Positions 1 to 64,000 of a stretch of DNA of 64,000 nt are shown here, one piece after another. The translations under genes were made by a program, and so were the position numbers. A model generated the notes under the pieces. It ran no database searches. It was not told where the DNA came from and saw only the letters and a list, made by a program, of their open reading frames with translations. Position 1 is the stretch's first letter, and each line of letters opens with the position of its first letter. Origin of the DNA: a virus (taxonomy: Duplodnaviria; Caudoviricetes); the IMG/VR virus record IMGVR_UViG_3300030330_005745, positions 18,949 to 82,948 of that record. One strand, 5' to 3'.

Positions 1-1
1 G

Positions 2-148
2 CAACCGTTCATGAGTGGCTATACATCTCCGATTAAGTTGCCAAATACAGAAAGAATGCATACACATTCGTTCTACATTGGTAATAATCAGTTTGTTACA
101 CCCGCCGATATTCGGGCATTGGCGCAGGAGTTGAAATGCGTATTCTGA
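2..148 (+). CDS. C-terminal fragment of a DegT/DnrJ/EryC1/StrS-type PLP sugar aminotransferase (5' end outside window)
   Basis: Manual translation QPFMSGYTSPIKLPNTERMHTHSFYIGNNQFVT...LKCVF* resembles the C-terminus of this family; not in the ORF track. Confidence 0.55.
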   Translation, partial: QPFMSGYTSPIKLPNTERMHTHSFYIGNNQFVTPADIRALAQELKCVF

Positions 149-861
149 TTTGTAGCATCATCCGCAACCGTCGTCCCTATCTTTTTAATTGGAAGGACTT
201 GATCCTCTGCTTGGCAGATGAGAACCCTGATGTTCTGTTTGATCTGTCTGTTTACGAGAATGATTCAACCGATGGCACTGCTGAGTACCTGCACAGTATT
301 CTTCCTGAACTGCAGAAGGAACTTTTCCAAGTAAGCATCACGTGTGAGAAGAACGATAAGCCGTACTTCCCCTCGGTGAAAGATGAAGATCGTGTAACGC
401 TTCTGGCCGAAGCACGTAATCGGACTCTGGATCAGATGGATCTGGATGTGTACGACAAGATTGTTTTCATTGAACCAGACGTTGATTATGACCCGGATCT
501 CATCAGCGAATTGTTTTATATGGCGTCGGACATTTGCTCACCTTACAGTCTGCAGCCTGAGAACTACCCAAGTTTCCCTTGGATTTATGACTGCTGGGCA
601 ACCAGGGTCAAGATGACGGATGACGAATTCACCGGCCCCAATTTATATGAGATGCCTCCTTGCCTAGAGGTTGATTCAACCTTTAATTGTTTCTGTGTGT
701 ATAAGGCTAAACCGTTCCAAGAAGGTGCCCGATTTTCAGGAATTAATCCTGCAACCGGCACCTGGGACTGCGACACCACCAATATCTGTGCTGAGTTTGC
801 GCAACGGGGATACGATCAAATCCATTTATACCGTATAGCTCTAACTCATAATGCCAACTGA
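136..861 (+). CDS. GT-A fold glycosyltransferase (CAP59-like)
   Basis: YENDSTDGT, LAEARNR, DxD-like IEPDVDYD and YDCWATR motifs; follows a sugar aminotransferase. Confidence 0.65.
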   Translation: MRILICSIIRNRRPYLFNWKDLILCLADENPDVLFDLSVYENDSTDGTAEYLHSILPELQKELFQVSITCEKNDKPYFPSVKDEDRVTLLAEARNRTLDQMDLDVYDKIVFIEPDVDYDPDLISELFYMASDICSPYSLQPENYPSFPWIYDCWATRVKMTDDEFTGPNLYEMPPCLEVDSTFNCFCVYKAKPFQEGARFSGINPATGTWDCDTTNICAEFAQRGYDQIHLYRIALTHNAN

Positions 862-1000
862 AGAAGAACGCTGGGCAGAATTCAATCGAAAGCTGGCTCA
901 GCTGATACCAAATCCCCCTGCAAATTGGCGGGAAAAAGCTAAACCCTGCAAATATCAAGCCATTCTTGATGAAAGAAAGGCGAAGAAAACGTTAGAATGA
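851..1000 (+). CDS. hypothetical protein, 49 aa
   Basis: Manual ORF MPTEEERWAEFNRKLAQL...; fills the gap and overlaps the previous stop. Confidence 0.45.
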   Translation: MPTEEERWAEFNRKLAQLIPNPPANWREKAKPCKYQAILDERKAKKTLE

Positions 1001-1074
1001 AGACGCTCAAATGCAAACGTTTCCGAAAGCGGTTTAAGGAACTATGATCCCGGCATGAGCACCCGGGATTTTTT

Positions 1075-1848
1075 ATGAGCACTCTTGTTGCCAACCTGCC
1101 GCCTGTCAAAGTTTGGGTTCGACGTGAGTATCTACGTGATCTTCGTGACGGCCATGGAGAATATACACCTGGCTATTGGGTAACTTGCAAGTCACTATCT
1201 GGACGTGCGCTTTATTTTGAAACGTATCTAACTGAGTATGGTGCGCTATATGACAAGCTTCCTATCAGTGCTTTTCTTGCTTGGGATTCTGATCATCCCG
1301 ACGAGCCCGTGGCTCCTACTCCTGATTTGCCGCTGACTGATCTTCAGTTCTGGAATGGATTTGACACCGGTCTTGTGGTGGTCGAAAAGAATCTGATCTT
1401 CAACATGGAGTTTGAAGTGATGACGCGGGATGCAGGTATCCAACGCGGATCTTATCTGTTCACGATCGACAATTATCATCCGCACCGCAATGAACCTGAC
1501 TTTTACTTTGCGGAGATGCCCGATGAGCATAAGTCCCACAACATTGTGGAGCTAGAGAACGGTCAGATTGGTGCCTATCCAAACAATAGGTGCCGCATGG
1601 TTGATCCTTCGCTTACCAACCATGACCTGAAAACGCCTGACTTCAAAGTTTCGACGCGCTATTTTAATGTAGAGCATGCTCCCAAGTGGGGCAGGCTTGG
1701 TGAGACAGATGATTATTTCTGGAAGACACCAAATGAAACTACAACACCAAAAGAGGAGCTTGTTACTGACACTGCGTGCAAGATTGAGTTTGATGCTCTT
1801 GGCGCTGAGTTTTATAAATCAGCCCGGAATGAGCAAACCAACGCATAG
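1075..1848 (+). CDS. conserved marine phage hypothetical protein
   Basis: 257-aa ORF; NLPPVKVWVRREYL and GALYDKLPISAF recalled from marine phage proteins. Confidence 0.7.
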   Translation: MSTLVANLPPVKVWVRREYLRDLRDGHGEYTPGYWVTCKSLSGRALYFETYLTEYGALYDKLPISAFLAWDSDHPDEPVAPTPDLPLTDLQFWNGFDTGLVVVEKNLIFNMEFEVMTRDAGIQRGSYLFTIDNYHPHRNEPDFYFAEMPDEHKSHNIVELENGQIGAYPNNRCRMVDPSLTNHDLKTPDFKVSTRYFNVEHAPKWGRLGETDDYFWKTPNETTTPKEELVTDTACKIEFDALGAEFYKSARNEQTNA

Positions 1849-1984
1849 TTTGCGTTGTGTTCATGCTCAAGAGATTATTGCGGTTCTAAAAGAGGACCGG
1901 AGTTTACCTGAAACGGCGAAGGCAAACATCATTAAAAGGGTGTTTGTCAATTCTCCTTCCCACTGCAAATTTAAAAATGGATGA
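1829..1984 (+). CDS. hypothetical protein, 51 aa
   Basis: Internal ATG of track ORF 1676..1984; packs between its neighbours. Confidence 0.4.
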   Translation: MSKPTHSLRCVHAQEIIAVLKEDRSLPETAKANIIKRVFVNSPSHCKFKNG

Positions 1985-2147
1985 TCACACTTTTGAAAAC
2001 TGGATCAGAGTCAAAGATGCTCTAGAAGAAGCAGGAAAAACTGACTGTTTGTTCTATCGAAGAGCCACAACAATTGTAAATGGAGGTAAACTAACCAAAG
2101 ATCCTTTCGAGTTACCTACTCTTGAGTTGCCGGAGGAGAAAGAATAG
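1977..2147 (+). CDS. small cyanophage-type hypothetical protein
   Basis: MDDHTFENWIRVKDALEEAGKTDCLFYRRA; coupled to the upstream stop. Confidence 0.6.
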   Translation: MDDHTFENWIRVKDALEEAGKTDCLFYRRATTIVNGGKLTKDPFELPTLELPEEKE

Positions 2148-2406
2148 CCAAATACGGTTAGCTTTTTATAAACGGAAGCAGGAATGTTGCCGTTGTGGAT
2201 GTAGCGATCACCGTGTCCTTGAGTTTCATCATGTCAATGAGAAGAGCTACAACATTGCCGACATGGCATCTCGGGGATACGCCTGGTCCAGGATCGAAGA
2301 CGAATTAAAAAAATGCGAGACAGTCTGTGCAAACTGCCATCGCATTCTTCATCATGAACAGAAGTTACTCAGCGAAGACTTGCCTTCACCATCCACGCAG
2401 CCTTGA
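2122..2406 (+). CDS. HNH endonuclease
   Basis: CxxC..LEFHH...CETVCANCHRILH. Confidence 0.75.
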   Translation: MSCRRRKNSQIRLAFYKRKQECCRCGCSDHRVLEFHHVNEKSYNIADMASRGYAWSRIEDELKKCETVCANCHRILHHEQKLLSEDLPSPSTQP

Positions 2407-2854
2407 AGGCATCGCCCGTTAGTTCTGCCAAGAAGTGAGCGATATCAATGGCACCGATCTTGGTGGCAACAGGCTCAAGCTTTTTACACTTCATGCCAAG
2501 CGTTTCAAGATTCTTGGAGTACACATAGAGTTGTGTGCCACTTTGATAGCTATCAACATGATCAAACTTGGAGGCAGCACTCCGTAATCCTTTGCCGCAC
2601 ATTGGCATCAGGTAATCCATGCTGCGGATGTACTCAGACATCTTGTCGAACTGTTCAAGATGTGCTTCGTATTGATCCTTAAGGAAAGCATGTACTGCCA
2701 GGAAGTTTGTCCCCTCATAGTTGAGGTGGATCAAATGTGATTGCGTCTCCAGTTCCTTCAAGTATGCAGAGATTTCAATGCATTGCTTGATGAATTTACC
2801 GATTGCAGATTTTGAATCCTGCGGTTCGGGCTCTTGTCGTGTTGGGGTTTCCAT
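2369..2854 (-). CDS. dps: Dps/ferritin-like protein
   Basis: HLIHLNYEGTNFLAVHAFLKDQY...FDKMSEYIRS matches the Dps ferroxidase signature. Confidence 0.8.
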   Translation of the reverse strand: METPTRQEPEPQDSKSAIGKFIKQCIEISAYLKELETQSHLIHLNYEGTNFLAVHAFLKDQYEAHLEQFDKMSEYIRSMDYLMPMCGKGLRSAASKFDHVDSYQSGTQLYVYSKNLETLGMKCKKLEPVATKIGAIDIAHFLAELTGDAFKAAWMVKASLR

Positions 2855-3087
2855 CAGGCTTGAGGTAGGTTTCCTGCTTCGTACTGAGCAATTGCGTCCA
2901 TCATTTCAAAGAATCGATCACGCATTGCATAACCAGCTTCCTTGATGCAGAACTCTTCCCAAAGCCCGGTGTAAACGCCGTGCATTGGATGATCCTTATT
3001 GTCTCTTCCGTAGACTTTGTAGCAATGGTCCATGAAGATTGCACGTTTCTGCTGCTCTTCAATGTCCCAGCCTTCAAGGTTGTTCAT
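2854..3087 (-). CDS. cyanophage-type hypothetical protein
   Basis: MNNLEGWDIEEQQKRAIFMDHCY...HGVYTGLW; start moved to the first ATG. Confidence 0.6.
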   Translation of the reverse strand: MNNLEGWDIEEQQKRAIFMDHCYKVYGRDNKDHPMHGVYTGLWEEFCIKEAGYAMRDRFFEMMDAIAQYEAGNLPQA

Positions 3088-3277
3088 AGGCCTGAATGCC
3101 AGTGATACTGGTGAATACAGCACCTATCTTAGGGCTGATTTCAAAAGTCAGATCACAAAGCTCTGCTTCTATAGATTCTGCAACTTCCCGTGGAGTTTTA
3201 CCTGAAAACGAATCGTAATCAAGATCAACGTCCACGGAAAGTGAAACAGTGAGCGATTGGCTTTGAACAGGTTCCAT
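3074..3277 (-). CDS. hypothetical protein
   Basis: 67-aa ORF in operon packing. Confidence 0.5.
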   Translation of the reverse strand: MEPVQSQSLTVSLSVDVDLDYDSFSGKTPREVAESIEAELCDLTFEISPKIGAVFTSITGIQAYEQP

Positions 3278-3319
3278 TAACTAAAAACAAGTTATTGTTC
3301 TTAGTTTAGTTTAATCTGC

Positions 3320-3550
3320 TCAGGGGTTAGCGCCGGAAGCGATAGCGGCGTTCAGAGGAGCCAGATCTTCGGTGGTCCAATAGGTTTTGTCCACCATGAG
3401 TTCAAGGTGCTCAACGTTACGGTTAACGGTGTCAACTTCCTCAGCAGTGCGGGAAGCCTGGCCCATCAGGTCGTTGATCAGGTTCACGGAATCAAGAGCA
3501 GCACTGTAATGCCCGGAGATCTCGGCTGCGGAGGGGGTTTCAGAAGACAT
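3320..3550 (-). CDS. small fibre-associated hypothetical protein
   Basis: HYSAALDSVNLIN...RNVEHLELMV..YWTTEDL; directly downstream of the tail fibre. Confidence 0.65.
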   Translation of the reverse strand: MSSETPSAAEISGHYSAALDSVNLINDLMGQASRTAEEVDTVNRNVEHLELMVDKTYWTTEDLAPLNAAIASGANP

Positions 3551-3612
3551 GGTAATTACTTGGCAAACTTAATTGTAATTGTTCCTTGTTTATTTTATCA
3601 AGGAGTGCTTTA

Positions 3613-5802
3613 CTATGCAGATTCTAGTTCTGCAATACGTACTTCAAGAGCTGTGTTCTTGGCAGACAGTTCCTGCACCGCCCTGACTAAGACAGGAATG
3701 AGTTTTCCATAAGAAGCCTCAAGTCGATCTGGGTTGTTATCCATAACCAGCTTCAGATAGTCGGTATCAGTGTCTTTTTGCAGCTGTTGCAGGTCTTGGG
3801 CAATGAAGCCAGCCTCATAAGTTCCGTCTTTGCTGTTTCCGTCGCGTGTTTTCCATTCAAACTTGACAGGCTTCAAGCGTGAAACAAAATCAAGCCCTTC
3901 ACCCAGTTCGGCGATATTGATTTTGTCGCGTCCGTCAGAAAGGCTGGTAATTGATGTCTGATTGCAACGAAGCGTGTTCAGGCTTGAATTGCCTAAAGTC
4001 ATTTCATTATTTACAGACGAGCTGCTAGGAGATGCACTTTTACCGATGAGAGTATTGTTGTTTCCAGAAAGAGAATCGCTGCTGCTTGTGAGGATGCTAG
4101 GACCAATCAGAACATTGTTGCTACCACTAATGTTATGGGCGGTTCTGTAGCCCATGCTGATGTTATTGCTGCCGCTTGCATACCTTTGTGAACCTTCTCC
4201 GAGTGCAATATTGTATTCGCCGGTTGTTGTGTCTTTTAGACAATTTTCACCCAAACCAATGTTGTAAGACCCCGTGGTAACTTTTTCTAAAACTTCCCTT
4301 CCTAGCGCGATATTGCTCCTTCCTGTTGTCACGCTGTCCAAAGGCTTTGTACCAATGGCAACGTTAAAGGTGCCAGTCATGCCGGCTGAACTGCCTCCAC
4401 ATGCTTGTTCTCCGATACCAACATTGCCGCCGCCACTTGTGAGGTCTTTACATGCCTGCTTGCCTATAGCCACATTTATGTCTCCGCTGCTTATGTCTTG
4501 CATCGCCTGCTCGCCGATCGCAATGTTGCCATCTGCTTTATCTGAACCGGTTTCAATCGGGCTTACAAAAGCATTTGTACCACCAGATATATTTTTGTTT
4601 GCGTCTTCCGTCAGCAAACCACCGCCGCCACCTGCATCAGCCAGTGTGATATTGCCGTTGCTTGAATTAAAAGTCAGAACTTGACCGTCAGACGCTCCAG
4701 ATTGCAGGCCAGGAATCCGAAGGCTGGTAACGTTTGCATCCCCTAAAGTGATTTCATTAGAAACCGTATTGCTACTTGGTTGAGCGTTATGTCCAATAGC
4801 GGTGCTGTTGCTGCCCGTTGTAAATGTGGTGCCAGCTTCGTGGCCCAAAAATGTGTTATTATTCCCAGTTGTTACATCCTCTCCAGCCTGCTCACCAACA
4901 ATAACGTTTGAATGGCCAGTAGTTGATGTCGTTAATGCCTTTCTGCCGATGACAACATTGTTATAGCCTGATGTTAAAGCATCGGCTGCGAAGCTACCGA
5001 TAACGGTGTTACCGCTCGCGTCTTCAAGTTGATAGCCAGCTCTATATCCAATCAGGACGTTTTCATCACCATCAACTTCATAGCCCGCTTGATAGCCAAT
5101 AACCACACACCTACTGAAATTGTCCTGTTGATATTTAGCTTCATGACCGACGACGACGTTAGCATTACCCGGGCCTCTTCCTGCGTATGTACCGATACAA
5201 ACACTATTTGTAACGCTATTGGTAGTACTTGCGGCACTAACACCGATAGCAATGTTGCTATTAGTTGTTGTGAAGTTTCTGCCAGCGTGAGTACCCAAGC
5301 ATACGTTGTAATAACCTGTTGTTATATTTTCAGCTGTCTCAAATCCAAGAGCAGTGTTATCGAATCCGGTCGTTAAATCCTTGATGGCAGTATGACCAAC
5401 TGCCGTATTTCTGTTGCCGGTCGTGAGTGCATTAAGTGCGTTATATCCAAGAGCAGTTGCCTGGTTAGTAGTGCCATCATCGTTGACAAGAGCACCAGTT
5501 CCAAGGCCGATCGATTCGCCACTGTCGTAGGTGACAGCATCAGACAAGTCGTTGATCGCGGATGCACCACCACCACCAGCATCTGCAAAAGAAAAGTTAC
5601 CACTTCCATCTGTAACTAATGCTTGACCATTAGTACCGTCTGCTGCTGGTAAGGTCCAGATTCTATTTGTGCTGACTGTTGCAGCTGCTTTAAAGCCTAC
5701 GTAGTTGCTGCCATCGCTATCTCCAAAACGCAACTCTCCTTGCTCATCAAGGACCAGAGGTTGAGTCAGATCAGCAATAAGTTGTGCCTTTGTTTGCGAC
5801 AT
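3613..5802 (-). CDS. tail fibre/adhesin with 14-aa NxAxG beta-roll repeats and a C-terminal Peptidase_S74 intramolecular chaperone
   Basis: Repeats such as NTAVGHTA and NIAIG; C-terminal SDGRDKINI..L.PVKFEWK..GFIAQDL..LIPVLVRAVQEL. Confidence 0.85.
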   Translation of the reverse strand: MSQTKAQLIADLTQPLVLDEQGELRFGDSDGSNYVGFKAAATVSTNRIWTLPAADGTNGQALVTDGSGNFSFADAGGGGASAINDLSDAVTYDSGESIGLGTGALVNDDGTTNQATALGYNALNALTTGNRNTAVGHTAIKDLTTGFDNTALGFETAENITTGYYNVCLGTHAGRNFTTTNSNIAIGVSAASTTNSVTNSVCIGTYAGRGPGNANVVVGHEAKYQQDNFSRCVVIGYQAGYEVDGDENVLIGYRAGYQLEDASGNTVIGSFAADALTSGYNNVVIGRKALTTSTTGHSNVIVGEQAGEDVTTGNNNTFLGHEAGTTFTTGSNSTAIGHNAQPSSNTVSNEITLGDANVTSLRIPGLQSGASDGQVLTFNSSNGNITLADAGGGGGLLTEDANKNISGGTNAFVSPIETGSDKADGNIAIGEQAMQDISSGDINVAIGKQACKDLTSGGGNVGIGEQACGGSSAGMTGTFNVAIGTKPLDSVTTGRSNIALGREVLEKVTTGSYNIGLGENCLKDTTTGEYNIALGEGSQRYASGSNNISMGYRTAHNISGSNNVLIGPSILTSSSDSLSGNNNTLIGKSASPSSSSVNNEMTLGNSSLNTLRCNQTSITSLSDGRDKINIAELGEGLDFVSRLKPVKFEWKTRDGNSKDGTYEAGFIAQDLQQLQKDTDTDYLKLVMDNNPDRLEASYGKLIPVLVRAVQELSAKNTALEVRIAELESA

Positions 5803-5854
5803 CTTCCGTAAAACTATTTCCGTCTCTCTATTTTACGGCTTGTAGTCTGGGTAA

Positions 5855-5880
5855 TAAAAAAGCCCGCTTGGTGCGGGCTT
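5855..5880 (-). terminator. intrinsic terminator
   Basis: AAGCCCGC-ACCAA-GCGGGC-TTTTTT on the minus strand after gene 5901..6266. Confidence 0.75.
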
Positions 5881-5900
5881 GTCAGTATGTAGTTAAAAAA

Positions 5901-6266
5901 TCAGAAGTTCCACTTCAGGCCTGCTTTGGAGCCATAGGAGGCATCATCAGCAAAGACACCAGACAGTTCACCGTAGACTGACAGTGATTCGGTAGCCGCC
6001 ACAGAGAAACCAGTCTTGGCGCTGAGGTCAGTGCTGTTGCTGCCGGTAGCAGGATTCGAGAGGTAAGGACCACCCTGGAGATACCATCCAAGCGCACCGG
6101 TAGTGCCTTCAATACCAACATGGATGTCAGTACCGTGACCAGCACCCTTACCTTTCTTGTCCCAACCTGCGTTGTTCTCAATGTTTAAGTAAGGTCCAGC
6201 CAGGACGGGGCTTGCAATCAGACAGGAGATGCAAGCAACTGAGAATGCTTTAATTGCTTTAAGCAC
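5901..6266 (-). CDS. small outer-membrane beta-barrel protein, picocyanobacterial type
   Basis: Signal peptide ending PVLA|GPY, amphipathic beta strands, C-terminal Phe (GLKWNF). Confidence 0.7.
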   Translation of the reverse strand: MLKAIKAFSVACISCLIASPVLAGPYLNIENNAGWDKKGKGAGHGTDIHVGIEGTTGALGWYLQGGPYLSNPATGSNSTDLSAKTGFSVAATESLSVYGELSGVFADDASYGSKAGLKWNF

Positions 6267-6319
6267 AGTAAGTAAGCGAAATTGCCTACGAATTTTAGTA
6301 TTAAAAAACAGTTTGTCTA

Positions 6320-6586
6320 CTACTGTTCGTACAGTTTTTCAAGTGAATTCGTCTTGGTTTTCTCGTAGTAACCAATACGTTCTTGGATGATGTTGTAGTA
6401 GCTGATGGCTGCATCAACCATTTCTTCAGCATTCATTTGTGCTGCGAGGCTTTCATTTGCCAGCATTGCAGCGGTCAGGATTGTGACGCCCCACTCATTC
6501 TTGGAGCCAGCAATAGCAGAAAGCGGTGTCCCTTCCTGCGTAAACCCCGCAATCAAGTTAGTTAACTGATCAGGATTTTGCGCCAT
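6320..6586 (-). CDS. hypothetical protein
   Basis: 88-aa ORF in operon. Confidence 0.6.
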   Translation of the reverse strand: MAQNPDQLTNLIAGFTQEGTPLSAIAGSKNEWGVTILTAAMLANESLAAQMNAEEMVDAAISYYNIIQERIGYYEKTKTNSLEKLYEQ

Positions 6587-6620
6587 GGGAACACCGCCGT
6601 TTCATTTAATTGTATCGGCC

Positions 6621-6929
6621 CTAGTTTTCGTGCCGAGCAATCCAGTACCAGTAGCAGTTAGCAGCGTTCTGATGGAAACGTTTGCTGTTGAGAAGCTTCA
6701 GCTTTTTAGCTTCAAGCTCCTCGACCTTATCTGCGTTACCAGGGAGGATGTCATCACCATTGCAGAGCATTGATGTCTCCAGTTCATTGGCTTCAATCTG
6801 AAGCTCAATGTCCTTCATGGTTTGCTGGTAGCACTGCATTTTGATCTGTGCGTCAGACAGATCCGTCGGTGCCTCCAACTTCTGGTACAGGTTGCCCGAG
6901 ATATTCGGGTGCTTCCACTTCCAATTCAT
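6621..6929 (-). CDS. hypothetical coiled-coil protein
   Basis: C-terminal part of track ORF 6621..7193, from MNWKWK; exact start uncertain. Confidence 0.55.
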   Translation of the reverse strand: MNWKWKHPNISGNLYQKLEAPTDLSDAQIKMQCYQQTMKDIELQIEANELETSMLCNGDDILPGNADKVEELEAKKLKLLNSKRFHQNAANCYWYWIARHEN

Positions 6930-7572
6930 TGCTAACGAGGCGTCGTGTTCGTATCGAAAATTCTTGTATGACTTTGACTCCGTCTGGTAGTTGCTGTCCG
7001 TTCGCATGGGCGTCGCGTATTGCATCGAGATTCGGGAGGATTTCTGTAGTTGTTTTGGGTTCCGTTCTTTCTTCAAGAACTTCTCCTGACATTGAACGTA
7101 CCACGGTGTGCTTAGTGACGCACACTTCTTGCTGGATGCAGAAGGAATCTTGTTCAGAAGGTTCCCATAACTGCGGATCCGTTTTGATTTCAACTGCTAG
7201 CTCCTTGCGTTTAGATACAGTGAACTGATAGTTACGCCCATTGATCTTGTTGGTATCAAGGGGCAAAGAACGGCGCAAATACTTGACCAGTTCTTTTAGC
7301 TGCCGCACCTGAGATTCGTGGTGCTTTTGTGCCTCCTGTAGTTTTACTTTCTCTTTTTTAGCGCGTTCCGCACTGTCTTCGTGATGGGCGAGCGCGTAGT
7401 AGATACGATCCACCTTTTCAGACCGTAGCTTGGAACAGGCTTCCAACTCTGCCCGCGCCAAGTCTTGGGACTCAGGAGTGAGAAGAGGAAAAGAGCGTTC
7501 CAGGGCACCATAGTGCTGGTAAAGCTGCAGGACGTTGAGCTTTTCTAGTTTAGTTTGAGTAATTTGTTCCAC
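6853..7572 (-). CDS. Siphovirus Gp157-like protein
   Basis: EKVDRIYYAL..E......KE...LQE....ESQVRQLKELV coiled coil followed by KINGRNYQFTV; C-terminal NLDAIRDA..GQQLPDGV. Confidence 0.65.
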   Translation of the reverse strand: MEQITQTKLEKLNVLQLYQHYGALERSFPLLTPESQDLARAELEACSKLRSEKVDRIYYALAHHEDSAERAKKEKVKLQEAQKHHESQVRQLKELVKYLRRSLPLDTNKINGRNYQFTVSKRKELAVEIKTDPQLWEPSEQDSFCIQQEVCVTKHTVVRSMSGEVLEERTEPKTTTEILPNLDAIRDAHANGQQLPDGVKVIQEFSIRTRRLVSNELEVEAPEYLGQPVPEVGGTDGSV

Positions 7573-7580
7573 GGTTCGTA

Positions 7581-7700
7581 TCAGAAGGAGGTGACGTGGG
7601 ATTGGATTCGATTCATTGCATATGCCAGCAGCCCAGCGGCTGCTGTCAAAAGAAGATCTCGAAGAATGGGAAGAGCGGTAGCGAGAATGGTCTCGAACAT
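7581..7700 (-). CDS. 39-aa membrane peptide
   Basis: Manual ORF MFETILATALPILRDLLLTAAAGLLAYAMNRIQSHVTSF; preceded by pseudoknot copy 1. Confidence 0.55.
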   Translation of the reverse strand: MFETILATALPILRDLLLTAAAGLLAYAMNRIQSHVTSF

Positions 7701-7721
7701 TGAAGGAATGGTTTAGGTGTC

Positions 7722-7748
7722 CGTCAGTTTTAGGTCGTGACCAGGACC
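7722..7748 (-). ncRNA. 27-nt leader pseudoknot, copy 1
   Basis: GGTC-CT-GGTCA-C-GACC-TAAAAC-TGACG; 21 nt before an ATG. Confidence 0.7.
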
Positions 7749-7767
7749 TGGAGTCTAAGGGGGTGTG

Positions 7768-8709
7768 TCAACCCCCTTTCTTCCAGATGTGCTTGAGCTG
7801 TTGCAGGCTGTCACCGGGATATGGGACGTAGCCTGCTTCGAGCATGTTGTCGAAGAGTTCCCAACTGTCATCTTCTGTAAAAGTTTCGCCCTTGCGGTAG
7901 TGCCGCCAGTGACTGAGCGGTGCGTTTACACCGGACTTGGTATGGATAAGGGTCATGCGTCCCTTGGTATTGCCGTCTTCAGGCGGTGCATACCACCAGG
8001 CAACACACTTTTCTGGTACGTCGTTGCATTCGATCCGAATCTGAGACCGCTTGCTGATGAACTCGCGGTACTTCTCAACCCAGCTCAAGTGTTTGCAACG
8101 TGGTTTGAAATGTGGGATCTCTTCCTTGAACGCTTGTAGATGATTGAACTGGCGATGAAAGGACCCACATGAGCAATAAGGTTCGCCAAAACTAGCTTGC
8201 TCTTCCTGCTCTTCGTCAAAGTCACCATCCAAGTCAAGGAGCCGAGGTTTAATGTGAAACCCGTCTGGTGCAATGAGATACCCAATATCGAACTGTTCGT
8301 TCTGGAGTACGGGGAGTAAGGCATCTTTCGTATCGAAGTGGATGAGCTGATCAGCAAACCGTGCCTGGAAACGAGCGTTGGGATTGAGCCGTTCGCCTAG
8401 TGAGTGTGTGTATGACCAGCCTTTGAACAGGACATAACCGTTGTCCCGCCATGCGCTGGGTCCACGATAATTAGGTCCAAGGTACGCAAAGAAGTTCGGT
8501 AGTCTGTTTGTGAACTTCGTGAACGCGGCGCAAACCTTTTCCCTGGCAAACTCTTGGCTGGTGCCGTCAGTGCGAGTGATGCAAACGTTGTCGCCAACAA
8601 GACTGATGCCCGCAATGTCAGTGTCATCAAAGTCATCGAATGCTCGGCGTAAATTAGAACGGCAATAAATGAGAGACTGTGCCTCATTTAGTTTGGTTTT
8701 GGTTTCCAT
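7768..8709 (-). CDS. SWIM zinc-finger protein
   Basis: PYCSCGSF...PRCKHL (CxC-xn-CxH); start moved to METKTK to leave a divergent promoter gap. Confidence 0.65.
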   Translation of the reverse strand: METKTKLNEAQSLIYCRSNLRRAFDDFDDTDIAGISLVGDNVCITRTDGTSQEFAREKVCAAFTKFTNRLPNFFAYLGPNYRGPSAWRDNGYVLFKGWSYTHSLGERLNPNARFQARFADQLIHFDTKDALLPVLQNEQFDIGYLIAPDGFHIKPRLLDLDGDFDEEQEEQASFGEPYCSCGSFHRQFNHLQAFKEEIPHFKPRCKHLSWVEKYREFISKRSQIRIECNDVPEKCVAWWYAPPEDGNTKGRMTLIHTKSGVNAPLSHWRHYRKGETFTEDDSWELFDNMLEAGYVPYPGDSLQQLKHIWKKGG

Positions 8710-8766
8710 TTGAATAGTTTGAGTTTGGTAAGATGTATGTAACATCCAAACAATCTTGGATATCAC

Positions 8767-9027
8767 ATGGACAACATCAAGTACGTTTCGTTAAGTCAAT
8801 TCCAGATTGAACCAACGTTGGACGATAAGTTCTGGCTGGAAAAGATTAAACGATTCGTAGATGATTGTGAATCAACCTCCACATTGAAAGAAGTGGCGAC
8901 CATGTTAGCCACGATCGCCACCACAAGACAGGGTGTAATTCGTGGGTTGATCCAAGACATGTTCATCTTCCAGAATGTTTCTGTCGATGAGCAGGACGTG
9001 TCCAACCCAGATATTACTTCAAAGTGA
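8767..9027 (+). CDS. possible NblA-like small helical protein
   Basis: PTLDDKFWLEKIKRFV...LKEVATML..IATTRQ has an NblA-like pattern; weak. Confidence 0.4.
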   Translation: MDNIKYVSLSQFQIEPTLDDKFWLEKIKRFVDDCESTSTLKEVATMLATIATTRQGVIRGLIQDMFIFQNVSVDEQDVSNPDITSK

Positions 9028-10026
9028 GGCGTCTTCGCCAGTGGGGTTCTGCTGAGCAGGCAGGGCAGGTGCATCGATGGTGCGATTGGCAGGGGCGATC
9101 ATTAGACCGTCCTTCATGCCGTAGCTGCCACCGAGCTTCTCAGCGTCCTGCTTGGCATGCTGGTTGATGTAATCAGCAAACAGATCCTGGAACTTCCAAG
9201 CACTCTCACGGTTGTCATCCGGGATGGTGAGGTTGTCCAGTGATGCAATAGCTGTGTCTTGATCGCTGTACTCAGGGATGTCAAACCCTTCGATGCAGCA
9301 GATCTCGACGTTGTTTGCACCGCGCATGTCGTTCACCAGAGTCGGGATGAAGACTGTGGTGGCAAAGAACTTCTCGTTGAAAGCCAGGGGCACTTCAGCG
9401 TCCAGTGCTTTGCACAGACACTTGGACATTTCTTTCTCGTACATCTTGACCTTCTCGGCCATGTCCGTGCCGTTCAAACCTTTGAGGGTAAGGACGATGG
9501 GAATCTTGTGAGCGGGCACATTGTCTTTGGTCAGGATGTTGACCAAGTACTTGGTGCGAACGCTGTACTTACGCTTGTACATCTCACCTTTGGCATTCGC
9601 CAGATCAGATGCAGTCTTGTCTGCTTCAAAGAGTTCCTTAACTTCAGGATCCTCAAAGGTGCCGATGGTTTGACGCATGCCACCGGTTTCTTCGACCATC
9701 AGCGGTGAACGCAGCAGAATCTGCAGCCGAGGAACGATGAAGTTCAGTCCTTCTTCGATAGAGGTGTTGGGTGCCAAGCCAAAGGTTTGCTTGTAATCCC
9801 AAAGGACCGAGCCTTTGTCAAAGTCAGTTTCCTTGGCAGTCCAATTGCAGGTGTCCAGATCGGACTTGCGGATGAACCAACCACGGGTCTTGGATTTGTT
9901 CAGAGGTTGAATCGTAACGAGGTTCTGGTAGCCAGAGACAAACTCTTTGGATTGGAACATCCGGAAGGAGTCAAGGCTGCGCTTGGTGATGGATGAAGCT
10001 TTTTTCACAGTGAGGTTCGTAGTCAT
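9019..10026 (-). CDS. hypothetical protein, candidate ssDNA-annealing recombinase
   Basis: 335-aa ORF between SSB and Gp157 genes; function inferred from context only. Confidence 0.5.
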   Translation of the reverse strand: MTTNLTVKKASSITKRSLDSFRMFQSKEFVSGYQNLVTIQPLNKSKTRGWFIRKSDLDTCNWTAKETDFDKGSVLWDYKQTFGLAPNTSIEEGLNFIVPRLQILLRSPLMVEETGGMRQTIGTFEDPEVKELFEADKTASDLANAKGEMYKRKYSVRTKYLVNILTKDNVPAHKIPIVLTLKGLNGTDMAEKVKMYEKEMSKCLCKALDAEVPLAFNEKFFATTVFIPTLVNDMRGANNVEICCIEGFDIPEYSDQDTAIASLDNLTIPDDNRESAWKFQDLFADYINQHAKQDAEKLGGSYGMKDGLMIAPANRTIDAPALPAQQNPTGEDASL

Positions 10027-10038
10027 GAAATGAAAAGC

Positions 10039-10065
10039 GGGCAGTTTTACGTCTTGCCCAGGACG
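10039..10065 (-). ncRNA. 27-nt leader pseudoknot, copy 2
   Basis: CGTC-CT-GGGCA-A-GACG-TAAAAC-TGCCC; 12 nt before an ATG. Confidence 0.75.
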
Positions 10066-10169
10066 ATTTTAGTTCTATCCGCCAGCAGCGAATGTAAACA
10101 TTAATAACACTGTCATTAGCATTGCTGGAAGTAGAAGCAATACCAACAACTGCAGCTGATCAACTGTCA

Positions 10170-11051
10170 TTAGAACGGAGCGTTTTCATCATCGGTCGGT
10201 GGAGGACCGTAGGCACCAGGGAGATCAGGAAGATTCCCCCTTGCACCTACTGGTTCTTGTACCTTCCAAGGATCACTGGCAGGTTCTTGCGCAATCGCTG
10301 CTTGATGCGGAGAGCTGGGAACTTCTTGTTCCTCAGGATCACCAGTACGTCCACCCCAAAGGGATGTCACCTCCTGTCCTCCTGCCACGTTTGCTTTTGA
10401 TTCAACAGGCTTTTGATCAGCAATACCCTTGGGTGCCAAGGTCATGTTGATGAGCTGCAGCTTGGTTAGCGTGCGTTGCTCTTTGGTTTCTTTATCGGTC
10501 CACGAATCAGTGACGATGCGTGCCTCGATTGTCAGACCAGTACCCTTCTTGGTGTAGTCAGCGATCAGCTTCGCAGGCTGAAAGCGATCGTCGAAACCAT
10601 TGATGGCGTAGAAGTTGAACAGGTTTGACTCTCCCTTCTTGGTGACAACAGAGAGAGTTTGGTTTGTGATCATGTGGTTTGGCGTGGTCTTGCACTGCCG
10701 TGTGTCTTCAGGATTGATGTCCTTGACACATCGACCTGCCAATACCACGTTGTTCAGGATTGGGAACTGTTCAACATCGACAGGAGTTACCACTCCACCA
10801 TGCAATGAAAACGTCCTGGACTCCAGGTCGTACTGAATCTTGGCACCATGGATGTAGACACCCATGCCTTTCTTCATGGCACGAAAGCGGTTGCCCTGCT
10901 TCTCGCCATAAATGGTCAGCTCAAGATCAGTGGGAGCTTTCTTCCCATAAGGAGGAAGTGTGATTTTACAGCGCATGACTGTATTGGTTGCGCCCGTGAA
11001 AGCCTCGCGGGGATCTTCCCGGAGTTGAGCGCACACTGTGACGAAGTTCAT
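10170..11051 (-). CDS. ssb: ssDNA-binding protein with two tandem OB folds and an acidic tail
   Basis: Two SSB-like repeats (AQLREDP / LAGRCVKD; IEARIVTDSWTDKETKEQR) and C-terminal DDENAPF. Confidence 0.75.
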   Translation of the reverse strand: MNFVTVCAQLREDPREAFTGATNTVMRCKITLPPYGKKAPTDLELTIYGEKQGNRFRAMKKGMGVYIHGAKIQYDLESRTFSLHGGVVTPVDVEQFPILNNVVLAGRCVKDINPEDTRQCKTTPNHMITNQTLSVVTKKGESNLFNFYAINGFDDRFQPAKLIADYTKKGTGLTIEARIVTDSWTDKETKEQRTLTKLQLINMTLAPKGIADQKPVESKANVAGGQEVTSLWGGRTGDPEEQEVPSSPHQAAIAQEPASDPWKVQEPVGARGNLPDLPGAYGPPPTDDENAPF

Positions 11052-11070
11052 CGTAGGTACGGAAATGTGT

Positions 11071-11097
11071 TGGCAGTTTTACGTCTTACCTAGGACG
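11071..11097 (-). ncRNA. 27-nt leader pseudoknot, copy 3
   Basis: CGTC-CT-AGGTA-A-GACG-TAAAAC-TGCCA; 19 nt before the ssb ATG. Confidence 0.75.
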
Positions 11098-11103
11098 TGA
11101 GGA

Positions 11104-12966
11104 TCAATGCGTCTCCGCCCAGGAATGACCTACGCGTGAGTCGCCCTCAATCTTACATCTGAATCCAAAAAACTCTTGAGCTTCTGGGAATGCTTTCATG
11201 GCTTCTTCACGAATTTTTTCTGTGTGCTGCGGCGAGCAAGCCAACTGAATTTCATCGTGGATCATCAGCATTTGTTCCCATTGGTGTCCGTGGGGTAAAC
11301 CCAAGCGGCCTTCGATGTTCTTGTGGGTGTTAATGACAACCTGTTTCATCAGGATTGCACCAGCTGATTGAAGCAAGACGTTTAGACCCTTGAATGCAGA
11401 CCTGCAAACCAGAGGACGACGATCAAGACCGATCAAATACCCACGAATTCCAATCGTTTCTTCAATCTGATTCTTTAACTTTTTAAGCGCAGGGACACCA
11501 GTCATGAAGCCGTTGATGGCTGCCTTACCCATGGTTGCAAGCTTGTCGGGGTTCTTTTCATTTGGATCAATGATTGTCCCCGCCTTAATTGCACCACAGC
11601 CGTACAACATCCCGTACAGAAGACGCTTGCTGATGTCCCTGGTTTCAACACCGAACTGCTCCTGGTTGTAGGTGTGAATGTCTACTTCTGGATTCACAAC
11701 CAGTGCTGCGTACTCTCCGTCATCCCACAATGCTAGGTACCCAGCCAAACAGCGTAGCTCCAGTGCCTTGGCATCAATACCGATTAAGTCCCAACCATCA
11801 GGTGGATGAAACAAGCTGCGGCATTCATGGCCGTAAGGTGAATAACCAGCGGGGACTTGCCCAAGGTTGGGAGATTTATGGGCTGCTCGCCCGGTGATAC
11901 ATCCATTGGTAATTACATTGCCGTGCATCCTGCTGGTTTGATTGTCAACCAACTTGAGCCAAGCATTACTTCCATCTGCGATTTGACCAAGACGTTTCTT
12001 GATCAACATGTATTCGGCTAGAGGTTTTGCTTCGGGGTATGGGAGTCGTTCCAACACTTCGTCATTAAGGATTGGATTTCCTTTTTCAGTTTTCTTTTCT
12101 GGTTTCCATCCGTACTTTCGTGTAAGTCGATCAACAATTTGCTGACGCGATCCAGGATTGAATTTCTCATATCGGATCTTTTCGAATGGCTGTCCTGCAA
12201 CATAACCTCGTTTGGCATTGTTTACCTTTGGTGTAAACCATTCGCTGTGCTTGATGGGCGGGAAGATCTCTTCTAAATGTTCTTCGATAGCTTTTTGTTT
12301 TGCTCTAAGAACATCCACGAGATCAAGAGCTGCATCAATATCAAAAGGAACACCTGCTCTAATTTGTTTGTTAATTGCATAAGCAAATTCATGTTCAAGT
12401 TTAAGCGATGATCCCGGGTAGTTTTGTTTCCCGATGTGTAACCAAAGCTTCTTAGTGACTTCAACGTCTTGGATGCAGTACGCCAACATCTCCTCAGAAA
12501 ATTCGGAGAAGTCTTTGAAGTCGATCTTATGATTGGCCAGTCGCCATCCCCAGGCCTTAAGTGAAGCGGATCCACGCAGCTTAGGTGGAACCTCCGGATA
12601 TTGTTCTGTGTCGAGGTCATATAAGACCTCTGCGGGCCAGATGAGTCGTGTGCAGATGAGTGTGTCAAGAATCCGTGCAGAATGCTGGAAGTTGTAAAGC
12701 TTTTCGAGTACGGGGATATCGTAAAAGATTACATTGTGACCAATGAGAATATCGGCACTTGCCAAATGAGCAAGAGCCCTATCAACAGCATCAGGCCCGT
12801 AAGTAAAAGTCTGACCTCTCTTAATGTCATAGATAACGACACAGTGAGTAAGAGTGACTTCATCGTAAAGACCATCAGTTTCGATGTCAAAAATTAGCCA
12901 CGTTTCATTTTCTGAATCGGGCTTCAACGCAAATGCTGAGTTCTTGACCTGCGAGATATTCGTCAT
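11104..12966 (-). CDS. T7 gp5-like family A DNA polymerase with 3'-5' exonuclease
   Basis: Exo motifs DIETDG, GHNVIFYD, YCIQDV; pol motifs A (GIDAKALELR), B (RDISKRLLYGMLYG) and C (HDEIQ). Confidence 0.95.
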   Translation of the reverse strand: MTNISQVKNSAFALKPDSENETWLIFDIETDGLYDEVTLTHCVVIYDIKRGQTFTYGPDAVDRALAHLASADILIGHNVIFYDIPVLEKLYNFQHSARILDTLICTRLIWPAEVLYDLDTEQYPEVPPKLRGSASLKAWGWRLANHKIDFKDFSEFSEEMLAYCIQDVEVTKKLWLHIGKQNYPGSSLKLEHEFAYAINKQIRAGVPFDIDAALDLVDVLRAKQKAIEEHLEEIFPPIKHSEWFTPKVNNAKRGYVAGQPFEKIRYEKFNPGSRQQIVDRLTRKYGWKPEKKTEKGNPILNDEVLERLPYPEAKPLAEYMLIKKRLGQIADGSNAWLKLVDNQTSRMHGNVITNGCITGRAAHKSPNLGQVPAGYSPYGHECRSLFHPPDGWDLIGIDAKALELRCLAGYLALWDDGEYAALVVNPEVDIHTYNQEQFGVETRDISKRLLYGMLYGCGAIKAGTIIDPNEKNPDKLATMGKAAINGFMTGVPALKKLKNQIEETIGIRGYLIGLDRRPLVCRSAFKGLNVLLQSAGAILMKQVVINTHKNIEGRLGLPHGHQWEQMLMIHDEIQLACSPQHTEKIREEAMKAFPEAQEFFGFRCKIEGDSRVGHSWAETH

Positions 12967-13138
12967 TTTTGTTAATCCAGTTCAGGATTTGTTGCGCACC
13001 AGCACGGTGAGGATGGGAATAAATCCGCCCAAGGGCAGATGTTGAATCTAGATCGATCAGCTGAAAACTGTTGGTTTCCATACAAGGTTTGATACCTTGA
13101 GGTTTACCATTCTTCCAGGTAGCGATGACGTAACTCAT
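12905..13138 (-). CDS. hypothetical protein
   Basis: 77-aa ORF; overlaps the polymerase start by 62 nt. Confidence 0.55.
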   Translation of the reverse strand: MSYVIATWKNGKPQGIKPCMETNSFQLIDLDSTSALGRIYSHPHRAGAQQILNWINKNDEYLAGQELSICVEARFRK

Positions 13139-13192
13139 CTGTCAGTTTATTAACCAACAGATGATATTAGATCTTGTAGGTTATGCAACCTA

Positions 13193-13942
13193 CTACTTGC
13201 TGTATCCAACAAAGCCTCCTTCTTTTTTACGTTTCGATAGTGCTTTGGAGGCTTCGGTGTTAGCACGTTGGCTGCCATGGACCAGCAATGCAAACGGTTT
13301 GTCACCCAAGCAGTGGCTGTCGTCATGGTCAATTTCTAGACCAAGGTCAGCTGCTTCTTGTTCTGTATAGACCACCTGTGAGGTGCGAATAAAAACGTCA
13401 GGATTTTTATTTATAATTGCATCGAGGTTACCGCCCTTCGATGCTGTCAAATAAAAATTGCTAGGAATTTGGTCTTTGAGATTGAGCCACATGTTGAGTG
13501 ACTTGGTGTAGGCATAGAAGGTTTGCTTGGGCCGCTGCTTTGCAACGAGCATCCATGCCCGCATGTATTCTTCTGTCCAGAAGTCACCAGACTCATGGAC
13601 ACGGATTAGTTTCTTAGGTTTGGTAACCGTAAGAGAGACATCGATCAGATCACGGAGCAGCATGGCTTGGTTGCCATTGCTGTACATGGTCTTACGGATT
13701 AGATCCCAGTTGTGCCAGCGTGCTTCTCTGACGTTGGGCCGCACTTCACTCATTGCAGCAAAGCAACGGAAGTCTTTTGCGTCGGTGCCGTTGTTGTTGG
13801 GAATGTCAGTGATCTTGCCTGTCACGCGGTCTGCATAGGTACGGCAGACACCAGCGTGTGGACAGGAATAGCCTGCTGGCAGTGAGAAGATTAGTCTGTT
13901 GCGGAGCTTACCGTTGCCGGTAGAGAACTTGAGGGTTTGCAT
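13193..13942 (-). CDS. Gp88-like protein (radical-SAM-like fold)
   Basis: FSLPAGYSCPHAGVC...CFA, RVHESGDF and FYAYTKS motifs. Confidence 0.7.
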   Translation of the reverse strand: MQTLKFSTGNGKLRNRLIFSLPAGYSCPHAGVCRTYADRVTGKITDIPNNNGTDAKDFRCFAAMSEVRPNVREARWHNWDLIRKTMYSNGNQAMLLRDLIDVSLTVTKPKKLIRVHESGDFWTEEYMRAWMLVAKQRPKQTFYAYTKSLNMWLNLKDQIPSNFYLTASKGGNLDAIINKNPDVFIRTSQVVYTEQEAADLGLEIDHDDSHCLGDKPFALLVHGSQRANTEASKALSKRKKEGGFVGYSK

Positions 13943-13972
13943 TGAGATAGTTTGATAAGTTGTGCTTATGTA

Positions 13973-14010
13973 TGGGACTTACACAGCGTCTGCACCCGCG
14001 CTGATGCCCA
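13973..14010 (-). ncRNA. GGCAU/GUAAGUCC stem-loop, copy A
   Basis: TGGG-CATC-AGCG-loop-CGCT-GTGTAAGT-CCCA; lies between a stop codon and the Gp88-like gene. Confidence 0.55.
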
Positions 14011-14014
14011 TCAA

Positions 14015-14476
14015 TCAATCCATGTACTTACTTTCAATCCTTTCTACATAATGCATCGTTGCTTCTGCAATAAACAATGAAATATTTCCTTGATAATGTT
14101 CTTCATTTAAAAACGAAGCAGCTTCTTTAATTCTTTTCTGTTCTTCTTCAGTGAATGCAACACCTACGGCACCAGGTACCGTCTTGGGAGTGTATTCGTT
14201 TTTGACATAAGCAGGATTATCTTCCATCCATCGTTCGATGTCTGTGCGTTTGAAATAAAGGTTACGTCCACTCTTCATCAAAGGTTTTGGAAAGAGTCCG
14301 GACTTTATCTTTCGGTGGATTGTGTACCGACTGACGTCAAGCTCATCCATTACTTCTTGCATGCTCCAGCGGTCCTTACATTCTTTTAAAGTTTTGACTG
14401 GACCAGTGGAATAGGTGTTGGAGTTTGCCCATTCCTTTTCATTAGCCAGACGTCTTTTTGCTGCTTGGGGTGTCAT
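14015..14476 (-). CDS. AlpA/excisionase-like HTH DNA-binding protein
   Basis: WSMQEVMDELDVSRYTIHRKIKSGLFPKP...LYFKRTDIERWM; start moved to MTPQ. Confidence 0.75.
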   Translation of the reverse strand: MTPQAAKRRLANEKEWANSNTYSTGPVKTLKECKDRWSMQEVMDELDVSRYTIHRKIKSGLFPKPLMKSGRNLYFKRTDIERWMEDNPAYVKNEYTPKTVPGAVGVAFTEEEQKRIKEAASFLNEEHYQGNISLFIAEATMHYVERIESKYMD

Positions 14477-14523
14477 TGCAGTAGCGGTTGTTACAGGTGT
14501 GTAAAGGAGAGGTAAGATAAAGG

Positions 14524-14580
14524 AACGTTCACCTCTATCTTGGAGGCGCAACCAACTGATCCACGGAACGGGGGACAGTC
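14524..14580 (+). promoter_or_regulatory. glutamine-II (Downstream-peptide) riboswitch
   Basis: CGTTC-A-CCTC-loop-GAGG-CGCA...GAACG-GGG; P1 is 14526-30/14566-70 and P2 is 14532-35/14543-46; directly upstream of a DUF4278 ORF. Confidence 0.8.
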
Positions 14581-14597
14581 TTATGCGGAGAACCAAA

Positions 14598-14744
14598 ATG
14601 AAACTCGTCTATCGCGGAGTTCCATACGAGCGCAAGGAAGCTTTTACCAGCTACCTGTGTACTCAAAACCTCAAAGTCCAACGGGCTGAAGCGGAGAAAG
14701 AGCACGATCGTCGCAATAATAGCAAGAAAGAAATGATCGTTTGA
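14598..14744 (+). CDS. DUF4278-family peptide, 48 aa
   Basis: Manual ORF MKLVYRGVPYERKEAF...; carries the LxYRGVxY signature. Confidence 0.8.
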   Translation: MKLVYRGVPYERKEAFTSYLCTQNLKVQRAEAEKEHDRRNNSKKEMIV

Positions 14745-14764
14745 CGGTTGTTACACTGTTAGAT

Positions 14765-14790
14765 AGGCTGCCTCCGGGTGGCCTTTTTTT
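14765..14790 (+). terminator. terminator-like hairpin abutting the next ATG
   Basis: AGGCTGCC-TCCG-GGTGGCCT-TTTTTT-ATG. Confidence 0.65.
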
Positions 14791-14943
14791 ATGGACAAAG
14801 AAGAACTGAAAGAAAAGATCATTGAATTGATTGAACAAGACATTGAAGATGGTGAGGTGTTGCCTCACTATGGTTTGATTGCGGATTGGAAGATTCGGTA
14901 CATGGATCTAGCTAAGCTGATCTGGCAGTACCTCCACGTTTGA
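14791..14943 (+). CDS. hypothetical protein, 50 aa
   Basis: Manual ORF MDKEELKEKIIELIEQDIEDG... Confidence 0.5.
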   Translation: MDKEELKEKIIELIEQDIEDGEVLPHYGLIADWKIRYMDLAKLIWQYLHV

Positions 14944-14945
14944 AC

Positions 14946-15197
14946 ATGCTCACGTCATTTATATCTTTAGTGTTGGCATCCGTAATGTGGGTACAGGTGC
15001 CGCAATGGGAGAATGACTGGTCCAAATGTGCAGTTGATGTACCTGATGTGGGTTGTCATTGGTACATCGTTAATCCTGACAATACCTTTGGTAAGGGATT
15101 TTCCTGGGAGAATGCCCCATGGTTCAGCGCCGAGGGTCTCCTTGATGTCTCAAAGTTGGAGAACACCATGTTGACCCTCCAAGGCAAAAAAGACTAA
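14946..15197 (+). CDS. secreted picocyanobacterial-type hypothetical protein
   Basis: Signal-like N-terminus, then QVPQWENDWSKCAVDVPDVGCHWYIVNPDNTFG. Confidence 0.65.
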   Translation: MLTSFISLVLASVMWVQVPQWENDWSKCAVDVPDVGCHWYIVNPDNTFGKGFSWENAPWFSAEGLLDVSKLENTMLTLQGKKD

Positions 15198-15374
15198 CTA
15201 TTCCACATGCTTCCATGTCCTCCGATGGACGATAGCACTGATGGCGTTTTGGCTCATACCAGTTTCTTTTGCAAGTGAATAAATAGTTCGTCCCTCTGCT
15301 CTTTTCTTACGAATGTCTATAACATTTTTTTCAGTAAGAATTGAGCGTCCATTCTGTTCTCCTACTGTTGTCAT
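15198..15374 (-). CDS. free-standing HTH of the type found at the C-terminus of HNH endonucleases, 58 aa
   Basis: Manual ORF MTTVGEQNGRSILTEKNVIDIR...LAKETGMSQNAISAIVHRRTWKHV. Confidence 0.7.
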   Translation of the reverse strand: MTTVGEQNGRSILTEKNVIDIRKKRAEGRTIYSLAKETGMSQNAISAIVHRRTWKHVE

Positions 15375-16024
15375 TTCTTGAATGCAACCTCTGCAATGGT
15401 GGGGAGCTTTTCAGTAAAGATAGTCTTGCAGCCTTCAGCGATATCCTTATGTTCTTTCTGTGTGCCGTTGCCTGTACGTAATTGGATGTAGTGAATCCAA
15501 CTGCGGAGAGTCCCGCACATGTATAAACGAGTAGGTGTTGCCAATGGAAGAATTGCCCTGGCACATTCTTTAGCTACACCGTCGCTAATCATTTGGCTAT
15601 AAAGATCCTCAGCCATACTGAAGACGTTTGCAATCTTGTCTTCATAGCAAGCACGTTGCCAGTCTGACAAGTTGTCAACGCTGTTCTGCCTGTTCTTGAG
15701 ATCTTGTGTTCTTAGTTCAGGCATTTCTGCACCACCAAGTTCTTGGGTGCTGGCGTAGCGTTGTGAAAATTCCTGGAATGTGAAGGACCTATGCCTCAGC
15801 AACTGAGGTGAAATTGCTCTGGTTGTGTTGATCTCAATGCACATTGATGCCATTTCAAATGGTGACCAATGCTCGTGATCAATGAGATAACGAATCAAAC
15901 GTGGAGCTGTCAAGTTGTTGTCTTGATTGGAAGGGTTGCTAACCCTTGCCATCATCGTGATCAGTTGCTCTGCCAGGGGTGTGACCCAGACAAGCTTGGT
16001 GAGCGGGTGCAGATTTTGATTCAT
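15371..16024 (-). CDS. thyX: flavin-dependent thymidylate synthase
   Basis: HEHWSPFE and RHRSFTFQEFSQRY signature, KECARAILP, QKEH. Confidence 0.95.
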   Translation of the reverse strand: MNQNLHPLTKLVWVTPLAEQLITMMARVSNPSNQDNNLTAPRLIRYLIDHEHWSPFEMASMCIEINTTRAISPQLLRHRSFTFQEFSQRYASTQELGGAEMPELRTQDLKNRQNSVDNLSDWQRACYEDKIANVFSMAEDLYSQMISDGVAKECARAILPLATPTRLYMCGTLRSWIHYIQLRTGNGTQKEHKDIAEGCKTIFTEKLPTIAEVAFKK

Positions 16025-16359
16025 TAGGCAGCACGATTGTAGTCGTCATCAAGACGTTCAATGTCGGCCTCAGACAGGTGAGAGCCCCGTTGAACCTCGA
16101 TGATGCCAAGTCCCTCTGGGCCTGCTTCTGCACGATGTACGGCATTCTCAGGCACAAAGAGAGTGGTCCCTGGAGCAGCTGGAGTAACAGTGTTACCGCA
16201 GGTGAGTTTACCGGATCCTTGAACGATTACCCAATTCTCAGAGCGATGCCAATGGCGTTGCAGACTGATGCGTTGGTTCGGATGAATCCAAATCTTTTTA
16301 ACTAAAAAACCTTCGCCTGTTTTTATGGTTTCAAAGTATCCCCAAGGACGTTTTTCCAT
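16024..16359 (-). CDS. cupin, mannose-6-phosphate isomerase type II C-terminal-like
   Basis: RPWGYF, RISLQRHWHRSENWVIVQG, IIEVQRG...DIERLDD. Confidence 0.85.
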   Translation of the reverse strand: MEKRPWGYFETIKTGEGFLVKKIWIHPNQRISLQRHWHRSENWVIVQGSGKLTCGNTVTPAAPGTTLFVPENAVHRAEAGPEGLGIIEVQRGSHLSEADIERLDDDYNRAA

Positions 16360-16664
16360 TACAGCTTTACATCGCTGTAATAATTATCCATGGTGTTACG
16401 GTAATCATCAACAACCTTTTCAATGTTTTCAGCAGCACAAAGGCGCATCTGATCTACTTCAACAGGTTGTTGGAGATGATCCCATTTGACTTGAATGAAC
16501 TTCCGACGGCGCGTACCAGTCCTGGTCTTTTGTGTTTTAAGAATCAGATCAGTGACGGTACCGAAGCGTTGACCCATGTTGATCGAAGTCATCTTGGGTT
16601 TGTCTGCAACGCGTTCACCCACTTGGAAACGAAAAGTGGGGTCAAATTTTTCTTGACTAGGCAT
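16359..16664 (-). CDS. hypothetical protein
   Basis: 101-aa ORF, coupled to its neighbours. Confidence 0.6.
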   Translation of the reverse strand: MPSQEKFDPTFRFQVGERVADKPKMTSINMGQRFGTVTDLILKTQKTRTGTRRRKFIQVKWDHLQQPVEVDQMRLCAAENIEKVVDDYRNTMDNYYSDVKL

Positions 16665-16977
16665 TGGTTTGAGGAATGGTGTCGAGGTGGAGGTTTTCTA
16701 AAGCGAGCAGCGTTGCTGTTGTGCCAAGGATACGAAAAGCATCCTCAATTAATTCATAGTTGTTTGACTCGTTGTTGTAATAATCGTTGAGGATTTTTTC
16801 AGCCTGCTCAAACCCCCCTGGGTCACCAGTGAGTCTGGTCAGGATGACACTAGACATGTTGTCCGTAAACATCTCTGAGAGTTTTTTACGGACGACAGGC
16901 CACGTCCATGATGGAACAAGATCAATGACTTGATGAACAAGTTGAAGATCTGTTAACGAGTGTTCGTGTGAAATCAT
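16657..16977 (-). CDS. hypothetical protein
   Basis: Start moved to MISHEH, immediately after a hairpin/U-tract. Confidence 0.6.
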   Translation of the reverse strand: MISHEHSLTDLQLVHQVIDLVPSWTWPVVRKKLSEMFTDNMSSVILTRLTGDPGGFEQAEKILNDYYNNESNNYELIEDAFRILGTTATLLALENLHLDTIPQTNA

Positions 16978-16978
16978 G

Positions 16979-17002
16979 AAAAAACCCCGGGTGTACCGGG
17001 GT
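16979..17002 (-). terminator. terminator-like hairpin abutting the next ATG
   Basis: CCCCGG-TACAC-CCGGGG-TTTTTT-C-ATG. Confidence 0.6.
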
Positions 17003-17023
17003 CGATGCTCTCCCCGTGCCAGG

Positions 17024-17383
17024 TTAGGCAGGGGTTGCTTCAGTTTCAACTACTTCTTCAAGCATTCCTGACTCTTGAAGTTTGTCGAGCATGGCAACCA
17101 TGATGTTGGCATTCTCTTGGGTCTTTTCCATGAAGTGTTTGGCTTTTTCTGCAGTGATGCTGTGAACGCAGCCATTGTCTTCGATGAAGACCCATGAGCC
17201 ATCTGGTTGTGGCTTGCCCTTCTCCAGTGCCCAACGTTCGCAATTGCGGATATATTGGATCTGGAGGTTGTGTGAGTCAGTCAGACCACGGTCGTCGATC
17301 CAGGTGAGGCCGACGTTGTACCGAGTGTCTTCGTCTTTGAAGCAATGAGGCTGAGGAAGAAACTGTTTGAAAGCTCCTAGCAT
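17024..17383 (-). CDS. hypothetical protein
   Basis: Start moved to MLGAFK, downstream of the tRNA. Confidence 0.6.
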   Translation of the reverse strand: MLGAFKQFLPQPHCFKDEDTRYNVGLTWIDDRGLTDSHNLQIQYIRNCERWALEKGKPQPDGSWVFIEDNGCVHSITAEKAKHFMEKTQENANIMVAMLDKLQESGMLEEVVETEATPA

Positions 17384-17403
17384 TGTCTTGTGTAGGTTTG
17401 GTT

Positions 17404-17492
17404 TGGTGAGAGTGGTGGGACTTGAACCCACATAGCCATTACTGACTGACAGATTTTAAGTCTGTTGCGTCTACCAATTCCGCCACACTCTC
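17404..17492 (-). tRNA. trnL: tRNA-Leu(UAA), CCA encoded
   Basis: GAGAGTG acceptor stem, TGGTAGACGC D-arm, anticodon loop CTTAAAA, long variable arm, GGTTCAAGTCC T-arm, 3' ACCA. Confidence 0.95.
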
Positions 17493-17496
17493 AGGT

Positions 17497-17533
17497 CTAG
17501 GACTTACACCACCCTTGGCTTGTGGATGCCTAG
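17497..17533 (-). ncRNA. GGCAU/GUAAGUCC stem-loop, copy B
   Basis: CTAGG-CATC-CAC-loop-GTG-GTGTAAGT-CCTAG; ends 4 nt before the tRNA 5' end. Confidence 0.55.
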
Positions 17534-17537
17534 CTGA

Positions 17538-19328
17538 TCAGGACTTTAGTTGTTCCTCACGGACGTGCAACGCTTCCTTGAATGCATGTTCAACATTGGA
17601 ACGTTCAACATCATCAAGACGTTTGTTACCTACATCCGCAATTTGAACAACGCTCATCACACCGTTGTCAACCGTTAGTTGAATGGTGTAACGAGGTTTG
17701 TTCTCGATCATGCACAAGATGATGAGATGTTTCATCTTCTTGATTCCTTCTGCATATCCATGTCCACCACCAACGCAGTTACGTACGGCACGGCCCCACG
17801 CAGCAAGTTGGTGTGTGTCATGCGGTTGGAAGAACGAGAAGTAACCATCGCCAGGTAGGGTGCCTGACTGTGTGTGGTTGATTACATCGTTGAAAGGGAT
17901 ACGCATGGGGTTTGGAAACAATTTCTGTGGTAGATCAATGTTGGGGTTGGTGATCTTCCAGGTCTCTGCCATGAGATGGTCATGCCATTCCTGGAGACGC
18001 CAACGCTTTGGCTTGATGTTGTCGAGCCGACCGGATGCAATGCATTGGGTCAGCATCTGATAGGTATCACGCCAAAGATGGAAGTAAATATGTATGTTGC
18101 CTGTCTTACTATCTGTGCTGATGTATTCTCTTTCTTCTAGTTCACGTTGGTAATACGTGTGCATCATGTTGAGGTATGACTCAACAGGAAGATTGTCACG
18201 CATCCATTGTTTACCTGTATCACTGTGATAACCAGGAAATTCACAGCAACGCAACCAGTTGTACCTGGAATGAAGCAGGTTTAGATCCATGTCACGATAA
18301 ATAGCTTTAACGTGATGCATTGAATCAATAAACTGATTAAGAATTGCATACGGTCTGACAAGAAGCCTGACATCATATTCATCTTTTTCAGTTTCTTCTT
18401 CATGGATGGCAAAGGTATCTTTCATGGCTTGTGCCACCATTGATCTAAACCATTTAGCGGACCACACATCTTCTAACCAAGGACCACTCCAACGTTTACG
18501 TAATAGATCAATAATGGTATCAACATCGTGAACATAATCATCGCCTCCAGACAACCACTTAGGCCTTGAATAAGACCCCGACATAATTTTTGTGAAGGTA
18601 CAATTTGCTGGGTTCAAACGTTTGAAATAATGAGCATTATTATTGCCGATAAATGTAGGGATACCTTTAAGTAATTCTGCTTGCCATTTATTAATAGCCT
18701 TTGAAATTTCATGAGTAGCACCCCAGGTGTTGATGCGATGAGTTTCGGTTACTTTCCTCCAATAACTACCGGTGTAACCATCAACAAACTCATCTTTGGT
18801 AAAGAATAAAGTTTTGCGATACCAGAAGGTACGGCCATCTTTGATGCGTGGGAGCATGTCATCTTGTGTGCCATGCACATGATCAAACATTCCTTTATTG
18901 ACATAACTGCCTTTAGCAATAAAACGTTCATCGCATTGCTTACGTGCTGCAGCTGTATCTTTGAAGGTAAAGCTAAGGCCATAGACATAGCCATCATCTT
19001 TACGTCGTGGTATCCAGGCAGCAACCCACAGTTGTTTGTGGTAGTAAATAACTGCCACAGGTTTAGGTTCTTCACCGAAGACAGGCTTGGTAATTAGGTG
19101 TACCTTTCCTTGTTTGACAGACTTTGAATTGATGTTGTCAACAACTTCGTTCCAAGTTCTGTCGTTGACGATGTCAGATGGGATAAGGTTCGAGGGCCTG
19201 CCGTTGGGATGTGTATTCTTCTTTTTGGCTTTGCGATCTTCTGCAGCCATGACAGCTGCAAGTTTCTTGCGGGTTTGGTCATAGCCTGCAACTTCAAGTG
19301 CAAGCTGATCGGGGAGATTGAAATGCAT
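17538..19328 (-). CDS. PcfJ-like domain protein
   Basis: C-terminal QPHDTHQLAAWGRAVRNCVG..Y...IILCM...YTIQL and LQEWHD. Confidence 0.7.
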   Translation of the reverse strand: MHFNLPDQLALEVAGYDQTRKKLAAVMAAEDRKAKKKNTHPNGRPSNLIPSDIVNDRTWNEVVDNINSKSVKQGKVHLITKPVFGEEPKPVAVIYYHKQLWVAAWIPRRKDDGYVYGLSFTFKDTAAARKQCDERFIAKGSYVNKGMFDHVHGTQDDMLPRIKDGRTFWYRKTLFFTKDEFVDGYTGSYWRKVTETHRINTWGATHEISKAINKWQAELLKGIPTFIGNNNAHYFKRLNPANCTFTKIMSGSYSRPKWLSGGDDYVHDVDTIIDLLRKRWSGPWLEDVWSAKWFRSMVAQAMKDTFAIHEEETEKDEYDVRLLVRPYAILNQFIDSMHHVKAIYRDMDLNLLHSRYNWLRCCEFPGYHSDTGKQWMRDNLPVESYLNMMHTYYQRELEEREYISTDSKTGNIHIYFHLWRDTYQMLTQCIASGRLDNIKPKRWRLQEWHDHLMAETWKITNPNIDLPQKLFPNPMRIPFNDVINHTQSGTLPGDGYFSFFQPHDTHQLAAWGRAVRNCVGGGHGYAEGIKKMKHLIILCMIENKPRYTIQLTVDNGVMSVVQIADVGNKRLDDVERSNVEHAFKEALHVREEQLKS

Positions 19329-19351
19329 GATGTTGTGTAGGTATGAGAAAG

Positions 19352-19378
19352 GGGCAGTTTAGTGTCATGCCCAGGACA
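19352..19378 (-). ncRNA. 27-nt leader pseudoknot, copy 4
   Basis: TGTC-CT-GGGCA-T-GACA-CTAAAC-TGCCC; 23 nt before an ATG. Confidence 0.75.
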
Positions 19379-19384
19379 TTTGAG

Positions 19385-19642
19385 TCAGTCTAGATACCGA
19401 TCGGATGTGTCAATGACTTTCCAGTTAAGGTCAAGATCATCAACGTAACGGAGGAAAGCAGCTCCATCGTGGGGGAATGGTACCTCTGGATCAACTGCAA
19501 AGCTTGCTTCGCATAGTGCCGGGCCGTATTCAGCAGGTTCAAGCATAGTTTGTGCATGGACAAGAACCATGTCTTCAACCGTTGCTTCCACATAGACACG
19601 TTGATCGTCAAAGGTAGTTTCATGGATTGAGATAACAGCCAT
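19385..19642 (-). CDS. hypothetical protein
   Basis: 85-aa ORF with EPAEYGPALC. Confidence 0.6.
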   Translation of the reverse strand: MAVISIHETTFDDQRVYVEATVEDMVLVHAQTMLEPAEYGPALCEASFAVDPEVPFPHDGAAFLRYVDDLDLNWKVIDTSDRYLD

Positions 19643-19905
19643 TAGTTGATCTGTTTGCGAACGGTCAGATGTTTGACCATGGCATAACCCATGGAATGAA
19701 TCGATGAATCCTTCGATGCAAAGATCCCATTGGGACCATACTCCTCAAAGTATTCTTCGAAGGCATCAATGATGCGTTGCCTGTTGCTCATGTCTGCAGT
19801 TCTGTATGCAGCCATAAGTTTTTGAGCAAAGCCGCCACCGTAGGTTTCGATGCGTTGGACAGTTGCTTCGATCGTTGGATCGGTAGGTGTGAGCTTGTTG
19901 AGCAT
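19642..19905 (-). CDS. conserved phage hypothetical protein
   Basis: YGGGFAQKLMAAYRTADMSNRQRIIDAFEEYFEEY. Confidence 0.65.
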   Translation of the reverse strand: MLNKLTPTDPTIEATVQRIETYGGGFAQKLMAAYRTADMSNRQRIIDAFEEYFEEYGPNGIFASKDSSIHSMGYAMVKHLTVRKQIN

Positions 19906-19913
19906 GAGTTGAT

Positions 19914-20111
19914 TTAGAACAGTTTGATGTTGCGCTTGGACAGGCCAGTGCCCGGGATTCCAACGGAACCACGGACACCAGACCCACGAACATTCATTGT
20001 GAACAAGAATGGTCCAAGCTTGATTGATTTGCTGAATGACTTCACACCACGTTCAGTGATGTTGAAGCCACCGACAGTTTTGTCGAAGTTGAATGCAGAT
20101 CTTTTAGTCAT
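19914..20111 (-). CDS. DUF4236-like protein
   Basis: FSKSIKLGPF..NV..SGV..SVGIPGTGLS. Confidence 0.65.
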   Translation of the reverse strand: MTKRSAFNFDKTVGGFNITERGVKSFSKSIKLGPFLFTMNVRGSGVRGSVGIPGTGLSKRNIKLF

Positions 20112-20445
20112 TTAGTGGAATACTTTTGCGTTTAAATGGTTCAGTCCAGGGAGTACGATGATCCATGTAAATAATGTCATCGGTATGTGAGGTGACGTCA
20201 CCTTTGTAAGCTTTGAAGAAATAACGATCAGCTTCTTTGTACTTTGGTACAAAACAAGACTCACTGGCAAATTCCCAGTCAGCAAGCTGACAACAAAGCT
20301 CTTCATAAACTTCAAAAGGATCTTGTCTTTGATCTTGGAACTTTTGATTCCAAGCGTCAAAATCCCCCCTGGTCATTACAGCTTCTTCAATAATTGGAAC
20401 AAGTCTGTAATGAACAAGAGTTACAAGTTCTTGTTTGTCTGTCAT
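20104..20445 (-). CDS. hypothetical protein
   Basis: 113-aa ORF coupled to its neighbours. Confidence 0.55.
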   Translation of the reverse strand: MTDKQELVTLVHYRLVPIIEEAVMTRGDFDAWNQKFQDQRQDPFEVYEELCCQLADWEFASESCFVPKYKEADRYFFKAYKGDVTSHTDDIIYMDHRTPWTEPFKRKSIPLND

Positions 20446-20663
20446 TGTTTGTCGGGATTGAGAGCGTCAGGCAGGATGTACCTTGGATCATCCTTTTCCA
20501 TGTTCGACATAACGAACACTTCTCCTGTATTTGGATCAAGGAATCCACCGATGAATCCTGCGCCGCAAGAGTCAGCTTTTTCCCTGAGTTGTGCAGTGAG
20601 CTGCATCATGCGCAGCTTGGTGGACTGTGGAGTGTTGTCCGGTACAGCAGGTTGGTTTGGCAT
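20442..20663 (-). CDS. hypothetical protein
   Basis: MPNQPAV...GFIGGFLDPNTGEVFVMSNM; start uncertain (20732 is an alternative). Confidence 0.55.
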   Translation of the reverse strand: MPNQPAVPDNTPQSTKLRMMQLTAQLREKADSCGAGFIGGFLDPNTGEVFVMSNMEKDDPRYILPDALNPDKQ

Positions 20664-20789
20664 AGTGAAATCAGGTGTAGGAATGGTGAATGAATGAGCA
20701 GTGTAGGCGGTGGTTTCACCGATGATTAACATAGAACTTTAGCTTTTCTTAAGGATGCCGAAGACAAAGGCCCCGACATCCCAAGGTAT

Positions 20790-21032
20790 CTACTTGTAAT
20801 GCAGTTGTCTAGTCCTGTAATCCAAGACGCTTTCCGTCCATGTGGAATCAGGATGATCAAGGACAGCACGGCGGGCTTTTTCGACGGCCTCTTCCGTGCC
20901 ACCACAGTTCAACATCAATGCAACAGCAGTGTCTAGGTCTGCGAGCAGATGTGAGACAGCATTTGGAAGTCCACGGGGTATAGTTCTACCTTTCTGTTCG
21001 TAATACTCAGTGATGTAGTCAGGATAATCCAT
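20790..21032 (-). CDS. hypothetical protein
   Basis: 80-aa ORF. Confidence 0.55.
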   Translation of the reverse strand: MDYPDYITEYYEQKGRTIPRGLPNAVSHLLADLDTAVALMLNCGGTEEAVEKARRAVLDHPDSTWTESVLDYRTRQLHYK

Positions 21033-21057
21033 GAGATGAAGAAGAAAGATTGAAGGG

Positions 21058-21249
21058 TTATCTATAAGAACTAAAAGATATCTTGGTACTCTCCCTGCGG
21101 GGGTCCGGGGGGATTGATTCTTCTACTTCGATCAATCCCATGTTCTTACCTTCTGTATCAATCTGTGATGCCAGATGTCTTGCAAATGCACCACGTCTTC
21201 TTGGATTGAAGACTGTCTTCTTGGGCTTGTTTGTCCTGGGACGTGCCAT
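21058..21249 (-). CDS. basic hypothetical protein
   Basis: MARPRTNKPKK..., coupled to the upstream stop. Confidence 0.5.
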   Translation of the reverse strand: MARPRTNKPKKTVFNPRRRGAFARHLASQIDTEGKNMGLIEVEESIPPDPRRESTKISFSSYR

Positions 21250-21605
21250 CAAATTAAAGCGAGGATGGTCAGCCAACTATCGGGGTGGTCAGGTTCGACT
21301 TCATCGTCTGCCGGTGTTAAGCAGGTTGAATCGAGTGCCCACTCCTCGATTTCTCCGTTGGAAGGGACAGGGTACCATCCTTCGAGCGAGTCCTCGATGT
21401 TTTCTGGCTTCCAGTAACACTGGAGTTTGCCACTTGGGTCTTTGAAGACACAGCCCGTGATCGGGTGCGTGTTTTCGTCTTCTTGGTTGTAGAGGAGCGG
21501 GTCGTAGTTGACTTCTGCGGGGAACTGCTCTTGGCACTCCTCTTCTGTGAAGGGGACGTAACCGGTGAGTTCTTCTGCGATGCGTTTGGTTTCTGGATGA
21601 AGCAT
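21249..21605 (-). CDS. acidic hypothetical protein
   Basis: 118 aa; GWYPVPSNGEIEEWALDS.C.TP..DEVEPDHPDSWL. Confidence 0.65.
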   Translation of the reverse strand: MLHPETKRIAEELTGYVPFTEEECQEQFPAEVNYDPLLYNQEDENTHPITGCVFKDPSGKLQCYWKPENIEDSLEGWYPVPSNGEIEEWALDSTCLTPADDEVEPDHPDSWLTILALI

Positions 21606-21694
21606 GAGATCAACTCCGTGATGATGATTGAGATGATGACAATGATGTGCAGGATGACATCATCGTGTGTGTCATTCTTGGTGGTAGTCGGCAT
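21317..21694 (-). CDS. single-TM protein with a long basic Ser/Thr/Lys tail, overlapping the next gene
   Basis: MPTTTK..VILHIIVIISIIITELISCF followed by a low-complexity tail; 289-nt overlap. Confidence 0.45.
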   Translation of the reverse strand: MPTTTKNDTHDDVILHIIVIISIIITELISCFIQKPNASQKNSPVTSPSQKRSAKSSSPQKSTTTRSSTTKKTKTRTRSRAVSSKTQVANSSVTGSQKTSRTRSKDGTLSLPTEKSRSGHSIQPA

Positions 21695-21848
21695 CGCCTG
21701 CCACCTCCTCTGACATGAGTTCTTGCATGAGCTGTTCTTGCTCGTTGGCAATGTCGTTGAGAACGAATTGCTGGTCTTGGGTGTACTCAGTTTTGACAGC
21801 ATCGTTGAGACGTTGCTGGTCGAGTAGCCAGGTCTTGATAAGAGACAT
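21672..21848 (-). CDS. hypothetical protein, 58 aa
   Basis: Manual ORF MSLIKTWLLDQQRLND...; preceded by pseudoknot copy 5. Confidence 0.6.
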   Translation of the reverse strand: MSLIKTWLLDQQRLNDAVKTEYTQDQQFVLNDIANEQEQLMQELMSEEVAGDADYHQE

Positions 21849-21871
21849 GATGTGAAATGGTATAGGTCAGT

Positions 21872-21898
21872 GAGTAGTTTAAGGACGTGCTCAGGTCC
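21872..21898 (-). ncRNA. 27-nt leader pseudoknot, copy 5
   Basis: GGAC-CT-GAGCA-C-GTCC-TTAAAC-TACTC; compensatory changes in P1. Confidence 0.7.
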
Positions 21899-21903
21899 AT
21901 TGG

Positions 21904-22077
21904 TCAGTCACTGTAGTGTTGTTTGAGTTTGTGATAATTGGCATTCACCCACTCATCCAAGCCATACATGACGATTTGAATTGGATCTTGACCGGATAAT
22001 TCTCCGAGTTCAATCAATCGATCCATTGTTCTTTGTGAATAAAGAATCTGCTGGAGAAGTTCGTTTGATTCAGTCAT
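21904..22077 (-). CDS. hypothetical protein
   Basis: Start moved to MTESNELL. Confidence 0.5.
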   Translation of the reverse strand: MTESNELLQQILYSQRTMDRLIELGELSGQDPIQIVMYGLDEWVNANYHKLKQHYSD

Positions 22078-22288
22078 CGGAGTAGTCCGCGCAGATGATC
22101 TGGCACAGGACTTTACCCGGGAAGTTGTCGTGGAATTTGGCATAAGCTTGACCGATAGTAGAACCACTGACCTTGTAGAAGTGTCGCGATTGCATCGGTT
22201 GCTCACCGACATCAGCTTGGTCGACGTACATGATTTCCCAATCGCGTACGTCTCCTTCCGGGCCAGGATTTAGTGATTGATACGGCAT
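22070..22288 (-). CDS. hypothetical protein
   Basis: Start moved to MPYQSLNP. Confidence 0.5.
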   Translation of the reverse strand: MPYQSLNPGPEGDVRDWEIMYVDQADVGEQPMQSRHFYKVSGSTIGQAYAKFHDNFPGKVLCQIICADYSDD

Positions 22289-22312
22289 AGATTGTGTGCA
22301 ACCACACACATC

Positions 22313-22570
22313 CTAGTCAGCCGTATGTCTTGTGATTGGAAGGTCATACTTCTCAATCAACATTGACTCAAATTGAGCCAATACTTTTACCTTGGAACCT
22401 TTGAAGCCGTACTCTTTCTTCACAGTTGAATACACACTGGGAAGGTTACGAGACAGCTTCATGCCTTTGGTTTCAAGCAGTAAAGCTTTGTGGAGAGTGA
22501 GAAGTCTGAACTTGGAGGTGTCATCGCCAGTAATAACGAAGCCACCGTCGTCATAGGTTTGAATAGCCAT
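22313..22570 (-). CDS. conserved phage hypothetical protein
   Basis: FRLLTLHKALLLETKGMKLSR..SVY..VKKEYGFKGSK.KVL.Q. Confidence 0.65.
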   Translation of the reverse strand: MAIQTYDDGGFVITGDDTSKFRLLTLHKALLLETKGMKLSRNLPSVYSTVKKEYGFKGSKVKVLAQFESMLIEKYDLPITRHTAD

Positions 22571-22571
22571 G

Positions 22572-22593
22572 AAAAAACCCGGCGTGTGCCGGG
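22572..22593 (-). terminator. terminator-like hairpin abutting the next ATG
   Basis: CCCGGC-ACAC-GCCGGG-TTTTTT-C-ATG. Confidence 0.6.
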
Positions 22594-22618
22594 TGGTAGT
22601 GTGTGAGTTAGTTGAAAG

Positions 22619-23062
22619 TTACACCGTTACATGACGCCATGCACGGTTCGCATGGATGTTTGCAATGGTGTCTTTAGATACGCTGTAGCCTTGAGCAATG
22701 TCCATGTAAGCTTTGTGCTTACTGCCGTACTCTTTCATCATCCCTTGGTTGTTCAAGATCTCTTTGATCTCACGAACGTCAGACTCAGAGAGCTTGGGGT
22801 TACCACGACGGCCAGTCTTGGAGTCGTTGGTGATTTTGGACACCAGCATCTTGACTGGTGCAGAGGGATGAATTTGTTTGGTGGTGTCTGGTGCCTCGAT
22901 CAGATCTGCGATTGGTGCTGCGAGAGCAAACTTCAGATCCATGGTGCGTGCTCCCTTCTTAATGGAGAAGGTAACGCTGCTGTCATTGCTGATAACGCAG
23001 ACGTGATCAGGGGTGGAGACGTTGATTTCGGACAAGTTGTCCATGGGATTTGTCGAGTACAT
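22619..23062 (-). CDS. protein with a C-terminal HNH-associated-type HTH
   Basis: GNPKLSESDVREIK...IAQGYSVSKDTIANIHANRAWRHV. Confidence 0.65.
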   Translation of the reverse strand: MYSTNPMDNLSEINVSTPDHVCVISNDSSVTFSIKKGARTMDLKFALAAPIADLIEAPDTTKQIHPSAPVKMLVSKITNDSKTGRRGNPKLSESDVREIKEILNNQGMMKEYGSKHKAYMDIAQGYSVSKDTIANIHANRAWRHVTV

Positions 23063-23147
23063 GCAAAAGATAGTGAGTCTTGGGAGTAAAGCAACCCCTG
23101 CTTACGAGCTGTTGTAATAGTGATGGGCGCAAGCAGGGGGAGGGGGT

Positions 23148-23342
23148 CTACTGTGCGAGATAGCTGATATGGATGCAGTATTTGGCATCACCCAGGAAAG
23201 ACTTGTAGGTCACAAGTCTGTGGTAGTCAGCCATTCGTTTGCATGTTGCCGTTTCATGGGCGTTCATGGCTTTCTGCCCCACAATGACGAGGAGAAAACC
23301 AAGACCAGCACCAAGAAGGACGGCGGTTATGGGCTTAGTCAT
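23148..23342 (-). CDS. small membrane-anchored protein
   Basis: N-terminal hydrophobic helix, later CxxM and AKYC. Confidence 0.55.
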   Translation of the reverse strand: MTKPITAVLLGAGLGFLLVIVGQKAMNAHETATCKRMADYHRLVTYKSFLGDAKYCIHISYLAQ

Positions 23343-23371
23343 GAGCTAGTGACTGTTAAGAAAAGATTAAG

Positions 23372-23416
23372 CAGGATGGTGAGTCCTGCAGAGAAGGCCC
23401 GAAGGCCCTCAGTGCA
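23372..23416. repeat. 45-bp direct repeat, copy 1 (cUUCGg hairpin on the minus strand)
   Basis: 44/45 identical to 23736..23780. Confidence 0.9.
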
Positions 23417-23420
23417 GAAG

Positions 23421-23714
23421 TCAATCAACTGACCGTAGAACTTCAATGATCCAACGACAAGTCTTTGCTTTGTCGAGATCAATTGCTTCATCTATGAATT
23501 GATAGTCATACCATTTATCATCGACACAGAAATCGATGCATCCACTTTTCAGATGAGCTCTTGGAATGTTCTTCCAATTTGATTCTTCATTTACATTGAT
23601 AGAAAAGAATGCAAACAGAACACCACATTTAGAAACTTGTAGTTCAAAATCTTCATCAAAGGCATTGATCCATTCAGTTTGTCTAATAACTTCTTTGAGA
23701 GAGCCACGGGTCAT
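23421..23714 (-). CDS. AT-rich hypothetical protein between the direct repeats
   Basis: Start moved to MTRGSL; 97 aa. Confidence 0.6.
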   Translation of the reverse strand: MTRGSLKEVIRQTEWINAFDEDFELQVSKCGVLFAFFSINVNEESNWKNIPRAHLKSGCIDFCVDDKWYDYQFIDEAIDLDKAKTCRWIIEVLRSVD

Positions 23715-23735
23715 GAGATGCTTTGCAATGTAATA

Positions 23736-23780
23736 CAGGATGTTGAGTCCTGCAGAGAAGGCCCGAAGGCCCTCAGTGCA
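23736..23780. repeat. 45-bp direct repeat, copy 2
   Basis: 44/45 identical to 23372..23416. Confidence 0.9.
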
Positions 23781-23784
23781 AGAG

Positions 23785-24183
23785 TCAGAGACTTGCCGCT
23801 TGTTCAGGCGTAAGCTCTTTGGAGAACGGTTTGTCGGCCTTGGGTTGTGGCTTGGAGCCAAAGATGTACTGCTGCACGGTCATCTGCAGCTCTGGCTTTT
23901 GGAGTGGCTTTAGCTCATCGTCCTTCATGTAGAAGGCACGGATTGCTTTGATGCGACCCATGAGTGTCAGCTCCTGACCGGTCTGCAGGTTGCCGTTGCG
24001 GTATGCAGTGAGCAACCCATTGCTGTTGGTGAAGTGAACACATGCAGTAATCTCATCACTGAGATTGGTGTACACCTTGACAGACAAGAAGTTCTGGTCG
24101 TTGTACTCAACCTCTTCGAGATTGGCAACACGACCGTGTACCGTCAGCTGTTGAGCGTCGGGATACTTGATGGATTCAGTCAT
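23785..24183 (-). CDS. second SSB-like OB-fold protein
   Basis: LTVHGRVAN...FLSVKVYTN...GQELTLMGRI pattern. Confidence 0.55.
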   Translation of the reverse strand: MTESIKYPDAQQLTVHGRVANLEEVEYNDQNFLSVKVYTNLSDEITACVHFTNSNGLLTAYRNGNLQTGQELTLMGRIKAIRAFYMKDDELKPLQKPELQMTVQQYIFGSKPQPKADKPFSKELTPEQAASL

Positions 24184-24272
24184 GGTTTGAACTGAGGTAG
24201 TGTGCTGGAGCCCATCCCAGCTTTGGGCAATAACTGCCGAAGGGTTTGCACCTTCGGACCCGCTTGTACGGA

Positions 24273-24410
24273 TCAGTTGGGTTCAATGAAGCGTGCAATC
24301 TTGCGACGCACGTCATTAGTTTTCCTGATCAATTGTTCCTTTGATCTGTCATGCTGCAGCTTGTGTGCTGCTGCGATCAGACCGGAGGCAATGGTCTTGC
24401 GAATTCCCAT
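24273..24410 (-). CDS. basic hypothetical protein, 45 aa; first gene of the minus-strand arm
   Basis: MGIRKTIASGLIAAAHKL...; internal ATG of track ORF 24273..24572. Confidence 0.5.
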   Translation of the reverse strand: MGIRKTIASGLIAAAHKLQHDRSKEQLIRKTNDVRRKIARFIEPN

Positions 24411-24438
24411 GGTGAATAAAGAATCAGAATGAATGATC

Positions 24439-24469
24439 TTGGACTTACTTGTGATACTCACAATGCCAA
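24439..24469 (-). ncRNA. GGCAU/GUAAGUCC stem-loop, copy C
   Basis: TTGG-CATT-GTGA-GTA-TCAC-AAGTAAGT-CCAA. Confidence 0.5.
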
Positions 24470-24823
24470 GTTGACTTACAGTTCTACGCCGCGCCGGGTA
24501 GGCGAAGGCTCTAAATCCGATCTCATGCGCAATAATTACGATGAAAACGCCAGTATTTATACTCAAATTCAATCATTTCTATCTAATTGTTGTGGAATGG
24601 TGACATAAACACGGCTAATCGAAGGGTTCGCACTGCACATCGAAGGCAGTACATGGTACCCATGCCGTAGTTTCTTTTTTTTCCTTACACATGCGCAATC
24701 GGACAGGCGGTGGGAGAACCGTCAGGTAAATTTGTTCCCTATTCGAGACATATAGGGGTCCAAACTTTTAAGTAAAAATGCGATTTTGTACGTAAACCGG
24801 GGACTTTGCCCAAGAAAACACAC

Positions 24824-24850
24824 AAAAAAACCAGGTATTTCTACCTGGCC
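24824..24850 (-). terminator. intrinsic terminator
   Basis: CCAGGTA-GAAA-TACCTGG-TTTTTTT after gene 24875..25087. Confidence 0.75.
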
Positions 24851-24874
24851 ATAATTTAAATTTTCAAAAAATTA

Positions 24875-25087
24875 TTATTCTCCCTGTTTGCGCCTATATG
24901 CGATCACCGCTTTGGCAGCTTTTTGGAATGCATCCTCGTCAGGCAACTCATATGCCAGTTCTTTCTTGGCGGAAGTAACGAAGTCCCGCACTTCGAGGGA
25001 GTCTTTACCCTCTGCAGCCATACTTAATGCTTTATTTTTGATGGCTTCCAGGCCTTCAACCCGTTTTTGGCGCGTACCTGCGTCCAT
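24875..25087 (-). CDS. hypothetical protein
   Basis: 70-aa helical ORF with its own terminator. Confidence 0.6.
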   Translation of the reverse strand: MDAGTRQKRVEGLEAIKNKALSMAAEGKDSLEVRDFVTSAKKELAYELPDEDAFQKAAKAVIAYRRKQGE

Positions 25088-25185
25088 TTCCTGGTTCTTT
25101 ACAGTATTCTCTAAATATAACCGTCCTATTTCTTGGATTTCTCAAGAATAGAATGTGTGAAGGCAAATAAACAGCTATAAGGGCT

Positions 25186-26826
25186 ATGAATTCCTACCCG
25201 CAGGCGCAAGATGGCGGTAATAAGTTTGTAGAAGGTCTTGCTGCCGGTGGATTACTGGCTGGCTTGGGATATTTTTCCCTAAATCCCCAACGTAGGGCCG
25301 AAGCCAGGCAAAAGATCGCAAATATGGTCAACCCTGACGCTAAATCAGCGACAGCAGGTGTTCGTCAAGTCAGTTTACAAGATAAAGCCAACCTTGAGAC
25401 TGCAGCAGCCGGTGTTCCTACCTCTGCAGCACCCCCTGGACCTACTGCAGCAGAACGTAAAGCAGTATATAAGGCGGTCGCACAAAAACCAGAGGCTGAA
25501 TTACCTCAAGTCACCCGTCCTCAAAGCGGAGTAGACGTCGAACTCATCACTGATCCGGTCACAGGAGAAAAGTTTGCCCCTGGCCGCAGCCCTGCAGGGA
25601 CTACCCCACGTAGTTATCTAGAAGATCAAGGGTTTGTCGATAACACAATGGTGGATCAGCAAGATGCACGTGTTGGTTTGCAAGTTGATCAATCTGTTGC
25701 TGCTATCAATGCTGCAGAAGATCAAGCCACTGGTCGAGTCATGCGGCGTCTTCAAGCCAATGAAGATCTAGACATCGGTGCTGTTAACGCAGCTAAAGAA
25801 CAAGCCGAAGCAGTTTTAGAAGACACAATTTCTAGAAATCCCGAATTAGCCAGCGATACGCCCCTGGATGCAGCCGCAAATTCTGTGGCACGCAGTCTTC
25901 CGGACGGTGCTCCAATCGATCAGGCGGAAACGGGTGCTCGTATGCAGGGTCCGATTACTGCACAAGAATTAGTTGATCAAGCAAAACAAGAAATGATTGA
26001 CATGCGTCTTCGCGTTACTGAAGACCTTGTCAAAAGCACCGGCCAAGAACCCAGGCCCAGTCAAGTCGAACGCGCACTCGCTGGTCGATTACAGACACAA
26101 CAACAAGGAGATCCTGGCCGCATGATGACCGGTTCAGGCTTACAAAGAGTAGAACTTCCTGAAGGAGCAGCAAGCCAGACAGTCACTAGCGTCGGTGCCA
26201 GTGAAACTCTTCCAGAAAGAGCTGTTGTTAACATCGGTCCACAGGCGGCTGTTACAAAAACTGCTGCAGGCACTGCAATCCGAGGCGCTTCGCCTGTCAT
26301 GGATGTTGCACAACCTGTCGAAAGAACACGCCCTGTTTTTGGTTCTAGTGAGCCCTTAGTTCCAGGGGCACCAGATGAACGGATGCCTGATCGCCCCGGA
26401 TCAGAAAGCGCGTTCCAACAAATTCAATCTGCACCAGTCGGTCGTATTGATGACTATGCCGAAAATGTAGATCGAGGCGTAACTGCAGGCGGTATTGGTG
26501 TCTATGGCCGCGAGCCGAAATTTGTCCCTGGGGCTATGAGTAAAGCTACCGGTAAATACTCGGCTGCTTCTCAGCGCAAGCCTACAGATCTTCCGTTCAA
26601 GGAAGCACCTTCTGGCGGCGCTAAATTCAGTGATCTCAGCTCTGATCAGCTCAAGTCTTTTATTGAGCGTGCACCGGAGGGACGTGTCAAGCAAGCTGGT
26701 TTAGACGAAGCCCGCCGCCGTGAAAATACCGGAGCTTCCTTACAGGCGTCAGAAGCTTTACGTCGTGCCAGAATTGAAGGACGTGATCCCCAATCTGTTC
26801 TCCGTGATTTAGGTTTTGGAGTCTGA
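25186..26826 (+). CDS. hypothetical protein, probably virion/internal
   Basis: 546 aa, Ala/Gln/Pro-rich, with an N-terminal GLAAGGLLAGLGYF hydrophobic patch. Confidence 0.65.
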   Translation: MNSYPQAQDGGNKFVEGLAAGGLLAGLGYFSLNPQRRAEARQKIANMVNPDAKSATAGVRQVSLQDKANLETAAAGVPTSAAPPGPTAAERKAVYKAVAQKPEAELPQVTRPQSGVDVELITDPVTGEKFAPGRSPAGTTPRSYLEDQGFVDNTMVDQQDARVGLQVDQSVAAINAAEDQATGRVMRRLQANEDLDIGAVNAAKEQAEAVLEDTISRNPELASDTPLDAAANSVARSLPDGAPIDQAETGARMQGPITAQELVDQAKQEMIDMRLRVTEDLVKSTGQEPRPSQVERALAGRLQTQQQGDPGRMMTGSGLQRVELPEGAASQTVTSVGASETLPERAVVNIGPQAAVTKTAAGTAIRGASPVMDVAQPVERTRPVFGSSEPLVPGAPDERMPDRPGSESAFQQIQSAPVGRIDDYAENVDRGVTAGGIGVYGREPKFVPGAMSKATGKYSAASQRKPTDLPFKEAPSGGAKFSDLSSDQLKSFIERAPEGRVKQAGLDEARRRENTGASLQASEALRRARIEGRDPQSVLRDLGFGV

Positions 26827-26827
26827 T

Positions 26828-27037
26828 ATGGCTAAGAAGAAAAAAGACTGGATCAAAAAGGCTGACATCAAAGAAGGGGCCTTTACTGCAAAGGCAAAGA
26901 AGAAAGGCATCACCTCTGCCCAACTACAGGAGAACGTTCTCGCCAACCCAGACGAGTACGATGAAAAGACTGTGAAGCAGGCCAACCTCCGTAAGACGTT
27001 GGTAGGATTGAAAAAGAAGAAAAAAGAGAAAAAGTAA
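26828..27037 (+). CDS. Lys-rich small protein
   Basis: MAKKKKDWIKKADIKEGAFTAKAKKKG...QANLRKTL. Confidence 0.7.
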   Translation: MAKKKKDWIKKADIKEGAFTAKAKKKGITSAQLQENVLANPDEYDEKTVKQANLRKTLVGLKKKKKEKK

Positions 27038-27664
27038 ATGAAGGACCACCGCCTTGACCTAGGCCGCTACGTACGTAACCCCTTCAATCGCCAGGGGGAT
27101 ATTAAAAAGCGCCTTGACTTTGACGACTTGTTTAGGTCCAAGGCGACCAGCGGTGATTACCCCTGGAACCCCTCAAGGTTTACTTCCCAGGATTTACTAC
27201 GGCGTTCACAAACGCGCAAAACAAAATTAAATCCGGATTTGAACTTCGTAGGCAATTCCCCGTTCTTTGATGGTAACGAGAATGTTTCATCTGACTATGA
27301 GCTATTCGAAGGTCTTGGACGTTTCAATCGTCCTGTGGATTATGACTTTGATGAAGGCCGAGCCCTTACTTCGCAGCGCCCTCAGAACCAGCCTGATTTC
27401 AATCCCCTCTGGGTCGAAGCATATGAGATGAGCCCCACGGTTAAGCCTGGGGAAACTGCAAAGAATCCAATGCCGCGCTTGCGTAATCCTGATCCAAATG
27501 GTTTCTTGATGGCGCAAGCAGAAAGACGTGCGGAAGACGAAGCAGAAGACAAACGTTCTATCTCTCAGCTTCTTAGTGAAGAAGGACCACAGTCAAAGAA
27601 GAAAGAAAAGAAAGAAGAACGTGAAGGCAAAGAAACTGCAATTGAAGAACAAGAAAATAACTGA
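27038..27664 (+). CDS. hypothetical protein
   Basis: 208-aa ORF, coupled to the upstream gene. Confidence 0.65.
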   Translation: MKDHRLDLGRYVRNPFNRQGDIKKRLDFDDLFRSKATSGDYPWNPSRFTSQDLLRRSQTRKTKLNPDLNFVGNSPFFDGNENVSSDYELFEGLGRFNRPVDYDFDEGRALTSQRPQNQPDFNPLWVEAYEMSPTVKPGETAKNPMPRLRNPDPNGFLMAQAERRAEDEAEDKRSISQLLSEEGPQSKKKEKKEEREGKETAIEEQENN

Positions 27665-27692
27665 GATAAAATAGATTTAACGAGGTAAGAAA

Positions 27693-28373
27693 ATGATCCG
27701 GCAGCTTGCAAAATTAGGTACATACGCCCGTCCAATCATCAATTTTGGCAAGAGCCTTGTTGACCCCAAGGAATACGCTGCTGACCTTAAGGCGTTGGCG
27801 GGAACTCGTTTAGGTAAAGCTGCCCTGGCCGATGGTGGAAAAGAGTTACTGAAAAGCTCTGTTCCAGGGGCCGTAATTACAACTGGCCTTAGTACCTTGA
27901 CGACGGGAAATCCTTTTGCCGGTCTCCTGATCGGTGCGACTGACCTTGGTGCGAGCTTCGGTTTATCTCGAGCGTTGGCCGGAAGAACGGGCAAAGTCTT
28001 AGGCATGCCCTTGTCAGGTCAATATTCTTACCGTGTAAAAGACGGTTTAAAAACCGCCAAAGGCACCCCACGGAAGCAAGTGAATCTTACGGATTCGTCA
28101 GTGGTTAACCGTGTGTATGAGCAGAGCATGCCTCAGACGATTGCCCAGCTCGCTGGAAGCGTGGGTGCCGTGGTGGCATTGGAGCCAAGATTTATGCCGC
28201 AGGCTTATAACGAAAGTCAAGCTGTGACACAACAACAGCAGTTGGCACAAATGAAATATCTAAACAATATGAATACGCCTAATACGGCTGACGGAACTTT
28301 GTACCAAGTTCAAGGTATTCCTCAACGACGTGAGCAAGAAAGAATGGCACCTATGCCGGGAATGTACCGATGA
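27693..28373 (+). CDS. candidate internal virion (ejection) protein
   Basis: Gly/Ala-rich hydrophobic helices. Confidence 0.55.
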   Translation: MIRQLAKLGTYARPIINFGKSLVDPKEYAADLKALAGTRLGKAALADGGKELLKSSVPGAVITTGLSTLTTGNPFAGLLIGATDLGASFGLSRALAGRTGKVLGMPLSGQYSYRVKDGLKTAKGTPRKQVNLTDSSVVNRVYEQSMPQTIAQLAGSVGAVVALEPRFMPQAYNESQAVTQQQQLAQMKYLNNMNTPNTADGTLYQVQGIPQRREQERMAPMPGMYR

Positions 28374-29302
28374 GTATTGTTAACCAGTTAAAAACCGGTT
28401 TTAAAACAGCCGAGCAGGTAATGACCGGTCGGCAAGATTATCGGCATAGTGTTTTTGACCCACGTTTTGCGCGGGATCTACGTGAAGGTTATGTTAATAC
28501 CGCACCTGTTTCTAGAGCAACCGGAAAACGTTTAGACGATCCGATCAATACAAAACCATTAACCACACCTGCTGAATTTGTTGGTGCATATGCGGCACGT
28601 CTAGCAACCGATATTGGCACGGATGGAAGCCGTCAATTTTACTGGCGTTACAACCATCCTCTTGCAATTGCGGAAAAAGCTGTTGAACAAGCTGTACCAC
28701 AGTTAGGTGATGTTTCTAGTCCTCTGAAAAAAGCCGCCTTGACGGGAGGAATTGGAGGCGTTACTGCAGCTTCTTTAGGTACTTTTGATGTAACCAACCC
28801 AGGAGAATTATTTCGTCCTAAGGGGTATGCTCAAACTTACGCTGAAAAAGGTTCCGAAGACCGTCGGAAAACAGCTGAGCCTGGCATGGAAGTTTTCGAC
28901 CGTTTCTTCTTAGGCCGTCGTGGCCGTCCTTTGAAATATGAAACTGCTAAAGCGGACATTCCAAGTTTAACTCCGGAGCGGTACGGTAAAGCAATGCGTA
29001 GTCAATATCAAGATCGGGGTGTTTTAGGCCTTGGTCTTCTCAAAGCTACAGATGAAAATTTACAAGGTGAACCCGAAGTTAAAGTTGTTGGTTTTCCTGT
29101 AGGGTTACAAGCGGTAGGTGCAGTTGGAGGCGGTACCGCTGCCCTGCGTAAATCGATGGATAAAAACCTGCCCACACGAAAAGCAGGTGTCGCAGCTCTT
29201 GCTGGATCTTTAGCAGGTGCAACTGTTGGCAAGCTGGTCAACTTAGGTATTGCTAGCGCACGTAATAATCCTGAAAAGTTACCCTCTACTCTTGAGTATT
29301 GA
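28370..29302 (+). CDS. candidate internal virion (ejection) protein
   Basis: Gly/Ala helices AALTGGIGG and LAGATVGKL. Confidence 0.55.
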   Translation: MSIVNQLKTGFKTAEQVMTGRQDYRHSVFDPRFARDLREGYVNTAPVSRATGKRLDDPINTKPLTTPAEFVGAYAARLATDIGTDGSRQFYWRYNHPLAIAEKAVEQAVPQLGDVSSPLKKAALTGGIGGVTAASLGTFDVTNPGELFRPKGYAQTYAEKGSEDRRKTAEPGMEVFDRFFLGRRGRPLKYETAKADIPSLTPERYGKAMRSQYQDRGVLGLGLLKATDENLQGEPEVKVVGFPVGLQAVGAVGGGTAALRKSMDKNLPTRKAGVAALAGSLAGATVGKLVNLGIASARNNPEKLPSTLEY

Positions 29303-29342
29303 GGTTGTAAAATTAAACTATTAAGGTCAACCCTAGAGTGGA

Positions 29343-30128
29343 ATGAATACTTTTATTGGCTATCCAGGGGGAGGAGTTAGCGCCCCGCCTACGGGAGCTT
29401 ATCCCCTGGCATTGGCTAATCCCCAATTGGGTTCTTTGAATCCACAAGTCATTCGAACCACTACAGCGGCAGGTGCCAAACGTGGCATTGATTTCGCAAA
29501 GCTTTTAGGCCAAGGTAGAGCGGCTGCAATTAAAGGGGCGCAGGGCGCAGGAAAATTTGCAGGAGCCTATGCCCCTCTTATCGGAGGTGCCATGGAGCTG
29601 GCGGAAGGAGACGTTGCTGGTGCAGTCGGTAGCACCGCAGGTGGCTACTTGGGAGCCTTGGCTGGTCAAGTGTTAATTCCGATTCCTGGAGTTGGCGCAG
29701 GGGTTGGCGCAATTGCAGGATCAATGTTAGGTAGCGGTGTTGCAGATGCAACGAAGAATTTATTACCTGATTTAGAAATCGCTGGCTTGGCGATCGGTGA
29801 ACGCGCCAAACGGCGTAAAGAAGCTGCTTATCAACGGGGTGAAACTGAAAAAGATATCAAACTCCAACAAAAATTACAAAGCGAATATTTAACAGGAACT
29901 CTTGCACCTTTCCTTGATCAACAACGTCGGCAACAAGTTACTGCTCAGCAGTCGTTGTTGAACACTCAAGGCGCTATTTACCAAAAGCTTGCTCGTACAG
30001 CAGGTAGTTTCCAACTTGCCGGTCAAGGGATGGCCGAAAGCGGCGCACTTGCCCGTACGGCGCTAGCAAACAATCCTTATGCTGGAGCGACAATCAAAGC
30101 ACCTAACATTACTTTCGGGAGGGGTTGA
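29343..30128 (+). CDS. candidate internal virion (ejection) protein
   Basis: Glycine-zipper region GGYLGALAG..GAGVGAIAGSMLG followed by a coiled coil. Confidence 0.6.
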   Translation: MNTFIGYPGGGVSAPPTGAYPLALANPQLGSLNPQVIRTTTAAGAKRGIDFAKLLGQGRAAAIKGAQGAGKFAGAYAPLIGGAMELAEGDVAGAVGSTAGGYLGALAGQVLIPIPGVGAGVGAIAGSMLGSGVADATKNLLPDLEIAGLAIGERAKRRKEAAYQRGETEKDIKLQQKLQSEYLTGTLAPFLDQQRRQQVTAQQSLLNTQGAIYQKLARTAGSFQLAGQGMAESGALARTALANNPYAGATIKAPNITFGRG

Positions 30129-30130
30129 TC

Positions 30131-30805
30131 ATGGAAAGAACCAGAGGAATTATTTCGGGACCTCTTGCTAATCTTTTTGGTTTCGGTAAAAACGCTTCTA
30201 CGTCCCCAGTAGTTCCGGGGATGGCCGCAGGCAACATGAGTGGCTTGCAGCCTACCCAGGCTGACATGTCTTGGTACAACAAGACAATGCGAAATCAAGC
30301 TGTCGATAAAATTCGACAAACACTTCCACCGGAAGACCAAGGCAGATTTGATACTGTTATCGCACAAAATCCTGATAATCCTCTTGAAGCAGCACGGCAA
30401 TTTCAACCCAGCACGACCAGTTATTTACCCCCGGGTGCTAAAGAATTGGTTGAAGGACCACAAGTAGATCCAAATATCGGGGCAGAGTATGCAGGACTAA
30501 CTGGCTTACTTGAGCAATCTAATAAGGCAGCAGATGCGCGTTTAGATCGCATGCTTGATTATCAAACTAAAGCAGCTGAGCGGGCTCAACAGTTTGGCAA
30601 GGAAGCAGCTGCAGAAGCTTTCAAGTATGAAATGATGGGTCGTATCCCCGACACCATTATGGCTGGTCTGGCAGGATCTGGGCAGCTGATGAGGGAAGGT
30701 GCAAAAGATATCTCCAATACCGTAATGCGTGGTGTTGAAGCATTGCCTAAACCCAACATTGCAGCACGTACTTATCAACAACCTACCTTTAGGTATTTCA
30801 AATAG
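30131..30805 (+). CDS. candidate internal virion protein
   Basis: 224 aa from the ATG; Gln/Ala helical. Confidence 0.55.
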   Translation: MERTRGIISGPLANLFGFGKNASTSPVVPGMAAGNMSGLQPTQADMSWYNKTMRNQAVDKIRQTLPPEDQGRFDTVIAQNPDNPLEAARQFQPSTTSYLPPGAKELVEGPQVDPNIGAEYAGLTGLLEQSNKAADARLDRMLDYQTKAAERAQQFGKEAAAEAFKYEMMGRIPDTIMAGLAGSGQLMREGAKDISNTVMRGVEALPKPNIAARTYQQPTFRYFK

Positions 30806-30824
30806 GTTGCAGTAAACTAAAGCC

Positions 30825-31439
30825 ATGCTTTCACAGTCATCTTCTACATTTGCCAGCGCCTTCCAAGGGGGTTTTAATCCTACAAACTTTGGTTTAGGCA
30901 AAGGCTCAAGTATTGCAGATGCTTATTTAGCAACAGATAGACCTAGTTTTGGCGGAAGTAATTCAGGAGGAGGAATGGATCCCTTAACGGCTGGCTTAGG
31001 TTTTGCCAATCTTGGTGCAAGTATTTTCGGTGGGATGGCCCAGCGGAGAACCCAAGCCAACATCGCTAACGCGCAGTTAGCTGCGGCAGCGGATCAACTC
31101 AAGAATCAAGTTGAGATGACCCGCGATATGAGCAAATTCCAGGAAGCAAGTAATATTAACAACCTGGTTTTTTCTGCGGGTACAGGTGCAGATCTGGCGT
31201 ATGACCGCCAAAGAAAAGCAGCACTTTTTACGCAAGGTCCTTTACGGGAGTTGAAGTTAGCTGGCGATATGGCTGAACGCCGAGCTTTTCTTGGTCTTCA
31301 GGGATCCGAAGAAGCCAAAGCATTATCTCGTCGTCAAAATAAGGAAGCTTTAAAACGTACTCTTGCAGATAGACAAGGAGCTATGATGGGTATGTTCGGC
31401 CGGATTGCACCTGTCAACGTCGAAAACTTATTTGTTTGA
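30825..31439 (+). CDS. candidate pilot/ejection protein
   Basis: GLGFANLGASIFGGMAQRRTQANIANAQ, typical of T7 gp14/P22 gp7-like proteins. Confidence 0.55.
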   Translation: MLSQSSSTFASAFQGGFNPTNFGLGKGSSIADAYLATDRPSFGGSNSGGGMDPLTAGLGFANLGASIFGGMAQRRTQANIANAQLAAAADQLKNQVEMTRDMSKFQEASNINNLVFSAGTGADLAYDRQRKAALFTQGPLRELKLAGDMAERRAFLGLQGSEEAKALSRRQNKEALKRTLADRQGAMMGMFGRIAPVNVENLFV

Positions 31440-31449
31440 GGTATAAATA

Positions 31450-32337
31450 ATGTACGGAAGTCCTAAAGTAACCTATCAATCACCAAAGATTGAAAAGGAT
31501 AAAAGTTTTGAAAAATATCTGGACTACCAGATTACAAGACAACAAAACATAGACGATCGCGCACAGCAAGCAATAGATGATGAAAATGAACGTACTCGAA
31601 TTAGGAATGAAGCAGGTGCAGCGGGATACGGAAGCTACGCTGATAACATACAGAATCAGTTAAATGCTGGCCTAATTAGTTTTAATGACGCACAAAGTCG
31701 TTTAGAAGGTTATCGTGCTAAATACGATATGCCAGCAGGTGACCGTGCAACTGCACTCACACAAAACTATTTAGAAAATATTCTTCCGGGACGTCGTGAT
31801 ACCGGTATTACTGCTGCGTACGAAGAGATCTTGGGTCGGGCAGCCACTCCAGAAGAACGGCAGAAAGCAACGGATCGGTTTGCTCAAGGTTATTACACCA
31901 ACGTTAAAGATCTGCGAGATTCATTATTAAAGGGAAGTGAGTACCAAGATAAGTTCAACAAGAGCTACTTGGACAACTACTACGACACGATGTTTGGCAA
32001 GCAGGATAAAACTGCTGAAGGTAAGCTGACAGGTGTCCGTACCTTTAAGTTTGATAAGAACTTGCTTCCTTCCTACGGAGGTGATCTGGCCGACAGAACA
32101 AAAGTTAGCCTGCCTAATTTTGCTGATCAATTCAAGGGCACACCTGCGGAAATTGAAGCGCAACTTCAAAATGTGCGTGATAGTCGTCAGTTCCTTTACA
32201 GTGCTGGTCTGACTAATTTACAGGGTGAAATTAACAAAGAAACCACCAAGCTCAAGAACGAAGGACAGAAAGAACTTCAGAAGATTAAGGGACAGGGTGA
32301 CCTGTATAAATCTCTGGTCGGCACGTTTAGCTTCTAA
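31450..32337 (+). CDS. candidate internal virion protein
   Basis: 295 aa; AYEEILGRAAT. Confidence 0.6.
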   Translation: MYGSPKVTYQSPKIEKDKSFEKYLDYQITRQQNIDDRAQQAIDDENERTRIRNEAGAAGYGSYADNIQNQLNAGLISFNDAQSRLEGYRAKYDMPAGDRATALTQNYLENILPGRRDTGITAAYEEILGRAATPEERQKATDRFAQGYYTNVKDLRDSLLKGSEYQDKFNKSYLDNYYDTMFGKQDKTAEGKLTGVRTFKFDKNLLPSYGGDLADRTKVSLPNFADQFKGTPAEIEAQLQNVRDSRQFLYSAGLTNLQGEINKETTKLKNEGQKELQKIKGQGDLYKSLVGTFSF

Positions 32338-32382
32338 ATATTCACTTGTTATAATTAATTCAGTTCCGACTCTTATAAGGAA

Positions 32383-32559
32383 ATGGCTCAAACTCCCGCA
32401 GGACAAGCTACTCAGGACGATTACTTTGACATTACTAAGTTCGAAGAGCTCCTGAACCGCTTGGAAGCTTCTAAAGGCCGTCAGCAGCGCCAGAAGTCTC
32501 TCGAAGGTCGTCGTGACATCTTCGCCACCGGCCTGGCTGGCATGATGGGCAACTTCTGA
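32383..32559 (+). CDS. hypothetical protein, 58 aa
   Basis: Manual ORF MAQTPAGQATQDDYFDITKF...; TATAAT 28 nt upstream. Confidence 0.7.
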   Translation: MAQTPAGQATQDDYFDITKFEELLNRLEASKGRQQRQKSLEGRRDIFATGLAGMMGNF

Positions 32560-32585
32560 TAATTTCTTCTAGGATTTTATAAGCC

Positions 32586-32834
32586 ATGACTAGCAGTGTA
32601 CCCGCCGGACAAACCGATGCCGATGATTGGTTTGATCTAGATAAGTACAAGAAAGCTGCTGGCGTGGCTTACGAATTTTCCAAAAAGAAAATGGAGACTG
32701 CCGGTGAGCAAGAACGAGAAACCATCGGTAAGGGCGCAAGCGAAAGCCGCGAATCAGCGGCACAGCAGCAGCGATTCCGCCAGGAAGACGAAAAGCGGGA
32801 CTACGATCAGGCCCAACGAGCTTATCGATATTGA
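32586..32834 (+). CDS. hypothetical protein
   Basis: MTSSVPAGQTDADDWFDLDK; N-terminus resembles the previous gene. Confidence 0.65.
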   Translation: MTSSVPAGQTDADDWFDLDKYKKAAGVAYEFSKKKMETAGEQERETIGKGASESRESAAQQQRFRQEDEKRDYDQAQRAYRY

Positions 32835-33321
32835 GTTATTCGACACCTGGGTCGATAACTTAGACGCCGCTACTCAAGAATCGTTCACTGCTTTTTGCTC
32901 AGATAACTACTCCGTTATTGAGATCTATTTGTATGCCAGATTTCTTGGCTACAAAGGCAGTATTCAGCCCTGTGACCTCTGGGTCAAAGACAACTACAAG
33001 AAACCGGATCACCGGAAAAAACTCTTGTATGAAATTGACGAGATGCAAGAGGACATCCGTAAACTGCGTGAAGACGTAGAAAATGGTGCTGTCAAGCGCG
33101 ATGCTGGTGTTGCACGTGTTGCTTCCATGCAGAAAGAACTTCGTGGTCATATTGACCAGGTAGAGAAGTTTACAAGTACCCGTGACAGAAAAGGTTTGTT
33201 GATGGCAGGTGCAGACCGTGCTATCCGTGAACTAATGTTTATTTTTAAAGACGATCCCATCGAGATTCCTTTGGAAGAAGCAACGATGAGCGTATGGGCA
33301 AGAATGCAGCTGGAAGAATAG
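32704..33321 (+). CDS. putative terminase small subunit
   Basis: Helical protein just upstream of terL; start uncertain. Confidence 0.45.
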   Translation: MSKNEKPSVRAQAKAANQRHSSSDSARKTKSGTTIRPNELIDIELFDTWVDNLDAATQESFTAFCSDNYSVIEIYLYARFLGYKGSIQPCDLWVKDNYKKPDHRKKLLYEIDEMQEDIRKLREDVENGAVKRDAGVARVASMQKELRGHIDQVEKFTSTRDRKGLLMAGADRAIRELMFIFKDDPIEIPLEEATMSVWARMQLEE

Positions 33322-33375
33322 GGCAATTAAAATAAGTTCATACGCAGAGCACTATAAGTGCGACAGTAATTAAAA

Positions 33376-33540
33376 ATGGCTAAGAAGAAAATGCCGCCTC
33401 AGCTTCTTGAGTACTTCAAGAAGAAAGAAGCCAAAAAAGAAGATGGCTCTGAGATGAGCGACAAGGAAAAGCGTAAAGCTGCCTTGGAAAAAGCACGTAA
33501 ATATAAAGAGCAGAAAAAAGACAAGAAAGAAGAAAAATAA
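33376..33540 (+). CDS. Lys-rich small protein, 54 aa
   Basis: Manual ORF MAKKKMPPQLLEYFKKK... Confidence 0.65.
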   Translation: MAKKKMPPQLLEYFKKKEAKKEDGSEMSDKEKRKAALEKARKYKEQKKDKKEEK

Positions 33541-33571
33541 GATAGCATTTAAGTAGTATTGATCTACTGTC

Positions 33572-35098
33572 GTGCCAAGTTATACGCACCTTGCTTATCG
33601 ACGAAATGCCAAGGCTGCGGCACGCAATCAACAAATTAAGAAGCCAAAGAACGCGGAACTTCTAAAGAAAGCCCGTGAAGACTTTGGCTTTTTCTGTGAG
33701 TATGTAGCAGATAAACCGCCCGCAGAACATCACCAGCATTGGCATCGTCACTTTGTCACGGATCAAGATAGTTCTTGTCTGATTAAGATTGCTGGCCCTA
33801 ACGTTGATCTTCTTGCACCACGGGGTTCTGCCAAATCAACGGTCTTAGGCCTTCTTACAGCCTGGGCCATAGGTATTCACACCCACGAAAAACTACCGCT
33901 ACAAATCCTGTACTTGTCCTACACCGTGGACATTGCAAGATCTAAGTCAGCAACAATAAAACGGATTATTGAAAGTAAACGGTATCAAGAAGTATTCCCT
34001 TCTGTACGTCTTCTCAAGAACGTAACAAGTAACGAATACTGGTCGATAGACCATAAGTTTGCAGGTATTGATACCACAGGTGAAGAACAGTTCACACTAT
34101 GTGCTGCTGGACTCAAAGGCTCAGTGACATCAAAGCGTTCTCACCTGGTGATGATTGATGACGCTATTAAATCAGCAGCTGACATTGCCAACCCTGACAT
34201 CAGGAAACAGATGCAGGAAAACTGGAATGCAGTTATTGCACCAACGATGTTTGAAGGTGCCCGAGCTATTTGCCTGGGAACGCGTTTTAGACATGACGAC
34301 ATTCATTCAACAACATTCAACGAACAAAACAACTGGAGTCAAATTGTTTTGTCGGCTATTCTCAACGATCCTGAAACAGGAGATGAGAAGTCCTATTGGC
34401 CTGAAATGTGGTCTCTGGACTACCTGAAGGAAAAGAAACGACAAGCACCGATTGCATTCTCGTTCCAGTACATGAATCAGGTTGTCAGACAAAATGAATT
34501 GTCGTTGGCACCAGAACTAATTGTTAAGGCAGAGATCTCCACCGAGTTTGACACCTTGGGGGTAGGCGTGGACCTTTCTGCAGGAACCAAGGAGAAAAAC
34601 GATTACACCGTCATGGTCCTAGGGGGACGTATTGGTGATCGCATTCATATCATTGATTACAGGCGGATCAGGGTTATGGGTAACCTTGAAAAGCTCGATG
34701 CGATGAAAGAACTTCTCAATGATTGGTCGATCATTGGTATTGATGAAAACAAGAACTACTACCCGACTTTCTCCACCTGTGATATCTGGTCTGAAGCTGT
34801 GCAATACCAGGCTTCACTGGAGGCTGATTTCAAGCGGGTCTGCCTCAATAACGAGGGTCTCTACAACCTCATTTGGCATCCCGTAAAAGGTTTCCGTGCA
34901 GATAAGCTTGCACGGTTCCGTGGAATCATGGGCATGTTTGAAGACCGGAAGATTATCTTTAACCGTTACCGGAACTTCACAAATCTCTTCGAGGAACTCA
35001 CGAATTTCGGCGTTAGTAGCCATGACGATTGTGTGGATGCGTTGGTTTGGCTTGTTAACGGTCTAGCTAGAAAAGGGCAGTTACACCTCGATTACTAA
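33572..35098 (+). CDS. terL: terminase large subunit
   Basis: Walker A LAPRGSAKST, Walker B LVMIDD, GTRF..DD, nuclease motifs GVDLSAG and HDDCVDAL. Confidence 0.93.
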   Translation: MPSYTHLAYRRNAKAAARNQQIKKPKNAELLKKAREDFGFFCEYVADKPPAEHHQHWHRHFVTDQDSSCLIKIAGPNVDLLAPRGSAKSTVLGLLTAWAIGIHTHEKLPLQILYLSYTVDIARSKSATIKRIIESKRYQEVFPSVRLLKNVTSNEYWSIDHKFAGIDTTGEEQFTLCAAGLKGSVTSKRSHLVMIDDAIKSAADIANPDIRKQMQENWNAVIAPTMFEGARAICLGTRFRHDDIHSTTFNEQNNWSQIVLSAILNDPETGDEKSYWPEMWSLDYLKEKKRQAPIAFSFQYMNQVVRQNELSLAPELIVKAEISTEFDTLGVGVDLSAGTKEKNDYTVMVLGGRIGDRIHIIDYRRIRVMGNLEKLDAMKELLNDWSIIGIDENKNYYPTFSTCDIWSEAVQYQASLEADFKRVCLNNEGLYNLIWHPVKGFRADKLARFRGIMGMFEDRKIIFNRYRNFTNLFEELTNFGVSSHDDCVDALVWLVNGLARKGQLHLDY

Positions 35099-35126
35099 GC
35101 GTAGAATTAAAAAAAAGATTGGTCCA

Positions 35127-35420
35127 GTGGGTCCAGAGTATATTGCTGCGTTTGCAACCTTGATCGTATCCGCCTTTACAGGTGGGGGCTGGGTTGCAAG
35201 CAAGATTATTGACCGGCAAAAAGAGCGGATTCAACAATCTTTCGACTACATCAGTTCACAGAAAAACAGGATCGACATGTTGGAAGATCAAGTCAATCGC
35301 ATGCCGTTAGATTACGTGCTGAAGGTGGATTTTCTCAGAGAAATCCAGGACATGCACGAAAACTTTCGACAAATTAACAATAAGCTTGATAAGCTTATGG
35401 AAAAGATATTTGAGAAATGA
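35127..35420 (+). CDS. membrane-anchored coiled-coil protein
   Basis: N-terminal TM followed by a coiled coil. Confidence 0.6.
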   Translation: MGPEYIAAFATLIVSAFTGGGWVASKIIDRQKERIQQSFDYISSQKNRIDMLEDQVNRMPLDYVLKVDFLREIQDMHENFRQINNKLDKLMEKIFEK

Positions 35421-35599
35421 GTTACATTTTGGAGATCGAAGAAGATCAAAACGGTGATCAGTACGTTACTTTCCCCGAAGACATCTTGGAAGAACTAGGT
35501 TGGTTAGAGGGCGATCTCCTCGAATGGAACATGAAAGGAGAAGGAATCACTCTTACCAAACTGAATAATCCATCGGGTTACGAAGTTATAGAAGAGTAA
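35417..35599 (+). CDS. AbrB/SpoVT-like small protein
   Basis: YVTFPEDILEELGWLEGDLLEW. Confidence 0.65.
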   Translation: MSYILEIEEDQNGDQYVTFPEDILEELGWLEGDLLEWNMKGEGITLTKLNNPSGYEVIEE

Positions 35600-35624
35600 A
35601 ATAAAAAGATCGAGCGGATAGATT

Positions 35625-35954
35625 ATGTACTACGCAGGCCAGTCTGGTATTGCAGGAGCTGTAGGAAACCTGGCTGGAGTCAGCTTCCCGATTCGTGGTG
35701 GTGCCTCGGTAGGTAGACCGTTACTTCCCAATCAAAAAGAATTAAAAGGGGATAAGCGTGATCCTAGCTTTCCTCCGGAAGAAGCTATTCCGTTACGCCT
35801 TCCTTTGGCAGGCATCCCTGGTTCTAGTAATCTGCCCGGTGCTGTAGGCAACATGCAAGGTGTTGCCAATGCAGGTCTCTACGGCGGGCCTCAGTTCAAC
35901 CAGCCAGGAAACGTAAGTCTTCCTAATGGTTTCGTCAACAAGATGGTTTCCTGA
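35625..35954 (+). CDS. Gly/Pro-rich hypothetical protein
   Basis: 109-aa ORF with an internal AGAVGNLAGV/PGAVGNMQGV repeat. Confidence 0.6.
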   Translation: MYYAGQSGIAGAVGNLAGVSFPIRGGASVGRPLLPNQKELKGDKRDPSFPPEEAIPLRLPLAGIPGSSNLPGAVGNMQGVANAGLYGGPQFNQPGNVSLPNGFVNKMVS

Positions 35955-36241
35955 TGGCACAAGACGACTCAAAATATACAAAGCCAGGTCTGCGCGAAAG
36001 CATCAAAAAGCGCATCATGGCTGGCTCCAAGGGGGGTAAGCCCGGTCAGTGGTCTGCTCGAAAAGCCCAGATGGTTGCCGCCGAATATAAAAAGAAAGGC
36101 GGTGGTTATAAAGGTGGTGAGGGCAAGAAACAGAAAGACTTGAAAAAGTGGGGTAAGGAAAAGTGGATGACAAAAGATGAATATGAAAAACGTAAAAAAG
36201 CCCGTGGTGCAGCCAAAAAGTACAAGGACAGCAAAAAATGA
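35954..36241 (+). CDS. DUF5872-like protein, N-terminal half
   Basis: YTKPGLRESIK..GSKGGKPGQWSARKAQMVAAEYKKKGGGY. Confidence 0.75.
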   Translation: MAQDDSKYTKPGLRESIKKRIMAGSKGGKPGQWSARKAQMVAAEYKKKGGGYKGGEGKKQKDLKKWGKEKWMTKDEYEKRKKARGAAKKYKDSKK

Positions 36242-36921
36242 TTAACTTTCAGGATTTATTAAATCGGGCAACCACCAAGGCTCAAGGATTTGTCATGGCA
36301 GGTCAAGAAGCTTTGCCAGCTATTTTGGGAGGTGTGATCGGAAGGGATCGAGTGGATACATCTGTTGATCCACGGATGGGACAAGGTTTGATTAATGCTT
36401 ACCGGACGGCACAGAAACGTGGTTCTGACGTCATTGATTACGAAGACTATGACATGTCTACCCCAGGAGGGATTGGTGCTAAATATACTTTTGGCACAGT
36501 AGGAAAAGATAACCTTAGATTTGATCAGGCCGGTAACGTAGTAGGTATTCGGGGTGAAAAATACGATACAGATAAAACTCCAATGCAGGCATTACGGGAA
36601 GGTAAGAAACGTTTAGAAGGAGGTGATATTACTGCTGGTATTTATAAACCCTTTGAAGCATTACTTGGTGCGGTGCAAGGCAGGGGACTAACCACTCATA
36701 ATGTTGATTTTCAACAACCAGTTGCACCTAAGCCCACTACTCCTGTAAATGCTTCTGCACCAAATCTGTCGCCTACGCAACCAGAAGCGTACAGAGTCAA
36801 ATCGGGAGATACTCTGTCAGCCATTGCAAAGCGTTTAGGCACAACAGTAGAAGATCTTGCCCGTAAAAATCAAATTCGTAACGTCAATCAAATTCAAATC
36901 GGACAACAAATACGAAGATAA
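36238..36921 (+). CDS. LysM-domain protein
   Basis: C-terminal YRVKSGDTLSAIAKRLGTTVEDLARKNQIRNVNQIQIGQQI. Confidence 0.85.
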   Translation: MINFQDLLNRATTKAQGFVMAGQEALPAILGGVIGRDRVDTSVDPRMGQGLINAYRTAQKRGSDVIDYEDYDMSTPGGIGAKYTFGTVGKDNLRFDQAGNVVGIRGEKYDTDKTPMQALREGKKRLEGGDITAGIYKPFEALLGAVQGRGLTTHNVDFQQPVAPKPTTPVNASAPNLSPTQPEAYRVKSGDTLSAIAKRLGTTVEDLARKNQIRNVNQIQIGQQIRR

Positions 36922-36927
36922 TAAAAA

Positions 36928-37104
36928 ATGATCACATCGGCTTTGCTTGCATGGTCACTTAGTTGCTCTCAGTACCACGGAGCAATTAAACGGCTGTACG
37001 CAGATCCGTTTTTTGCAAAGCCTGAAAATCGAGAAGAAAGACTTGACTTACACTATTTCTTTAAAAGTAAAACATGGCCTGAGTGCCTAGAACTGGAGGT
37101 TTGA
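36928..37104 (+). CDS. hypothetical protein, 58 aa
   Basis: Manual ORF MITSALLAWSLSCSQY...; fills the gap. Confidence 0.5.
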   Translation: MITSALLAWSLSCSQYHGAIKRLYADPFFAKPENREERLDLHYFFKSKTWPECLELEV

Positions 37105-37105
37105 A

Positions 37106-37315
37106 ATGGCAGACAAAGCAATTCAGAAAGACGGTTCTACTAAACGTTACTTGCCTGAAAAGGCATGGGCGTCTTTATCCAAAGAAGAAAGGGAGGAAAC
37201 CGATGCCAAAAAACGAGCCGGGAGCCGCAAGGGAAAACAGTTCGTTGCCAATACAGAACGAGCAAAAAAAGCAGGACGCGCAGCCCGTCGCTACAAAGAT
37301 AAAAAGAAAAAGTAA
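37106..37315 (+). CDS. DUF5872-like protein, C-terminal half
   Basis: KRYLPEKAWASLS.EE..ETDAKKRAGSRKGKQFVANT. Confidence 0.7.
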   Translation: MADKAIQKDGSTKRYLPEKAWASLSKEEREETDAKKRAGSRKGKQFVANTERAKKAGRAARRYKDKKKK

Positions 37316-37439
37316 AAAGCTTGTAAAAAAAGCGATCAAGAATGCGCACCTTTATAGTCGTGCTGAAATTCTCTACTTCAAGATGTGGCTTGAATTAAAG
37401 AAGCAGGCGAAGACTGCTAAGATCAATAAAGATAAATAG
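37203..37439 (+). CDS. basic hypothetical protein
   Basis: KKLVKKAIKNAHLYSRAEILYFKMWL resembles a cyanophage small protein; start uncertain. Confidence 0.45.
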   Translation: MPKNEPGAARENSSLPIQNEQKKQDAQPVATKIKRKSKKLVKKAIKNAHLYSRAEILYFKMWLELKKQAKTAKINKDK

Positions 37440-37451
37440 GAAAATAGTTGG

Positions 37452-39800
37452 ATGGCTGTAGACGCAAAAGCCAGACTCAAAGAAATTATTGATTCCTATC
37501 TCGATAAGGATGGGGGTTCCCATATCGATACGGGTATTGTTGCGTCTCACCTAGCCCAGATGAAACTGTTCGGCATCCGACAGGGTGTCGAGTTTTTTCC
37601 TGCGCAAGACAATTTTGGAAGTCAGCGCAAAGATTTTGTTGACCGTGTAATCAAATACAACCAGCTGGATACACGCCTGGATTCTATCTGGGACTATTTC
37701 TTGTGTGATGGACAAGGGATGTTTTACATCCGTCCTACACAGAACAACTATCGTCTCTATTACTTCCGTCGTCACGAATATCGAAGTTTCTACAACATCG
37801 ACGGTGAGTTAGATGAAGTGGTCATCATCTACAGCTATAAAGTCCGCCAAGGACTTGGTTACCAGCAAGACATCGAGTCTGACACGATTTCTGGTCCAGC
37901 AGGTATGGGCCGTGGTGGTGTCAAGCGTTATATTCGTCTGTCTATTAAACGTAAAACTATCGAAGAAACACACTCAGAAGGTGAAATTTCATTCGATACT
38001 AATTACCAAGCCATACAAGGGAAGACTAAAACATTTAAAAATTCACTTGGATTCATTCCTTGTGTTGAAATTTTTAACAACGCTAAAGGCTTTTCTGCAG
38101 AAGGTGTCGGTGAATTTGATGCGTTAGCGAATCATATTTGTACGCATGATGACATGATCCGCACAATGCGGAAGAACGTAACCTTTTTTGGGAATCCTAC
38201 GCTACTTTCTTCAAGGCCAAAAACTGATTTAATGGAATCAGGTGGAGATGCTGTTGTTCAGCGTCCCTCTATTGCAGCTAGTTCAGGTTTTTCTGGCCCC
38301 GGTGCTTTAAGCCAATCTCGGTTTAAGTCAGATCCCGTATCCCGTGGAGTAGATGGTCAGATCCGAGTACCGCGAGTAATTGCAAACTTGGAACCGAATG
38401 ACCGTGTTGGCTATATCGTTCCTGACGCGATTACCGGTGACCAAAACTCTTTCGCTCGACAGTATAGGGAAGAAATTCGTACTGCTCTTGGCGGTGTGGA
38501 TGAGCTGTCGATTTCTGCTGGTGTTACTGCAACTGAGTACAAATCCTTATTTGGGCGCGTCGCCGCGACATCCAAGAAAAAGAGCAACTCAATTTACACG
38601 TACGGAATCTGTCGTTGTCTTGAACTAATTATTTATCAAGAAGAAAAGTTATTCCGTGACAGTCTTGCCGCTGCCGCTGGGTTGGAAAAACCTCTTGAGT
38701 TAGCAGAAACAGCTACTGCAGAAGATATTGCAGGCTATGAGCAGGCAATGGAAATGTATGAAGAACAGACCAAACAGTTAATGATGGCCTGTCTTCAAAC
38801 ACAGCAAATTCCACCAGGTGTTTTTGGTTTAATTCCTGATGGTGACGTCACCATTCAATGGCGTTGGATGGGTCCTGTGTACGAAGATTCGACCCAAGAT
38901 GTATTAAATAACTCCATTGTTGTACGAAATCTGCAAGAATTAGGTGTTGATAGCATTGAGGCACTGAAATACCTCTTCCCCTCAAAAACGGATGAGGAAA
39001 GGGCCGCGATGCTATCGGGGTTCCCATTCAGGATGGTGAACGAATTGCAGGGTGCATACTCTCAATTTGCCCGCCTTGTGGGGGGAATGATGCAGACCCC
39101 TCACCCGCAATCACCGGATTTACCGATGGCTGCGGATCCCCGATTGGATTTAACCCCATATCTGTATCGCACCTTAGAAGCCTTACAAAAGGAGATGAGT
39201 TATGCAGGACGCTACCGTCCAATCGATCCCACAGACGAGCCAAGCGTCGTCAGCCGTCGCTCCGAGCAGCTACGTGGCAGCAGCACCGGCGGCAGCTCCG
39301 GCACCGGCAGCAGCGCCGGCGGCTTATCAAGTGGGTACGAGCTACCCCCAAGCGGTACCTCAGGCAGCCCCCAGCTACCAATCCGCCCCTACTCAGTACG
39401 CCCCCCAATCCCAACCGGAGGCACAGAACAGCCCCTGGGAATCGGCATTCAACAAGGTGGTGGGTCTACTGAGTCAACCAGTCCAATCCCCGTTCCAGGC
39501 TCAACCGTCTCAAGCGCCGACAGCATTTACCCCGGCGAACTACGGACAACAGAGCGCCCCGGCTACGCAACAATCGGATCCGCTGACCTGGTCTCCCAAC
39601 CAGGTATCCTCTCCCAGCTCTTCCCAAACCTCCTCGAGTCCCTCCTTGGATCAAGTGGCGGACCTGGTGGGGATGAGCGCGGAAAGCCGTCAGGTGATGG
39701 ACGCGTTCGGAGTCGAGGCACCGGTTCTTCTGAACAACTACGCGGTGGAACTGGAAGGTCTGGTCGACAGCGCCGTGGCGTGGGGAAATCGCGCAACTAA
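37452..39800 (+). CDS. portal protein with a roughly 200-aa Gly/Ser/Pro C-terminal extension
   Basis: Position between terL and scaffold/capsid; about 580-aa structured core. Confidence 0.75.
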   Translation: MAVDAKARLKEIIDSYLDKDGGSHIDTGIVASHLAQMKLFGIRQGVEFFPAQDNFGSQRKDFVDRVIKYNQLDTRLDSIWDYFLCDGQGMFYIRPTQNNYRLYYFRRHEYRSFYNIDGELDEVVIIYSYKVRQGLGYQQDIESDTISGPAGMGRGGVKRYIRLSIKRKTIEETHSEGEISFDTNYQAIQGKTKTFKNSLGFIPCVEIFNNAKGFSAEGVGEFDALANHICTHDDMIRTMRKNVTFFGNPTLLSSRPKTDLMESGGDAVVQRPSIAASSGFSGPGALSQSRFKSDPVSRGVDGQIRVPRVIANLEPNDRVGYIVPDAITGDQNSFARQYREEIRTALGGVDELSISAGVTATEYKSLFGRVAATSKKKSNSIYTYGICRCLELIIYQEEKLFRDSLAAAAGLEKPLELAETATAEDIAGYEQAMEMYEEQTKQLMMACLQTQQIPPGVFGLIPDGDVTIQWRWMGPVYEDSTQDVLNNSIVVRNLQELGVDSIEALKYLFPSKTDEERAAMLSGFPFRMVNELQGAYSQFARLVGGMMQTPHPQSPDLPMAADPRLDLTPYLYRTLEALQKEMSYAGRYRPIDPTDEPSVVSRRSEQLRGSSTGGSSGTGSSAGGLSSGYELPPSGTSGSPQLPIRPYSVRPPIPTGGTEQPLGIGIQQGGGSTESTSPIPVPGSTVSSADSIYPGELRTTERPGYATIGSADLVSQPGILSQLFPNLLESLLGSSGGPGGDERGKPSGDGRVRSRGTGSSEQLRGGTGRSGRQRRGVGKSRN

Positions 39801-40182
39801 CGCAATCAAAGGTTACGCCAACTTTGCGGTTAACGAGCATCAAGAGAACCTCGCCTATAACGAGATTCTTACCAACCCTGATGTTCTCAGCGATTACACC
39901 CTGAAGTTCTTCGGCCCTGAAGGTCCGTACCCTGTGTACGAGAACGAAGGTCAGTTGGAAACCCAAGGTTATCCCACCGCTCCTGTTGAGCAGCAGCAAA
40001 ATGTTATGGCCCAAATCGGCCAGCAAATGCCTGCTCCCCCTCAGGCAGAAGCACCCCAAGCCCCCGAAAACTTCTGGGGTACTTTCAGCGAGCAAATGGC
40101 CCGTGATCCCCAGAACGCCTGGCGGACTCTGAACCAGGCTCAGCCTCAAACTGTTGCAAACAAACTGTTTGTAATGGAGTGA
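39202..40182 (+). CDS. capsid scaffolding protein
   Basis: Ala/Pro/Gln low-complexity N-half and helical C-half, directly before the capsid gene. Confidence 0.7.
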   Translation: MQDATVQSIPQTSQASSAVAPSSYVAAAPAAAPAPAAAPAAYQVGTSYPQAVPQAAPSYQSAPTQYAPQSQPEAQNSPWESAFNKVVGLLSQPVQSPFQAQPSQAPTAFTPANYGQQSAPATQQSDPLTWSPNQVSSPSSSQTSSSPSLDQVADLVGMSAESRQVMDAFGVEAPVLLNNYAVELEGLVDSAVAWGNRATNAIKGYANFAVNEHQENLAYNEILTNPDVLSDYTLKFFGPEGPYPVYENEGQLETQGYPTAPVEQQQNVMAQIGQQMPAPPQAEAPQAPENFWGTFSEQMARDPQNAWRTLNQAQPQTVANKLFVME

Positions 40183-40303
40183 TAGTTAGCCGGTAATTTT
40201 CTTAAATTATCGGCTGCTAAAATTTGTGTTAGATAAGACATATCAATATGTCTGAATCTTTCATCCGCTAAACATTCCCTGCGACACTGGAGGATAAACT
40301 AAA

Positions 40304-41467
40304 GTGTTCATTGATAACGACTTTCCAAAGATTCTTGGTGCGGAGCTGTATCGCCCCCACCCTGCTTACATCGCGGAAATGGCGGTTGAGCCCGTGGTCG
40401 TCCACGACTTCACCCGTCAGCCCGGTCAGACCGTTCAGTTAGACCGCTACAAGTTCTGGGGTACTCCTGGTACCAAGGACAGCCGTGAGCGCATTGCTGA
40501 CCAGACCATTGGCACCGCCAACAGCCGCAACATCACCAAGGAGAAGGTGCTTGTTGTGCTTAAGGAGTACACCGGTCCTGCGGACCCGGGTGATGCAACC
40601 CAGCCCAGCACCTTCAAGATTGCTCGTGAAACCCTGGTGACCGCTCAGCGTCTCCTGCTGGATTCCGGCAACCTGAACATGTTCCACCAGAGCATCGGTT
40701 CTCTGACCCTGCTCGACGACTATCGCCGTTGGCGTGACCGCGTCTTCATCGACGAACTGTCCAAAGCTGAAGCAAATGGTGCCGCCTCTACTTCTCAAGG
40801 TGGTTACTACTTCGCTGGTGGCAAGACCAAGGATTCCTCCGGTCGCGTTTCCTACACCGCCGATGAGTACGGCACCCAGACCCAGCAGTTCTCTGTCAAG
40901 ACTGACCTGCTGACTGTTGTTAAGGACCTCCGTAAGCGTAACGTTCCTACTTACGCTGATGGCCTGTATCGCGCCATCGTGGATCCCACCTTCATGATGC
41001 ACCTGCGTCGTGACAGTGACTTCCGCGAGATCGCCCGTTACGCTGGCAATCCTGGTCAAGGCATGTACATGGGCAACCCCATGATGCCTAACAACTCCAG
41101 CTTCTACATGGGTCCTCAGGCTGGTCAGGCCTACTTCCTGGCTGGTGAGCCTGTGATGCCTACTGGCGTCCAGTTTGAAGGTGTGAAGTTCTTCGAGTCC
41201 ACCAACTTCCCGACCAAGAACGTCACCTCTTCCTTCGATGGTGGTAGCAACTACTCTTCCAGAGAAGTCGCCCAAGGTTACTTCTTCGGTCCTCAGTCCA
41301 TCGGTGTTGGTATCGGCGGCCCGAACGCTCAGGTGCTGATCAACAACAACGATGACTTCAGCCGCTTCATCATCCTCATCTGGCAACTGTACGCTGGCTT
41401 CGAGATCCTGAACAAGGACTTCGTGACCACCGGCTTCAGCTTCGTCGAGGACGACGGCTCTATCTGA
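40304..41467 (+). CDS. major capsid protein
   Basis: 387 aa, strong high-expression codon bias, GQTVQLDRY, HK97-like YRAIVDP; preceded by GGAGG. Confidence 0.85.
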   Translation: MFIDNDFPKILGAELYRPHPAYIAEMAVEPVVVHDFTRQPGQTVQLDRYKFWGTPGTKDSRERIADQTIGTANSRNITKEKVLVVLKEYTGPADPGDATQPSTFKIARETLVTAQRLLLDSGNLNMFHQSIGSLTLLDDYRRWRDRVFIDELSKAEANGAASTSQGGYYFAGGKTKDSSGRVSYTADEYGTQTQQFSVKTDLLTVVKDLRKRNVPTYADGLYRAIVDPTFMMHLRRDSDFREIARYAGNPGQGMYMGNPMMPNNSSFYMGPQAGQAYFLAGEPVMPTGVQFEGVKFFESTNFPTKNVTSSFDGGSNYSSREVAQGYFFGPQSIGVGIGGPNAQVLINNNDDFSRFIILIWQLYAGFEILNKDFVTTGFSFVEDDGSI

Positions 41468-41502
41468 TCCTTATAAATAGATAACTCATCTAGGAGAAAT
41501 AA

Positions 41503-42303
41503 ATGTCTTATTTGTCGGCTAAGAAAATCTACCCAGGTAACTGGGCAGAACCCCTGAACGGTTGGTACAAAAACATTGATACCAACGACAGCGGTAGCAA
41601 CGACAAAACCAAGGGCGGCCCCACTTCGGTGCTGGCCGTTCCTGGTTATCGTTACTTCCAACAACGCGGTTATGTGGCAGTTCCTTCTGCCTCCGGCACC
41701 GCCGTTACCGCTACCGGCGACGTGATCGTTCCTTCCCCTTATCGGAATGACGACACCCGTACCGATATCACCGGTATGGTGATCTCTGGCAGCAGCACCA
41801 TCCCTGCTTACGTTTATCGCGCCACCGTTTCCGTGGCTTCTGGCTGGGGTGATGGCCGCGTTGCTTCCGGCGTTTACGCTGCTACCGGCAACGTGATTAC
41901 CTTCTGTCGTGACAGCAGCGGCCCTGTGTCCGCTAATGGCGCTGGCGAAGGCGTTGCTCAGGCCAACCTGACCTCCACCGCTGCTGGTGTCCGTGCTGGT
42001 GAAATTTACTTCGCTGGTGCCTCAGCTGCTTATAGCTCTCAGCCCTTCCCCACCGCTACTGGTGCTGCTGGTCTGGCTACCGGTGTGATCCATAAGCAGA
42101 TCACCGCTGCTACCACCTTCAAGGTGTTTGCTCGCGCCACCGTGACTGGTACCTCCACCTCCGGCGGTTTCTACATCTCTGATGCAGATGCTGATGCAAA
42201 CCGTAAGGGTTACCTGGTGACTGAAGTCTGCTACCTGCAGCCTGATGAAGCACCTGGCTACGAGGATATCGAAGCTTATATCCCCGCCCGCACTATTAGC
42301 TGA
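41503..42303 (+). CDS. abundant structural protein (decoration or tail tube)
   Basis: Same codon bias as the capsid gene; Gly/Ala/Thr beta-rich. Confidence 0.6.
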   Translation: MSYLSAKKIYPGNWAEPLNGWYKNIDTNDSGSNDKTKGGPTSVLAVPGYRYFQQRGYVAVPSASGTAVTATGDVIVPSPYRNDDTRTDITGMVISGSSTIPAYVYRATVSVASGWGDGRVASGVYAATGNVITFCRDSSGPVSANGAGEGVAQANLTSTAAGVRAGEIYFAGASAAYSSQPFPTATGAAGLATGVIHKQITAATTFKVFARATVTGTSTSGGFYISDADADANRKGYLVTEVCYLQPDEAPGYEDIEAYIPARTIS

Positions 42304-42341
42304 TTGAGGTAAACTAGGACCAGAAATAAAATCTGGTCCTT

Positions 42342-42752
42342 ATGCTTTATCAGCACAAAAAGACGGGAACTCGTGTAAAAATTGTCAGTGAGTTTGATAA
42401 TGGCGATTGGTTTATGGTCCAAGACCAAGACGATCGCATTTTCACCGCTTACAAAAACGAGTTAACACCTGACGAGCCCGCCACCAAAAAGGTAAAAACT
42501 CTTCAGGTAAAAGATAAAGCAGCAAAGGAAGAACCCCGTAACTTCCCGCCTGATACTCGCCTCAATATCAATGGGGCGACTGCACAGATGATCGCAGATC
42601 ATATTAAGGGTATCGGCATTAAAACAGCCAGAGAAATTAAAGATCTCCAGATGTCCTTATCGGGTGAAAGATTCAATAATCTCGAACAACTAAAGCAAAT
42701 CAAGCGGGTTGATTGGGATTCTGTTATTGCTGCTGATTTGATTAGAGTGTAA
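42342..42752 (+). CDS. helix-hairpin-helix (ComEA-like) DNA-binding protein
   Basis: RLNINGATAQMIADHIKGIGIKTAREI...FNNLEQL. Confidence 0.75.
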   Translation: MLYQHKKTGTRVKIVSEFDNGDWFMVQDQDDRIFTAYKNELTPDEPATKKVKTLQVKDKAAKEEPRNFPPDTRLNINGATAQMIADHIKGIGIKTAREIKDLQMSLSGERFNNLEQLKQIKRVDWDSVIAADLIRV

Positions 42753-42760
42753 GGCTTCTT

Positions 42761-42783
42761 CCCCGGGCAACCGGGGTTTTTTA
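42761..42783 (+). terminator. intrinsic terminator
   Basis: CCCCGG-GCAA-CCGGGG-TTTTTT. Confidence 0.8.
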
Positions 42784-42826
42784 TTGATTACATCAATTTA
42801 TAATTGAATGACGCGGAGGCTTTGTA

Positions 42827-43288
42827 GTGCAGCTATCTGACTTTGATAAAAGTAGGGTCAGGTATCACCTGGGCTACTTTACAACTTCTGTCCCAGCGGG
42901 TGATTATGCCCGTTTGGAAGAAGCTATGAATACCATTCCGGATTCATTCTTCTACGACAAAATCACCATTCAGATTGGCCGCTGCGACACTGCAGAAAAG
43001 AAAACTGAAGTCGCTGATTCCCCTTCTACCAGAATTGAAACGATCCTGGGCGACGTGGATCGTACGATTAAATCCAGCAATGCCAAGGAGGCATTGAAGG
43101 TATGGGATGAGATTTACCTGTACGAAACAAACCGTTTGGCAGGTATTCTTTACGTTCCTAATTACAAAGATCCTTTCCAGGCACGTTATCGCTACGAACG
43201 TTCTGGTGCGGAGTTTATTCAAGCATTACCTGGCCCAGCCGATACAGCTGTTGGTTCCAGAATCTATTTAAATGAGGTTTGGAGATAA
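42827..43288 (+). CDS. putative head-tail adaptor
   Basis: DKSRVRYHLGY N-terminal pattern and position after the head genes. Confidence 0.5.
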   Translation: MQLSDFDKSRVRYHLGYFTTSVPAGDYARLEEAMNTIPDSFFYDKITIQIGRCDTAEKKTEVADSPSTRIETILGDVDRTIKSSNAKEALKVWDEIYLYETNRLAGILYVPNYKDPFQARYRYERSGAEFIQALPGPADTAVGSRIYLNEVWR

Positions 43289-43962
43289 TGGCACAAACAG
43301 GTCAGTTGTCGCCCACAGATCGGGCCGCATTTTTAAAAACTTCTCAAAATTTAGGTTTAAGTCCTTATGAGTTTGGCGGGTTGATCCAACTGGAATCAGG
43401 TTTCCGTCCAAATGTTATGGGTGGGGAAGGGGGCCGATATAAAGGCCTAATTCAATTTGGACCTGGAGCTAGGCAGGAAGTAGGACTCCCTTCCAGGGAC
43501 ATGACTATTGCTGAGCAACTTCCATATGTTGAACGTTATTTTCAACAACGGGGTTACCAGCCCGGTATGGGAATTCAAAAAGCATATGCAACTGTTTTAG
43601 GCGGTAATCCAGACGCAAACATCAACTACAAGGATGCGTTTGGAACCAGTGTTGCAAGTGCTGTTCCTCGAATGAAAGAAGGCGGAGATCTTTATAAAAC
43701 AGCGCAACAAGTCTTAGGACCATTAGACACTCAAAGCTATGGAGGAGCAAGTGCTGCCGCTGGCGGCCTTGACATGAAAAGTAGTGAAAGACAATCTGAG
43801 CCTGCTCGATCCTCTATTGTTAGGTCTCTTCTTGGTCAATCTCTTGGTTTGGAAACTAAGTCGGACCTTAATAAGAAAAATTCGTTAGCAAACTCATTAC
43901 GGGACTCTGTAATTCAGTCAGTTCTTTCTAACGCCATGAATCCGTTTGGAGGGATGTTCTGA
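43288..43962 (+). CDS. virion-associated lytic transglycosylase-like protein
   Basis: LIQLESGF (catalytic Glu), GLIQF, YATVLGGNP. Confidence 0.75.
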   Translation: MAQTGQLSPTDRAAFLKTSQNLGLSPYEFGGLIQLESGFRPNVMGGEGGRYKGLIQFGPGARQEVGLPSRDMTIAEQLPYVERYFQQRGYQPGMGIQKAYATVLGGNPDANINYKDAFGTSVASAVPRMKEGGDLYKTAQQVLGPLDTQSYGGASAAAGGLDMKSSERQSEPARSSIVRSLLGQSLGLETKSDLNKKNSLANSLRDSVIQSVLSNAMNPFGGMF

Positions 43963-44231
43963 TGTCTAAAGTCGCAGATTTTCTAGAAAGTTATCTTGAA
44001 GAATACATTTCTTCTGCACAAGGTCCAGGAGAGATTCTTCGAACAAATATTGCTACTCCTGCTGACATGGGAAAAGTTTTTAGTGGCACCAGTAAATTTA
44101 AAGCCGAAAAAACACCAGATCGCTTTCAGGAGTTTCTAACGATACAGAATAATCCTGAAGCCTTGTCCCAAAATGTCGTGGCACGATATTCACCAGGATT
44201 TATTAACGCGATGTCTATGTTTGGTCGCTAA
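43962..44231 (+). CDS. hypothetical protein
   Basis: 89-aa coupled ORF. Confidence 0.55.
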   Translation: MSKVADFLESYLEEYISSAQGPGEILRTNIATPADMGKVFSGTSKFKAEKTPDRFQEFLTIQNNPEALSQNVVARYSPGFINAMSMFGR

Positions 44232-44264
44232 CGCTATAATTAGAAAAAAGCAGCATAGTTAGAA

Positions 44265-45044
44265 GTGTCTAGTACCTCCACCAATAAACAGCCGCTTCTT
44301 GTTGACCGGCCTTTATTTGACTCAGTTCGCGTAACTACACAGACTGTTGGTAGTGCATCTACTAACACTGTGTTTGTACAGGGTGGTCAGGCACCGTCCA
44401 TTCTGGTGGATATGGATGCTGCTTTAAGTGAAGACAACAATAATGGTGGTGTTGTAGATGCCATCACAATTACCAGAAACGATTTTTATCGTGAAGAAGA
44501 TTTTGAAGTAAATACCACCACTTCAGGATCTGTTATTTCCCTGGTAAGTGGACAAGTTGTTTTTGTTTCTAATACAGGTGTTTTAACTAACGGCACTGCT
44601 AGCGGATATGGTTACTACACCTATACAGGTTCTAGTACCCTTACAGGTGTTAATACAGCTTTAAATTATTCCGGGGGTATTGCCTCTGGCTTTACTTACC
44701 AAGGTGTTGCCTACGGTGAAATGCCTGCAGCAACTTTTGTTTTCTACCATACACGCGGAACCACCACACCCATTCCTGCATCTGGTGACTACAAAGTGTT
44801 GTTCGCCAAGACGATTCCTGCCAACAGTGGTGTGGTTGACTGTTCTGACTTAATGCCTCAACTTGCGACTCCTGTTGCACAGGCTGGTAATACTGATGGC
44901 TTAGGTGCTGGTGCCCCCCTCCGTAACAAAGGAATTGTTTTAGAACGTGGCGACCGTATTTACGTTGGCGTATTTCCTGACGGTCCGAACATTTCTGGCT
45001 ACACCCCAGGTGCTCACATTAGTGCGCAAGGCGGATTCTTCTAA
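44265..45044 (+). CDS. putative tail structural protein
   Basis: Thr/Gly/Val beta-rich, 259 aa. Confidence 0.55.
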   Translation: MSSTSTNKQPLLVDRPLFDSVRVTTQTVGSASTNTVFVQGGQAPSILVDMDAALSEDNNNGGVVDAITITRNDFYREEDFEVNTTTSGSVISLVSGQVVFVSNTGVLTNGTASGYGYYTYTGSSTLTGVNTALNYSGGIASGFTYQGVAYGEMPAATFVFYHTRGTTTPIPASGDYKVLFAKTIPANSGVVDCSDLMPQLATPVAQAGNTDGLGAGAPLRNKGIVLERGDRIYVGVFPDGPNISGYTPGAHISAQGGFF

Positions 45045-45046
45045 GC

Positions 45047-46642
45047 ATGGCTAAGAGAAGCGGAAGTTCTTTCGGTTCTTTCAATAAAACGCAAGACTTC
45101 AGCGCAAATAGAGTGCTTCCCATCCGGACTGAGTTTTCTCAAGGCTCAGTTCCGGATTCTATTTACAGTGCGAACAGAGAATCTGCTTGGTCTAGATGGC
45201 GTAGAGGTTTTGAAATTTATGCTAATAGCCTGTATGACGAATCGTATTCATATACCTTTAACTACCTTATTCCGCTACCACCAGGAACAGTTTTACCTCC
45301 AGGGGTAAACCCGCCGCAAGTCCCTGGTATTTGCCAAGGATTTCCAACCAAGAACAAAGAACTTGGCATGCATTGGGCAGGCGTGCGTGTTGGAGGAAGT
45401 CTTAGGTTTGACAACTTACGAGGCGGTGGTGGCGTCACTGCTTCCATCAAGGCCGTGACGGAAACTGAAGATTTCTGGTATGTAGAACTGAACGGTGGTT
45501 GGGATGAAAATACACCATTGCCACCTCCTTTGTTTATTCCTCCCGTTGTTGTAGGGGGCAGAGAGATTGTTCCAAAACAATACCCAATCAACGGCGAAAT
45601 CTTGGAAGATCGTGTTGTTGAAGTTGGCGGTGCTCCTATAACAGCAGCAACTATTGACCCCGCCACACAAAAACGATACGGCTATATTCAGGCAGTTTTA
45701 GTCGAAACAGACGAAGTTAAGGGGATTTTAAAGCTGCAAAAGCTTGGTTCTGTTGAAGCTACTCCGGATGGTGTGTTCCAAACACCAGCACGTGAAGACC
45801 CTCATGTAGGAAGATTTTTAATTACAGGAACAAGATACTGTTGTTCTTGTCAAGATTTTTCACGACGTGATTATTACTTCATGTCTCAGCTTGGTACGAC
45901 AAACAAAAAAGCTTTTCCTCGAACCAGTGTTGCGACTCTTCGCCCTGGCCGGTTTGAAATCATGACCGGTACAGAAGGTGATGCAAACGCGGTTAATAAT
46001 AATGCAATGACTAGCGCACAGTTGGATCGACAGATGGAAATTCGCGCACCATCTGCACAATACAATATCCCTCCGACAGTTACACCGAACAGCTCAACTG
46101 TCCGTGGAACTACCCGCGACAACCCAGGAGTATTCCGCTCGTTTGGTGGACGTTATCTTCGCAATAACCCGTTGCCTTCATTGGAGGGAGCCGTTGCAGA
46201 AGGACCTCCTTTATACAGGGATTATAAAACTGTAAAAAACGAGGACGGAAGTTTTACCATCACGGAGCTAACTGACTTCTGGACACCATTACTGGATGAG
46301 ATGCGTTATTGCAAACATATCTATGCAATGAAGTTTGCTGAAAAAGTTTTTCCACCAGAACCTTCAGATCTCCCTGTGGCTATGGGAAGTATTGTTGAAT
46401 GGGAACGTGATCTTGTCGAAAAAACCAACCGAGAGAACCAAACGGCTGCGTACGAATTGTCAGTTCGCGGTTTATCCAAAATGGATGTACCTCCATACAA
46501 CTGCCAGGCACCAATGATGATGCCGATGTTCCAAAAACTATTCAACATTCCATCTACATTTATCTTGATGGATGGTTTTAGAATGTTTGACAAGAATGGT
46601 AAAGAATACAATCCATCTGAAAACGAAGGACCGGCGACTTAA
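45047..46642 (+). CDS. hypothetical protein with a split SWIM-like Cys/His motif
   Basis: YCCSCQDF ... about 150 aa ... YCKHIYAM. Confidence 0.6.
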   Translation: MAKRSGSSFGSFNKTQDFSANRVLPIRTEFSQGSVPDSIYSANRESAWSRWRRGFEIYANSLYDESYSYTFNYLIPLPPGTVLPPGVNPPQVPGICQGFPTKNKELGMHWAGVRVGGSLRFDNLRGGGGVTASIKAVTETEDFWYVELNGGWDENTPLPPPLFIPPVVVGGREIVPKQYPINGEILEDRVVEVGGAPITAATIDPATQKRYGYIQAVLVETDEVKGILKLQKLGSVEATPDGVFQTPAREDPHVGRFLITGTRYCCSCQDFSRRDYYFMSQLGTTNKKAFPRTSVATLRPGRFEIMTGTEGDANAVNNNAMTSAQLDRQMEIRAPSAQYNIPPTVTPNSSTVRGTTRDNPGVFRSFGGRYLRNNPLPSLEGAVAEGPPLYRDYKTVKNEDGSFTITELTDFWTPLLDEMRYCKHIYAMKFAEKVFPPEPSDLPVAMGSIVEWERDLVEKTNRENQTAAYELSVRGLSKMDVPPYNCQAPMMMPMFQKLFNIPSTFILMDGFRMFDKNGKEYNPSENEGPAT

Positions 46643-46864
46643 ATGGCTGATTTTGGTGAAATTGTAGACGGTACTTTTGTACTTTCCCCAGAGCAGATTG
46701 AATCACGTAAGTATGGCTTTAGCGATATTAAAGTCAGTGGCATCCCAACGATTTACCATGCTGGTGACGTTGTAAATCTTCCTTATACGACAGGGGAAAC
46801 CTCAACCATTGAAGCGATTGGCTTGGCTTGGTCAGCTTTTTCAAGCGGGATAGGACCTGCTTAA
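46643..46864 (+). CDS. hypothetical protein
   Basis: 73-aa coupled ORF. Confidence 0.55.
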   Translation: MADFGEIVDGTFVLSPEQIESRKYGFSDIKVSGIPTIYHAGDVVNLPYTTGETSTIEAIGLAWSAFSSGIGPA

Positions 46865-46928
46865 AACTATTTTTGCGGATGAAGATCAAAGTTGATACGA
46901 TTCAACTAAGACATCTTTAATCATCTAC

Positions 46929-47588
46929 GTGAAAAAATTTCTTGCATCCGTTTTAGCAGTTGCTGCATTAACGACACCTGTTTTTGCTGGAGAAGAGAAA
47001 GTTAAAAGGTGGCGCAGCTTTGATTCTGTAGGCTGCATGATGCTGCGGGAATGTACTGAGGACGTAGAGCGGATAGAAACCTGGTCGGACTTAGGCCCAG
47101 AATATGCAATTGCAGGATCCGAACTAGACGGCATTATTGCAGCATTGGACAAAATCGGCGCAGGAATTTTTGTAGCCGATGAAAAGTATTTCGCAATGAG
47201 AATGCGCGGTGTTTATGACGTACGTTTAAACAACATCTTTTTAAACAAGTTTTACTTAGATCAACCCACCAAGATGATTCAGGTCATTCGCCATGAAGCA
47301 TGGCATACCGCACAAGACTGCATGGCGGGAACTTTAGACAACACGTTTACAGCTTTGATTTTTCCAGAGGAGGATGTACCTGACTGGATTCGTAGGGGAG
47401 CAGAGCGGACGTATCCAAAAAACGTATTGCCTTTTGAAGCCGAGGCAATGTGGGCAATGTATGTAGAAGAGAAGACCAAAGACGCCTTGGAGGTTTGTGC
47501 GGGACCCCTAAAAATGTGGGAGCACTACACCCCTACTCCTTTAACAGGCGAGTGGCTGAAAGAAAAGGGGTTCATGAAGGAAGGTTAA
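46929..47588 (+). CDS. secreted zincin-like metallopeptidase
   Basis: Signal peptide, HEAWH (HExxH) and a downstream EAEA. Confidence 0.75.
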   Translation: MKKFLASVLAVAALTTPVFAGEEKVKRWRSFDSVGCMMLRECTEDVERIETWSDLGPEYAIAGSELDGIIAALDKIGAGIFVADEKYFAMRMRGVYDVRLNNIFLNKFYLDQPTKMIQVIRHEAWHTAQDCMAGTLDNTFTALIFPEEDVPDWIRRGAERTYPKNVLPFEAEAMWAMYVEEKTKDALEVCAGPLKMWEHYTPTPLTGEWLKEKGFMKEG

Positions 47589-47611
47589 AACAAAAGATTT
47601 GTTACTGATTG

Positions 47612-47645
47612 TATAATCTTATTAAGTCTCATGGGACTTATTAAG
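47612..47645 (+). promoter_or_regulatory. -10 box with an overlapping palindrome and direct repeats (operator-like)
   Basis: TATAAT at 47612-17; TAAGTCTCATGGGACTTA at 47623-40; CTTATTAAG twice. Confidence 0.45.
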
Positions 47646-47713
47646 GACTTCTGTACTCGCTCGCGGTTCCTGCTCCGGATGACTATTGTTCTGGGACACT
47701 AACCAATACAGTC

Positions 47714-48136
47714 ATGACACATACCCCTCCCAACGACCAAACCATCGTTGATGAGTATTTTAAACTACGAACGAATCGAAGGCGCAGCCGATTAGCTTGG
47801 CTGTTTGGTATGATTGCGACCTATGGCCTTACTCCAGACGCCCTAGAAGGCTTCTCCTGGGGTCCTGAGGCCTCGATCTACATACAAGGCAAACGTCGCC
47901 CTGTAAGCCCTGTACACCCTCAATGGGCTATAATTTTCAGGCTAAAAGAAGAGCAGCCCCGCAACTGGCAGGACTGCTTGCAATCTCTGTCTGAACAGTT
48001 GTACTGCGCAATGGCGTATCAAAAGGTAGGCGTAAACATCACCGACCTTTTGTTATCGCATCAAATGCGGAAACGTTTGTACCGATCCGTCAAGCGGCCT
48101 CGGAAAGTACTCCGACATCTTGCAAGTGTTTCTTGA
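47714..48136 (+). CDS. degenerate tyrosine-recombinase catalytic-domain fragment
   Basis: WLFGMIATYGLTPD versus the cyanobacterial integrase pattern YGMLATYGLRPHE; V.PVHPQW; HQMR. Confidence 0.5.
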   Translation: MTHTPPNDQTIVDEYFKLRTNRRRSRLAWLFGMIATYGLTPDALEGFSWGPEASIYIQGKRRPVSPVHPQWAIIFRLKEEQPRNWQDCLQSLSEQLYCAMAYQKVGVNITDLLLSHQMRKRLYRSVKRPRKVLRHLASVS

Positions 48137-48308
48137 CAGCAACAACGTTCCAGCGGTAGCTGTCACGCGAAAAGGTGTTTGAAAAAGCTGCAAAATGCGG
48201 CCCGAGCTTCAGTGTGCCGTCATCGCGGTACTGAAAGAGAGTTTTGCGATCAAGGCCCAGGATTTCACCTGCCTTATTGGCAGATACCCATGAAGACTTG
48301 GAAGCCAT
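48090..48308 (-). CDS. excisionase-like HTH protein
   Basis: WVSANKAGEILGLDRKTLFQYRDDG.LK.G.HF...YRWNV. Confidence 0.7.
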   Translation of the reverse strand: MASKSSWVSANKAGEILGLDRKTLFQYRDDGTLKLGPHFAAFSNTFSRDSYRWNVVAVKKHLQDVGVLSEAA

Positions 48309-48442
48309 GCTGTGTGAGGCGTGGATACTTCATCACGGTATAAACCCTTACTGAGGTGTCAAGCGACTTTAGAAAATTTTTATCTGTTTATTTAGAAGTG
48401 TAAATATCTGCTCGTAGAATTAGTTAACGGCAACTAAAGAGT

Positions 48443-48811
48443 ATGTTCAATAATGAACAGGAACCGCTTTCCCTGCTCATTGAAATCACTCCAAAGTTAG
48501 CGAAAAGACGTTATCGACAATCAATTTACGAAGCCTGGGATCACTGCTGTGGCTACTGTGGTGACAAGGCAACAAGTTTAGATCACATCGTACCAAGGTT
48601 TAAATCTGGTTCAAGCAACAGAAACAATTTAGTCCCTGCTTGTCGCCGGTGTAACCAGAATAAAGCATCCCATGACATGGAGGAATGGTATCGGCAGCAA
48701 GATTATTTCTGCGAAGAACGCCTGGAAAAACTCATAGCTTGGGCGGAAACACCTCTTATTTGTCCTTCAGAAATTTATTATCAGCCTGGTTACATTCCTG
48801 CAGCAGGTTAG
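48443..48811 (+). CDS. HNH endonuclease
   Basis: CGYCG..ATSLDHIVPR..GSSNRNNLVPACRRCNQNK. Confidence 0.9.
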   Translation: MFNNEQEPLSLLIEITPKLAKRRYRQSIYEAWDHCCGYCGDKATSLDHIVPRFKSGSSNRNNLVPACRRCNQNKASHDMEEWYRQQDYFCEERLEKLIAWAETPLICPSEIYYQPGYIPAAG

Positions 48812-48830
48812 TTATCCTGTCTGTAGTGGC

Positions 48831-49292
48831 ATGAAACGAATGAGTGATAAAGAGTGGCGCAAGGAAAACGATACAAAAGTCGATTACATCATTAATGAAA
48901 TAACGAATGGGGATAAAAATGCCTCTGCGTATCTGTATGATCTATCCGCTGCGGCGCGGATTGTTGATGACATCTACGATGAATTTGAAAACGTAAATCC
49001 CGGCCATGCCATGCTTATGGTAGAAATTCTTTTTGTTCGTATTCCAAGCAATCCTTTCTTTCAAAAGTACAGAAAAGAATTAGAAACCTACCATTTTGCC
49101 ATGTGGCAAGCGTGGGAAGCTAGTAACGCTTTGGAAAACGGGGATGAAACCGATCGAATTTATCACCACGTATTGCGGGATTACTGTAACGAAATCTTGC
49201 TTTTTGTGGCTTTAAAGTGCTTAGGATATAATCAAGTTAAGAAAGTGAACCTGCTTATACGCAGGCTTTTTAATAAAAAACTAGGGGAATAA
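48831..49292 (+). CDS. terpenoid-synthase/prenyltransferase-fold protein (DDxxD)
   Basis: All-helical 153 aa with ARIVDDIYD, IPSNPFF, ASNALE, HVLRD. Confidence 0.55.
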   Translation: MKRMSDKEWRKENDTKVDYIINEITNGDKNASAYLYDLSAAARIVDDIYDEFENVNPGHAMLMVEILFVRIPSNPFFQKYRKELETYHFAMWQAWEASNALENGDETDRIYHHVLRDYCNEILLFVALKCLGYNQVKKVNLLIRRLFNKKLGE

Positions 49293-52249
49293 TGGGTCTT
49301 TACAGCGGAGGAGGAGGAGGCCAACCGGATCCGGTAGAGGTTCGTAGGGCAGAACTTGAAAAAGCTTGGCAGGAATATAAAAAAACGATGGCGGTTCAAG
49401 AACCGTCAGTCGATAATATGGGTGCTGTCGGTGTGTTTTACAACCCAGCTAATAAACAATGGAACGTAACGCGAGAGAAAACAGATTTCAAAACAGATTT
49501 TGAAATACAAGATAAAATAAACACAAACTTTAAAACGGTAAGAAGGGAAACGGTATCAAGCAAACGTGTAGGGAGAGGAGGAGGAGAACTACGTTATACA
49601 GTTACTGTTCGATATGATATTGAGGATGGGGACGGAAACGTAGTACATACAGGAAGATCAGAAAACTATAGAGGTACGGAAGAATATACAGGCTATGGCA
49701 GAGGTTCCAGAAGTACTGGAAGGATCATAGTCGATCGGTATGCTAACGATGATGTAACTATGGATCTTGAGCAACAAGAAAGAACCGCCAATGAGATTAG
49801 AGACAGAGAAAAAGAAATAGCAAAAGTAGAAAACCAGTATATAGGTAAACGTAACAAGCTTTCAAAGGAATACAACGAAAAAGGAACAGTATTAAACAAT
49901 AAAAACACAGCAAAGAACGCTGTTTACGACCAAATTGTTGATAATATTGCAAGGAATACTAAGGGTTCTGATTACATAAATCGTCGAGCTAGCGTTGATA
50001 ATTTAAAAAACACATTAACAAATGCTGGCATTAGCGACAGTAACGCTAACAGTATTATTTCTACGTTAAAAAACGAATATAAATCTTTTTATCGTGCCGA
50101 AAAATTACAGAAATGGGATTCAAAATTAGGCGCAAAACCTCCTTACGGAAGCTTTGATGCTTCTTATTATGCAGGAATATCGCCCACAGCAAACACAACT
50201 TGGACTAATGCAGTAAACAACGATGATATTGATATCACTGAAAGATATACAAATAAAAATGGTTTTTTGTTGTACCACTACACAGCTGCTGGTAAACCTG
50301 CTGGTCTACGAGGAAATAGGGCTGAGATCACAGAGCAAACAAATGCATATTTAGAAAAAACTCCTACAGATAGTGATTTACAAGCCGTAAGAGATTTACA
50401 GCTTGGTATAGCAGACAATCAAGCACAACGTCTCTTGGCAGTTCCAGAGATTGCTGAACAATGGGACTTAGCGCGTCAGGGAGATCCTTATTGGAAAAAT
50501 CTCGCTAAAGAAAACTTTTTAGACATTGAAGAGCCTGATCAGTTTGCGGCTTTATTTCGTTTATCTGACCGAGAAGAAGATAAGCAAATTAAATTTAACT
50601 TGAATTTAAATACCGGCTACGGTATTACAGATCTTGAGGACGCTATTAATCAAGCTGTAGGAGAAAAAGCCCTGGTAGATGTCACTAGGTTTGGTGCATT
50701 AACCCAAAATGTTTTGAAAGACACGATCGAAGAAATGAAAAAGGCTAAAGCCCAAGAACAAGAACTAGAACTGTTCCGAGGTTTTGGTGGCTTTGAAGAA
50801 ATTATGAACATAAACGAAGAGCTTACTAACTCAATTATGGGCGATAGTGGTGTTGGTGGTGTGCTTGCTTTTACCAGTGGAGACAAAGCGGAAAAAAGCC
50901 TGGAAACAGCAATAGGTAACCTTACTGGTGTTGGTAATAATACTACGTATAACTGGCAAAACTGGTTTGATAATGAACTTCAAAAACAATACGAAGGTGA
51001 TTTAGAACTAGGGTACACCAAGGACGAGGCTGAAAAAGAAATTGCGATTGAAGCAGAATTTGCCAAGAATTTTATTAACGATTATTTAGTGCCCCGTTTT
51101 GATACTTCTCGTTCAATGGATGAATTTGTCGAGTATTTAGATGTAAGACAAGAAGAACAGAATCCATTCCAAACGCAGGATATGGTTAATGCAGTTCAGC
51201 AAGTAGCACGATTACGTTCCGAAGCATACTTAGACCAGTTAAAAGGTACAGCCGACCGTGGTTTTAATGCTGATTTTTACTTTAACCCTACAGGAGACGA
51301 TGCAAGAGTTTCTGACTATGCGAAACAGAAAGAAAAGGTATCCAGTGATTGGGATAAGGCTCGATTTGGCACACCAGAAGAGAAGGCTTATTGGGCCAGT
51401 CAAGCCTATCGTTTTGGTCTAGACATTAACGATAAGGAAAGTTTTGCCAAAATTCACTTTCAAATCAAGGGCCAAGGCAAGGGTTATGACGGTGCTGATG
51501 ATATTTTGAATGCTTCAAAAGTTAGGAATAAAATCTTTAATGACATTATGCCTGTATTGGAAGATGAAGCATTAGAGCAGGGAACTGTTTTTGGTCAGTT
51601 TGTTAAACCTGAAGAATTTGCAGAAGAACTTCTGCAGGGTATTAATCCTGAAGATGAAGAGTATCAAGAAATCCTTGACGAACTTGGTATAGATGAATTC
51701 ACAGGAACAGTAGACGAATTAAAAGAATATATTGTGGAGGCGCTACGTGGAGGCAGTGCGCAATTAATCAGAGAAAATATTAAATACCTTAACGAAAAAC
51801 GTGAAAAACCTACTCAAGAAAAGCTTGGTATTACTTACATTGAACGGGAGGAAGACTACGCTCCTGAGAAAGTCAAAGCAGAAACACAGCTTTATAAAGT
51901 ATTTACCAACGCAGGATTTCAAGGAACAGAAGACGAGTTCTATGAGGAGTTCTTCCCTGACACTGACCGTTCTGAGCAAATCTTACTGAGTAAAGGAGGA
52001 ACAAACGAAGGCTTAGAAATGATTGATCTTGATTTCAGTGATCCTTTCGCGGCGTTTGGTACAGTTCAAGGTTTCTTTGACGATGACGAAAGAGAAGAAA
52101 AAGAAAGAGAAAGAAGAAAGGAGGGCGAGGGGAAAAAAGGCAGAAGTTACTTTAGTTTAAACTTAGATGATGACGATGATGAGGACTATAAGTCCAAGAG
52201 TGGACAGGAAATCCTCGGAGAGTTTACCTCAATCTTTAAAGGTTTCTAA
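49292..52249 (+). CDS. large acidic protein (985 aa), probably virion-internal
   Basis: Coupled to the upstream gene (TAATG); N-terminus MGLYSGGGGG; FDASYY..S and LYHYTAAGKPAGLRGN repeat-like element. Confidence 0.65.
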   Translation: MGLYSGGGGGQPDPVEVRRAELEKAWQEYKKTMAVQEPSVDNMGAVGVFYNPANKQWNVTREKTDFKTDFEIQDKINTNFKTVRRETVSSKRVGRGGGELRYTVTVRYDIEDGDGNVVHTGRSENYRGTEEYTGYGRGSRSTGRIIVDRYANDDVTMDLEQQERTANEIRDREKEIAKVENQYIGKRNKLSKEYNEKGTVLNNKNTAKNAVYDQIVDNIARNTKGSDYINRRASVDNLKNTLTNAGISDSNANSIISTLKNEYKSFYRAEKLQKWDSKLGAKPPYGSFDASYYAGISPTANTTWTNAVNNDDIDITERYTNKNGFLLYHYTAAGKPAGLRGNRAEITEQTNAYLEKTPTDSDLQAVRDLQLGIADNQAQRLLAVPEIAEQWDLARQGDPYWKNLAKENFLDIEEPDQFAALFRLSDREEDKQIKFNLNLNTGYGITDLEDAINQAVGEKALVDVTRFGALTQNVLKDTIEEMKKAKAQEQELELFRGFGGFEEIMNINEELTNSIMGDSGVGGVLAFTSGDKAEKSLETAIGNLTGVGNNTTYNWQNWFDNELQKQYEGDLELGYTKDEAEKEIAIEAEFAKNFINDYLVPRFDTSRSMDEFVEYLDVRQEEQNPFQTQDMVNAVQQVARLRSEAYLDQLKGTADRGFNADFYFNPTGDDARVSDYAKQKEKVSSDWDKARFGTPEEKAYWASQAYRFGLDINDKESFAKIHFQIKGQGKGYDGADDILNASKVRNKIFNDIMPVLEDEALEQGTVFGQFVKPEEFAEELLQGINPEDEEYQEILDELGIDEFTGTVDELKEYIVEALRGGSAQLIRENIKYLNEKREKPTQEKLGITYIEREEDYAPEKVKAETQLYKVFTNAGFQGTEDEFYEEFFPDTDRSEQILLSKGGTNEGLEMIDLDFSDPFAAFGTVQGFFDDDEREEKERERRKEGEGKKGRSYFSLNLDDDDDEDYKSKSGQEILGEFTSIFKGF

Positions 52250-52548
52250 TGGCTGATAAACGCAAGAAAGCAGCAAAAGCAGCCAAGCTTGCCAAGGACA
52301 AAATGGCTTGCAATAAACCTAAGAAGACTCCTGGGCACCCAACGAAGTCACACGTCGTAAAAGCCTGTAAAGACGGAAAAGAAAAAATCGTTCGTTTTGG
52401 TCAGCAGGGTGTAAAAGGTGCTGGAAAGAATCCGAAGACAGCCAAAGAGAAAGCACGTAAGAAGTCATATTATGCTCGTCATAATGCACAGGATAGTAAC
52501 CCTGACAAGTTCTCTGCCCGTTATTGGAGCCACAAAGTCAAATGGTAA
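52249..52548 (+). CDS. Lys-rich conserved cyanophage protein
   Basis: KSHVVKACKDGKEKIVRFGQQG..RKKSYYARH..SARYWSHKVKW. Confidence 0.75.
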   Translation: MADKRKKAAKAAKLAKDKMACNKPKKTPGHPTKSHVVKACKDGKEKIVRFGQQGVKGAGKNPKTAKEKARKKSYYARHNAQDSNPDKFSARYWSHKVKW

Positions 52549-52721
52549 GTGTTGAGATGGAAATGTCCATCGAAGATTGTCAGGTTTTATACCAGGCAGT
52601 CTGTGATGCTCTTCAGTACTGGCCGGGTTCTCCTGGCAGGCCTAAAGAACAACAGGAAAAATTCAGGCAAATGAAGTTCTTCCTGTTTAGCATTATGTGC
52701 GAAGCTTCTTTGGATTCATGA
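52542..52721 (+). CDS. hypothetical protein
   Basis: YQAVCDALQYWPGSP.RP.EQQE.F. Confidence 0.6.
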   Translation: MVSVEMEMSIEDCQVLYQAVCDALQYWPGSPGRPKEQQEKFRQMKFFLFSIMCEASLDS

Positions 52722-52831
52722 AAAAAGCCGACGGTTACATCCAGGCACGTCCCAAAAAAACACGTCAAGGTCAAGGTAAGCATTCGAAGCCTACAGGTAA
52801 CAAGAAAAAGTATCGCGGTCAAGGTAAATAA
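52718..52831 (+). CDS. 37-aa basic peptide
   Basis: Manual ORF MKKADGYIQARPKKTRQGQGKHSK..NKKKYRGQGK. Confidence 0.65.
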   Translation: MKKADGYIQARPKKTRQGQGKHSKPTGNKKKYRGQGK

Positions 52832-52866
52832 ATTGTGTATGATTGGAGGTAATGCTTATTACCTCC

Positions 52867-53526
52867 ATGGCGGATTATTCGCTAGCTGTAGAACTTATCC
52901 GTAAGTATGAAGGGTATAGCGAAAAAGCATACTCTGATCCAGCCACTGGAGAAGAGCCGTACACACTTGGCTTTGGTACGCAGTTTTATCCGGATGGTTC
53001 TCCGGTAAGACAAGGCCAGCGATGTACATATGAGAAGGCAATCGAATATTTATTCAACGAAATTACTGTTATTGAAGCGCAGTTACGCAAGCTAAATCTG
53101 GGTTTAGATCCCTACATGACTCAGGCTTTAGTGTCGTTTATACATTCGGTTGGCTGGGAATCTTTTCTGTACAGCGAAGTTATTGACAACATTGAGCGAG
53201 AAGATTTCCATGGGGCAACGCTGGTCATGTCTGACTGGGTCTTTGATGCAGAACACAAAGTTATTGGGGGTTTAATTGATCGACGGCGTGAAGAGTCAGA
53301 ACTTTTCCTCACCGAAATTGACCCTGAAGAAGATTATGGCACCGATATTTTACTTCGTGCTTTCCGCTATTACTCAGCTTCCAGGCATCAAGTAGGAGCG
53401 ATTAGACAGCTGGAAACCCAGATCAGTCCTTATGTCTTGGCTGAGTTTGCAAACTCATTCCGTGTCCAAGAAGACCCTTGGGCGGCGCTAACCGACGCGG
53501 AGTTAAATGCTATCTTTGACGTGTAG
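52867..53526 (+). CDS. endolysin, GH24 phage lysozyme
   Basis: LIRKYEGYSEKAYSDP..GEEPYTLGFG (E/D/T triad) and GLIDRRREESELF; start moved to MADY. Confidence 0.85.
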   Translation: MADYSLAVELIRKYEGYSEKAYSDPATGEEPYTLGFGTQFYPDGSPVRQGQRCTYEKAIEYLFNEITVIEAQLRKLNLGLDPYMTQALVSFIHSVGWESFLYSEVIDNIEREDFHGATLVMSDWVFDAEHKVIGGLIDRRREESELFLTEIDPEEDYGTDILLRAFRYYSASRHQVGAIRQLETQISPYVLAEFANSFRVQEDPWAALTDAELNAIFDV

Positions 53527-53557
53527 CCTTAGAATAACGGAAGCAAAAGAAATCGAA

Positions 53558-53845
53558 ATGGAACGTTCTGTGGAGCCTAGAGAATTTCACTTACCACTTG
53601 AACTTCAATTTTCGATGCGAAAGGCAGAAATATGCGCCCAAGAAATGACATGGGAGCAGCTACATGCAGCCCTATTGAACTTGTACCATCAAAGATTGAT
53701 GGAGTGGTACGCAATCAAGTCCCTCATGGAAGATGAAAATATCCAGATTGACTTCGATGTACCGACCGAATTGGAGTTAGCAGAACTCGCTGTAAGTCAG
53801 ATGTTTGATCCTGACGAAGACGAAGACGACGTAACTCCTTTTTGA
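53558..53845 (+). CDS. NblA-like phycobilisome degradation protein with an acidic tail
   Basis: LPLELQFSMRKAE..AQEMTWEQL..LLNLYHQ matches the NblA pattern LxLEQQFxLR..Q.MS.EQ..L..LY.Q. Confidence 0.55.
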   Translation: MERSVEPREFHLPLELQFSMRKAEICAQEMTWEQLHAALLNLYHQRLMEWYAIKSLMEDENIQIDFDVPTELELAELAVSQMFDPDEDEDDVTPF

Positions 53846-53859
53846 ACGGATAAACAGAC

Positions 53860-54177
53860 ATGCTGTCTACTGAGTACCGCAAGCGGCTTGAATTCATTTG
53901 TTCACGTATAGCCGAGAAACAAGAGGTTTTGTTAGAAGACATGATCTGGGCCGAAAAATTAGCCAAGGCAAATCGTTCGGCAGCTGAGATCTTACGTCGT
54001 GCCAGGCGTTTATCCCGAAATCCAGAGATGAAAGCAGATAGTCTGGACGGATTTATGAACGCCATGGATCTAGGTGATCCTGATCCAACAAATCACCGGA
54101 CCACATTTAGGGATCCGGATGACATTGTCGAATGGTTTAGCCAGGAGAAAACAGATGACTGGCGTCAAAGAGACTGA
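53860..54177 (+). CDS. conserved cyanophage hypothetical protein
   Basis: MLSTEYRKRLEFIC..I....VLLEDMIWAEKLAKAN. Confidence 0.7.
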   Translation: MLSTEYRKRLEFICSRIAEKQEVLLEDMIWAEKLAKANRSAAEILRRARRLSRNPEMKADSLDGFMNAMDLGDPDPTNHRTTFRDPDDIVEWFSQEKTDDWRQRD

Positions 54178-54182
54178 TGTGA

Positions 54183-54752
54183 TCAGTCACCAAGCTCAAT
54201 CAAACGCTCAAGATACCACTGCGCTTTCTGTAAGCTCTCGATACCCCCTTTCTGCCGTTCTCGCCAAACGTACTTTGCCGCGCATCCTTTTAGGTACCCT
54301 CTATATTCTTCACGTGTTAATTGTGCTTCGATCGCTTCAATGCATTCAATGGATCCGGAAGTGTAGTGAGCGGGGTGGTTAACCGGATCGGAAGTTAAAT
54401 CGATATCTTCTTCCCAAATTTCTTTGTGTTTGGCAAGGTAAGTATCCCAAGGAGTTTCACGCTTCTCCTTGGCACTGCGCTTTTCTTCTTCGTTATCTTT
54501 TGCCCAGGGCACGGGACAGATACCCCCTGGACAGTCAGAAATTTCTTCGCTTCCTACCGGCTCAAACCACGCCTTTTCTTCGACTGGGCCATCATTTCCT
54601 CCGACGGTGCTCCCAGATCCATCAGAATCATCTTCGACTTCGGTGAGGCTCCAGCTTCCGCTCCTTCCTCCATCGACGGAATGTATCCGGTCAGTCCCGG
54701 ACGCTCCATCGATTCTGTCCCTAGATTCTTTCTTTCCATTCCCTCTTGACAT
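54183..54752 (-). CDS. DUF3310 domain protein
   Basis: DPVNHPAHYTSGSIECIEAI..GYLKG..KYVWR..KGGIESLQKAQWYLERL. Confidence 0.85.
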   Translation of the reverse strand: MSRGNGKKESRDRIDGASGTDRIHSVDGGRSGSWSLTEVEDDSDGSGSTVGGNDGPVEEKAWFEPVGSEEISDCPGGICPVPWAKDNEEEKRSAKEKRETPWDTYLAKHKEIWEEDIDLTSDPVNHPAHYTSGSIECIEAIEAQLTREEYRGYLKGCAAKYVWRERQKGGIESLQKAQWYLERLIELGD

Positions 54753-54898
54753 AATGACAATCCTCTGTTCTGGTTGTCATATAAGGGTACATCATTTTCT
54801 TGATTAGCGATTGGCTGACCGAAATCCATTTCGGAAACCATGCGACATTTAACTTCGTCTTCGACAAAAGAATCTAAGAAGCCGACTGCGTCGAGCAT
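54554..54898 (-). CDS. hypothetical protein overlapping the DUF3310 gene
   Basis: 114-aa ORF; first gene of the minus unit. Confidence 0.55.
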   Translation of the reverse strand: MLDAVGFLDSFVEDEVKCRMVSEMDFGQPIANQENDVPLYDNQNRGLSLCQEGMERKNLGTESMERPGLTGYIPSMEEGAEAGASPKSKMILMDLGAPSEEMMAQSKKRRGLSR

Positions 54899-54939
54899 GA
54901 CTATAACCCACGTTGATTTATTGCTTTTACAATAATACT

Positions 54940-55314
54940 ATGGCAAGTTTCTTTGATCCTACCTACGATCCAAGCCGCGACTCGGCGTCGTCAGGTGTTG
55001 AGGTATCTGATCTTAATCCTGAAAAGATTTACGATACAGACTTACGTCGTTTTGAAGAAGATAAACGTTCAAACGTTGAGAGCCTGAACGATAAACAAGA
55101 ACGTATTGGTAAGTTCTTCAGGGCCGCCAAGAGTGCTGGTGCCTACAGAAAAAGAGCTGGCATTGCAGAACCCACAATACGGGGCAAAACCCCCAGGAAC
55201 CCAGCGATTCTTGATGGAACAGAGTTACCCAGCATGGGGGATACTTATGGGCCTGTGGGGAGCACTAACTACCCCAACAAGCCCCAGCCGTACGCAGGTC
55301 GTCCTTACGGTTAA
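54940..55314 (+). CDS. hypothetical protein
   Basis: Start moved to MASFFDPTYDP. Confidence 0.6.
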   Translation: MASFFDPTYDPSRDSASSGVEVSDLNPEKIYDTDLRRFEEDKRSNVESLNDKQERIGKFFRAAKSAGAYRKRAGIAEPTIRGKTPRNPAILDGTELPSMGDTYGPVGSTNYPNKPQPYAGRPYG

Positions 55315-55902
55315 TTAAACCTGAGAAAACACAACATTCGGGGGTTGGTGTTGATACTTACCCTTTCGATCCTGGTAGCTGGTTTGGCACGGCTCACCAC
55401 GGTAGAACAGAAGCTGTGTAATACCTTCGTTGGCATAAATGCGGTTGAAAAGCGGAGTACAGTTGCTGATTTCCAGAGTCAGATAGCCTTCCCAACCGCT
55501 TTCAGCTGGGGTGATGTTAACCAAAATACCTGACCGAGCATAAGTAGATTTACCGACTGCTACTACAGTTACATCCCGGGGCAGCTTGAGACGCTCCATA
55601 GCAACACCTAAGCAGTAACCGAAGGGAGGCAGTAGAAAATATTGGCCCTTTTCATCTTCTAAAAGCTCTGTAGGACGGAGAATTTCAGGATTGAAATCCT
55701 TGGGATCCGATTCACCAATATCAATACGTCCAAAAACCAAGCATTGCTCAGGGGACAAACGGATGTCGTATCCATAAGAACCCAAGCCGTAACTAAGCAA
55801 CTTCTTACCGTCTTCTTCGCTAACCAACTTATCAGCGAAAGGAGCAATCATCTCCTTTTCTTCAGCCAACTGCTTGATTTCCCAGTCTGCAAGTACGCTC
55901 AT
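55315..55902 (-). CDS. dcd: dCTP deaminase
   Basis: SYGLGSYGYDIRL and GKSTYARSGILVNITPAESGWEGYLTLEI. Confidence 0.92.
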   Translation of the reverse strand: MSVLADWEIKQLAEEKEMIAPFADKLVSEEDGKKLLSYGLGSYGYDIRLSPEQCLVFGRIDIGESDPKDFNPEILRPTELLEDEKGQYFLLPPFGYCLGVAMERLKLPRDVTVVAVGKSTYARSGILVNITPAESGWEGYLTLEISNCTPLFNRIYANEGITQLLFYRGEPCQTSYQDRKGKYQHQPPNVVFSQV

Positions 55903-55935
55903 CGCAACAATTAATCGTACTTCAGTATAGGTAAC

Positions 55936-56523
55936 TCAACAAAGAATACGTCCTTTTTCTGAGTAGATATCAATGAAATTTTCGGTAGCTTTTGTTGAAT
56001 CCCCGATGGGTGGTAAATAGACCAAAAAGGATGTACACGTTTTCTTTTTACTGATGCCTTCACTTGTGTTCCGTACAAGGATCGGTGCAGTTTTTAGTAT
56101 GCACATTGGAAAATCAAATATCTTTTGTTCGTAACGAAACATGTCAGGGCAGTTTGTAAAATACAAACCTTCTTTTATTTCCCGTGCTAACCAGCAGCGG
56201 TACATTTTTCTAAACCAAACCGCATGGGAAGAAACCAACGTTGGAGACGATGCACGTGTCATTTTCCAACGATCATTTTTCTTATCCCAAAAGTAAGTGC
56301 CTCTTGGTGGAAATAAATATGCACTCCCGTGCCATTGTTGTGCATTCAACCCATCATCCGATGGCGTGAAGTATTGCGCAGCTTCGACATAAGTATTGGC
56401 AGTTTTGGAACTAGCTACGTCAAGGTCAATGCCATCCATTAAAGCGTGGGCAGCAGTGACCAGGTCGTAATTAGTAATTAATTCAATATCTTCTACACGT
56501 TTTCGAATATCTTGGATCGCCAT
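55936..56523 (-). CDS. phage N6-adenine methyltransferase-like protein with a degenerate catalytic motif
   Basis: IDLDVASS..AN..V.A..YFT..DDGL..QW.G scaffold, but LFPPR in place of LNPPY. Confidence 0.6.
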   Translation of the reverse strand: MAIQDIRKRVEDIELITNYDLVTAAHALMDGIDLDVASSKTANTYVEAAQYFTPSDDGLNAQQWHGSAYLFPPRGTYFWDKKNDRWKMTRASSPTLVSSHAVWFRKMYRCWLAREIKEGLYFTNCPDMFRYEQKIFDFPMCILKTAPILVRNTSEGISKKKTCTSFLVYLPPIGDSTKATENFIDIYSEKGRILC

Positions 56524-56909
56524 CAGGAATCAGTAACCAAGTTATAGTCAATTTCAAAATAACGCATTCCGTCAGCATCATTGATGATGTAACCCGCTTT
56601 TTCAGTAGGGTCTATCTTCTGTGCAGCAGCCAGGATACGACGGAAGCTTTCTGCAACATCACCGTCATTCTTGCCTTCACATTCTTCTTGCGCTGCATGG
56701 ATCTCTTTCAACGTCAAAAAGAACATTGAGCGTTCTTTATTTTGTGGCTGGAACACCATCACCCCCGGACCTTCGTATTCCCACATCTTCATATACTGCT
56801 GACCCATGTCACCAAGAATAAACTTGATTGTGGTGTCTAGCATCTGTGCTTTTTCCGTATCCATATCGGGGCCGATGATGGATGCCAGTAATTTTTCGCG
56901 ACGGCTCAT
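56523..56909 (-). CDS. hypothetical protein
   Basis: 128-aa coupled ORF. Confidence 0.65.
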   Translation of the reverse strand: MSRREKLLASIIGPDMDTEKAQMLDTTIKFILGDMGQQYMKMWEYEGPGVMVFQPQNKERSMFFLTLKEIHAAQEECEGKNDGDVAESFRRILAAAQKIDPTEKAGYIINDADGMRYFEIDYNLVTDS

Positions 56910-57364
56910 TTTTCTAAAAGTCCTTGACGTTGCAGTGATTCCAGTAATTTAGGCATCGGCTGATATAAGACAACCATTTTACCCAGAACTCCTCTTCTCT
57001 TTACTAATTTTCCTTCGGCATCCCGAACCTTATCAAATTCACCTGAGCGAATCAAATATTCAGCTACACAACGTAATCTACGTTTTAAAGGAAGTTCTGC
57101 TTGGGGGAATTTTCCACAGATAGTATCTGGTTCCATGTCTTGGAACGCTAGGCGGAGACGATTCGCGAGTGTCATACCGGAATTTGCGTCTTCTTCCTCA
57201 TAATTTTTTAAGTTTTCTAGGTAACGACGCAGGCAATCGTCGTCAAATGACCCCATCGGCGGTAAAAAATCCGCGATTTGCAGAACAATAGACTCAGGAA
57301 GAACCTGAGTATGGTTCTCTATAGTCACTTCTGCAATATTCACGTTTTTAAAGCGATGGGCCAT
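56906..57364 (-). CDS. hypothetical protein
   Basis: Start moved to MAHRFK, 1 nt after the upstream stop. Confidence 0.65.
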   Translation of the reverse strand: MAHRFKNVNIAEVTIENHTQVLPESIVLQIADFLPPMGSFDDDCLRRYLENLKNYEEEDANSGMTLANRLRLAFQDMEPDTICGKFPQAELPLKRRLRCVAEYLIRSGEFDKVRDAEGKLVKRRGVLGKMVVLYQPMPKLLESLQRQGLLEK

Positions 57365-57365
57365 A

Positions 57366-57779
57366 TCACAACTTGTCGGGACCGCTGGATTGGTACATAG
57401 GTGCGTAGCCTGTTCGGTAATCCTGCGGGGTAAATTCCCTGTTTTTAGCGAAAGATTCCACCAATTGGTTCCAGGGGATACGGATAACGGCCTTTTTCCC
57501 TGGATCAGGGCACGCATTAACGTAATGAATGCCTTCAACCCAGCCTTTGCTCGGGTCTTTTCGACCCAACGCCATCCAATTGCGTAAAGTTTGGTCCGAA
57601 ACATTTAATCGTCTAGCGCATTCCTCGGTTGACAGGTATTCGTCAGCGTAAGCCTGTGGGTTTAAGTAATCGGTTTCTCCGGTGGAGTAACGACTATGCC
57701 ACATAGAAGCCAGAATATTACGGATTCCCTTAAGTTCCCAAGCAATATCTTCGAATCCCTTACGGATACCGTATTTCAT
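57366..57779 (-). CDS. excisionase/MerR-like HTH protein
   Basis: YLSTEECARRLNVSDQTLRNW......GWVEGIHY. Confidence 0.75.
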   Translation of the reverse strand: MKYGIRKGFEDIAWELKGIRNILASMWHSRYSTGETDYLNPQAYADEYLSTEECARRLNVSDQTLRNWMALGRKDPSKGWVEGIHYVNACPDPGKKAVIRIPWNQLVESFAKNREFTPQDYRTGYAPMYQSSGPDKL

Positions 57780-57833
57780 AACAACAAAACCTTTTACTGA
57801 ATGCTAGCCTTTGGGAAAAGAATTCGCTTTAAA

Positions 57834-58118
57834 ATGGAAGAACAAGTTTCTCCTAGCCAACAACCAGACTTTCCACAAATTTCTCCTGAGCAGCTTACTG
57901 AGATGAAGCGTATTGCCAGAGAAAGGGCAATGCAGCAGACTTTGGCAGAGAAAATGGCCGCTCAACAACCCCAACAAGTTGTTTATGTCCGTCGTAATCT
58001 TACTGTTGCTGAGCTTGTTCTTGTTATTTTGCTTGCCTGTGGATTAGTCACTGGCGTACAATTTAGCTGGAACATCGCAACCAATGTCTTACCACGGATT
58101 GAAATCCGGATGAAGTAA
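57834..58118 (+). CDS. Gln-rich membrane protein
   Basis: RRNLTVAELVLVILLACGLVTG TM segment. Confidence 0.65.
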   Translation: MEEQVSPSQQPDFPQISPEQLTEMKRIARERAMQQTLAEKMAAQQPQQVVYVRRNLTVAELVLVILLACGLVTGVQFSWNIATNVLPRIEIRMK

Positions 58119-58172
58119 GGTATTGGACTAACGCAACTATAATTGATTTAAGGGAATTTATGTGAATAGGTA

Positions 58173-60368
58173 GTGGCTAATCGCAGGATCAGCGAATTAC
58201 AAGAGATCGCAGGTATTGACCTAGCGGAAGCCGACCTATTTACGGTGGTTAAGGTCGCTGAAGTCGACCCTACAATTAAGAATAAAAGGCTGACGGTCTC
58301 TGGAACCAAAGCGTATTTAGATATTTTTTATCTACCAAGGACTGGTGGTACGGTCAGTGGATCTGTCACGATCCAGGAAGGGCTCACTGTCAGTGGGCTT
58401 TCTACCTTATCGAGTGGTCTTAACGTCACTCAGACGGGAAACATTGATACCTTATTTGTCTCCGGTAATGCGACAATCACCGGCACGACATCAGGTACCA
58501 CCTTTACTGGTACAACGATCAATGCAACAAATATTACTGCAAACGAGCTAACTGCAACAACATTCAGCATTACAACCCTGTCAGGTGTCTCTGGTATTTT
58601 CACAGACACTGTAATCGCAACCACGGGTACGATCACTGGCGCAACAGGCGCATTTACTCGGGTTGTTGGTCAAAGTGGTGTTGTTAGTAATACTTTAAGA
58701 GTCGGTACAATCACAGGTGACTTCGGTGCATTCGGCACCGTCACCGGCGTCAATATCCTTGGTGCAACTCAGGTTTCTGGTGCTACTGTCACGGGCCAAG
58801 AAGCGGAGTTCACATCAGGCACCTTCCAAACCTTGGTTACTGATGGATTTACCACCCAAGGTGATTTAACAGTTTCGGGCACCTTTATCGCAGAGGGGTC
58901 AGGCTTCTTCTCTTCCGGTGTCAATATCACTGGTACGTTAAGTGGTACGACTGTTACCGGAACTAACGCTCAGTTTACAAACGTCACCGGCGTTAATGTT
59001 ATTGGCACCACGCAAGTTTCTGGTGCAACCGTCACTGGTGGATTAGCTAAATTCACGACCTTAACTGGTGGTACTGCAGGCTTTACAACTGTTACAGGTA
59101 CCACGGTCACAGGCAACACCGGTAACTTCACTTCGATCAATGCGATCACCGCTAACTTCACCACGGGTGTTATCCGTGAAGAATTAACGGTTACCGGAGA
59201 CGCAGACGTCAAAGGCACATTTATTGCCGAAGGTTCCGGCTTCTTCTCCTCAGGTGTTCACATCACGGGTGAGGTCAGTGGTGTCACCTTTACAGGTACG
59301 GCTGCAGGCTTTACGACCGTCACTGGAACCACAGTTACCGGCACCACAGTCAACGCTGTCACTGGTGTTTATACCACACTGCTTTCTGGCACGACCGTCA
59401 CCGGCAACACCCTGCAAGCCACCACCATCACCGGTGGCACTGCTGGAGTCACCACTCTTACTGGTGCAACCGTTACAGGTACTAACGCAAACTTTGCCAC
59501 AGGTACCTTTGGAAATCTTTTCGTCAATGTTCATACAATTACTGGCAGCCTTACCGTTTCCGGTGATTTAGAGGTTGATGGGGACGCTACCTTTGCGTCA
59601 GGCGTCAACATTACAGGAACTCTAAGCGGAACAACCGTCACGGGAACCAGTGCGCAGTTCACCAATATCACCGGTGTCACTGTTGTTGGTACCACTACTG
59701 TTTCAGGCGCCACAGTCACTGGTAATACAGGCCGCTTTACCAACGTCACAGGCGGAGCAGCAGGCTTTACGACTGTTACAGGTGCCACTGTTACAGGTAC
59801 ATCTGCACAATTTGTTGGCGGTAACTTTACGACCAGTGTTACTGGTACCACGATTACAGGTACAACAGTCAATGCAGTAACTGGTGTTTACACAACCCTG
59901 CTTTCAGGTGCCACAGTCACTGGGAATACGGGCCAATTCACAACACTCACCGGTGGTACTGCAGGCTTTACCACTGTTACAGGTGCCACTGTTACAGGTA
60001 CGTCTGCGCAGTTTGTCGCTGGTAACTTTACGACCAGTATTACTGGCACCACGATTACAGGTACAACAGTCAATGCGGTAACTGGTGTTTATACCACCTT
60101 GCTTTCTGGCGCCACAGTCACTGGAAACACGGGCCAATTCACAACACTCACTGGTAGTACCGCAGGATTTACCACCGTCACAGGAACGACTGTCACGGGA
60201 ACAACCGCAAACTTCGCCAGTGGTGTCTTCTCTGTACAAGCTTCAGGCGTGACAATTACTGGAGCGAGTGGTCTCTTTGGAACCACGTTGCAGATTAGCG
60301 GTTCCAATGTTGCTACTAACGCAACTTCAGAAGAGAACTCAATTGTGTTTGCAATTGCCCTTGGTTAA
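58173..60368 (+). CDS. Thr/Gly-rich tail fibre
   Basis: N-terminal MANRRISELQE..anchor; pentad VTGTT repeats. Confidence 0.75.
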   Translation: MANRRISELQEIAGIDLAEADLFTVVKVAEVDPTIKNKRLTVSGTKAYLDIFYLPRTGGTVSGSVTIQEGLTVSGLSTLSSGLNVTQTGNIDTLFVSGNATITGTTSGTTFTGTTINATNITANELTATTFSITTLSGVSGIFTDTVIATTGTITGATGAFTRVVGQSGVVSNTLRVGTITGDFGAFGTVTGVNILGATQVSGATVTGQEAEFTSGTFQTLVTDGFTTQGDLTVSGTFIAEGSGFFSSGVNITGTLSGTTVTGTNAQFTNVTGVNVIGTTQVSGATVTGGLAKFTTLTGGTAGFTTVTGTTVTGNTGNFTSINAITANFTTGVIREELTVTGDADVKGTFIAEGSGFFSSGVHITGEVSGVTFTGTAAGFTTVTGTTVTGTTVNAVTGVYTTLLSGTTVTGNTLQATTITGGTAGVTTLTGATVTGTNANFATGTFGNLFVNVHTITGSLTVSGDLEVDGDATFASGVNITGTLSGTTVTGTSAQFTNITGVTVVGTTTVSGATVTGNTGRFTNVTGGAAGFTTVTGATVTGTSAQFVGGNFTTSVTGTTITGTTVNAVTGVYTTLLSGATVTGNTGQFTTLTGGTAGFTTVTGATVTGTSAQFVAGNFTTSITGTTITGTTVNAVTGVYTTLLSGATVTGNTGQFTTLTGSTAGFTTVTGTTVTGTTANFASGVFSVQASGVTITGASGLFGTTLQISGSNVATNATSEENSIVFAIALG
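59760..60200 (+). repeat. 201-nt (67-aa) near-identical tandem repeat in the fibre gene
   Basis: GCAGG(C/A)TTTAC unit starts at 59760, 59961 and 60162. Confidence 0.85.
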
Positions 60369-60411
60369 AAGCCTTATAATTAAGGAAACTGTGATCTGTA
60401 TCTATAAATAA

Positions 60412-60783
60412 ATGGCCCGTTTCATTTCGGTTGTTAGGCAGAATATCGGTAGCGGGTCAGCCAATGTCACTCCCGTTATTACCGGCACTACAAATTCAAG
60501 TGGTGTTCCTGCTAATACCTATGGTGTTTTGTTGAGTGTTTTGGCTTCTAACACCAGTGCTAACGCACAGAATGTAACTGTTGAATTAGTTAAATCAGGT
60601 GCCAGTGTTACTGGTTCCTTGGTGACATCTGGTGCAATTCCTAATCAATCTTCACTTGAATTTTTGACCGGCAATAAAGTAATTGTCGAGTCAGAAGATG
60701 TCATCCGTGCGTATGCCGGTACCGGTAACGCCGTTGATATCACCGTTTCGTACATGTTGAACTCCCAAGACAACAACATCTGA
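60412..60783 (+). CDS. small beta-rich structural protein
   Basis: 123 aa; LASNTSANAQNVTV..GNKVIVES.D.I..Y pattern seen next to fibre genes. Confidence 0.65.
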   Translation: MARFISVVRQNIGSGSANVTPVITGTTNSSGVPANTYGVLLSVLASNTSANAQNVTVELVKSGASVTGSLVTSGAIPNQSSLEFLTGNKVIVESEDVIRAYAGTGNAVDITVSYMLNSQDNNI

Positions 60784-60785
60784 TC

Positions 60786-63700
60786 ATGCCTTTTATCGGT
60801 AACGTCCTTACTTCTTTTGCTGTTGAGACTGGTAACATTAATGACCAGGCTATAACAGCACCGAAGCTTAGTGCCACTGGCGGTACCAACGGTAAAGTCC
60901 TGGCGCTTGCTGCTGATCTAAGTCTCGAATGGGTCACTGCCTCGAGTGGGGCGACTGAAATTAATGGCCTGTCTGATGCTGTCACCTACGATAGTGGCTT
61001 AAGCATCGGTCTTGGCACAGGTGCTCTCGCTAACGATGACGGCACTGACAATGACAATACCGCACTTGGATATAACGCTCTTAATGCAAATACGAGTGGC
61101 AGCCTAAATGCTGGGGTTGGTTATCAAGCTTTAGCTCAAAACACTACTAGCGAAGGAAATACTGCTGTTGGTGCTAGTGCTCTTTCTGCAAACACCACTG
61201 CAGACAACAACACTGCGGTCGGCCATGGCTCTTTAGGGGCTAACACCACTGGCTCGCTGAACACTGCTATTGGTGCTGATGCACTTGGCGCAAATACAAC
61301 AGGATATTGGAATACAGCCGTCGGCAGAGATGCGCTGAAAGATCAAACAACTGCAACTTTAAACACTGCGATTGGAGACCGTGCAGGAGAAAATCACACA
61401 ACAGGAGGTTCTAATGTTTTTGTAGGTTCCACTGCTGGGTATAACACGACAACAGGTAGTGCCAATGTATTTGTAGGGCGAACTTCTGGCGAAGGAAACA
61501 CTACCGGTTCAAACAATGTATGTGTCGGCAATGGCGCAGGCAACACATATGGTGTGCTTACCCAGGTTACTTTTGTTGGCAGTGGTGCAGGTGCAAATTC
61601 ACTTGGCACCGGCGCTGTAGCTTTCGGCAGAGATGCTCATCGAAATGTAGACGGCGATTACAACACTTTTATTGGCTGGTTATGTGGTGAGGGTGCTAAC
61701 TCGGCCACTGCTACTAACAACGTTGGAGTTGGAAAGCAGAGCTTTTATGTCGTCAGTAGTGGTTCTGAGAATGTTGGGGTAGGGCGCAATACTTTCAAGG
61801 CGCTTACAACAGGAAGCGATAATGTTGCGATTGGAGATAGTGCGCTTGATGCTTGTACAACCGGAGGAAACAACGTAGCAGTCGGTAAAGATGCTGGCGG
61901 CTCTTTAACCACTAACAACAGAAATGCCTTTGTTGGATCACAAGCAGGTGCAAGCGTAACTGCAAATGACAACGCTGGATTTGGATACAACGCTCTTAAC
62001 GCAAATACGACTGGCACACAAAACACTGCTGCTGGATCGGGTGCTCTTCGATTAACCACTACCGGTAACTACAACACAGGGGTTGGTTATCAAGCTTTAG
62101 CTCAAAACACTACTAGCGAAGGAAATACTGCTGTTGGTGCGTACGCTCTTGATGCAAATACAACAGCTGCCAATAACACTGCTGTTGGTTACAACTCTCT
62201 TGGAGCTAACACCACTGGTACTCAAAACGTAGCCCTGGGTGTATCAGCTCTTGCTTCGACCCTAACCCATTCCAATAACATTGCTATTGGTTATCAAGCG
62301 ATGACCACTGCAAATGGAGCAGCTGATTCGATTGCCGTAGGCTCCGATGCATTGAAATTTGTTACTACAGGTGATTACAACGTTGCTGTTGGCAAAGACG
62401 CTCTTAAATATACAACTACTGCTAGCAACAACACTGCGGTCGGTACTAATGCTCTTGAGGCCAACACCACTGGCGCTTCAAACGCTGCCGTCGGCGCAAA
62501 CGCTCTTGATGCAAATACCACTGGCTCTAGCAACGTTGCCCTTGGGATGAATTCTTTAAGCGTTAACACTACTGCTAGCAACAACACTGCGGTTGGCAGA
62601 AGTGCGCTTGAAGTAAACACCACTGGCACCCAAAACGTTGCTGTTGGCGCCTATGCACTTGATGCAAATACCACTGCAAACGACAACACTGCGGTTGGCT
62701 ACGACGCTCTTTCTGCTGCCACAACTGGTGGCAACAATACTGCAGTCGGCAAGATTGCTCTTCAACACAACACTACAGGTATTAACAACACAGCAGTCGG
62801 TAAAGATGCGTTGGCAGCAAACACAACTGCTAATAGCAACACTGCTGTTGGCACTGATGCTCTTACAACTAGCACCACTGGTATTCAAAACACTGCTGTT
62901 GGTTTTGAAGCAGGCAAAGCTAATACTACAGGATATAACAACGTATTTGTTGGTGAAGTTGCAGGAAAAGCAAATACTACTGGCCATTCAAATACAGCCT
63001 TAGGTCGGCTTGCACTTAACCTAAACACCACCGGGATTCAGAACACTGCAGTAGGCAATGAAAGCCTGCAAAAAAACACAGCGGATAACAATACTGCTGT
63101 CGGCCATCATGCTTTAGAAGAAAACACTACTGGAACGCAGAACACCGCTCTTGGCTCTCTTGCGCTTGATGACAATATTGCTGCTAACAACAACACCGCT
63201 ATTGGCTATAAGTCTTTAGGCGCAACTAACGGCTCCAGTGCTTCACAAAACACTTCTGTGGGCAGCCATTCGATGGATGCAAACACGAGTGGTGCAGAAA
63301 ATACTGCTTGTGGTTATGACACTTTGTCTGACAACACAACAGGCTCAGGCAACGTTGCTCTAGGTGCTTATGCCCTGGCTGACAACACAACAGCATCTAA
63401 CAATACCAGTGTAGGTTATTTTTCTTTATACAAAAATACAACTGGAGGAAGTAATGTTGCGGTTGGAAGAAGTGCTTTACGCAACAACACTACTGCTTCA
63501 AACAATACTGCGGTCGGTTATGACGCTCTTAACTCAAACACGACTGGCACCGTTAATACGGCCATAGGTGTTGCTACCTTGACAGCTAACACCACAGCAA
63601 GTAACAACGTCGCGGTTGGTTATAACGCACTAAACGACAATACTACTGGCACTAAAAACACCGCTGTTGGCTCTCTTGCTCTTGATGCAAATACGACTGC

Positions 63701-64000
63701 TAGTAACAACACTGCTATTGGCTATGGTGCTCTTTCAGATAACACCACTGGCAGTTCCAACACTGCTGTCGGTAACGGTGCTCTTGGCGTAAACACCACT
63801 GGAAACAACAACAATGCGTTTGGTAAAAACGCCTTAGCCAGTAACACAACTGCAGGCACTAACAATGCTTTTGGTGATTCTGCTTTGCAGAATAATACTA
63901 CTGGCGGTCAAAACACAGCTTTCGGGCAAGCCGCTGGGAAACAAATCACAACAGGTAGCCAAAACGTTGCTGTTGGATACAATGCTTTGACATCTAACAC
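60786..64000 (+). CDS. long tail fibre/adhesin with 14-aa NTAVG repeats (3' end outside window)
   Basis: Frame read as open at both ends and sampled in between (MPFIGNVLTSFAVETGNIND... NVAVGYNALTSN); absent from the track, presumably because it has no stop. Confidence 0.85.
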   Translation, partial: MPFIGNVLTSFAVETGNINDQAITAPKLSATGGTNGKVLALAADLSLEWVTASSGATEINGLSDAVTYDSGLSIGLGTGALANDDGTDNDNTALGYNALNANTSGSLNAGVGYQALAQNTTSEGNTAVGASALSANTTADNNTAVGHGSLGANTTGSLNTAIGADALGANTTGYWNTAVGRDALKDQTTATLNTAIGDRAGENHTTGGSNVFVGSTAGYNTTTGSANVFVGRTSGEGNTTGSNNVCVGNGAGNTYGVLTQVTFVGSGAGANSLGTGAVAFGRDAHRNVDGDYNTFIGWLCGEGANSATATNNVGVGKQSFYVVSSGSENVGVGRNTFKALTTGSDNVAIGDSALDACTTGGNNVAVGKDAGGSLTTNNRNAFVGSQAGASVTANDNAGFGYNALNANTTGTQNTAAGSGALRLTTTGNYNTGVGYQALAQNTTSEGNTAVGAYALDANTTAANNTAVGYNSLGANTTGTQNVALGVSALASTLTHSNNIAIGYQAMTTANGAADSIAVGSDALKFVTTGDYNVAVGKDALKYTTTASNNTAVGTNALEANTTGASNAAVGANALDANTTGSSNVALGMNSLSVNTTASNNTAVGRSALEVNTTGTQNVAVGAYALDANTTANDNTAVGYDALSAATTGGNNTAVGKIALQHNTTGINNTAVGKDALAANTTANSNTAVGTDALTTSTTGIQNTAVGFEAGKANTTGYNNVFVGEVAGKANTTGHSNTALGRLALNLNTTGIQNTAVGNESLQKNTADNNTAVGHHALEENTTGTQNTALGSLALDDNIAANNNTAIGYKSLGATNGSSASQNTSVGSHSMDANTSGAENTACGYDTLSDNTTGSGNVALGAYALADNTTASNNTSVGYFSLYKNTTGGSNVAVGRSALRNNTTASNNTAVGYDALNSNTTGTVNTAIGVATLTANTTASNNVAVGYNALNDNTTGTKNTAVGSLALDANTTASNNTAIGYGALSDNTTGSSNTAVGNGALGVNTTGNNNNAFGKNALASNTTAGTNNAFGDSALQNNTTGGQNTAFGQAAGKQITTGSQNVAVGYNALTSN

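Follow-up and report, generated by a model that had tools for sequence, protein, structure and literature searches.

The early arm of a cyanophage carries one compact 27-nt RNA element five times, in the leaders of genes with little in common, and the question raised by this locus is what such a repeated structure does there. The original prediction, made on a 64,000-nt window (the whole stretch of viral DNA analysed), described the element as an H-type pseudoknot with the fixed layout 4-2-5-1-4-6-5 and proposed a phage-wide translational regulon acting through an SSB-bound operator, an S1-dependent enhancer, a small-ligand riboswitch or a nuclease block. All five 27-mers were verified at the predicted minus-strand positions and in that layout (Table 1); the CU linker and AAACU are invariant across them, and the distances to the downstream ATG fall within the 12–23 nt that had been described. 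A degenerate pattern for the element matched the five copies with no mismatches, where 0.81 matches would be expected at two or fewer mismatches, and none of 100 shuffles reached six matches.

Table 1. Pseudoknot copies in the early arm, the hairpin and Gp157/Gam-like gene near copy 1, and flanking features; distances are measured from the knot.
Feature	Position (strand)	Sequence or structure	5' flank	3' flank
Copy 1	7722..7748 (-)	GGUC CU GGUCA C GACC UAAAAC UGACG	TGA of ORF 7768-8766, 19 nt	ATG of 39-codon hydrophobic mini-gene (7581-7700), 21 nt
Hairpin near copy 1	7751..7775 (-)	8 bp, AAGGGGGU-UGAC-ACCCCCUU, as read from the sequence		Copy 1 (just downstream)
Gp157/Gam-like gene, downstream of copy 1	6853-7572		Mini-gene 7581-7700 (preceding gene)	
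Copy 2	10039..10065 (-)	CGUC CU GGGCA A GACG UAAAAC UGCCC	SSB stop, 104 nt	ATG of DUF5895 gene 9019-10026, 12 nt
Copy 3	11071..11097 (-)	CGUC CU AGGUA A GACG UAAAAC UGCCA	TGA of family A DNA polymerase gene 11104-12966, 6 nt	ATG of SSB gene 10170-11051, 19 nt
Copy 4	19352..19378 (-)	UGUC CU GGGCA U GACA CUAAAC UGCCC	TGA of ORF 19385-19642, 6 nt	ATG of PcfJ-like gene 17538-19328, 23 nt
Copy 5	21872..21898 (-)	GGAC CU GAGCA C GUCC UUAAAC UACUC	TGA of ORF 21904-22212, 5 nt	ATG of 58-codon ORF 21672-21848, 23 nt

The longer stop-to-knot gap at copy 1 arises because the predicted hairpin, whose loop holds the stop codon of the upstream ORF, intervenes. No sixth copy was found in the complete 82,948-bp genome of this S-EIVl-like cyanophage, and scanning that genome with a loose descriptor for variants of the knot gave only noise beyond the five. 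Querying cultured phages with the 15-kb arm (megablast) recovered nothing but a 95-nt stretch, which carries a thymidylate synthase annotation. Synechococcus phage S-EIVl carries a knot copy at the same junction as copy 4, and its PcfJ-like protein is 28% identical. The knot leaders do lack a Shine-Dalgarno (SD) sequence, as had been reported, but this is not special to them, as almost all genes on the minus-strand arm are without one. A role as SD substitute is unlikely, since genes without a knot lack an SD as well.

Both helices vary in ways that preserve pairing. Within the window, P1 occurs as GGUC/GACC, CGUC/GACG (twice), UGUC/GACA and GGAC/GUCC, the last (copy 5) being a compensated A-U/U-A swap. 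P2 comprises four to five pairs in each copy, with a compensated change of G-C to U-A in copy 1, a change of G-C to A-U in copy 5, and a single U.G wobble in copy 3. Covariation across more than 110 independent phage copies proves the two helices. In an alignment of 113 copies, 94.5% of cells are paired, as compared with 81% in shuffles. In stem 2, four of the five pairs covary, with 94.7% of cells paired, and every pair that varies at all does so by covariation: pair 10:28 is AU in 54 copies and GC in 51; pair 11:27 is GC in 75, AU in 19, UA in 8, and CG in 4; and pair 12:26 is CG in 62, UG in 32, and UA in 12. P1 variants include GAC/GUC, GCC/GGC, CAC/GUG, UAC/GUA, CUC/GAG, and AUC/GAU. These variants provide a natural compensation test: among copies with P1 GAC/GUC, at least four of the five P2 pairs form in 109/116, while at loci with the uncompensated combination GAC/GAC (71 in all, from 72 hits) P2 pairing is at chance level. 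G.U pairs are restricted to the sense strand. Loop nucleotides show high conservation among the aligned copies, and the single junction nucleotide is variable. The fold is shown to be selected as RNA, and the RNA-level H-type pseudoknot first proposed for the sense strand of the early arm is supported.

Judged by its sequence, the phage core GUCC..GAC.UUAAACU is that of coremin (xrRNA-C, GUCCGAAGACGUUAAACUAC), a motif of beny-, cucumo-, umbra-, hypo-, chryso-, and other eukaryotic RNA viruses (PMC10520033, PMC6546385). Coremin confers Xrn1 resistance, stimulates −1 frameshifting, and blocks scanning ribosomes; its published model is an H-type pseudoknot like that of BWYV, with A-minor contacts (PMC10520033, PMC10321173). 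Coremin and the phage element share the GUC/GAC hairpin core, a C as the first loop nucleotide, the near-identical A-rich spacer UUAAACU, and a site just past an ORF, whether in a 3' UTR or between genes. The hp1 of coremin (3–4 bp with a GUC/GAC core) is present in copies 1–4 and, as GAC/GUC, in copy 5, and likewise in the 113 aligned copies. The coremin lp1 consensus is YGAD (4 nt) or YGNNAD (6 nt), with loops of 7–8 nt tolerated, whereas the phage loop, C-U-G-R-G-Y-A-N, has 8 nt, five of which form a canonical stem 2 with bases after AAAC. It keeps the first Y and the penultimate A, has U rather than G at position 2, and ends in C in copies 1 and 5; a published example of a coremin octaloop departs from the lp1 consensus too. 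Of the coremin spacer GUUAAACUAC, phage copies keep AAACU, preceded by U or A, and have the 3' strand of stem 2 (e.g., GCCC or ACUC) in place of the terminal AC. Furthermore, the phage element lacks hp2, and its hosts lack Xrn1. No hp2 follows the window copies, as the next 30 nt have MFE values between 0 and −2.5 kcal/mol and fold no more stably than shuffled sequences. For Xrn1 resistance, hp2 is strictly needed by coremin and its Watson-Crick variant alike (PMC10520033, PMC10321173).

That variant, xrRNA-WCC, was selected in vitro and has a natural example in Sanxia picorna-like virus 5 (PMC10321173); without hp2 it stalls ribosomes and gives approximately 30% −1 frameshifting (PMC10520033, PMC10321173). 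The phage knot has its covarying canonical loop-to-spacer stem 2, maintained by compensatory changes, and its location a few nucleotides after the last ORF. However, xrRNA-WCC has a tetraloop, a 3-bp stem 2, and an essential G loop 1, in place of the CU loop 1, 5-bp stem 2, and 1-nt junction of the phage element. The luteovirid −1 frameshift knots (BWYV, PLRV), of which those of BWYV show no Xrn1 resistance, share a short stem 1, a 2-nt loop 1 starting with C, a 1-nt junction, an A-rich loop 3, and an A-site codon 5–7 nt away. A −1 stimulator of this type has a slippery heptamer 5–9 nt upstream and an overlapping −1 ORF. In the phage copies the A-site codon is a stop and the slippery heptamer is missing; upstream of copies 3–5 a stop codon lies at 5–6 nt instead. 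REP elements and intercistronic stem-loop stabilisers (malE-malF) are bacterial-operon structures that may shield the upstream segment from 3' exonucleases. They too place a stable structure between cistrons, though as simple, lineage-specific hairpins rather than a universally conserved pseudoknot. Pistol, twister, and HDV ribozymes, CRISPR-repeat mimics, ToxI, and RNase P acceptor mimics were dropped, as the extra helices or end geometry that we take them to need are missing.

The knot was located in hundreds of unrelated phages, whose hosts span many phyla, in some RNA viruses, and in many bacteria. Cultured phages with the knot infect S. aureus, Synechococcus, Lactobacillus, and Mycobacterium, and the motif is present in Vibrio and Ralstonia phages as well. 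RNA-virus contigs in IMG/VR carry the same octaloop knot after RdRp and coat ORFs, there with hp2, and tailed-phage contigs also carry canonical tetraloop coremin. In 54/128 bacterial copies, a conserved mini-ORF leads into the knot, always in the same frame, with its last Cys codon 7 nt upstream; this mini-ORF has no NCBIfam family. The Rfam comparison (cmscan) proposed with the original prediction, run on the window (gathering threshold), a 14.6-kb segment (E ≤ 10), an 81-nt slice, and 18 bacterial loci, returned no match on the motif.

The knot keeps a closer distance relationship with the preceding stop than with the following start. It is co-directional with its flanking genes, and its distance from the stop is most often 5 nt and falls off abruptly below that value (exactly 5 in 28/143 copies, closer in only 2); stop triplets peak at that distance (38 vs. 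a background of ~9). With a 5-nt gap, knot nucleotide 1 would sit at position +12 relative to the P site, immediately beyond the helicase site of the ribosome. Downstream starts are 12–29 nt away, mostly 19–29, and tRNAs 2–5 nt away. Some copies lie at operon ends and some at least 100 nt from any stop. The flanks are G-poor and unstructured, and some copies are preceded by TTGACA..TAGACT or good sigma-70 boxes. The position is shown to spare both the terminating upstream and the initiating downstream ribosome from unfolding the knot. Genome compaction could partly cause the placement close to ORF ends. The genes that follow are mutually unrelated, with at least 29 protein families represented in addition to tRNA genes, and the element is not leader-specific.

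These distributions bear directly on the regulon reading, in which a trans-acting protein (the phage SSB, or another phage or host RNA-binding protein such as S1) would coordinate the early genes through an operator. The five copies do lie within one functional arm, their loop nucleotides are highly conserved, and copy 3 resembles the T4 gene 32 operator in setting a 5' pseudoknot and an unstructured leader before an SSB gene. However, the T4 operator differs in sequence and geometry and is gene-specific and gp32-dependent, whereas the phage element is generic: SSB lies downstream in only 2/70 cases, non-SSB genes follow the other 68 and four of the five window copies, and some copies precede tRNAs. 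Conserved loops are accounted for by intramolecular triples in solved BWYV-type knots, coremin itself being only modelled on that fold. As the same sequence spans phages of many phyla, eukaryotic RNA viruses, and bacterial chromosomes, no phage-specific partner is possible; the proposed regulon is not supported, and a protein operator of any kind is quite improbable. We consider a small-ligand riboswitch more doubtful still. Its appeal is the size and H-type topology of the preQ1-I class, which has an A-rich 3' loop and then CU... Yet no model matched (RF00522 included), even at E ≤ 10 on the 81-nt slice; L2, which in preQ1-I holds a conserved ligand-pairing C, is here the sole junction nucleotide and is variable; stem 2 contains neither an SD nor a start codon, and the leaders lack an SD; most copies have no terminator platform; and the gene contexts are unrelated. 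A promoter or palindromic operator acting as DNA has the least to recommend it and is highly improbable: GUC-N8-GAC is palindromic, UAAACU resembles a −10 box, and the record of one S. aureus phage marks a predicted promoter at the knot, but complementarity is maintained by compensatory changes rather than fixed bases, the G.U wobbles are strand-specific, no TANNNT peak occurs at any fixed distance among 143 copies, no sigma-70-like sites adjoin the window copies, and the element occurs in RNA viruses.

A more serious contender, though still unlikely, is a device aimed at ribosomes. It could be a barrier that shuts ribosomes out of the next RBS, tRNA, or terminator when they have read through, shifted frame, or slid on after termination, or it could tune termination and reinitiation between cistrons. 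Frameshifting by Watson-Crick coremin without hp2, the block that coremin poses to scanning ribosomes, the bacterial mini-ORF in its fixed frame, and the exact 5-nt limit after stops, which is the geometry of a frameshift stimulator, all point this way. Against it, normal termination is efficient, leaving the benefit in doubt; the window copies have no upstream slippery site; and copies also occur at operon ends and far from any stop.

The knot is probably a general RNA roadblock rather than a regulator specific to SSB or recombination genes, because its core matches that of coremin, which stops both RNA-degrading enzymes and ribosomes. Each copy is a compact coremin-class H-type knot (stem 1 nGUC/GACn, loop 1 CU, stem 2 of 5 bp, junction of 1 nt, A-rich loop 3 nUAAAC) and would be transcribed within the long minus-strand early mRNA. 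Needing no phage-specific partner, it may act as a mechanically very stable, protein-independent block that punctuates the polycistronic message and keeps processive machines (exonucleases, 5'-end-dependent RNase E scanning, stray ribosomes) from crossing between cistrons, so that the flanking segments would keep their own stability and translation. We tentatively take insulation against RNA decay to be the main function, with a confidence a little short of even; the nuclease block, of the four mechanisms originally listed, is the one that fits this closest known relative. As for direction, the coremin analogy favours a 5'-to-3' block protecting the downstream cistron, and the context statistics point instead to a cap at the 3' end of the upstream one. 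xrRNAs act as generic mechanical blocks that stop bacterial RNase J1 in vitro (PMC5760640). With hp2 required for Xrn1 resistance and missing from the window copies, the one property documented for a knot that lacks hp2 is the stalling of ribosomes rather than resistance to nucleases. To our knowledge, Vibrio and Ralstonia hosts have no RNase J, and the presence of the motif in their phages thus excludes a 5'-to-3' exonuclease as the universal target.

xrRNAs are regarded as a means by which eukaryotic RNA viruses counter Xrn1, and one paper states that they never meet RNase J1 in nature (PMC5760640). The searchable coremin papers mention the motif in RNA viruses only, with no mention of phages or bacteria, and it is not described in the main text of a 2023 catalogue of 10,006 viral RNA candidates (PMC10690425). 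Here the coremin core is a common punctuation mark of tailed-phage operons and appears in bacterial leaders, and the knot accounts for many unexplained 50–60-nt intergenic gaps of phage genomes. The target of the minimal fold where Xrn1 is absent becomes a directly testable question, and the 27-nt element offers a natural module for cistron insulation in synthetic operons. It is conceivable, if on the unlikely side, that the coremin fold is a universal, protein-independent roadblock that phages and bacteria use as their own exoribonuclease-resistant RNA. If so, natural xrRNAs directed at RNase J, RNase E scanning, or 3' exonucleases would be seen here for the first time; in bacterial leaders, the conserved Cys-containing mini-ORF would drive ribosomes into the knot and so switch an Rrf2 regulator; and eukaryotic RNA viruses, giant viruses, tailed phages, and bacterial leaders would share the same core of ~20 nt through retention or reinvention.

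The five 27-nt elements of the minus-strand early arm lie where the original prediction placed them and share one layout: 4 nt for the 5′ side of stem 1 (P1), CU, 5 nt for the 5′ side of stem 2 (P2), a single nucleotide, 4 nt for the 3′ side of P1, 6 nt ending in AAAC, and 5 nt for the 3′ side of P2. The covariation claimed for this compact H-type pseudoknot (hereafter, the knot) also holds. Every P1 position is paired in each of the five, and three of the four vary between copies while complementarity is kept; P2 forms four or five pairs per copy and includes a U·G wobble and two compensated changes. A degenerate pattern returned exactly these five copies at zero mismatches (chance expectation at up to two mismatches, 0.81), and no further copies were found in the entire 82,948-bp virus record containing the window. 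Distances to the next ATG and the identities of the downstream genes likewise agree with the prediction. The spacers do lack a Shine–Dalgarno (SD) sequence, as had been noted, but this is not a speciality of knot leaders, as nearly every minus-arm gene in the window lacks one, with or without a knot.

Coordinates of the knots in the window, of features near them, and of related elements elsewhere
Feature	Location	Strand	Associated gene or remark
Knot, copy 1	7722-7748	-	21 nt to ATG; 39-codon hydrophobic mini-gene (MFETILATALPIL...), 7581-7700 (-), then Gp157/Gam-like gene
Knot, copy 2	10039-10065	-	12 nt to ATG; DUF5895 gene
Knot, copy 3	11071-11097	-	19 nt to ATG; SSB gene
Knot, copy 4	19352-19378	-	23 nt to ATG; PcfJ-like gene (weak assignment)
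Knot, copy 5	21872-21898	-	23 nt to ATG; 58-codon ORF
TTGACA-N7-15-TAGACT word	7749-7790 and 19379-19420	-	Also at L041, L056, L062, L100, L120
Glutamine-II (Downstream-peptide) riboswitch	14523-14579	+	Rfam 47.5 bits, E 2e-08
53-codon ORF	14583-14744	+	Behind the riboswitch
tRNA gene	17407-17492	-	Rfam 62.9 bits
Variant knots	L018:~9985-10020, L059:~11090-11125		
Tetraloop coremin (example)	L430:12136-12153		
Knot of Staphylococcus phage B166 (Phietavirus), KP893289.1	L425:1501-1527		P1 core GAC/GUC
Mini-ORF with knot (examples)	L141:1588-1692, L155:1270-1323, L226:802-882		Bacterial genome loci

A scan of IMG/VR with a pattern in which only GUCCU, A, GAC, and WAAACU were fixed identified at least 116 loci, and in nearly all of those listed the loop is complementary to the unconstrained 3′ segment. 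Across 113 distinct copies (alignment A1), 94.5% of cells are paired; shuffles reach 81%, and slid partners no more than 50%. Pair 10:28 is AU in 54 copies and GC in 51; pair 11:27 is GC (75), AU (19), UA (8), or CG (4); pair 12:26 is CG (62), UG (32), or UA (12); and the outer P1 pair takes six standard pair types. Fetched loci contain further P1 cores (GAC/GUC, GCC/GGC, CAC/GUG, UAC/GUA, CUC/GAG, and AUC/GAU). The compensated core GAC...GUC occurs at no fewer than 119 loci, with at least four of the five P2 pairs in 109 of 116 copies, whereas uncompensated GAC...GAC totals 71 loci (72 hits) across the entire collection, with chance-like P2 pairing that is complete in only 3 of 72. This natural compensation test settles P1 pairing. 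Variant knots at L018 and L059 extend the family beyond the 27-nt pattern: in one, 9 nt are inserted at the 1-nt junction, and another combines a self-complementary stem 2 of 4 bp (GGCC) with UUAAAA and lacks the junction nucleotide.

G·U pairs are found on the sense strand only, and knots point in the same direction as neighboring genes; together with their presence in RNA viruses, these features indicate that the knot works as RNA, not as DNA. A DNA-level site such as a promoter has little support: besides compensation and strand-specific G·U pairing, the context survey of viral copies revealed no fixed −10 box, and the window copies lack neighboring sigma-70-like promoters. Within the S-EIVl-like group, several copies are preceded at 2–31 nt by a recurring TTGACA-N7-15-TAGACT word; it does not fit a sigma-70 promoter, its spacing varying too much and frequently being too short.

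A strong Rfam match, for which the original prediction had allowed, did not emerge, as no family in Rfam 15 matches the knot. On some short IMG/VR contigs, the ORFs upstream of the knot encode RdRps (tombus-like and picorna-like) and a tombus-like coat protein, a lead to published work on exoribonuclease-resistant RNAs. In the coremin motif described there, GUCCGAAGACGUUAAACUAC (PMC10520033), a GUC/GAC hairpin (hp1) leads into a conserved A-rich spacer, and hp2, a further hairpin, follows; Dilweg and colleagues modeled the motif as a BWYV-like H-type pseudoknot in which S1 is hp1, L1 the first loop C, and S2 the loop:spacer pairing, with the A-rich L2 placed in the S1 minor groove (PMC10321173, PMC10520033). 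Coremin halts both Xrn1 and scanning ribosomes and promotes −1 frameshifting; loops of 6–8 nt are tolerated, and a Watson–Crick variant is known (PMC10321173, PMC10520033). Coremin and the window knot are nearly identical over GUCC...GAC(N)UUAAACU; in the window copies, however, the loop is 8 nt, five of its nucleotides pair as a canonical stem 2, and hp2 is absent. A C+ triple and A-minor triples are predicted for the 27-mer. RNA-virus copies in IMG/VR have hp2 directly after the knot. Coremin in its canonical tetraloop form, GUCCGAAGACNUUAAACUAC, is also common on IMG/VR contigs of 17–59 kb (L428–L541), and those sampled are tailed phages with tape-measure, portal, and terminase proteins; AC follows in 37 of 37 distinct copies, as in the published consensus, though the pattern did not demand it. 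In one large gut-phage group, this motif directly follows a terminator-like T-run. Given the shared core and these differences, we place the window element in the coremin class as a new variant; as an exoribonuclease-resistant RNA it is a candidate. While the fold class is already known, we found no mention in the searchable literature of coremin folds in dsDNA phages or bacteria, nor of a form with a 5-bp stem and no hp2.

Knots occur on large dsDNA phage contigs, on two giant-virus MAG contigs, on RdRp- or coat-encoding RNA-virus contigs in IMG/VR, and in at least 119 loci of bacterial genomes from many phyla (by our own estimate, about 0.5 chance matches to the bacterial-genome pattern are expected). 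BLAST recovered the knot in 164 cultured-phage records, 85 of them from Staphylococcus phages (mostly S. aureus) and others from phages of Vibrio, Lactobacillus, Streptococcus, Mycobacterium, Arthrobacter, Bacillus, Paracoccus, and Ralstonia. The knot of S. aureus phage B166 is separated by 9 nt from the minor-head gene upstream and precedes the scaffold and major capsid genes; this record, the one Staphylococcus phage record inspected, annotates it as a predicted promoter. Cultured cyanophages with the knot are S-EIVl, S-H35, Nostoc NMeng1, and Microcystis Mwe-JY13. Synechococcus phage S-EIVl, which is distantly related to the phage of the window, has six copies on a single strand of its early arm. 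One of them precedes the PcfJ-like homolog (28% identity) and another the MFE... mini-gene found behind copy 1; this arrangement of knot and mini-gene also recurs in several IMG/VR relatives (L074, L118, L100, and L056). From this kinship, the host of the window's phage is very probably a cyanobacterium, a host with which the window's Glutamine-II riboswitch is consistent; this riboswitch and the ORF behind it form a plus-strand pair within the otherwise minus-strand early arm.

Among 149 viral copies used for context statistics, the gap from the end of the upstream same-strand ORF to the knot is exactly 5 nt in 28 cases, shorter in only 2, and then tails off; stop triplets peak at that distance (38, against a background of about 9). 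With a stop codon in the ribosomal A site, a 5-nt spacer puts the first knot nucleotide at +12, just past the helicase site, suggesting that the knot is placed as near as possible without being unwound. Start codons lie mostly 19–29 nt downstream, tRNA genes follow within 2–12 nt (mostly 2–5 nt) in 13 copies, and hairpins follow many others; flanks are G-poor. The window's own early-arm tRNA gene adjoins none of the five knots. A same-strand ORF lies upstream in 120 of 133 copies and a same-strand gene or tRNA downstream in 102 of 133, with operon-end positions outnumbering operon-start positions 25 to 7 and downstream proteins falling into at least 29 Pfam families. At six divergent phage loci (L018, L026, L034, L049, L083, and L096), a DUF932 (phrog_1221) gene ends 7–13 nt before the knot; downstream neighbors differ, tRNA-Asp among them, so that here it is the upstream gene that the knot accompanies.

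The knot is a generic RNA fold under selection and kept off ribosome footprints. Of the mechanisms originally proposed, a nuclease-type block is the leading reading, while an SSB-bound operator and a riboswitch have little support. Such a block may act on 5′→3′ decay and protect the downstream cistron, consistent with the coremin experiments, the position before capsid genes in B166, and the stopping of bacterial RNase J1 by xrRNAs in vitro (PMC5760640). Alternatively, it may cap the 3′ end of the upstream cistron; the closer tie to upstream ORFs and the operon-end excess favor this, and the 2–5-nt tail left by RNase P cleavage before a tRNA would fit. To our knowledge, RNase J is absent from some hosts of knot-bearing phages, which argues against a nuclease block, as does the lack in window copies of hp2, required for Xrn1 resistance in published variants (PMC10321173, PMC10520033). 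The main rival is a ribosome-directed device: an hp2-less Watson–Crick variant has been documented to stall ribosomes (PMC10321173, PMC10520033), and 54 of 128 bacterial knots are entered, in a fixed frame, by a conserved mini-ORF.

These mini-ORFs, found in Omnitrophota, Planctomycetota, Desulfobacterota, and other MAGs (L124–L240), have about 18–27 codons, a strong SD, and the core ..(Y/F)M(L/I)RP-VAHC(K/S)(E/D)GC.., the last Cys codon ending 7 nt ahead of the knot and the stop falling at knot nucleotides −1 to +2, 6–8, 12–14, or 18–20. An Rrf2-family regulator is the usual gene 19–41 nt behind the knot, with an NrdJ-like, HMA/CopZ-like, or permease gene there in some cases. The class has no match in Rfam or NCBIfam and, judged from sequence, looks like an undescribed ribosome-driven leader switch.

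For the window's phage, a knot acting alone as a mechanical roadblock would most likely insulate neighboring cistrons of a long early mRNA from processive decay. B166 and the other Staphylococcus phages offer a tractable system for functional work on the knot.

Follow-up and report, generated by a model that had tools for sequence, protein, structure and literature searches.

Cyanophage genomes carry, at gene junctions, a short hairpin motif with an invariant asymmetric internal loop that acts at the RNA level and belongs to the leader of the downstream gene, and this motif has no counterpart in Rfam or in the literature searched. In this study, we found three copies of it, all on the minus strand, in the 82,948-bp genome of a freshwater S-EIV1-like cyanophage; coordinates refer to the window, the whole 64,000-nt stretch of DNA that was analysed. 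The full stems lie at 13973..14010 (copy 1, model match 13967-14016), 17497..17533 (copy 2, 17492-17538) and 24438..24470 (copy 3, 24433-24475). These places and the strand agree with the original prediction, with the full stem of copy 3 read as 24470-24438. The pattern GGCAT-N5-35-GTAAGTCC gave three matches against 0.05 expected, three being reached in 0 of 100 shuffles, and the whole 82,948-bp genome holds none beyond these three copies. Model R1, whose training set included these same three copies, scored them at 38.1, 29.7 and 29.7 bits, and the next best match at 14.5. The hexamer GUAAGU shows no clear excess outside the motif (15 on the minus strand against 12.6 expected).

The fold begins with a lower stem closed by GG/CC, which is followed by the conserved asymmetric loop (5' C-A against 3' G-U-A-A-G-U) and, above it, by an apical hairpin that varies. 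Where this upper stem begins, the two facing nucleotides are mostly U.U, but G-C, C-G, U-A or G.U take their place in other copies, U-A being the pair in copy 3. Both the covariation of the outer stems and the variability of the apical stem are as first described. As for the proposed GGCAT internal loop, its conservation held up, but its GG is not unpaired, since GG and CC pair and the 5' side of the loop is C-A. The length of this single hairpin ranges from 28 to 70 nt among homologues. In the smallest copies, 5-8 bp are followed by 1 bp and by another 3 bp, with about 10-13 pairs stacked, and the stem of the upper hairpin varies, as do its loops (for example GCAA, GUAA, UUAC or UUCG), with 3-32 nt between the closing pairs. 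The three copies in this genome are of ordinary predicted stability (z-scores -1.1, 0.1 and -1.1).

A covariance-model search, which had been called for together with the original prediction, found further homologues with covariation (164 copies in 80 related contigs at E<=0.01), and so the claim of a conserved RNA motif stands. Exact matches to the pattern occur in at least 120 viral contigs. The matches, from 1.38 Mb, lie on the gene strand without exception at E<=0.01 (164 of 164), and relaxing the threshold to E<=1 leaves 172 of 173 there. In other lineages, 59 of 61 copies are on the coding strand, with the motif falling on either contig strand. Paired cells amount to 74% (61.6% in shuffles), and covariation is scored at 0.36 versus 0.14, 0 of 500 shuffles attaining the higher value. 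Furthermore, when matches were selected by sequence only, 54 of 60 had three of three flanking pairs, versus 33 with permuted partners. Both stems vary freely among 120 distinct matches in which G9, G10, C11, U67, A68, A69, G70, C72 and C73 are invariant, and the ten loop and closing nucleotides are strictly conserved across phages whose GC content ranges from 0.37 to 0.65.

The carriers include four lineages of cyanophages unrelated to one another, of which some have a single copy, and small siphovirus-like and T4-like contigs are also among them. Relatives of the phage studied here contain up to 7-8 copies per 10 kb, one ahead of many individual genes, and other lineages contain a single copy ahead of the major capsid gene or a tRNA. 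The cultured phage S-EIV1 carries the motif in two strong copies; S-CBWM1 itself has no copy, whereas its metagenomic relatives do. In 596 Gb of cellular genomes there were seven exact matches, which is chance level by estimate, and a sample of 151 genomes from the phylum to which a Melainabacteria MAG belongs, probably Cyanobacteriota, yielded only a seed contig and one weak match. No Rfam family matched the motif, either at gathering scores or with the threshold set at E<=10, and the literature searched contained nothing similar, the string GUAAGUCC giving nothing relevant.

In the phage studied here, copy 1 lies 4 nt past the stop of an HTH_17/AlpA-like gene (14015..14476, minus strand) and 30 nt ahead of the start codon of a GP88-family gene (13193..13942, minus strand; Pfam GP88 match 3.2e-40), as predicted for the copy preceding a Gp88-like gene. 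Copy 2 lies 4 nt past the stop of a 596-aa gene with a weak PcfJ-like match (17538..19328, minus strand) and, also as predicted, 4 nt ahead of a tRNA, which is tRNA-Leu(UAA) (17404..17492, minus strand). Copy 3 lies 27 nt ahead of the ATG at 24410 of a putative 45-codon ORF (24273..24410, minus strand). This ORF had been taken as the first gene of the arm, which it is not, with a 70-aa ORF and a terminator-like hairpin upstream of it. A TATAAAT box is found about 80-90 nt upstream of copy 3, and terminator-like hairpins are found downstream of it at 22594-22577 and 17003-16983. In the two closest relatives, a terminator-like hairpin lies between the motif and the tRNA. The phage genome also encodes a large primase.

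A similar arrangement is typical of the homologues. The copies are intergenic, with an open frame of at least 300 nt spanning 52 of 331 copies as compared to 225 of 331 random positions. The next start is 20-40 nt away in 219 of 327 copies and its spacing is tight (interquartile range 27-38 nt), whereas the spacing to the upstream stop is loose (4-54 nt, typically 4-8 nt), with a stop within 10 nt in 171 of the 331 copies. Where spacers are long, the motif is closer to the downstream start in 63 of 80 cases. In the mosaic region, one and the same downstream gene family can have any of 7-11 different families upstream of it, and the motif tends to move together with the downstream gene. The leaders are G-poor, CA-rich and without a Shine-Dalgarno sequence, except for the S-CBWM1-like group, which has a GGAG-type site in the leader and a spacing of about 50 nt. 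After the stem the U tracts are short: the next 10 nt contain a median of 3 T, and 2-3 U follow about half of the copies. In addition, 42 of 331 copies (~13%), from two unrelated lineages, lie 3-5 nt ahead of a tRNA, among them tRNA-Asn in an unrelated contig, so the role of the motif is not purely translational. Considering its strand specificity, its intergenic position at fixed spacing and the covariation of its homologues, the motif is an RNA-level signal at junctions.

The hairpin shares its leader position with a second module, a pseudoknot whose core GACGUUAAACU is that of coremin. In this genome, coremin-like pseudoknots are found on the minus strand at 19352..19377, 11071..11096 and 10039..10064, that is, 27 nt ahead of the 596-aa gene, 23 nt ahead of the SSB gene and 12 nt ahead of a 335-aa gene, respectively. 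Among orthologues of GP88, 4 phages have the hairpin in the leader and 22 have the pseudoknot; for the 578-aa gene these numbers are 2 and 37, for a 356-aa gene 2 and 16, and for a 59-aa gene 6 and 4. Both modules lie 20-35 nt ahead of the AUG. Thus, the hairpin and the coremin-like pseudoknot are interchangeable in the same leader position. They also have a common frame, CU-[4 nt ending in C]-AU ... GUWAA ... G-[3 nt], by which the hairpin matches the pseudoknot-closing helix.

Coremin (xrRNA_C), an RNA element of plant and other RNA viruses, is reported to stall the 5'-to-3' exoribonuclease Xrn1, and so is its Watson-Crick pseudoknot version, xrRNA_WCC (PMC6546385, PMC10321173). Like coremin, the hairpin is a short structured module, but it is nested, with no pseudoknot and no hp2 requirement. 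In PMC6546385, coremin hp1 is defined as a 5' hairpin of 3 bp with a YGAD loop; this element is absent from the phage hairpin, whose upper stem and loops are variable instead. Of the 10-nt coremin spacer GUUAAACUAC with its essential A15-A17, the hairpin has only (U)GUAAGU, whereas the full GUUAAACUAC spacer is present in the neighbouring phage pseudoknot modules. Nor does the hairpin have the S2 of xrRNA_WCC (hp1 loop-spacer, H-type pseudoknot), both of its helices being nested. A pseudoknot between GUAAGU and a downstream ACUUAC was considered and rejected, for this pairing was available in 29 of 103 non-redundant leaders and in 27-29 of 103 with control hexamers of the same composition.

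Taking these sequence-based results together, we tentatively propose, at somewhat less than even confidence, that the motif is a cis-acting leader module which serves as a physical barrier and insulator for the downstream RNA. Lying in the 5' leader of the following mRNA cistron or tRNA inside polycistronic cyanophage transcripts, the hairpin would be one of a small set of interchangeable leader modules, the coremin-like pseudoknot being another. After an upstream cut or decay, the fold would halt 5'-to-3' degradation or linear scanning by host RNases, and the G-poor leader lacking a Shine-Dalgarno sequence would survive together with its cistron, with a base-paired 5' end. The fold could also prevent the leader from pairing with upstream coding RNA, and the conserved loop (C-A versus GUAAGU, plus U.U) would either give the fold a distinctive tertiary structure or be recognised by a conserved factor. 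Both the barrier or insulator function and the nuclease involved are what we infer. As the phage host is a bacterium, the candidate nuclease would be RNase J or E and not Xrn1; cyanobacteria have both enzymes, and both are essential (PMC8682795, PMC7283877). Coremin and bacterial RNases are connected here by analogy only. A mechanical block as in known xrRNAs is not guaranteed, because the hairpin is nested and not knotted. Moreover, a 5' shield makes little sense for a tRNA trimmed by RNase P, where the hairpin would sit at the 3' end of the upstream mRNA, and recognition by a specific protein fits the strict conservation of ten nucleotides at least as well as an autonomous fold does. A narrower version, which we consider doubtful though possible, is that the hairpin represents a new, unknotted class of nuclease-resistant RNA, derived from the coremin-like pseudoknot or convergent with it, by which several unrelated cyanophage lineages stop host RNase J or E at gene boundaries. 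In this way, the long phage transcripts would be divided into messages and tRNA precursors that are stabilised separately. We know of no xrRNA-type system described so far in DNA phages and bacteria.

Alternatively, the motif may be the site for a specific protein, either an endoribonuclease that cuts at gene boundaries or a global RNA-binding regulator of leader stability or translation, with the invariant loop as the reading surface and the variable apical hairpin as a spacer; we regard this as possible but rather unlikely. Host RNase III cuts T7 sites, Cas6-type enzymes cut repeat hairpins, and T4 RegA is a global RNA-binding regulator of a leader regulon. The invariance of the loop and closing nucleotides next to freely varying stems is what such a site would look like, as are several leader-position copies per genome and the presence of the motif in viral contigs but not in the cellular genomes searched, and the copies abutting tRNAs would suit a processing role. 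However, a protein partner encoded next to the motif was rejected, with no neighbour gene common to the carrier groups (capsid, portal, ThyX, exonuclease and small ORFs were seen). Since four unrelated lineages carry the motif, some of them as a single copy, any partner that the phages encode would need to occur very widely, and one supplied by the host would lack a substrate of this kind in the host itself. A single sequence-specific protein would also account less easily for the swap with a pseudoknot of different shape, but the common frame leaves room for one. The T7 RNase III sites resemble the motif as internal-loop hairpins between cistrons of polycistronic phage mRNAs, both early and late, with several per genome. 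They comprise about two helical turns, or about 20 bp of dsRNA, with an internal loop, and are defined more by shape than by sequence, whereas copies of the motif may comprise no more than about 10-13 stacked pairs, to our knowledge short for RNase III and less than in its classical substrates, and their loop sequence is invariant. The ompA-type 5' stabilisers and REP-type 3' hairpins are likewise intergenic hairpins protecting RNA ends, the REPs often a few nt from stop codons; they have no conserved loop sequence, and REPs are near-identical host repeats, in contrast to a motif absent from the cellular genomes searched beyond chance level. Among named three-dimensional loop motifs compared by eye, none of the kink-turn, loop E, UAA/GAN, 11-nt receptor and S8 site appears to fit.

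A role in translation, as a 30S standby or recruiting site for a leader lacking a Shine-Dalgarno sequence or in the coupling or uncoupling of neighbouring cistrons, is in our judgement unlikely. The tight AUG spacing of 27-38 nt and the G-poor leaders would fit it, as would a stem beginning inside the footprint of the ribosome terminating on the upstream gene, and coremin is reported to block scanning ribosomes and stimulate frameshifting (PMC10520033, PMC10321173); it is not expected from the copies directly ahead of tRNAs in two unrelated lineages, or from the S-CBWM1-like leaders with their own GGAG-type site. Even less probable are signals acting on DNA, such as a hairpin for replication or priming, to which the phage-encoded primase could be related, or a junction repeat promoting cassette shuffling like that of PeSL. 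The mosaic region, in which the motif tends to move along with the downstream gene, would agree with the latter, but the coding-strand bias holds with genes on either contig strand, the spacing to the start codon or tRNA is fixed, and the stems differ among copies, which makes them weaker recombination substrates. G.U pairs are not clearly favoured over A.C inside the stems (14 versus 11), so this comparison is uninformative between RNA and DNA. PeSL cassettes of T4-type phages consist of an early promoter and a stem-loop, and like the motif they are repeated intergenic modules heading small early genes in a mosaic region. However, a consensus promoter scan revealed no sigma-70-type site adjoining any of the copies, and what is conserved in the motif is an asymmetric loop of RNA-like character. 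Two promoter candidates were also rejected: the conserved block ahead of the copies heading a 61-aa gene family is the C-terminal coding end of the upstream gene with its stop codon, and for a hairpin promoter of a phage RNA polymerase there is no polymerase among the large ORFs, the carriers including siphovirus-like and T4-like contigs.

The original prediction had suggested an RNA-processing or antitermination signal. Its junction RNA signal is borne out and a role in processing or at RNA ends is plausible, whereas the put/nut-like part agrees poorly with the data, in view of the many copies and the lack of a boxA or two-hairpin architecture. Lambda nut consists of boxA and a 15-nt boxB hairpin with a conserved loop, HK022 put of two adjacent stem-loops of about 70 nt acting on RNA polymerase, and nut or put occurs once per early operon, just behind the promoter. 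The motif shares with them that it is a cis-acting RNA hairpin in early phage transcripts, but it is a single hairpin of 28-70 nt with no boxA-like partner or other conserved upstream box and no similarity to either. It occurs in up to 7-8 copies per early region, mostly right behind stops deep in operons, and heads many individual genes, tRNAs and, as single copies, capsid genes. We know of no antitermination role for a coremin-like pseudoknot. The TATAAAT box and the terminator-like hairpins of this genome and its closest relatives, together with the U residues after about half of the copies, would be compatible with processive antitermination or with a weak factor-assisted terminator or attenuator, but the U tracts are short, and the available portions of PMC6546385 and PMC10321173 mention no antitermination role for coremin. 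Control of transcription by the motif is thus very unlikely.

In summary, the motif is an RNA part that can be defined precisely and of which several hundred variants occur in nature, and its presence in the cultured phage S-EIV1 makes it experimentally testable. Picocyanobacteria rank among the major primary producers, yet little is known of post-transcriptional control in their abundant phages. If the proposed leader module does block RNases or insulate the downstream RNA, the idea of nuclease-resistant viral RNA would extend from eukaryotic RNA viruses to DNA phages, the expression of leaders without a Shine-Dalgarno sequence from long early transcripts would be easier to explain, and a compact insulator part for cyanobacterial engineering would become available. 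Being common to unrelated cyanophage lineages and absent from the cellular genomes searched, the motif may also serve as a marker of cyanophage contigs.

Three copies of a hairpin motif had been described on the minus strand of the window, and they were found exactly where they had been placed, at 13973..14010 (copy 1), 17497..17533 (copy 2) and 24438..24470 (copy 3). The sequence pattern of the hairpin matches these three sites versus 0.05 expected, and no further match was found elsewhere in the 82,948-bp genome. A covariance model built from the motif, with a training set that included the three window copies, gave them 38.1, 29.7 and 29.7 bits; its next best match reached 14.5. The IMG/VR record from which the window was taken (82,948 bp; bases 18949-82948) is rated complete by CheckV. 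Its family A DNA polymerase shows 66% identity to the enzyme of Synechococcus phage S-EIV1, a polar freshwater cyanophage, and its gene order is colinear with that of S-EIV1. The early arm, running on the minus strand from ~25087 down to ~2369, contains small early ORFs, tRNA-Leu(UAA), ThyX, an HTH regulator, a GP88-family gene, DNA polymerase, and SSB. It also contains three strong intrinsic-terminator-like hairpins on the minus strand (24829-24850, 22577-22594, and 16983-17003), and a TATAAAT box at ~24556-24562 (minus) lies ~80-90 nt upstream of copy 3. A glutamine-II riboswitch at 14523-14579 (plus strand; Rfam, 47.5 bits), followed by a small ORF (14583-14744) and a terminator-like hairpin (14765-14784), forms a cassette oriented opposite to the surrounding minus-strand arm.

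Alignment of 71 distinct copies from the window and other contigs revealed the anatomy of the hairpin. The lower stem comprises 5-8 pairs and always ends with G-C, G-C. Above it, C-A on the 5' side faces G-U-A-A-G-U on the 3' side, followed by one switchable pair, which is U.U in about three quarters of the copies and otherwise G-C, C-G, U-A, or G.U; the true variability of the loop may exceed that seen, since the training copies of the model had been picked by pattern. The upper hairpin can be of any length, with 3-32 nt between the closing pairs, and in its commonest form carries a tetraloop on two C-G pairs. In the conserved loop, pairing of the invariant C with the second G of GUAAGU is possible, and would leave the U bulged and A opposite GUAA as a 1-by-4 loop; we infer this pairing, since invariant columns cannot covary. 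Extra GUAAGU boxes are present on the minus strand ~15 nt upstream of copy 1 (14026-14031) and ~3 nt upstream of copy 3 (24474-24479), and may be there by chance, given that the hexamer shows no overall enrichment (15 versus 12.6 expected).

The three window copies are unremarkable in predicted stability, and therefore the case for the hairpin rests on covariation rather than on folding energy. Paired cells amount to 74%, as compared to 61.6% in shuffles, and the covariation score is 0.36 versus 0.14, values reached by none of 500 shuffles. When the partners were slid by 1-3 columns, pairing dropped to 27-48%. Because some pairing had been required in choosing the training copies, matches selected by sequence alone were also examined, and all three flanking pairs were present in 54 of 60, versus 33 with permuted partners.

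The hairpin motif is an undescribed RNA family: no Rfam family matches it even at E<=10, and a full-text literature search for its core string returned nothing relevant. Since the 80 contigs examined as relatives were fetched through their GP88 protein, they were not selected for the hairpin. At E<=0.01 the model matched them 164 times, without exception on the gene strand, and at E<=1 the gene strand carried 172 of 173 matches; these counts include related sequences and hence do not represent independent events. Nearly all of these hairpins are located in a 10-kb stretch of small genes that lies upstream of GP88, and a single contig can have as many as 7-8 copies. S-EIV1 has two strong copies, at 40724-40789 and 41434-41480 on its minus strand, and one weak copy. 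The exact pattern was found in at least 120 viral contigs, whereas 596 Gb of bacterial and archaeal genomes gave seven matches, approximately the calculated chance level. One of the seven, a perfect copy scoring 41 bits (L216 / L221, G001:C8:6-43), is on a 2.5-kb contig in a Melainabacteria MAG, and this contig is probably a fragment of phage DNA. In a sample of 151 genomes from the phylum of this MAG, which we infer to be Cyanobacteriota, the covariance model gave no convincing match. By flanking gene content, at least eight groups of carriers can be distinguished, with GC contents from 0.37 to 0.65. Four groups are tied, by a host assignment that rests on similarity to isolates, to cyanophages of unrelated types: S-EIV1-like phages, S-CBWM1-like phages, S-LBS1/S-CBS1-like siphoviruses, and contigs with T4-like cyanomyovirus genes. 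In the S-CBWM1-like phages a single copy separates a 157-aa gene from the major capsid gene, and S-CBWM1 itself has none.

With ORFs called mechanically, the copies are intergenic, as an open frame of at least 300 nt spans 52 of 331 copies versus 225 of 331 random same-strand positions. Of 331 copies, 171 have a stop codon no more than 10 nt upstream, and 219 of 327 are followed by the next start codon after 20-40 nt. The spacing to the start is tight (interquartile range 27-38 nt) whereas that to the stop is loose (4-54 nt), and in 63 of 80 long spacers the hairpin stays close to the gene that follows. These indicate that the hairpin belongs to the downstream leader, in agreement with the finding that one downstream gene family can be preceded by 7-11 different upstream families. 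Furthermore, outside the S-EIV1 group hairpins occur on either contig strand, yet 59 of 61 are on the coding strand, which supports an RNA-level role. Thus, the reading of the motif in the original prediction as an RNA-level signal at gene junctions holds, on the grounds of covariation, coding-strand link, and intergenic position. The leaders after the hairpin are poor in G (~10%), rich in CAA and UCAA, and without a Shine-Dalgarno sequence. In the 70-80-nt spacer upstream of some copies (~1985-2050 of L032, a relative of the window; the relatives L038, L060, and L062, among others; ~41481-41540 of the S-EIV1 record), a further conserved element is found that contains GUAUUGG ... CCAAUAC, often followed by AUGCCAAUAC, and a small hairpin. 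This element may represent a promoter region or an additional leader module.

Not all of the downstream RNAs are messengers. A tRNA lies 3-5 nt beyond the end of 42 copies (32 distinct), and 31 of the distinct ones precede tRNA-Leu(UAA). The remaining one is on L132 (3451-3560), an unrelated 109-kb viral contig with a GC content of 0.39, where a portal gene lies upstream and tRNA-Asn(GUU) 5 nt downstream. In the two closest relatives of the window, L004 (~6970-7010) and L005 (~6965-7005), the motif and tRNA-Leu are separated by an inserted GC-rich terminator-like hairpin (GCCCAGG ... CCUGGGC, then UUUCU) that the window lacks.

A second kind of leader module, a coremin-like H-type pseudoknot, occurs on the minus strand of the window at 10039-10064, 11071-11096, and 19352-19377, 12-27 nt before a 335-aa gene, the SSB gene, and a 596-aa gene, respectively. 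The window versions have the form GUC-CU-[4 nt]-AW-GAC-RYUAAACU-G[3 nt]. In the relatives, 121 distinct versions follow the consensus cGUC-CU-[4 nt]-AU-GAC-GUUAAACU-G[3 nt]; their two variable 4-nt blocks vary in concert, and the AUG is 20-35 nt downstream of the pseudoknot. Another candidate pseudoknot (~24237-24261, minus), in which GGGU would pair with ACCC and CCGAAGG with CCUUCGG, lies ~53 nt before a 132-aa gene at 23785-24183. The coremin core of plant viruses is matched almost exactly by the stretch GUC...GAC-GUUAAACU. Coremin stalls the 5'-to-3' exonuclease Xrn1, as does a variant with Watson-Crick loop-spacer pairing (PMC6546385, PMC10321173); bacteria and phages are not mentioned in these two papers.

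When all ORFs of the 80 contigs were clustered and their leaders classified, using for the pseudoknot a regular expression that misses variants, hairpin and pseudoknot were found before 4 and 22 GP88 orthologues, 2 and 37 copies of a 578-aa gene, 2 and 16 of a 356-aa gene, and 6 and 4 of a 59-aa gene, respectively. Many leaders upstream of GP88 classified as neither carry a further coremin-like variant, GGAC...GUCC-CUAAACUAC. These results show that the modules are interchangeable at one and the same position, the hairpin being replaceable by the coremin-like pseudoknot in the leader. Leaders behind both kinds (L004-L083; window 13943-13972) are G-poor, with repeated CAA/UCAA and no Shine-Dalgarno sequence, as in ACUCAACUCAA ... 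ACC AUG. The two modules also have a common frame: on the 5' side C-U, 4 nt ending in C (NGGC in the hairpin), and A-U; on the 3' side GU(U)AA, a G pairing with that C, and the complement of the rest. They differ in topology, since the middle strand of the pseudoknot (GAC) pairs with GUC further 5', whereas the middle segment of the hairpin folds on itself. Judging from this shared frame and differing topology, the hairpin looks like an unknotted relative of the pseudoknot, by common descent or convergence. It is a kind of structured intercistronic module of phage transcripts whose nearest relative is the coremin-like knot, and is outside the coremin, nut, put, and RNase III-site families.

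Thus, the hairpin is a phage-restricted RNA-level module of the leader of the downstream RNA, and both its structure and its loop sequence are conserved. As to what it does, the original prediction, whose observation is confirmed and greatly extended here and whose interpretation is partly supported, favoured an antitermination or RNA-processing signal of the put/nut type. Antitermination, or termination, is quite unlikely considering the copy number, the position, and the short U tracts. Hardly more probable is a DNA-level element, which the strict coding-strand link and the fixed spacing to starts argue against. A translation element, though somewhat less improbable, is doubtful as well, because hairpins before tRNAs make a purely translational role unlikely. 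The main rival, to which we give an appreciable if minor chance, is that a specific nuclease or regulator recognizes the hairpin; the invariant loop favours this reading, but no common neighbouring gene points to a partner.

We tentatively prefer, by analogy, a role of the hairpin as a barrier and insulator in the leader. RNase J degrades RNA from the 5' end, and RNase E is able to scan from a 5' end. Both are essential enzymes on which cyanobacteria rely (PMC8682795, PMC7283877). A compact fold 27-38 nt before the AUG would stop RNase J/E-type decay arriving from upstream, so that the unstructured leader and its cistron would remain intact behind it, and the hairpin would also keep the leader from pairing with upstream coding RNA. 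The tRNA cases weaken a strict 5'-shield reading of this proposal. There, an RNase P cut would leave the hairpin at the 3' end of the upstream mRNA, and thus the hairpin may protect RNA ends in both directions.
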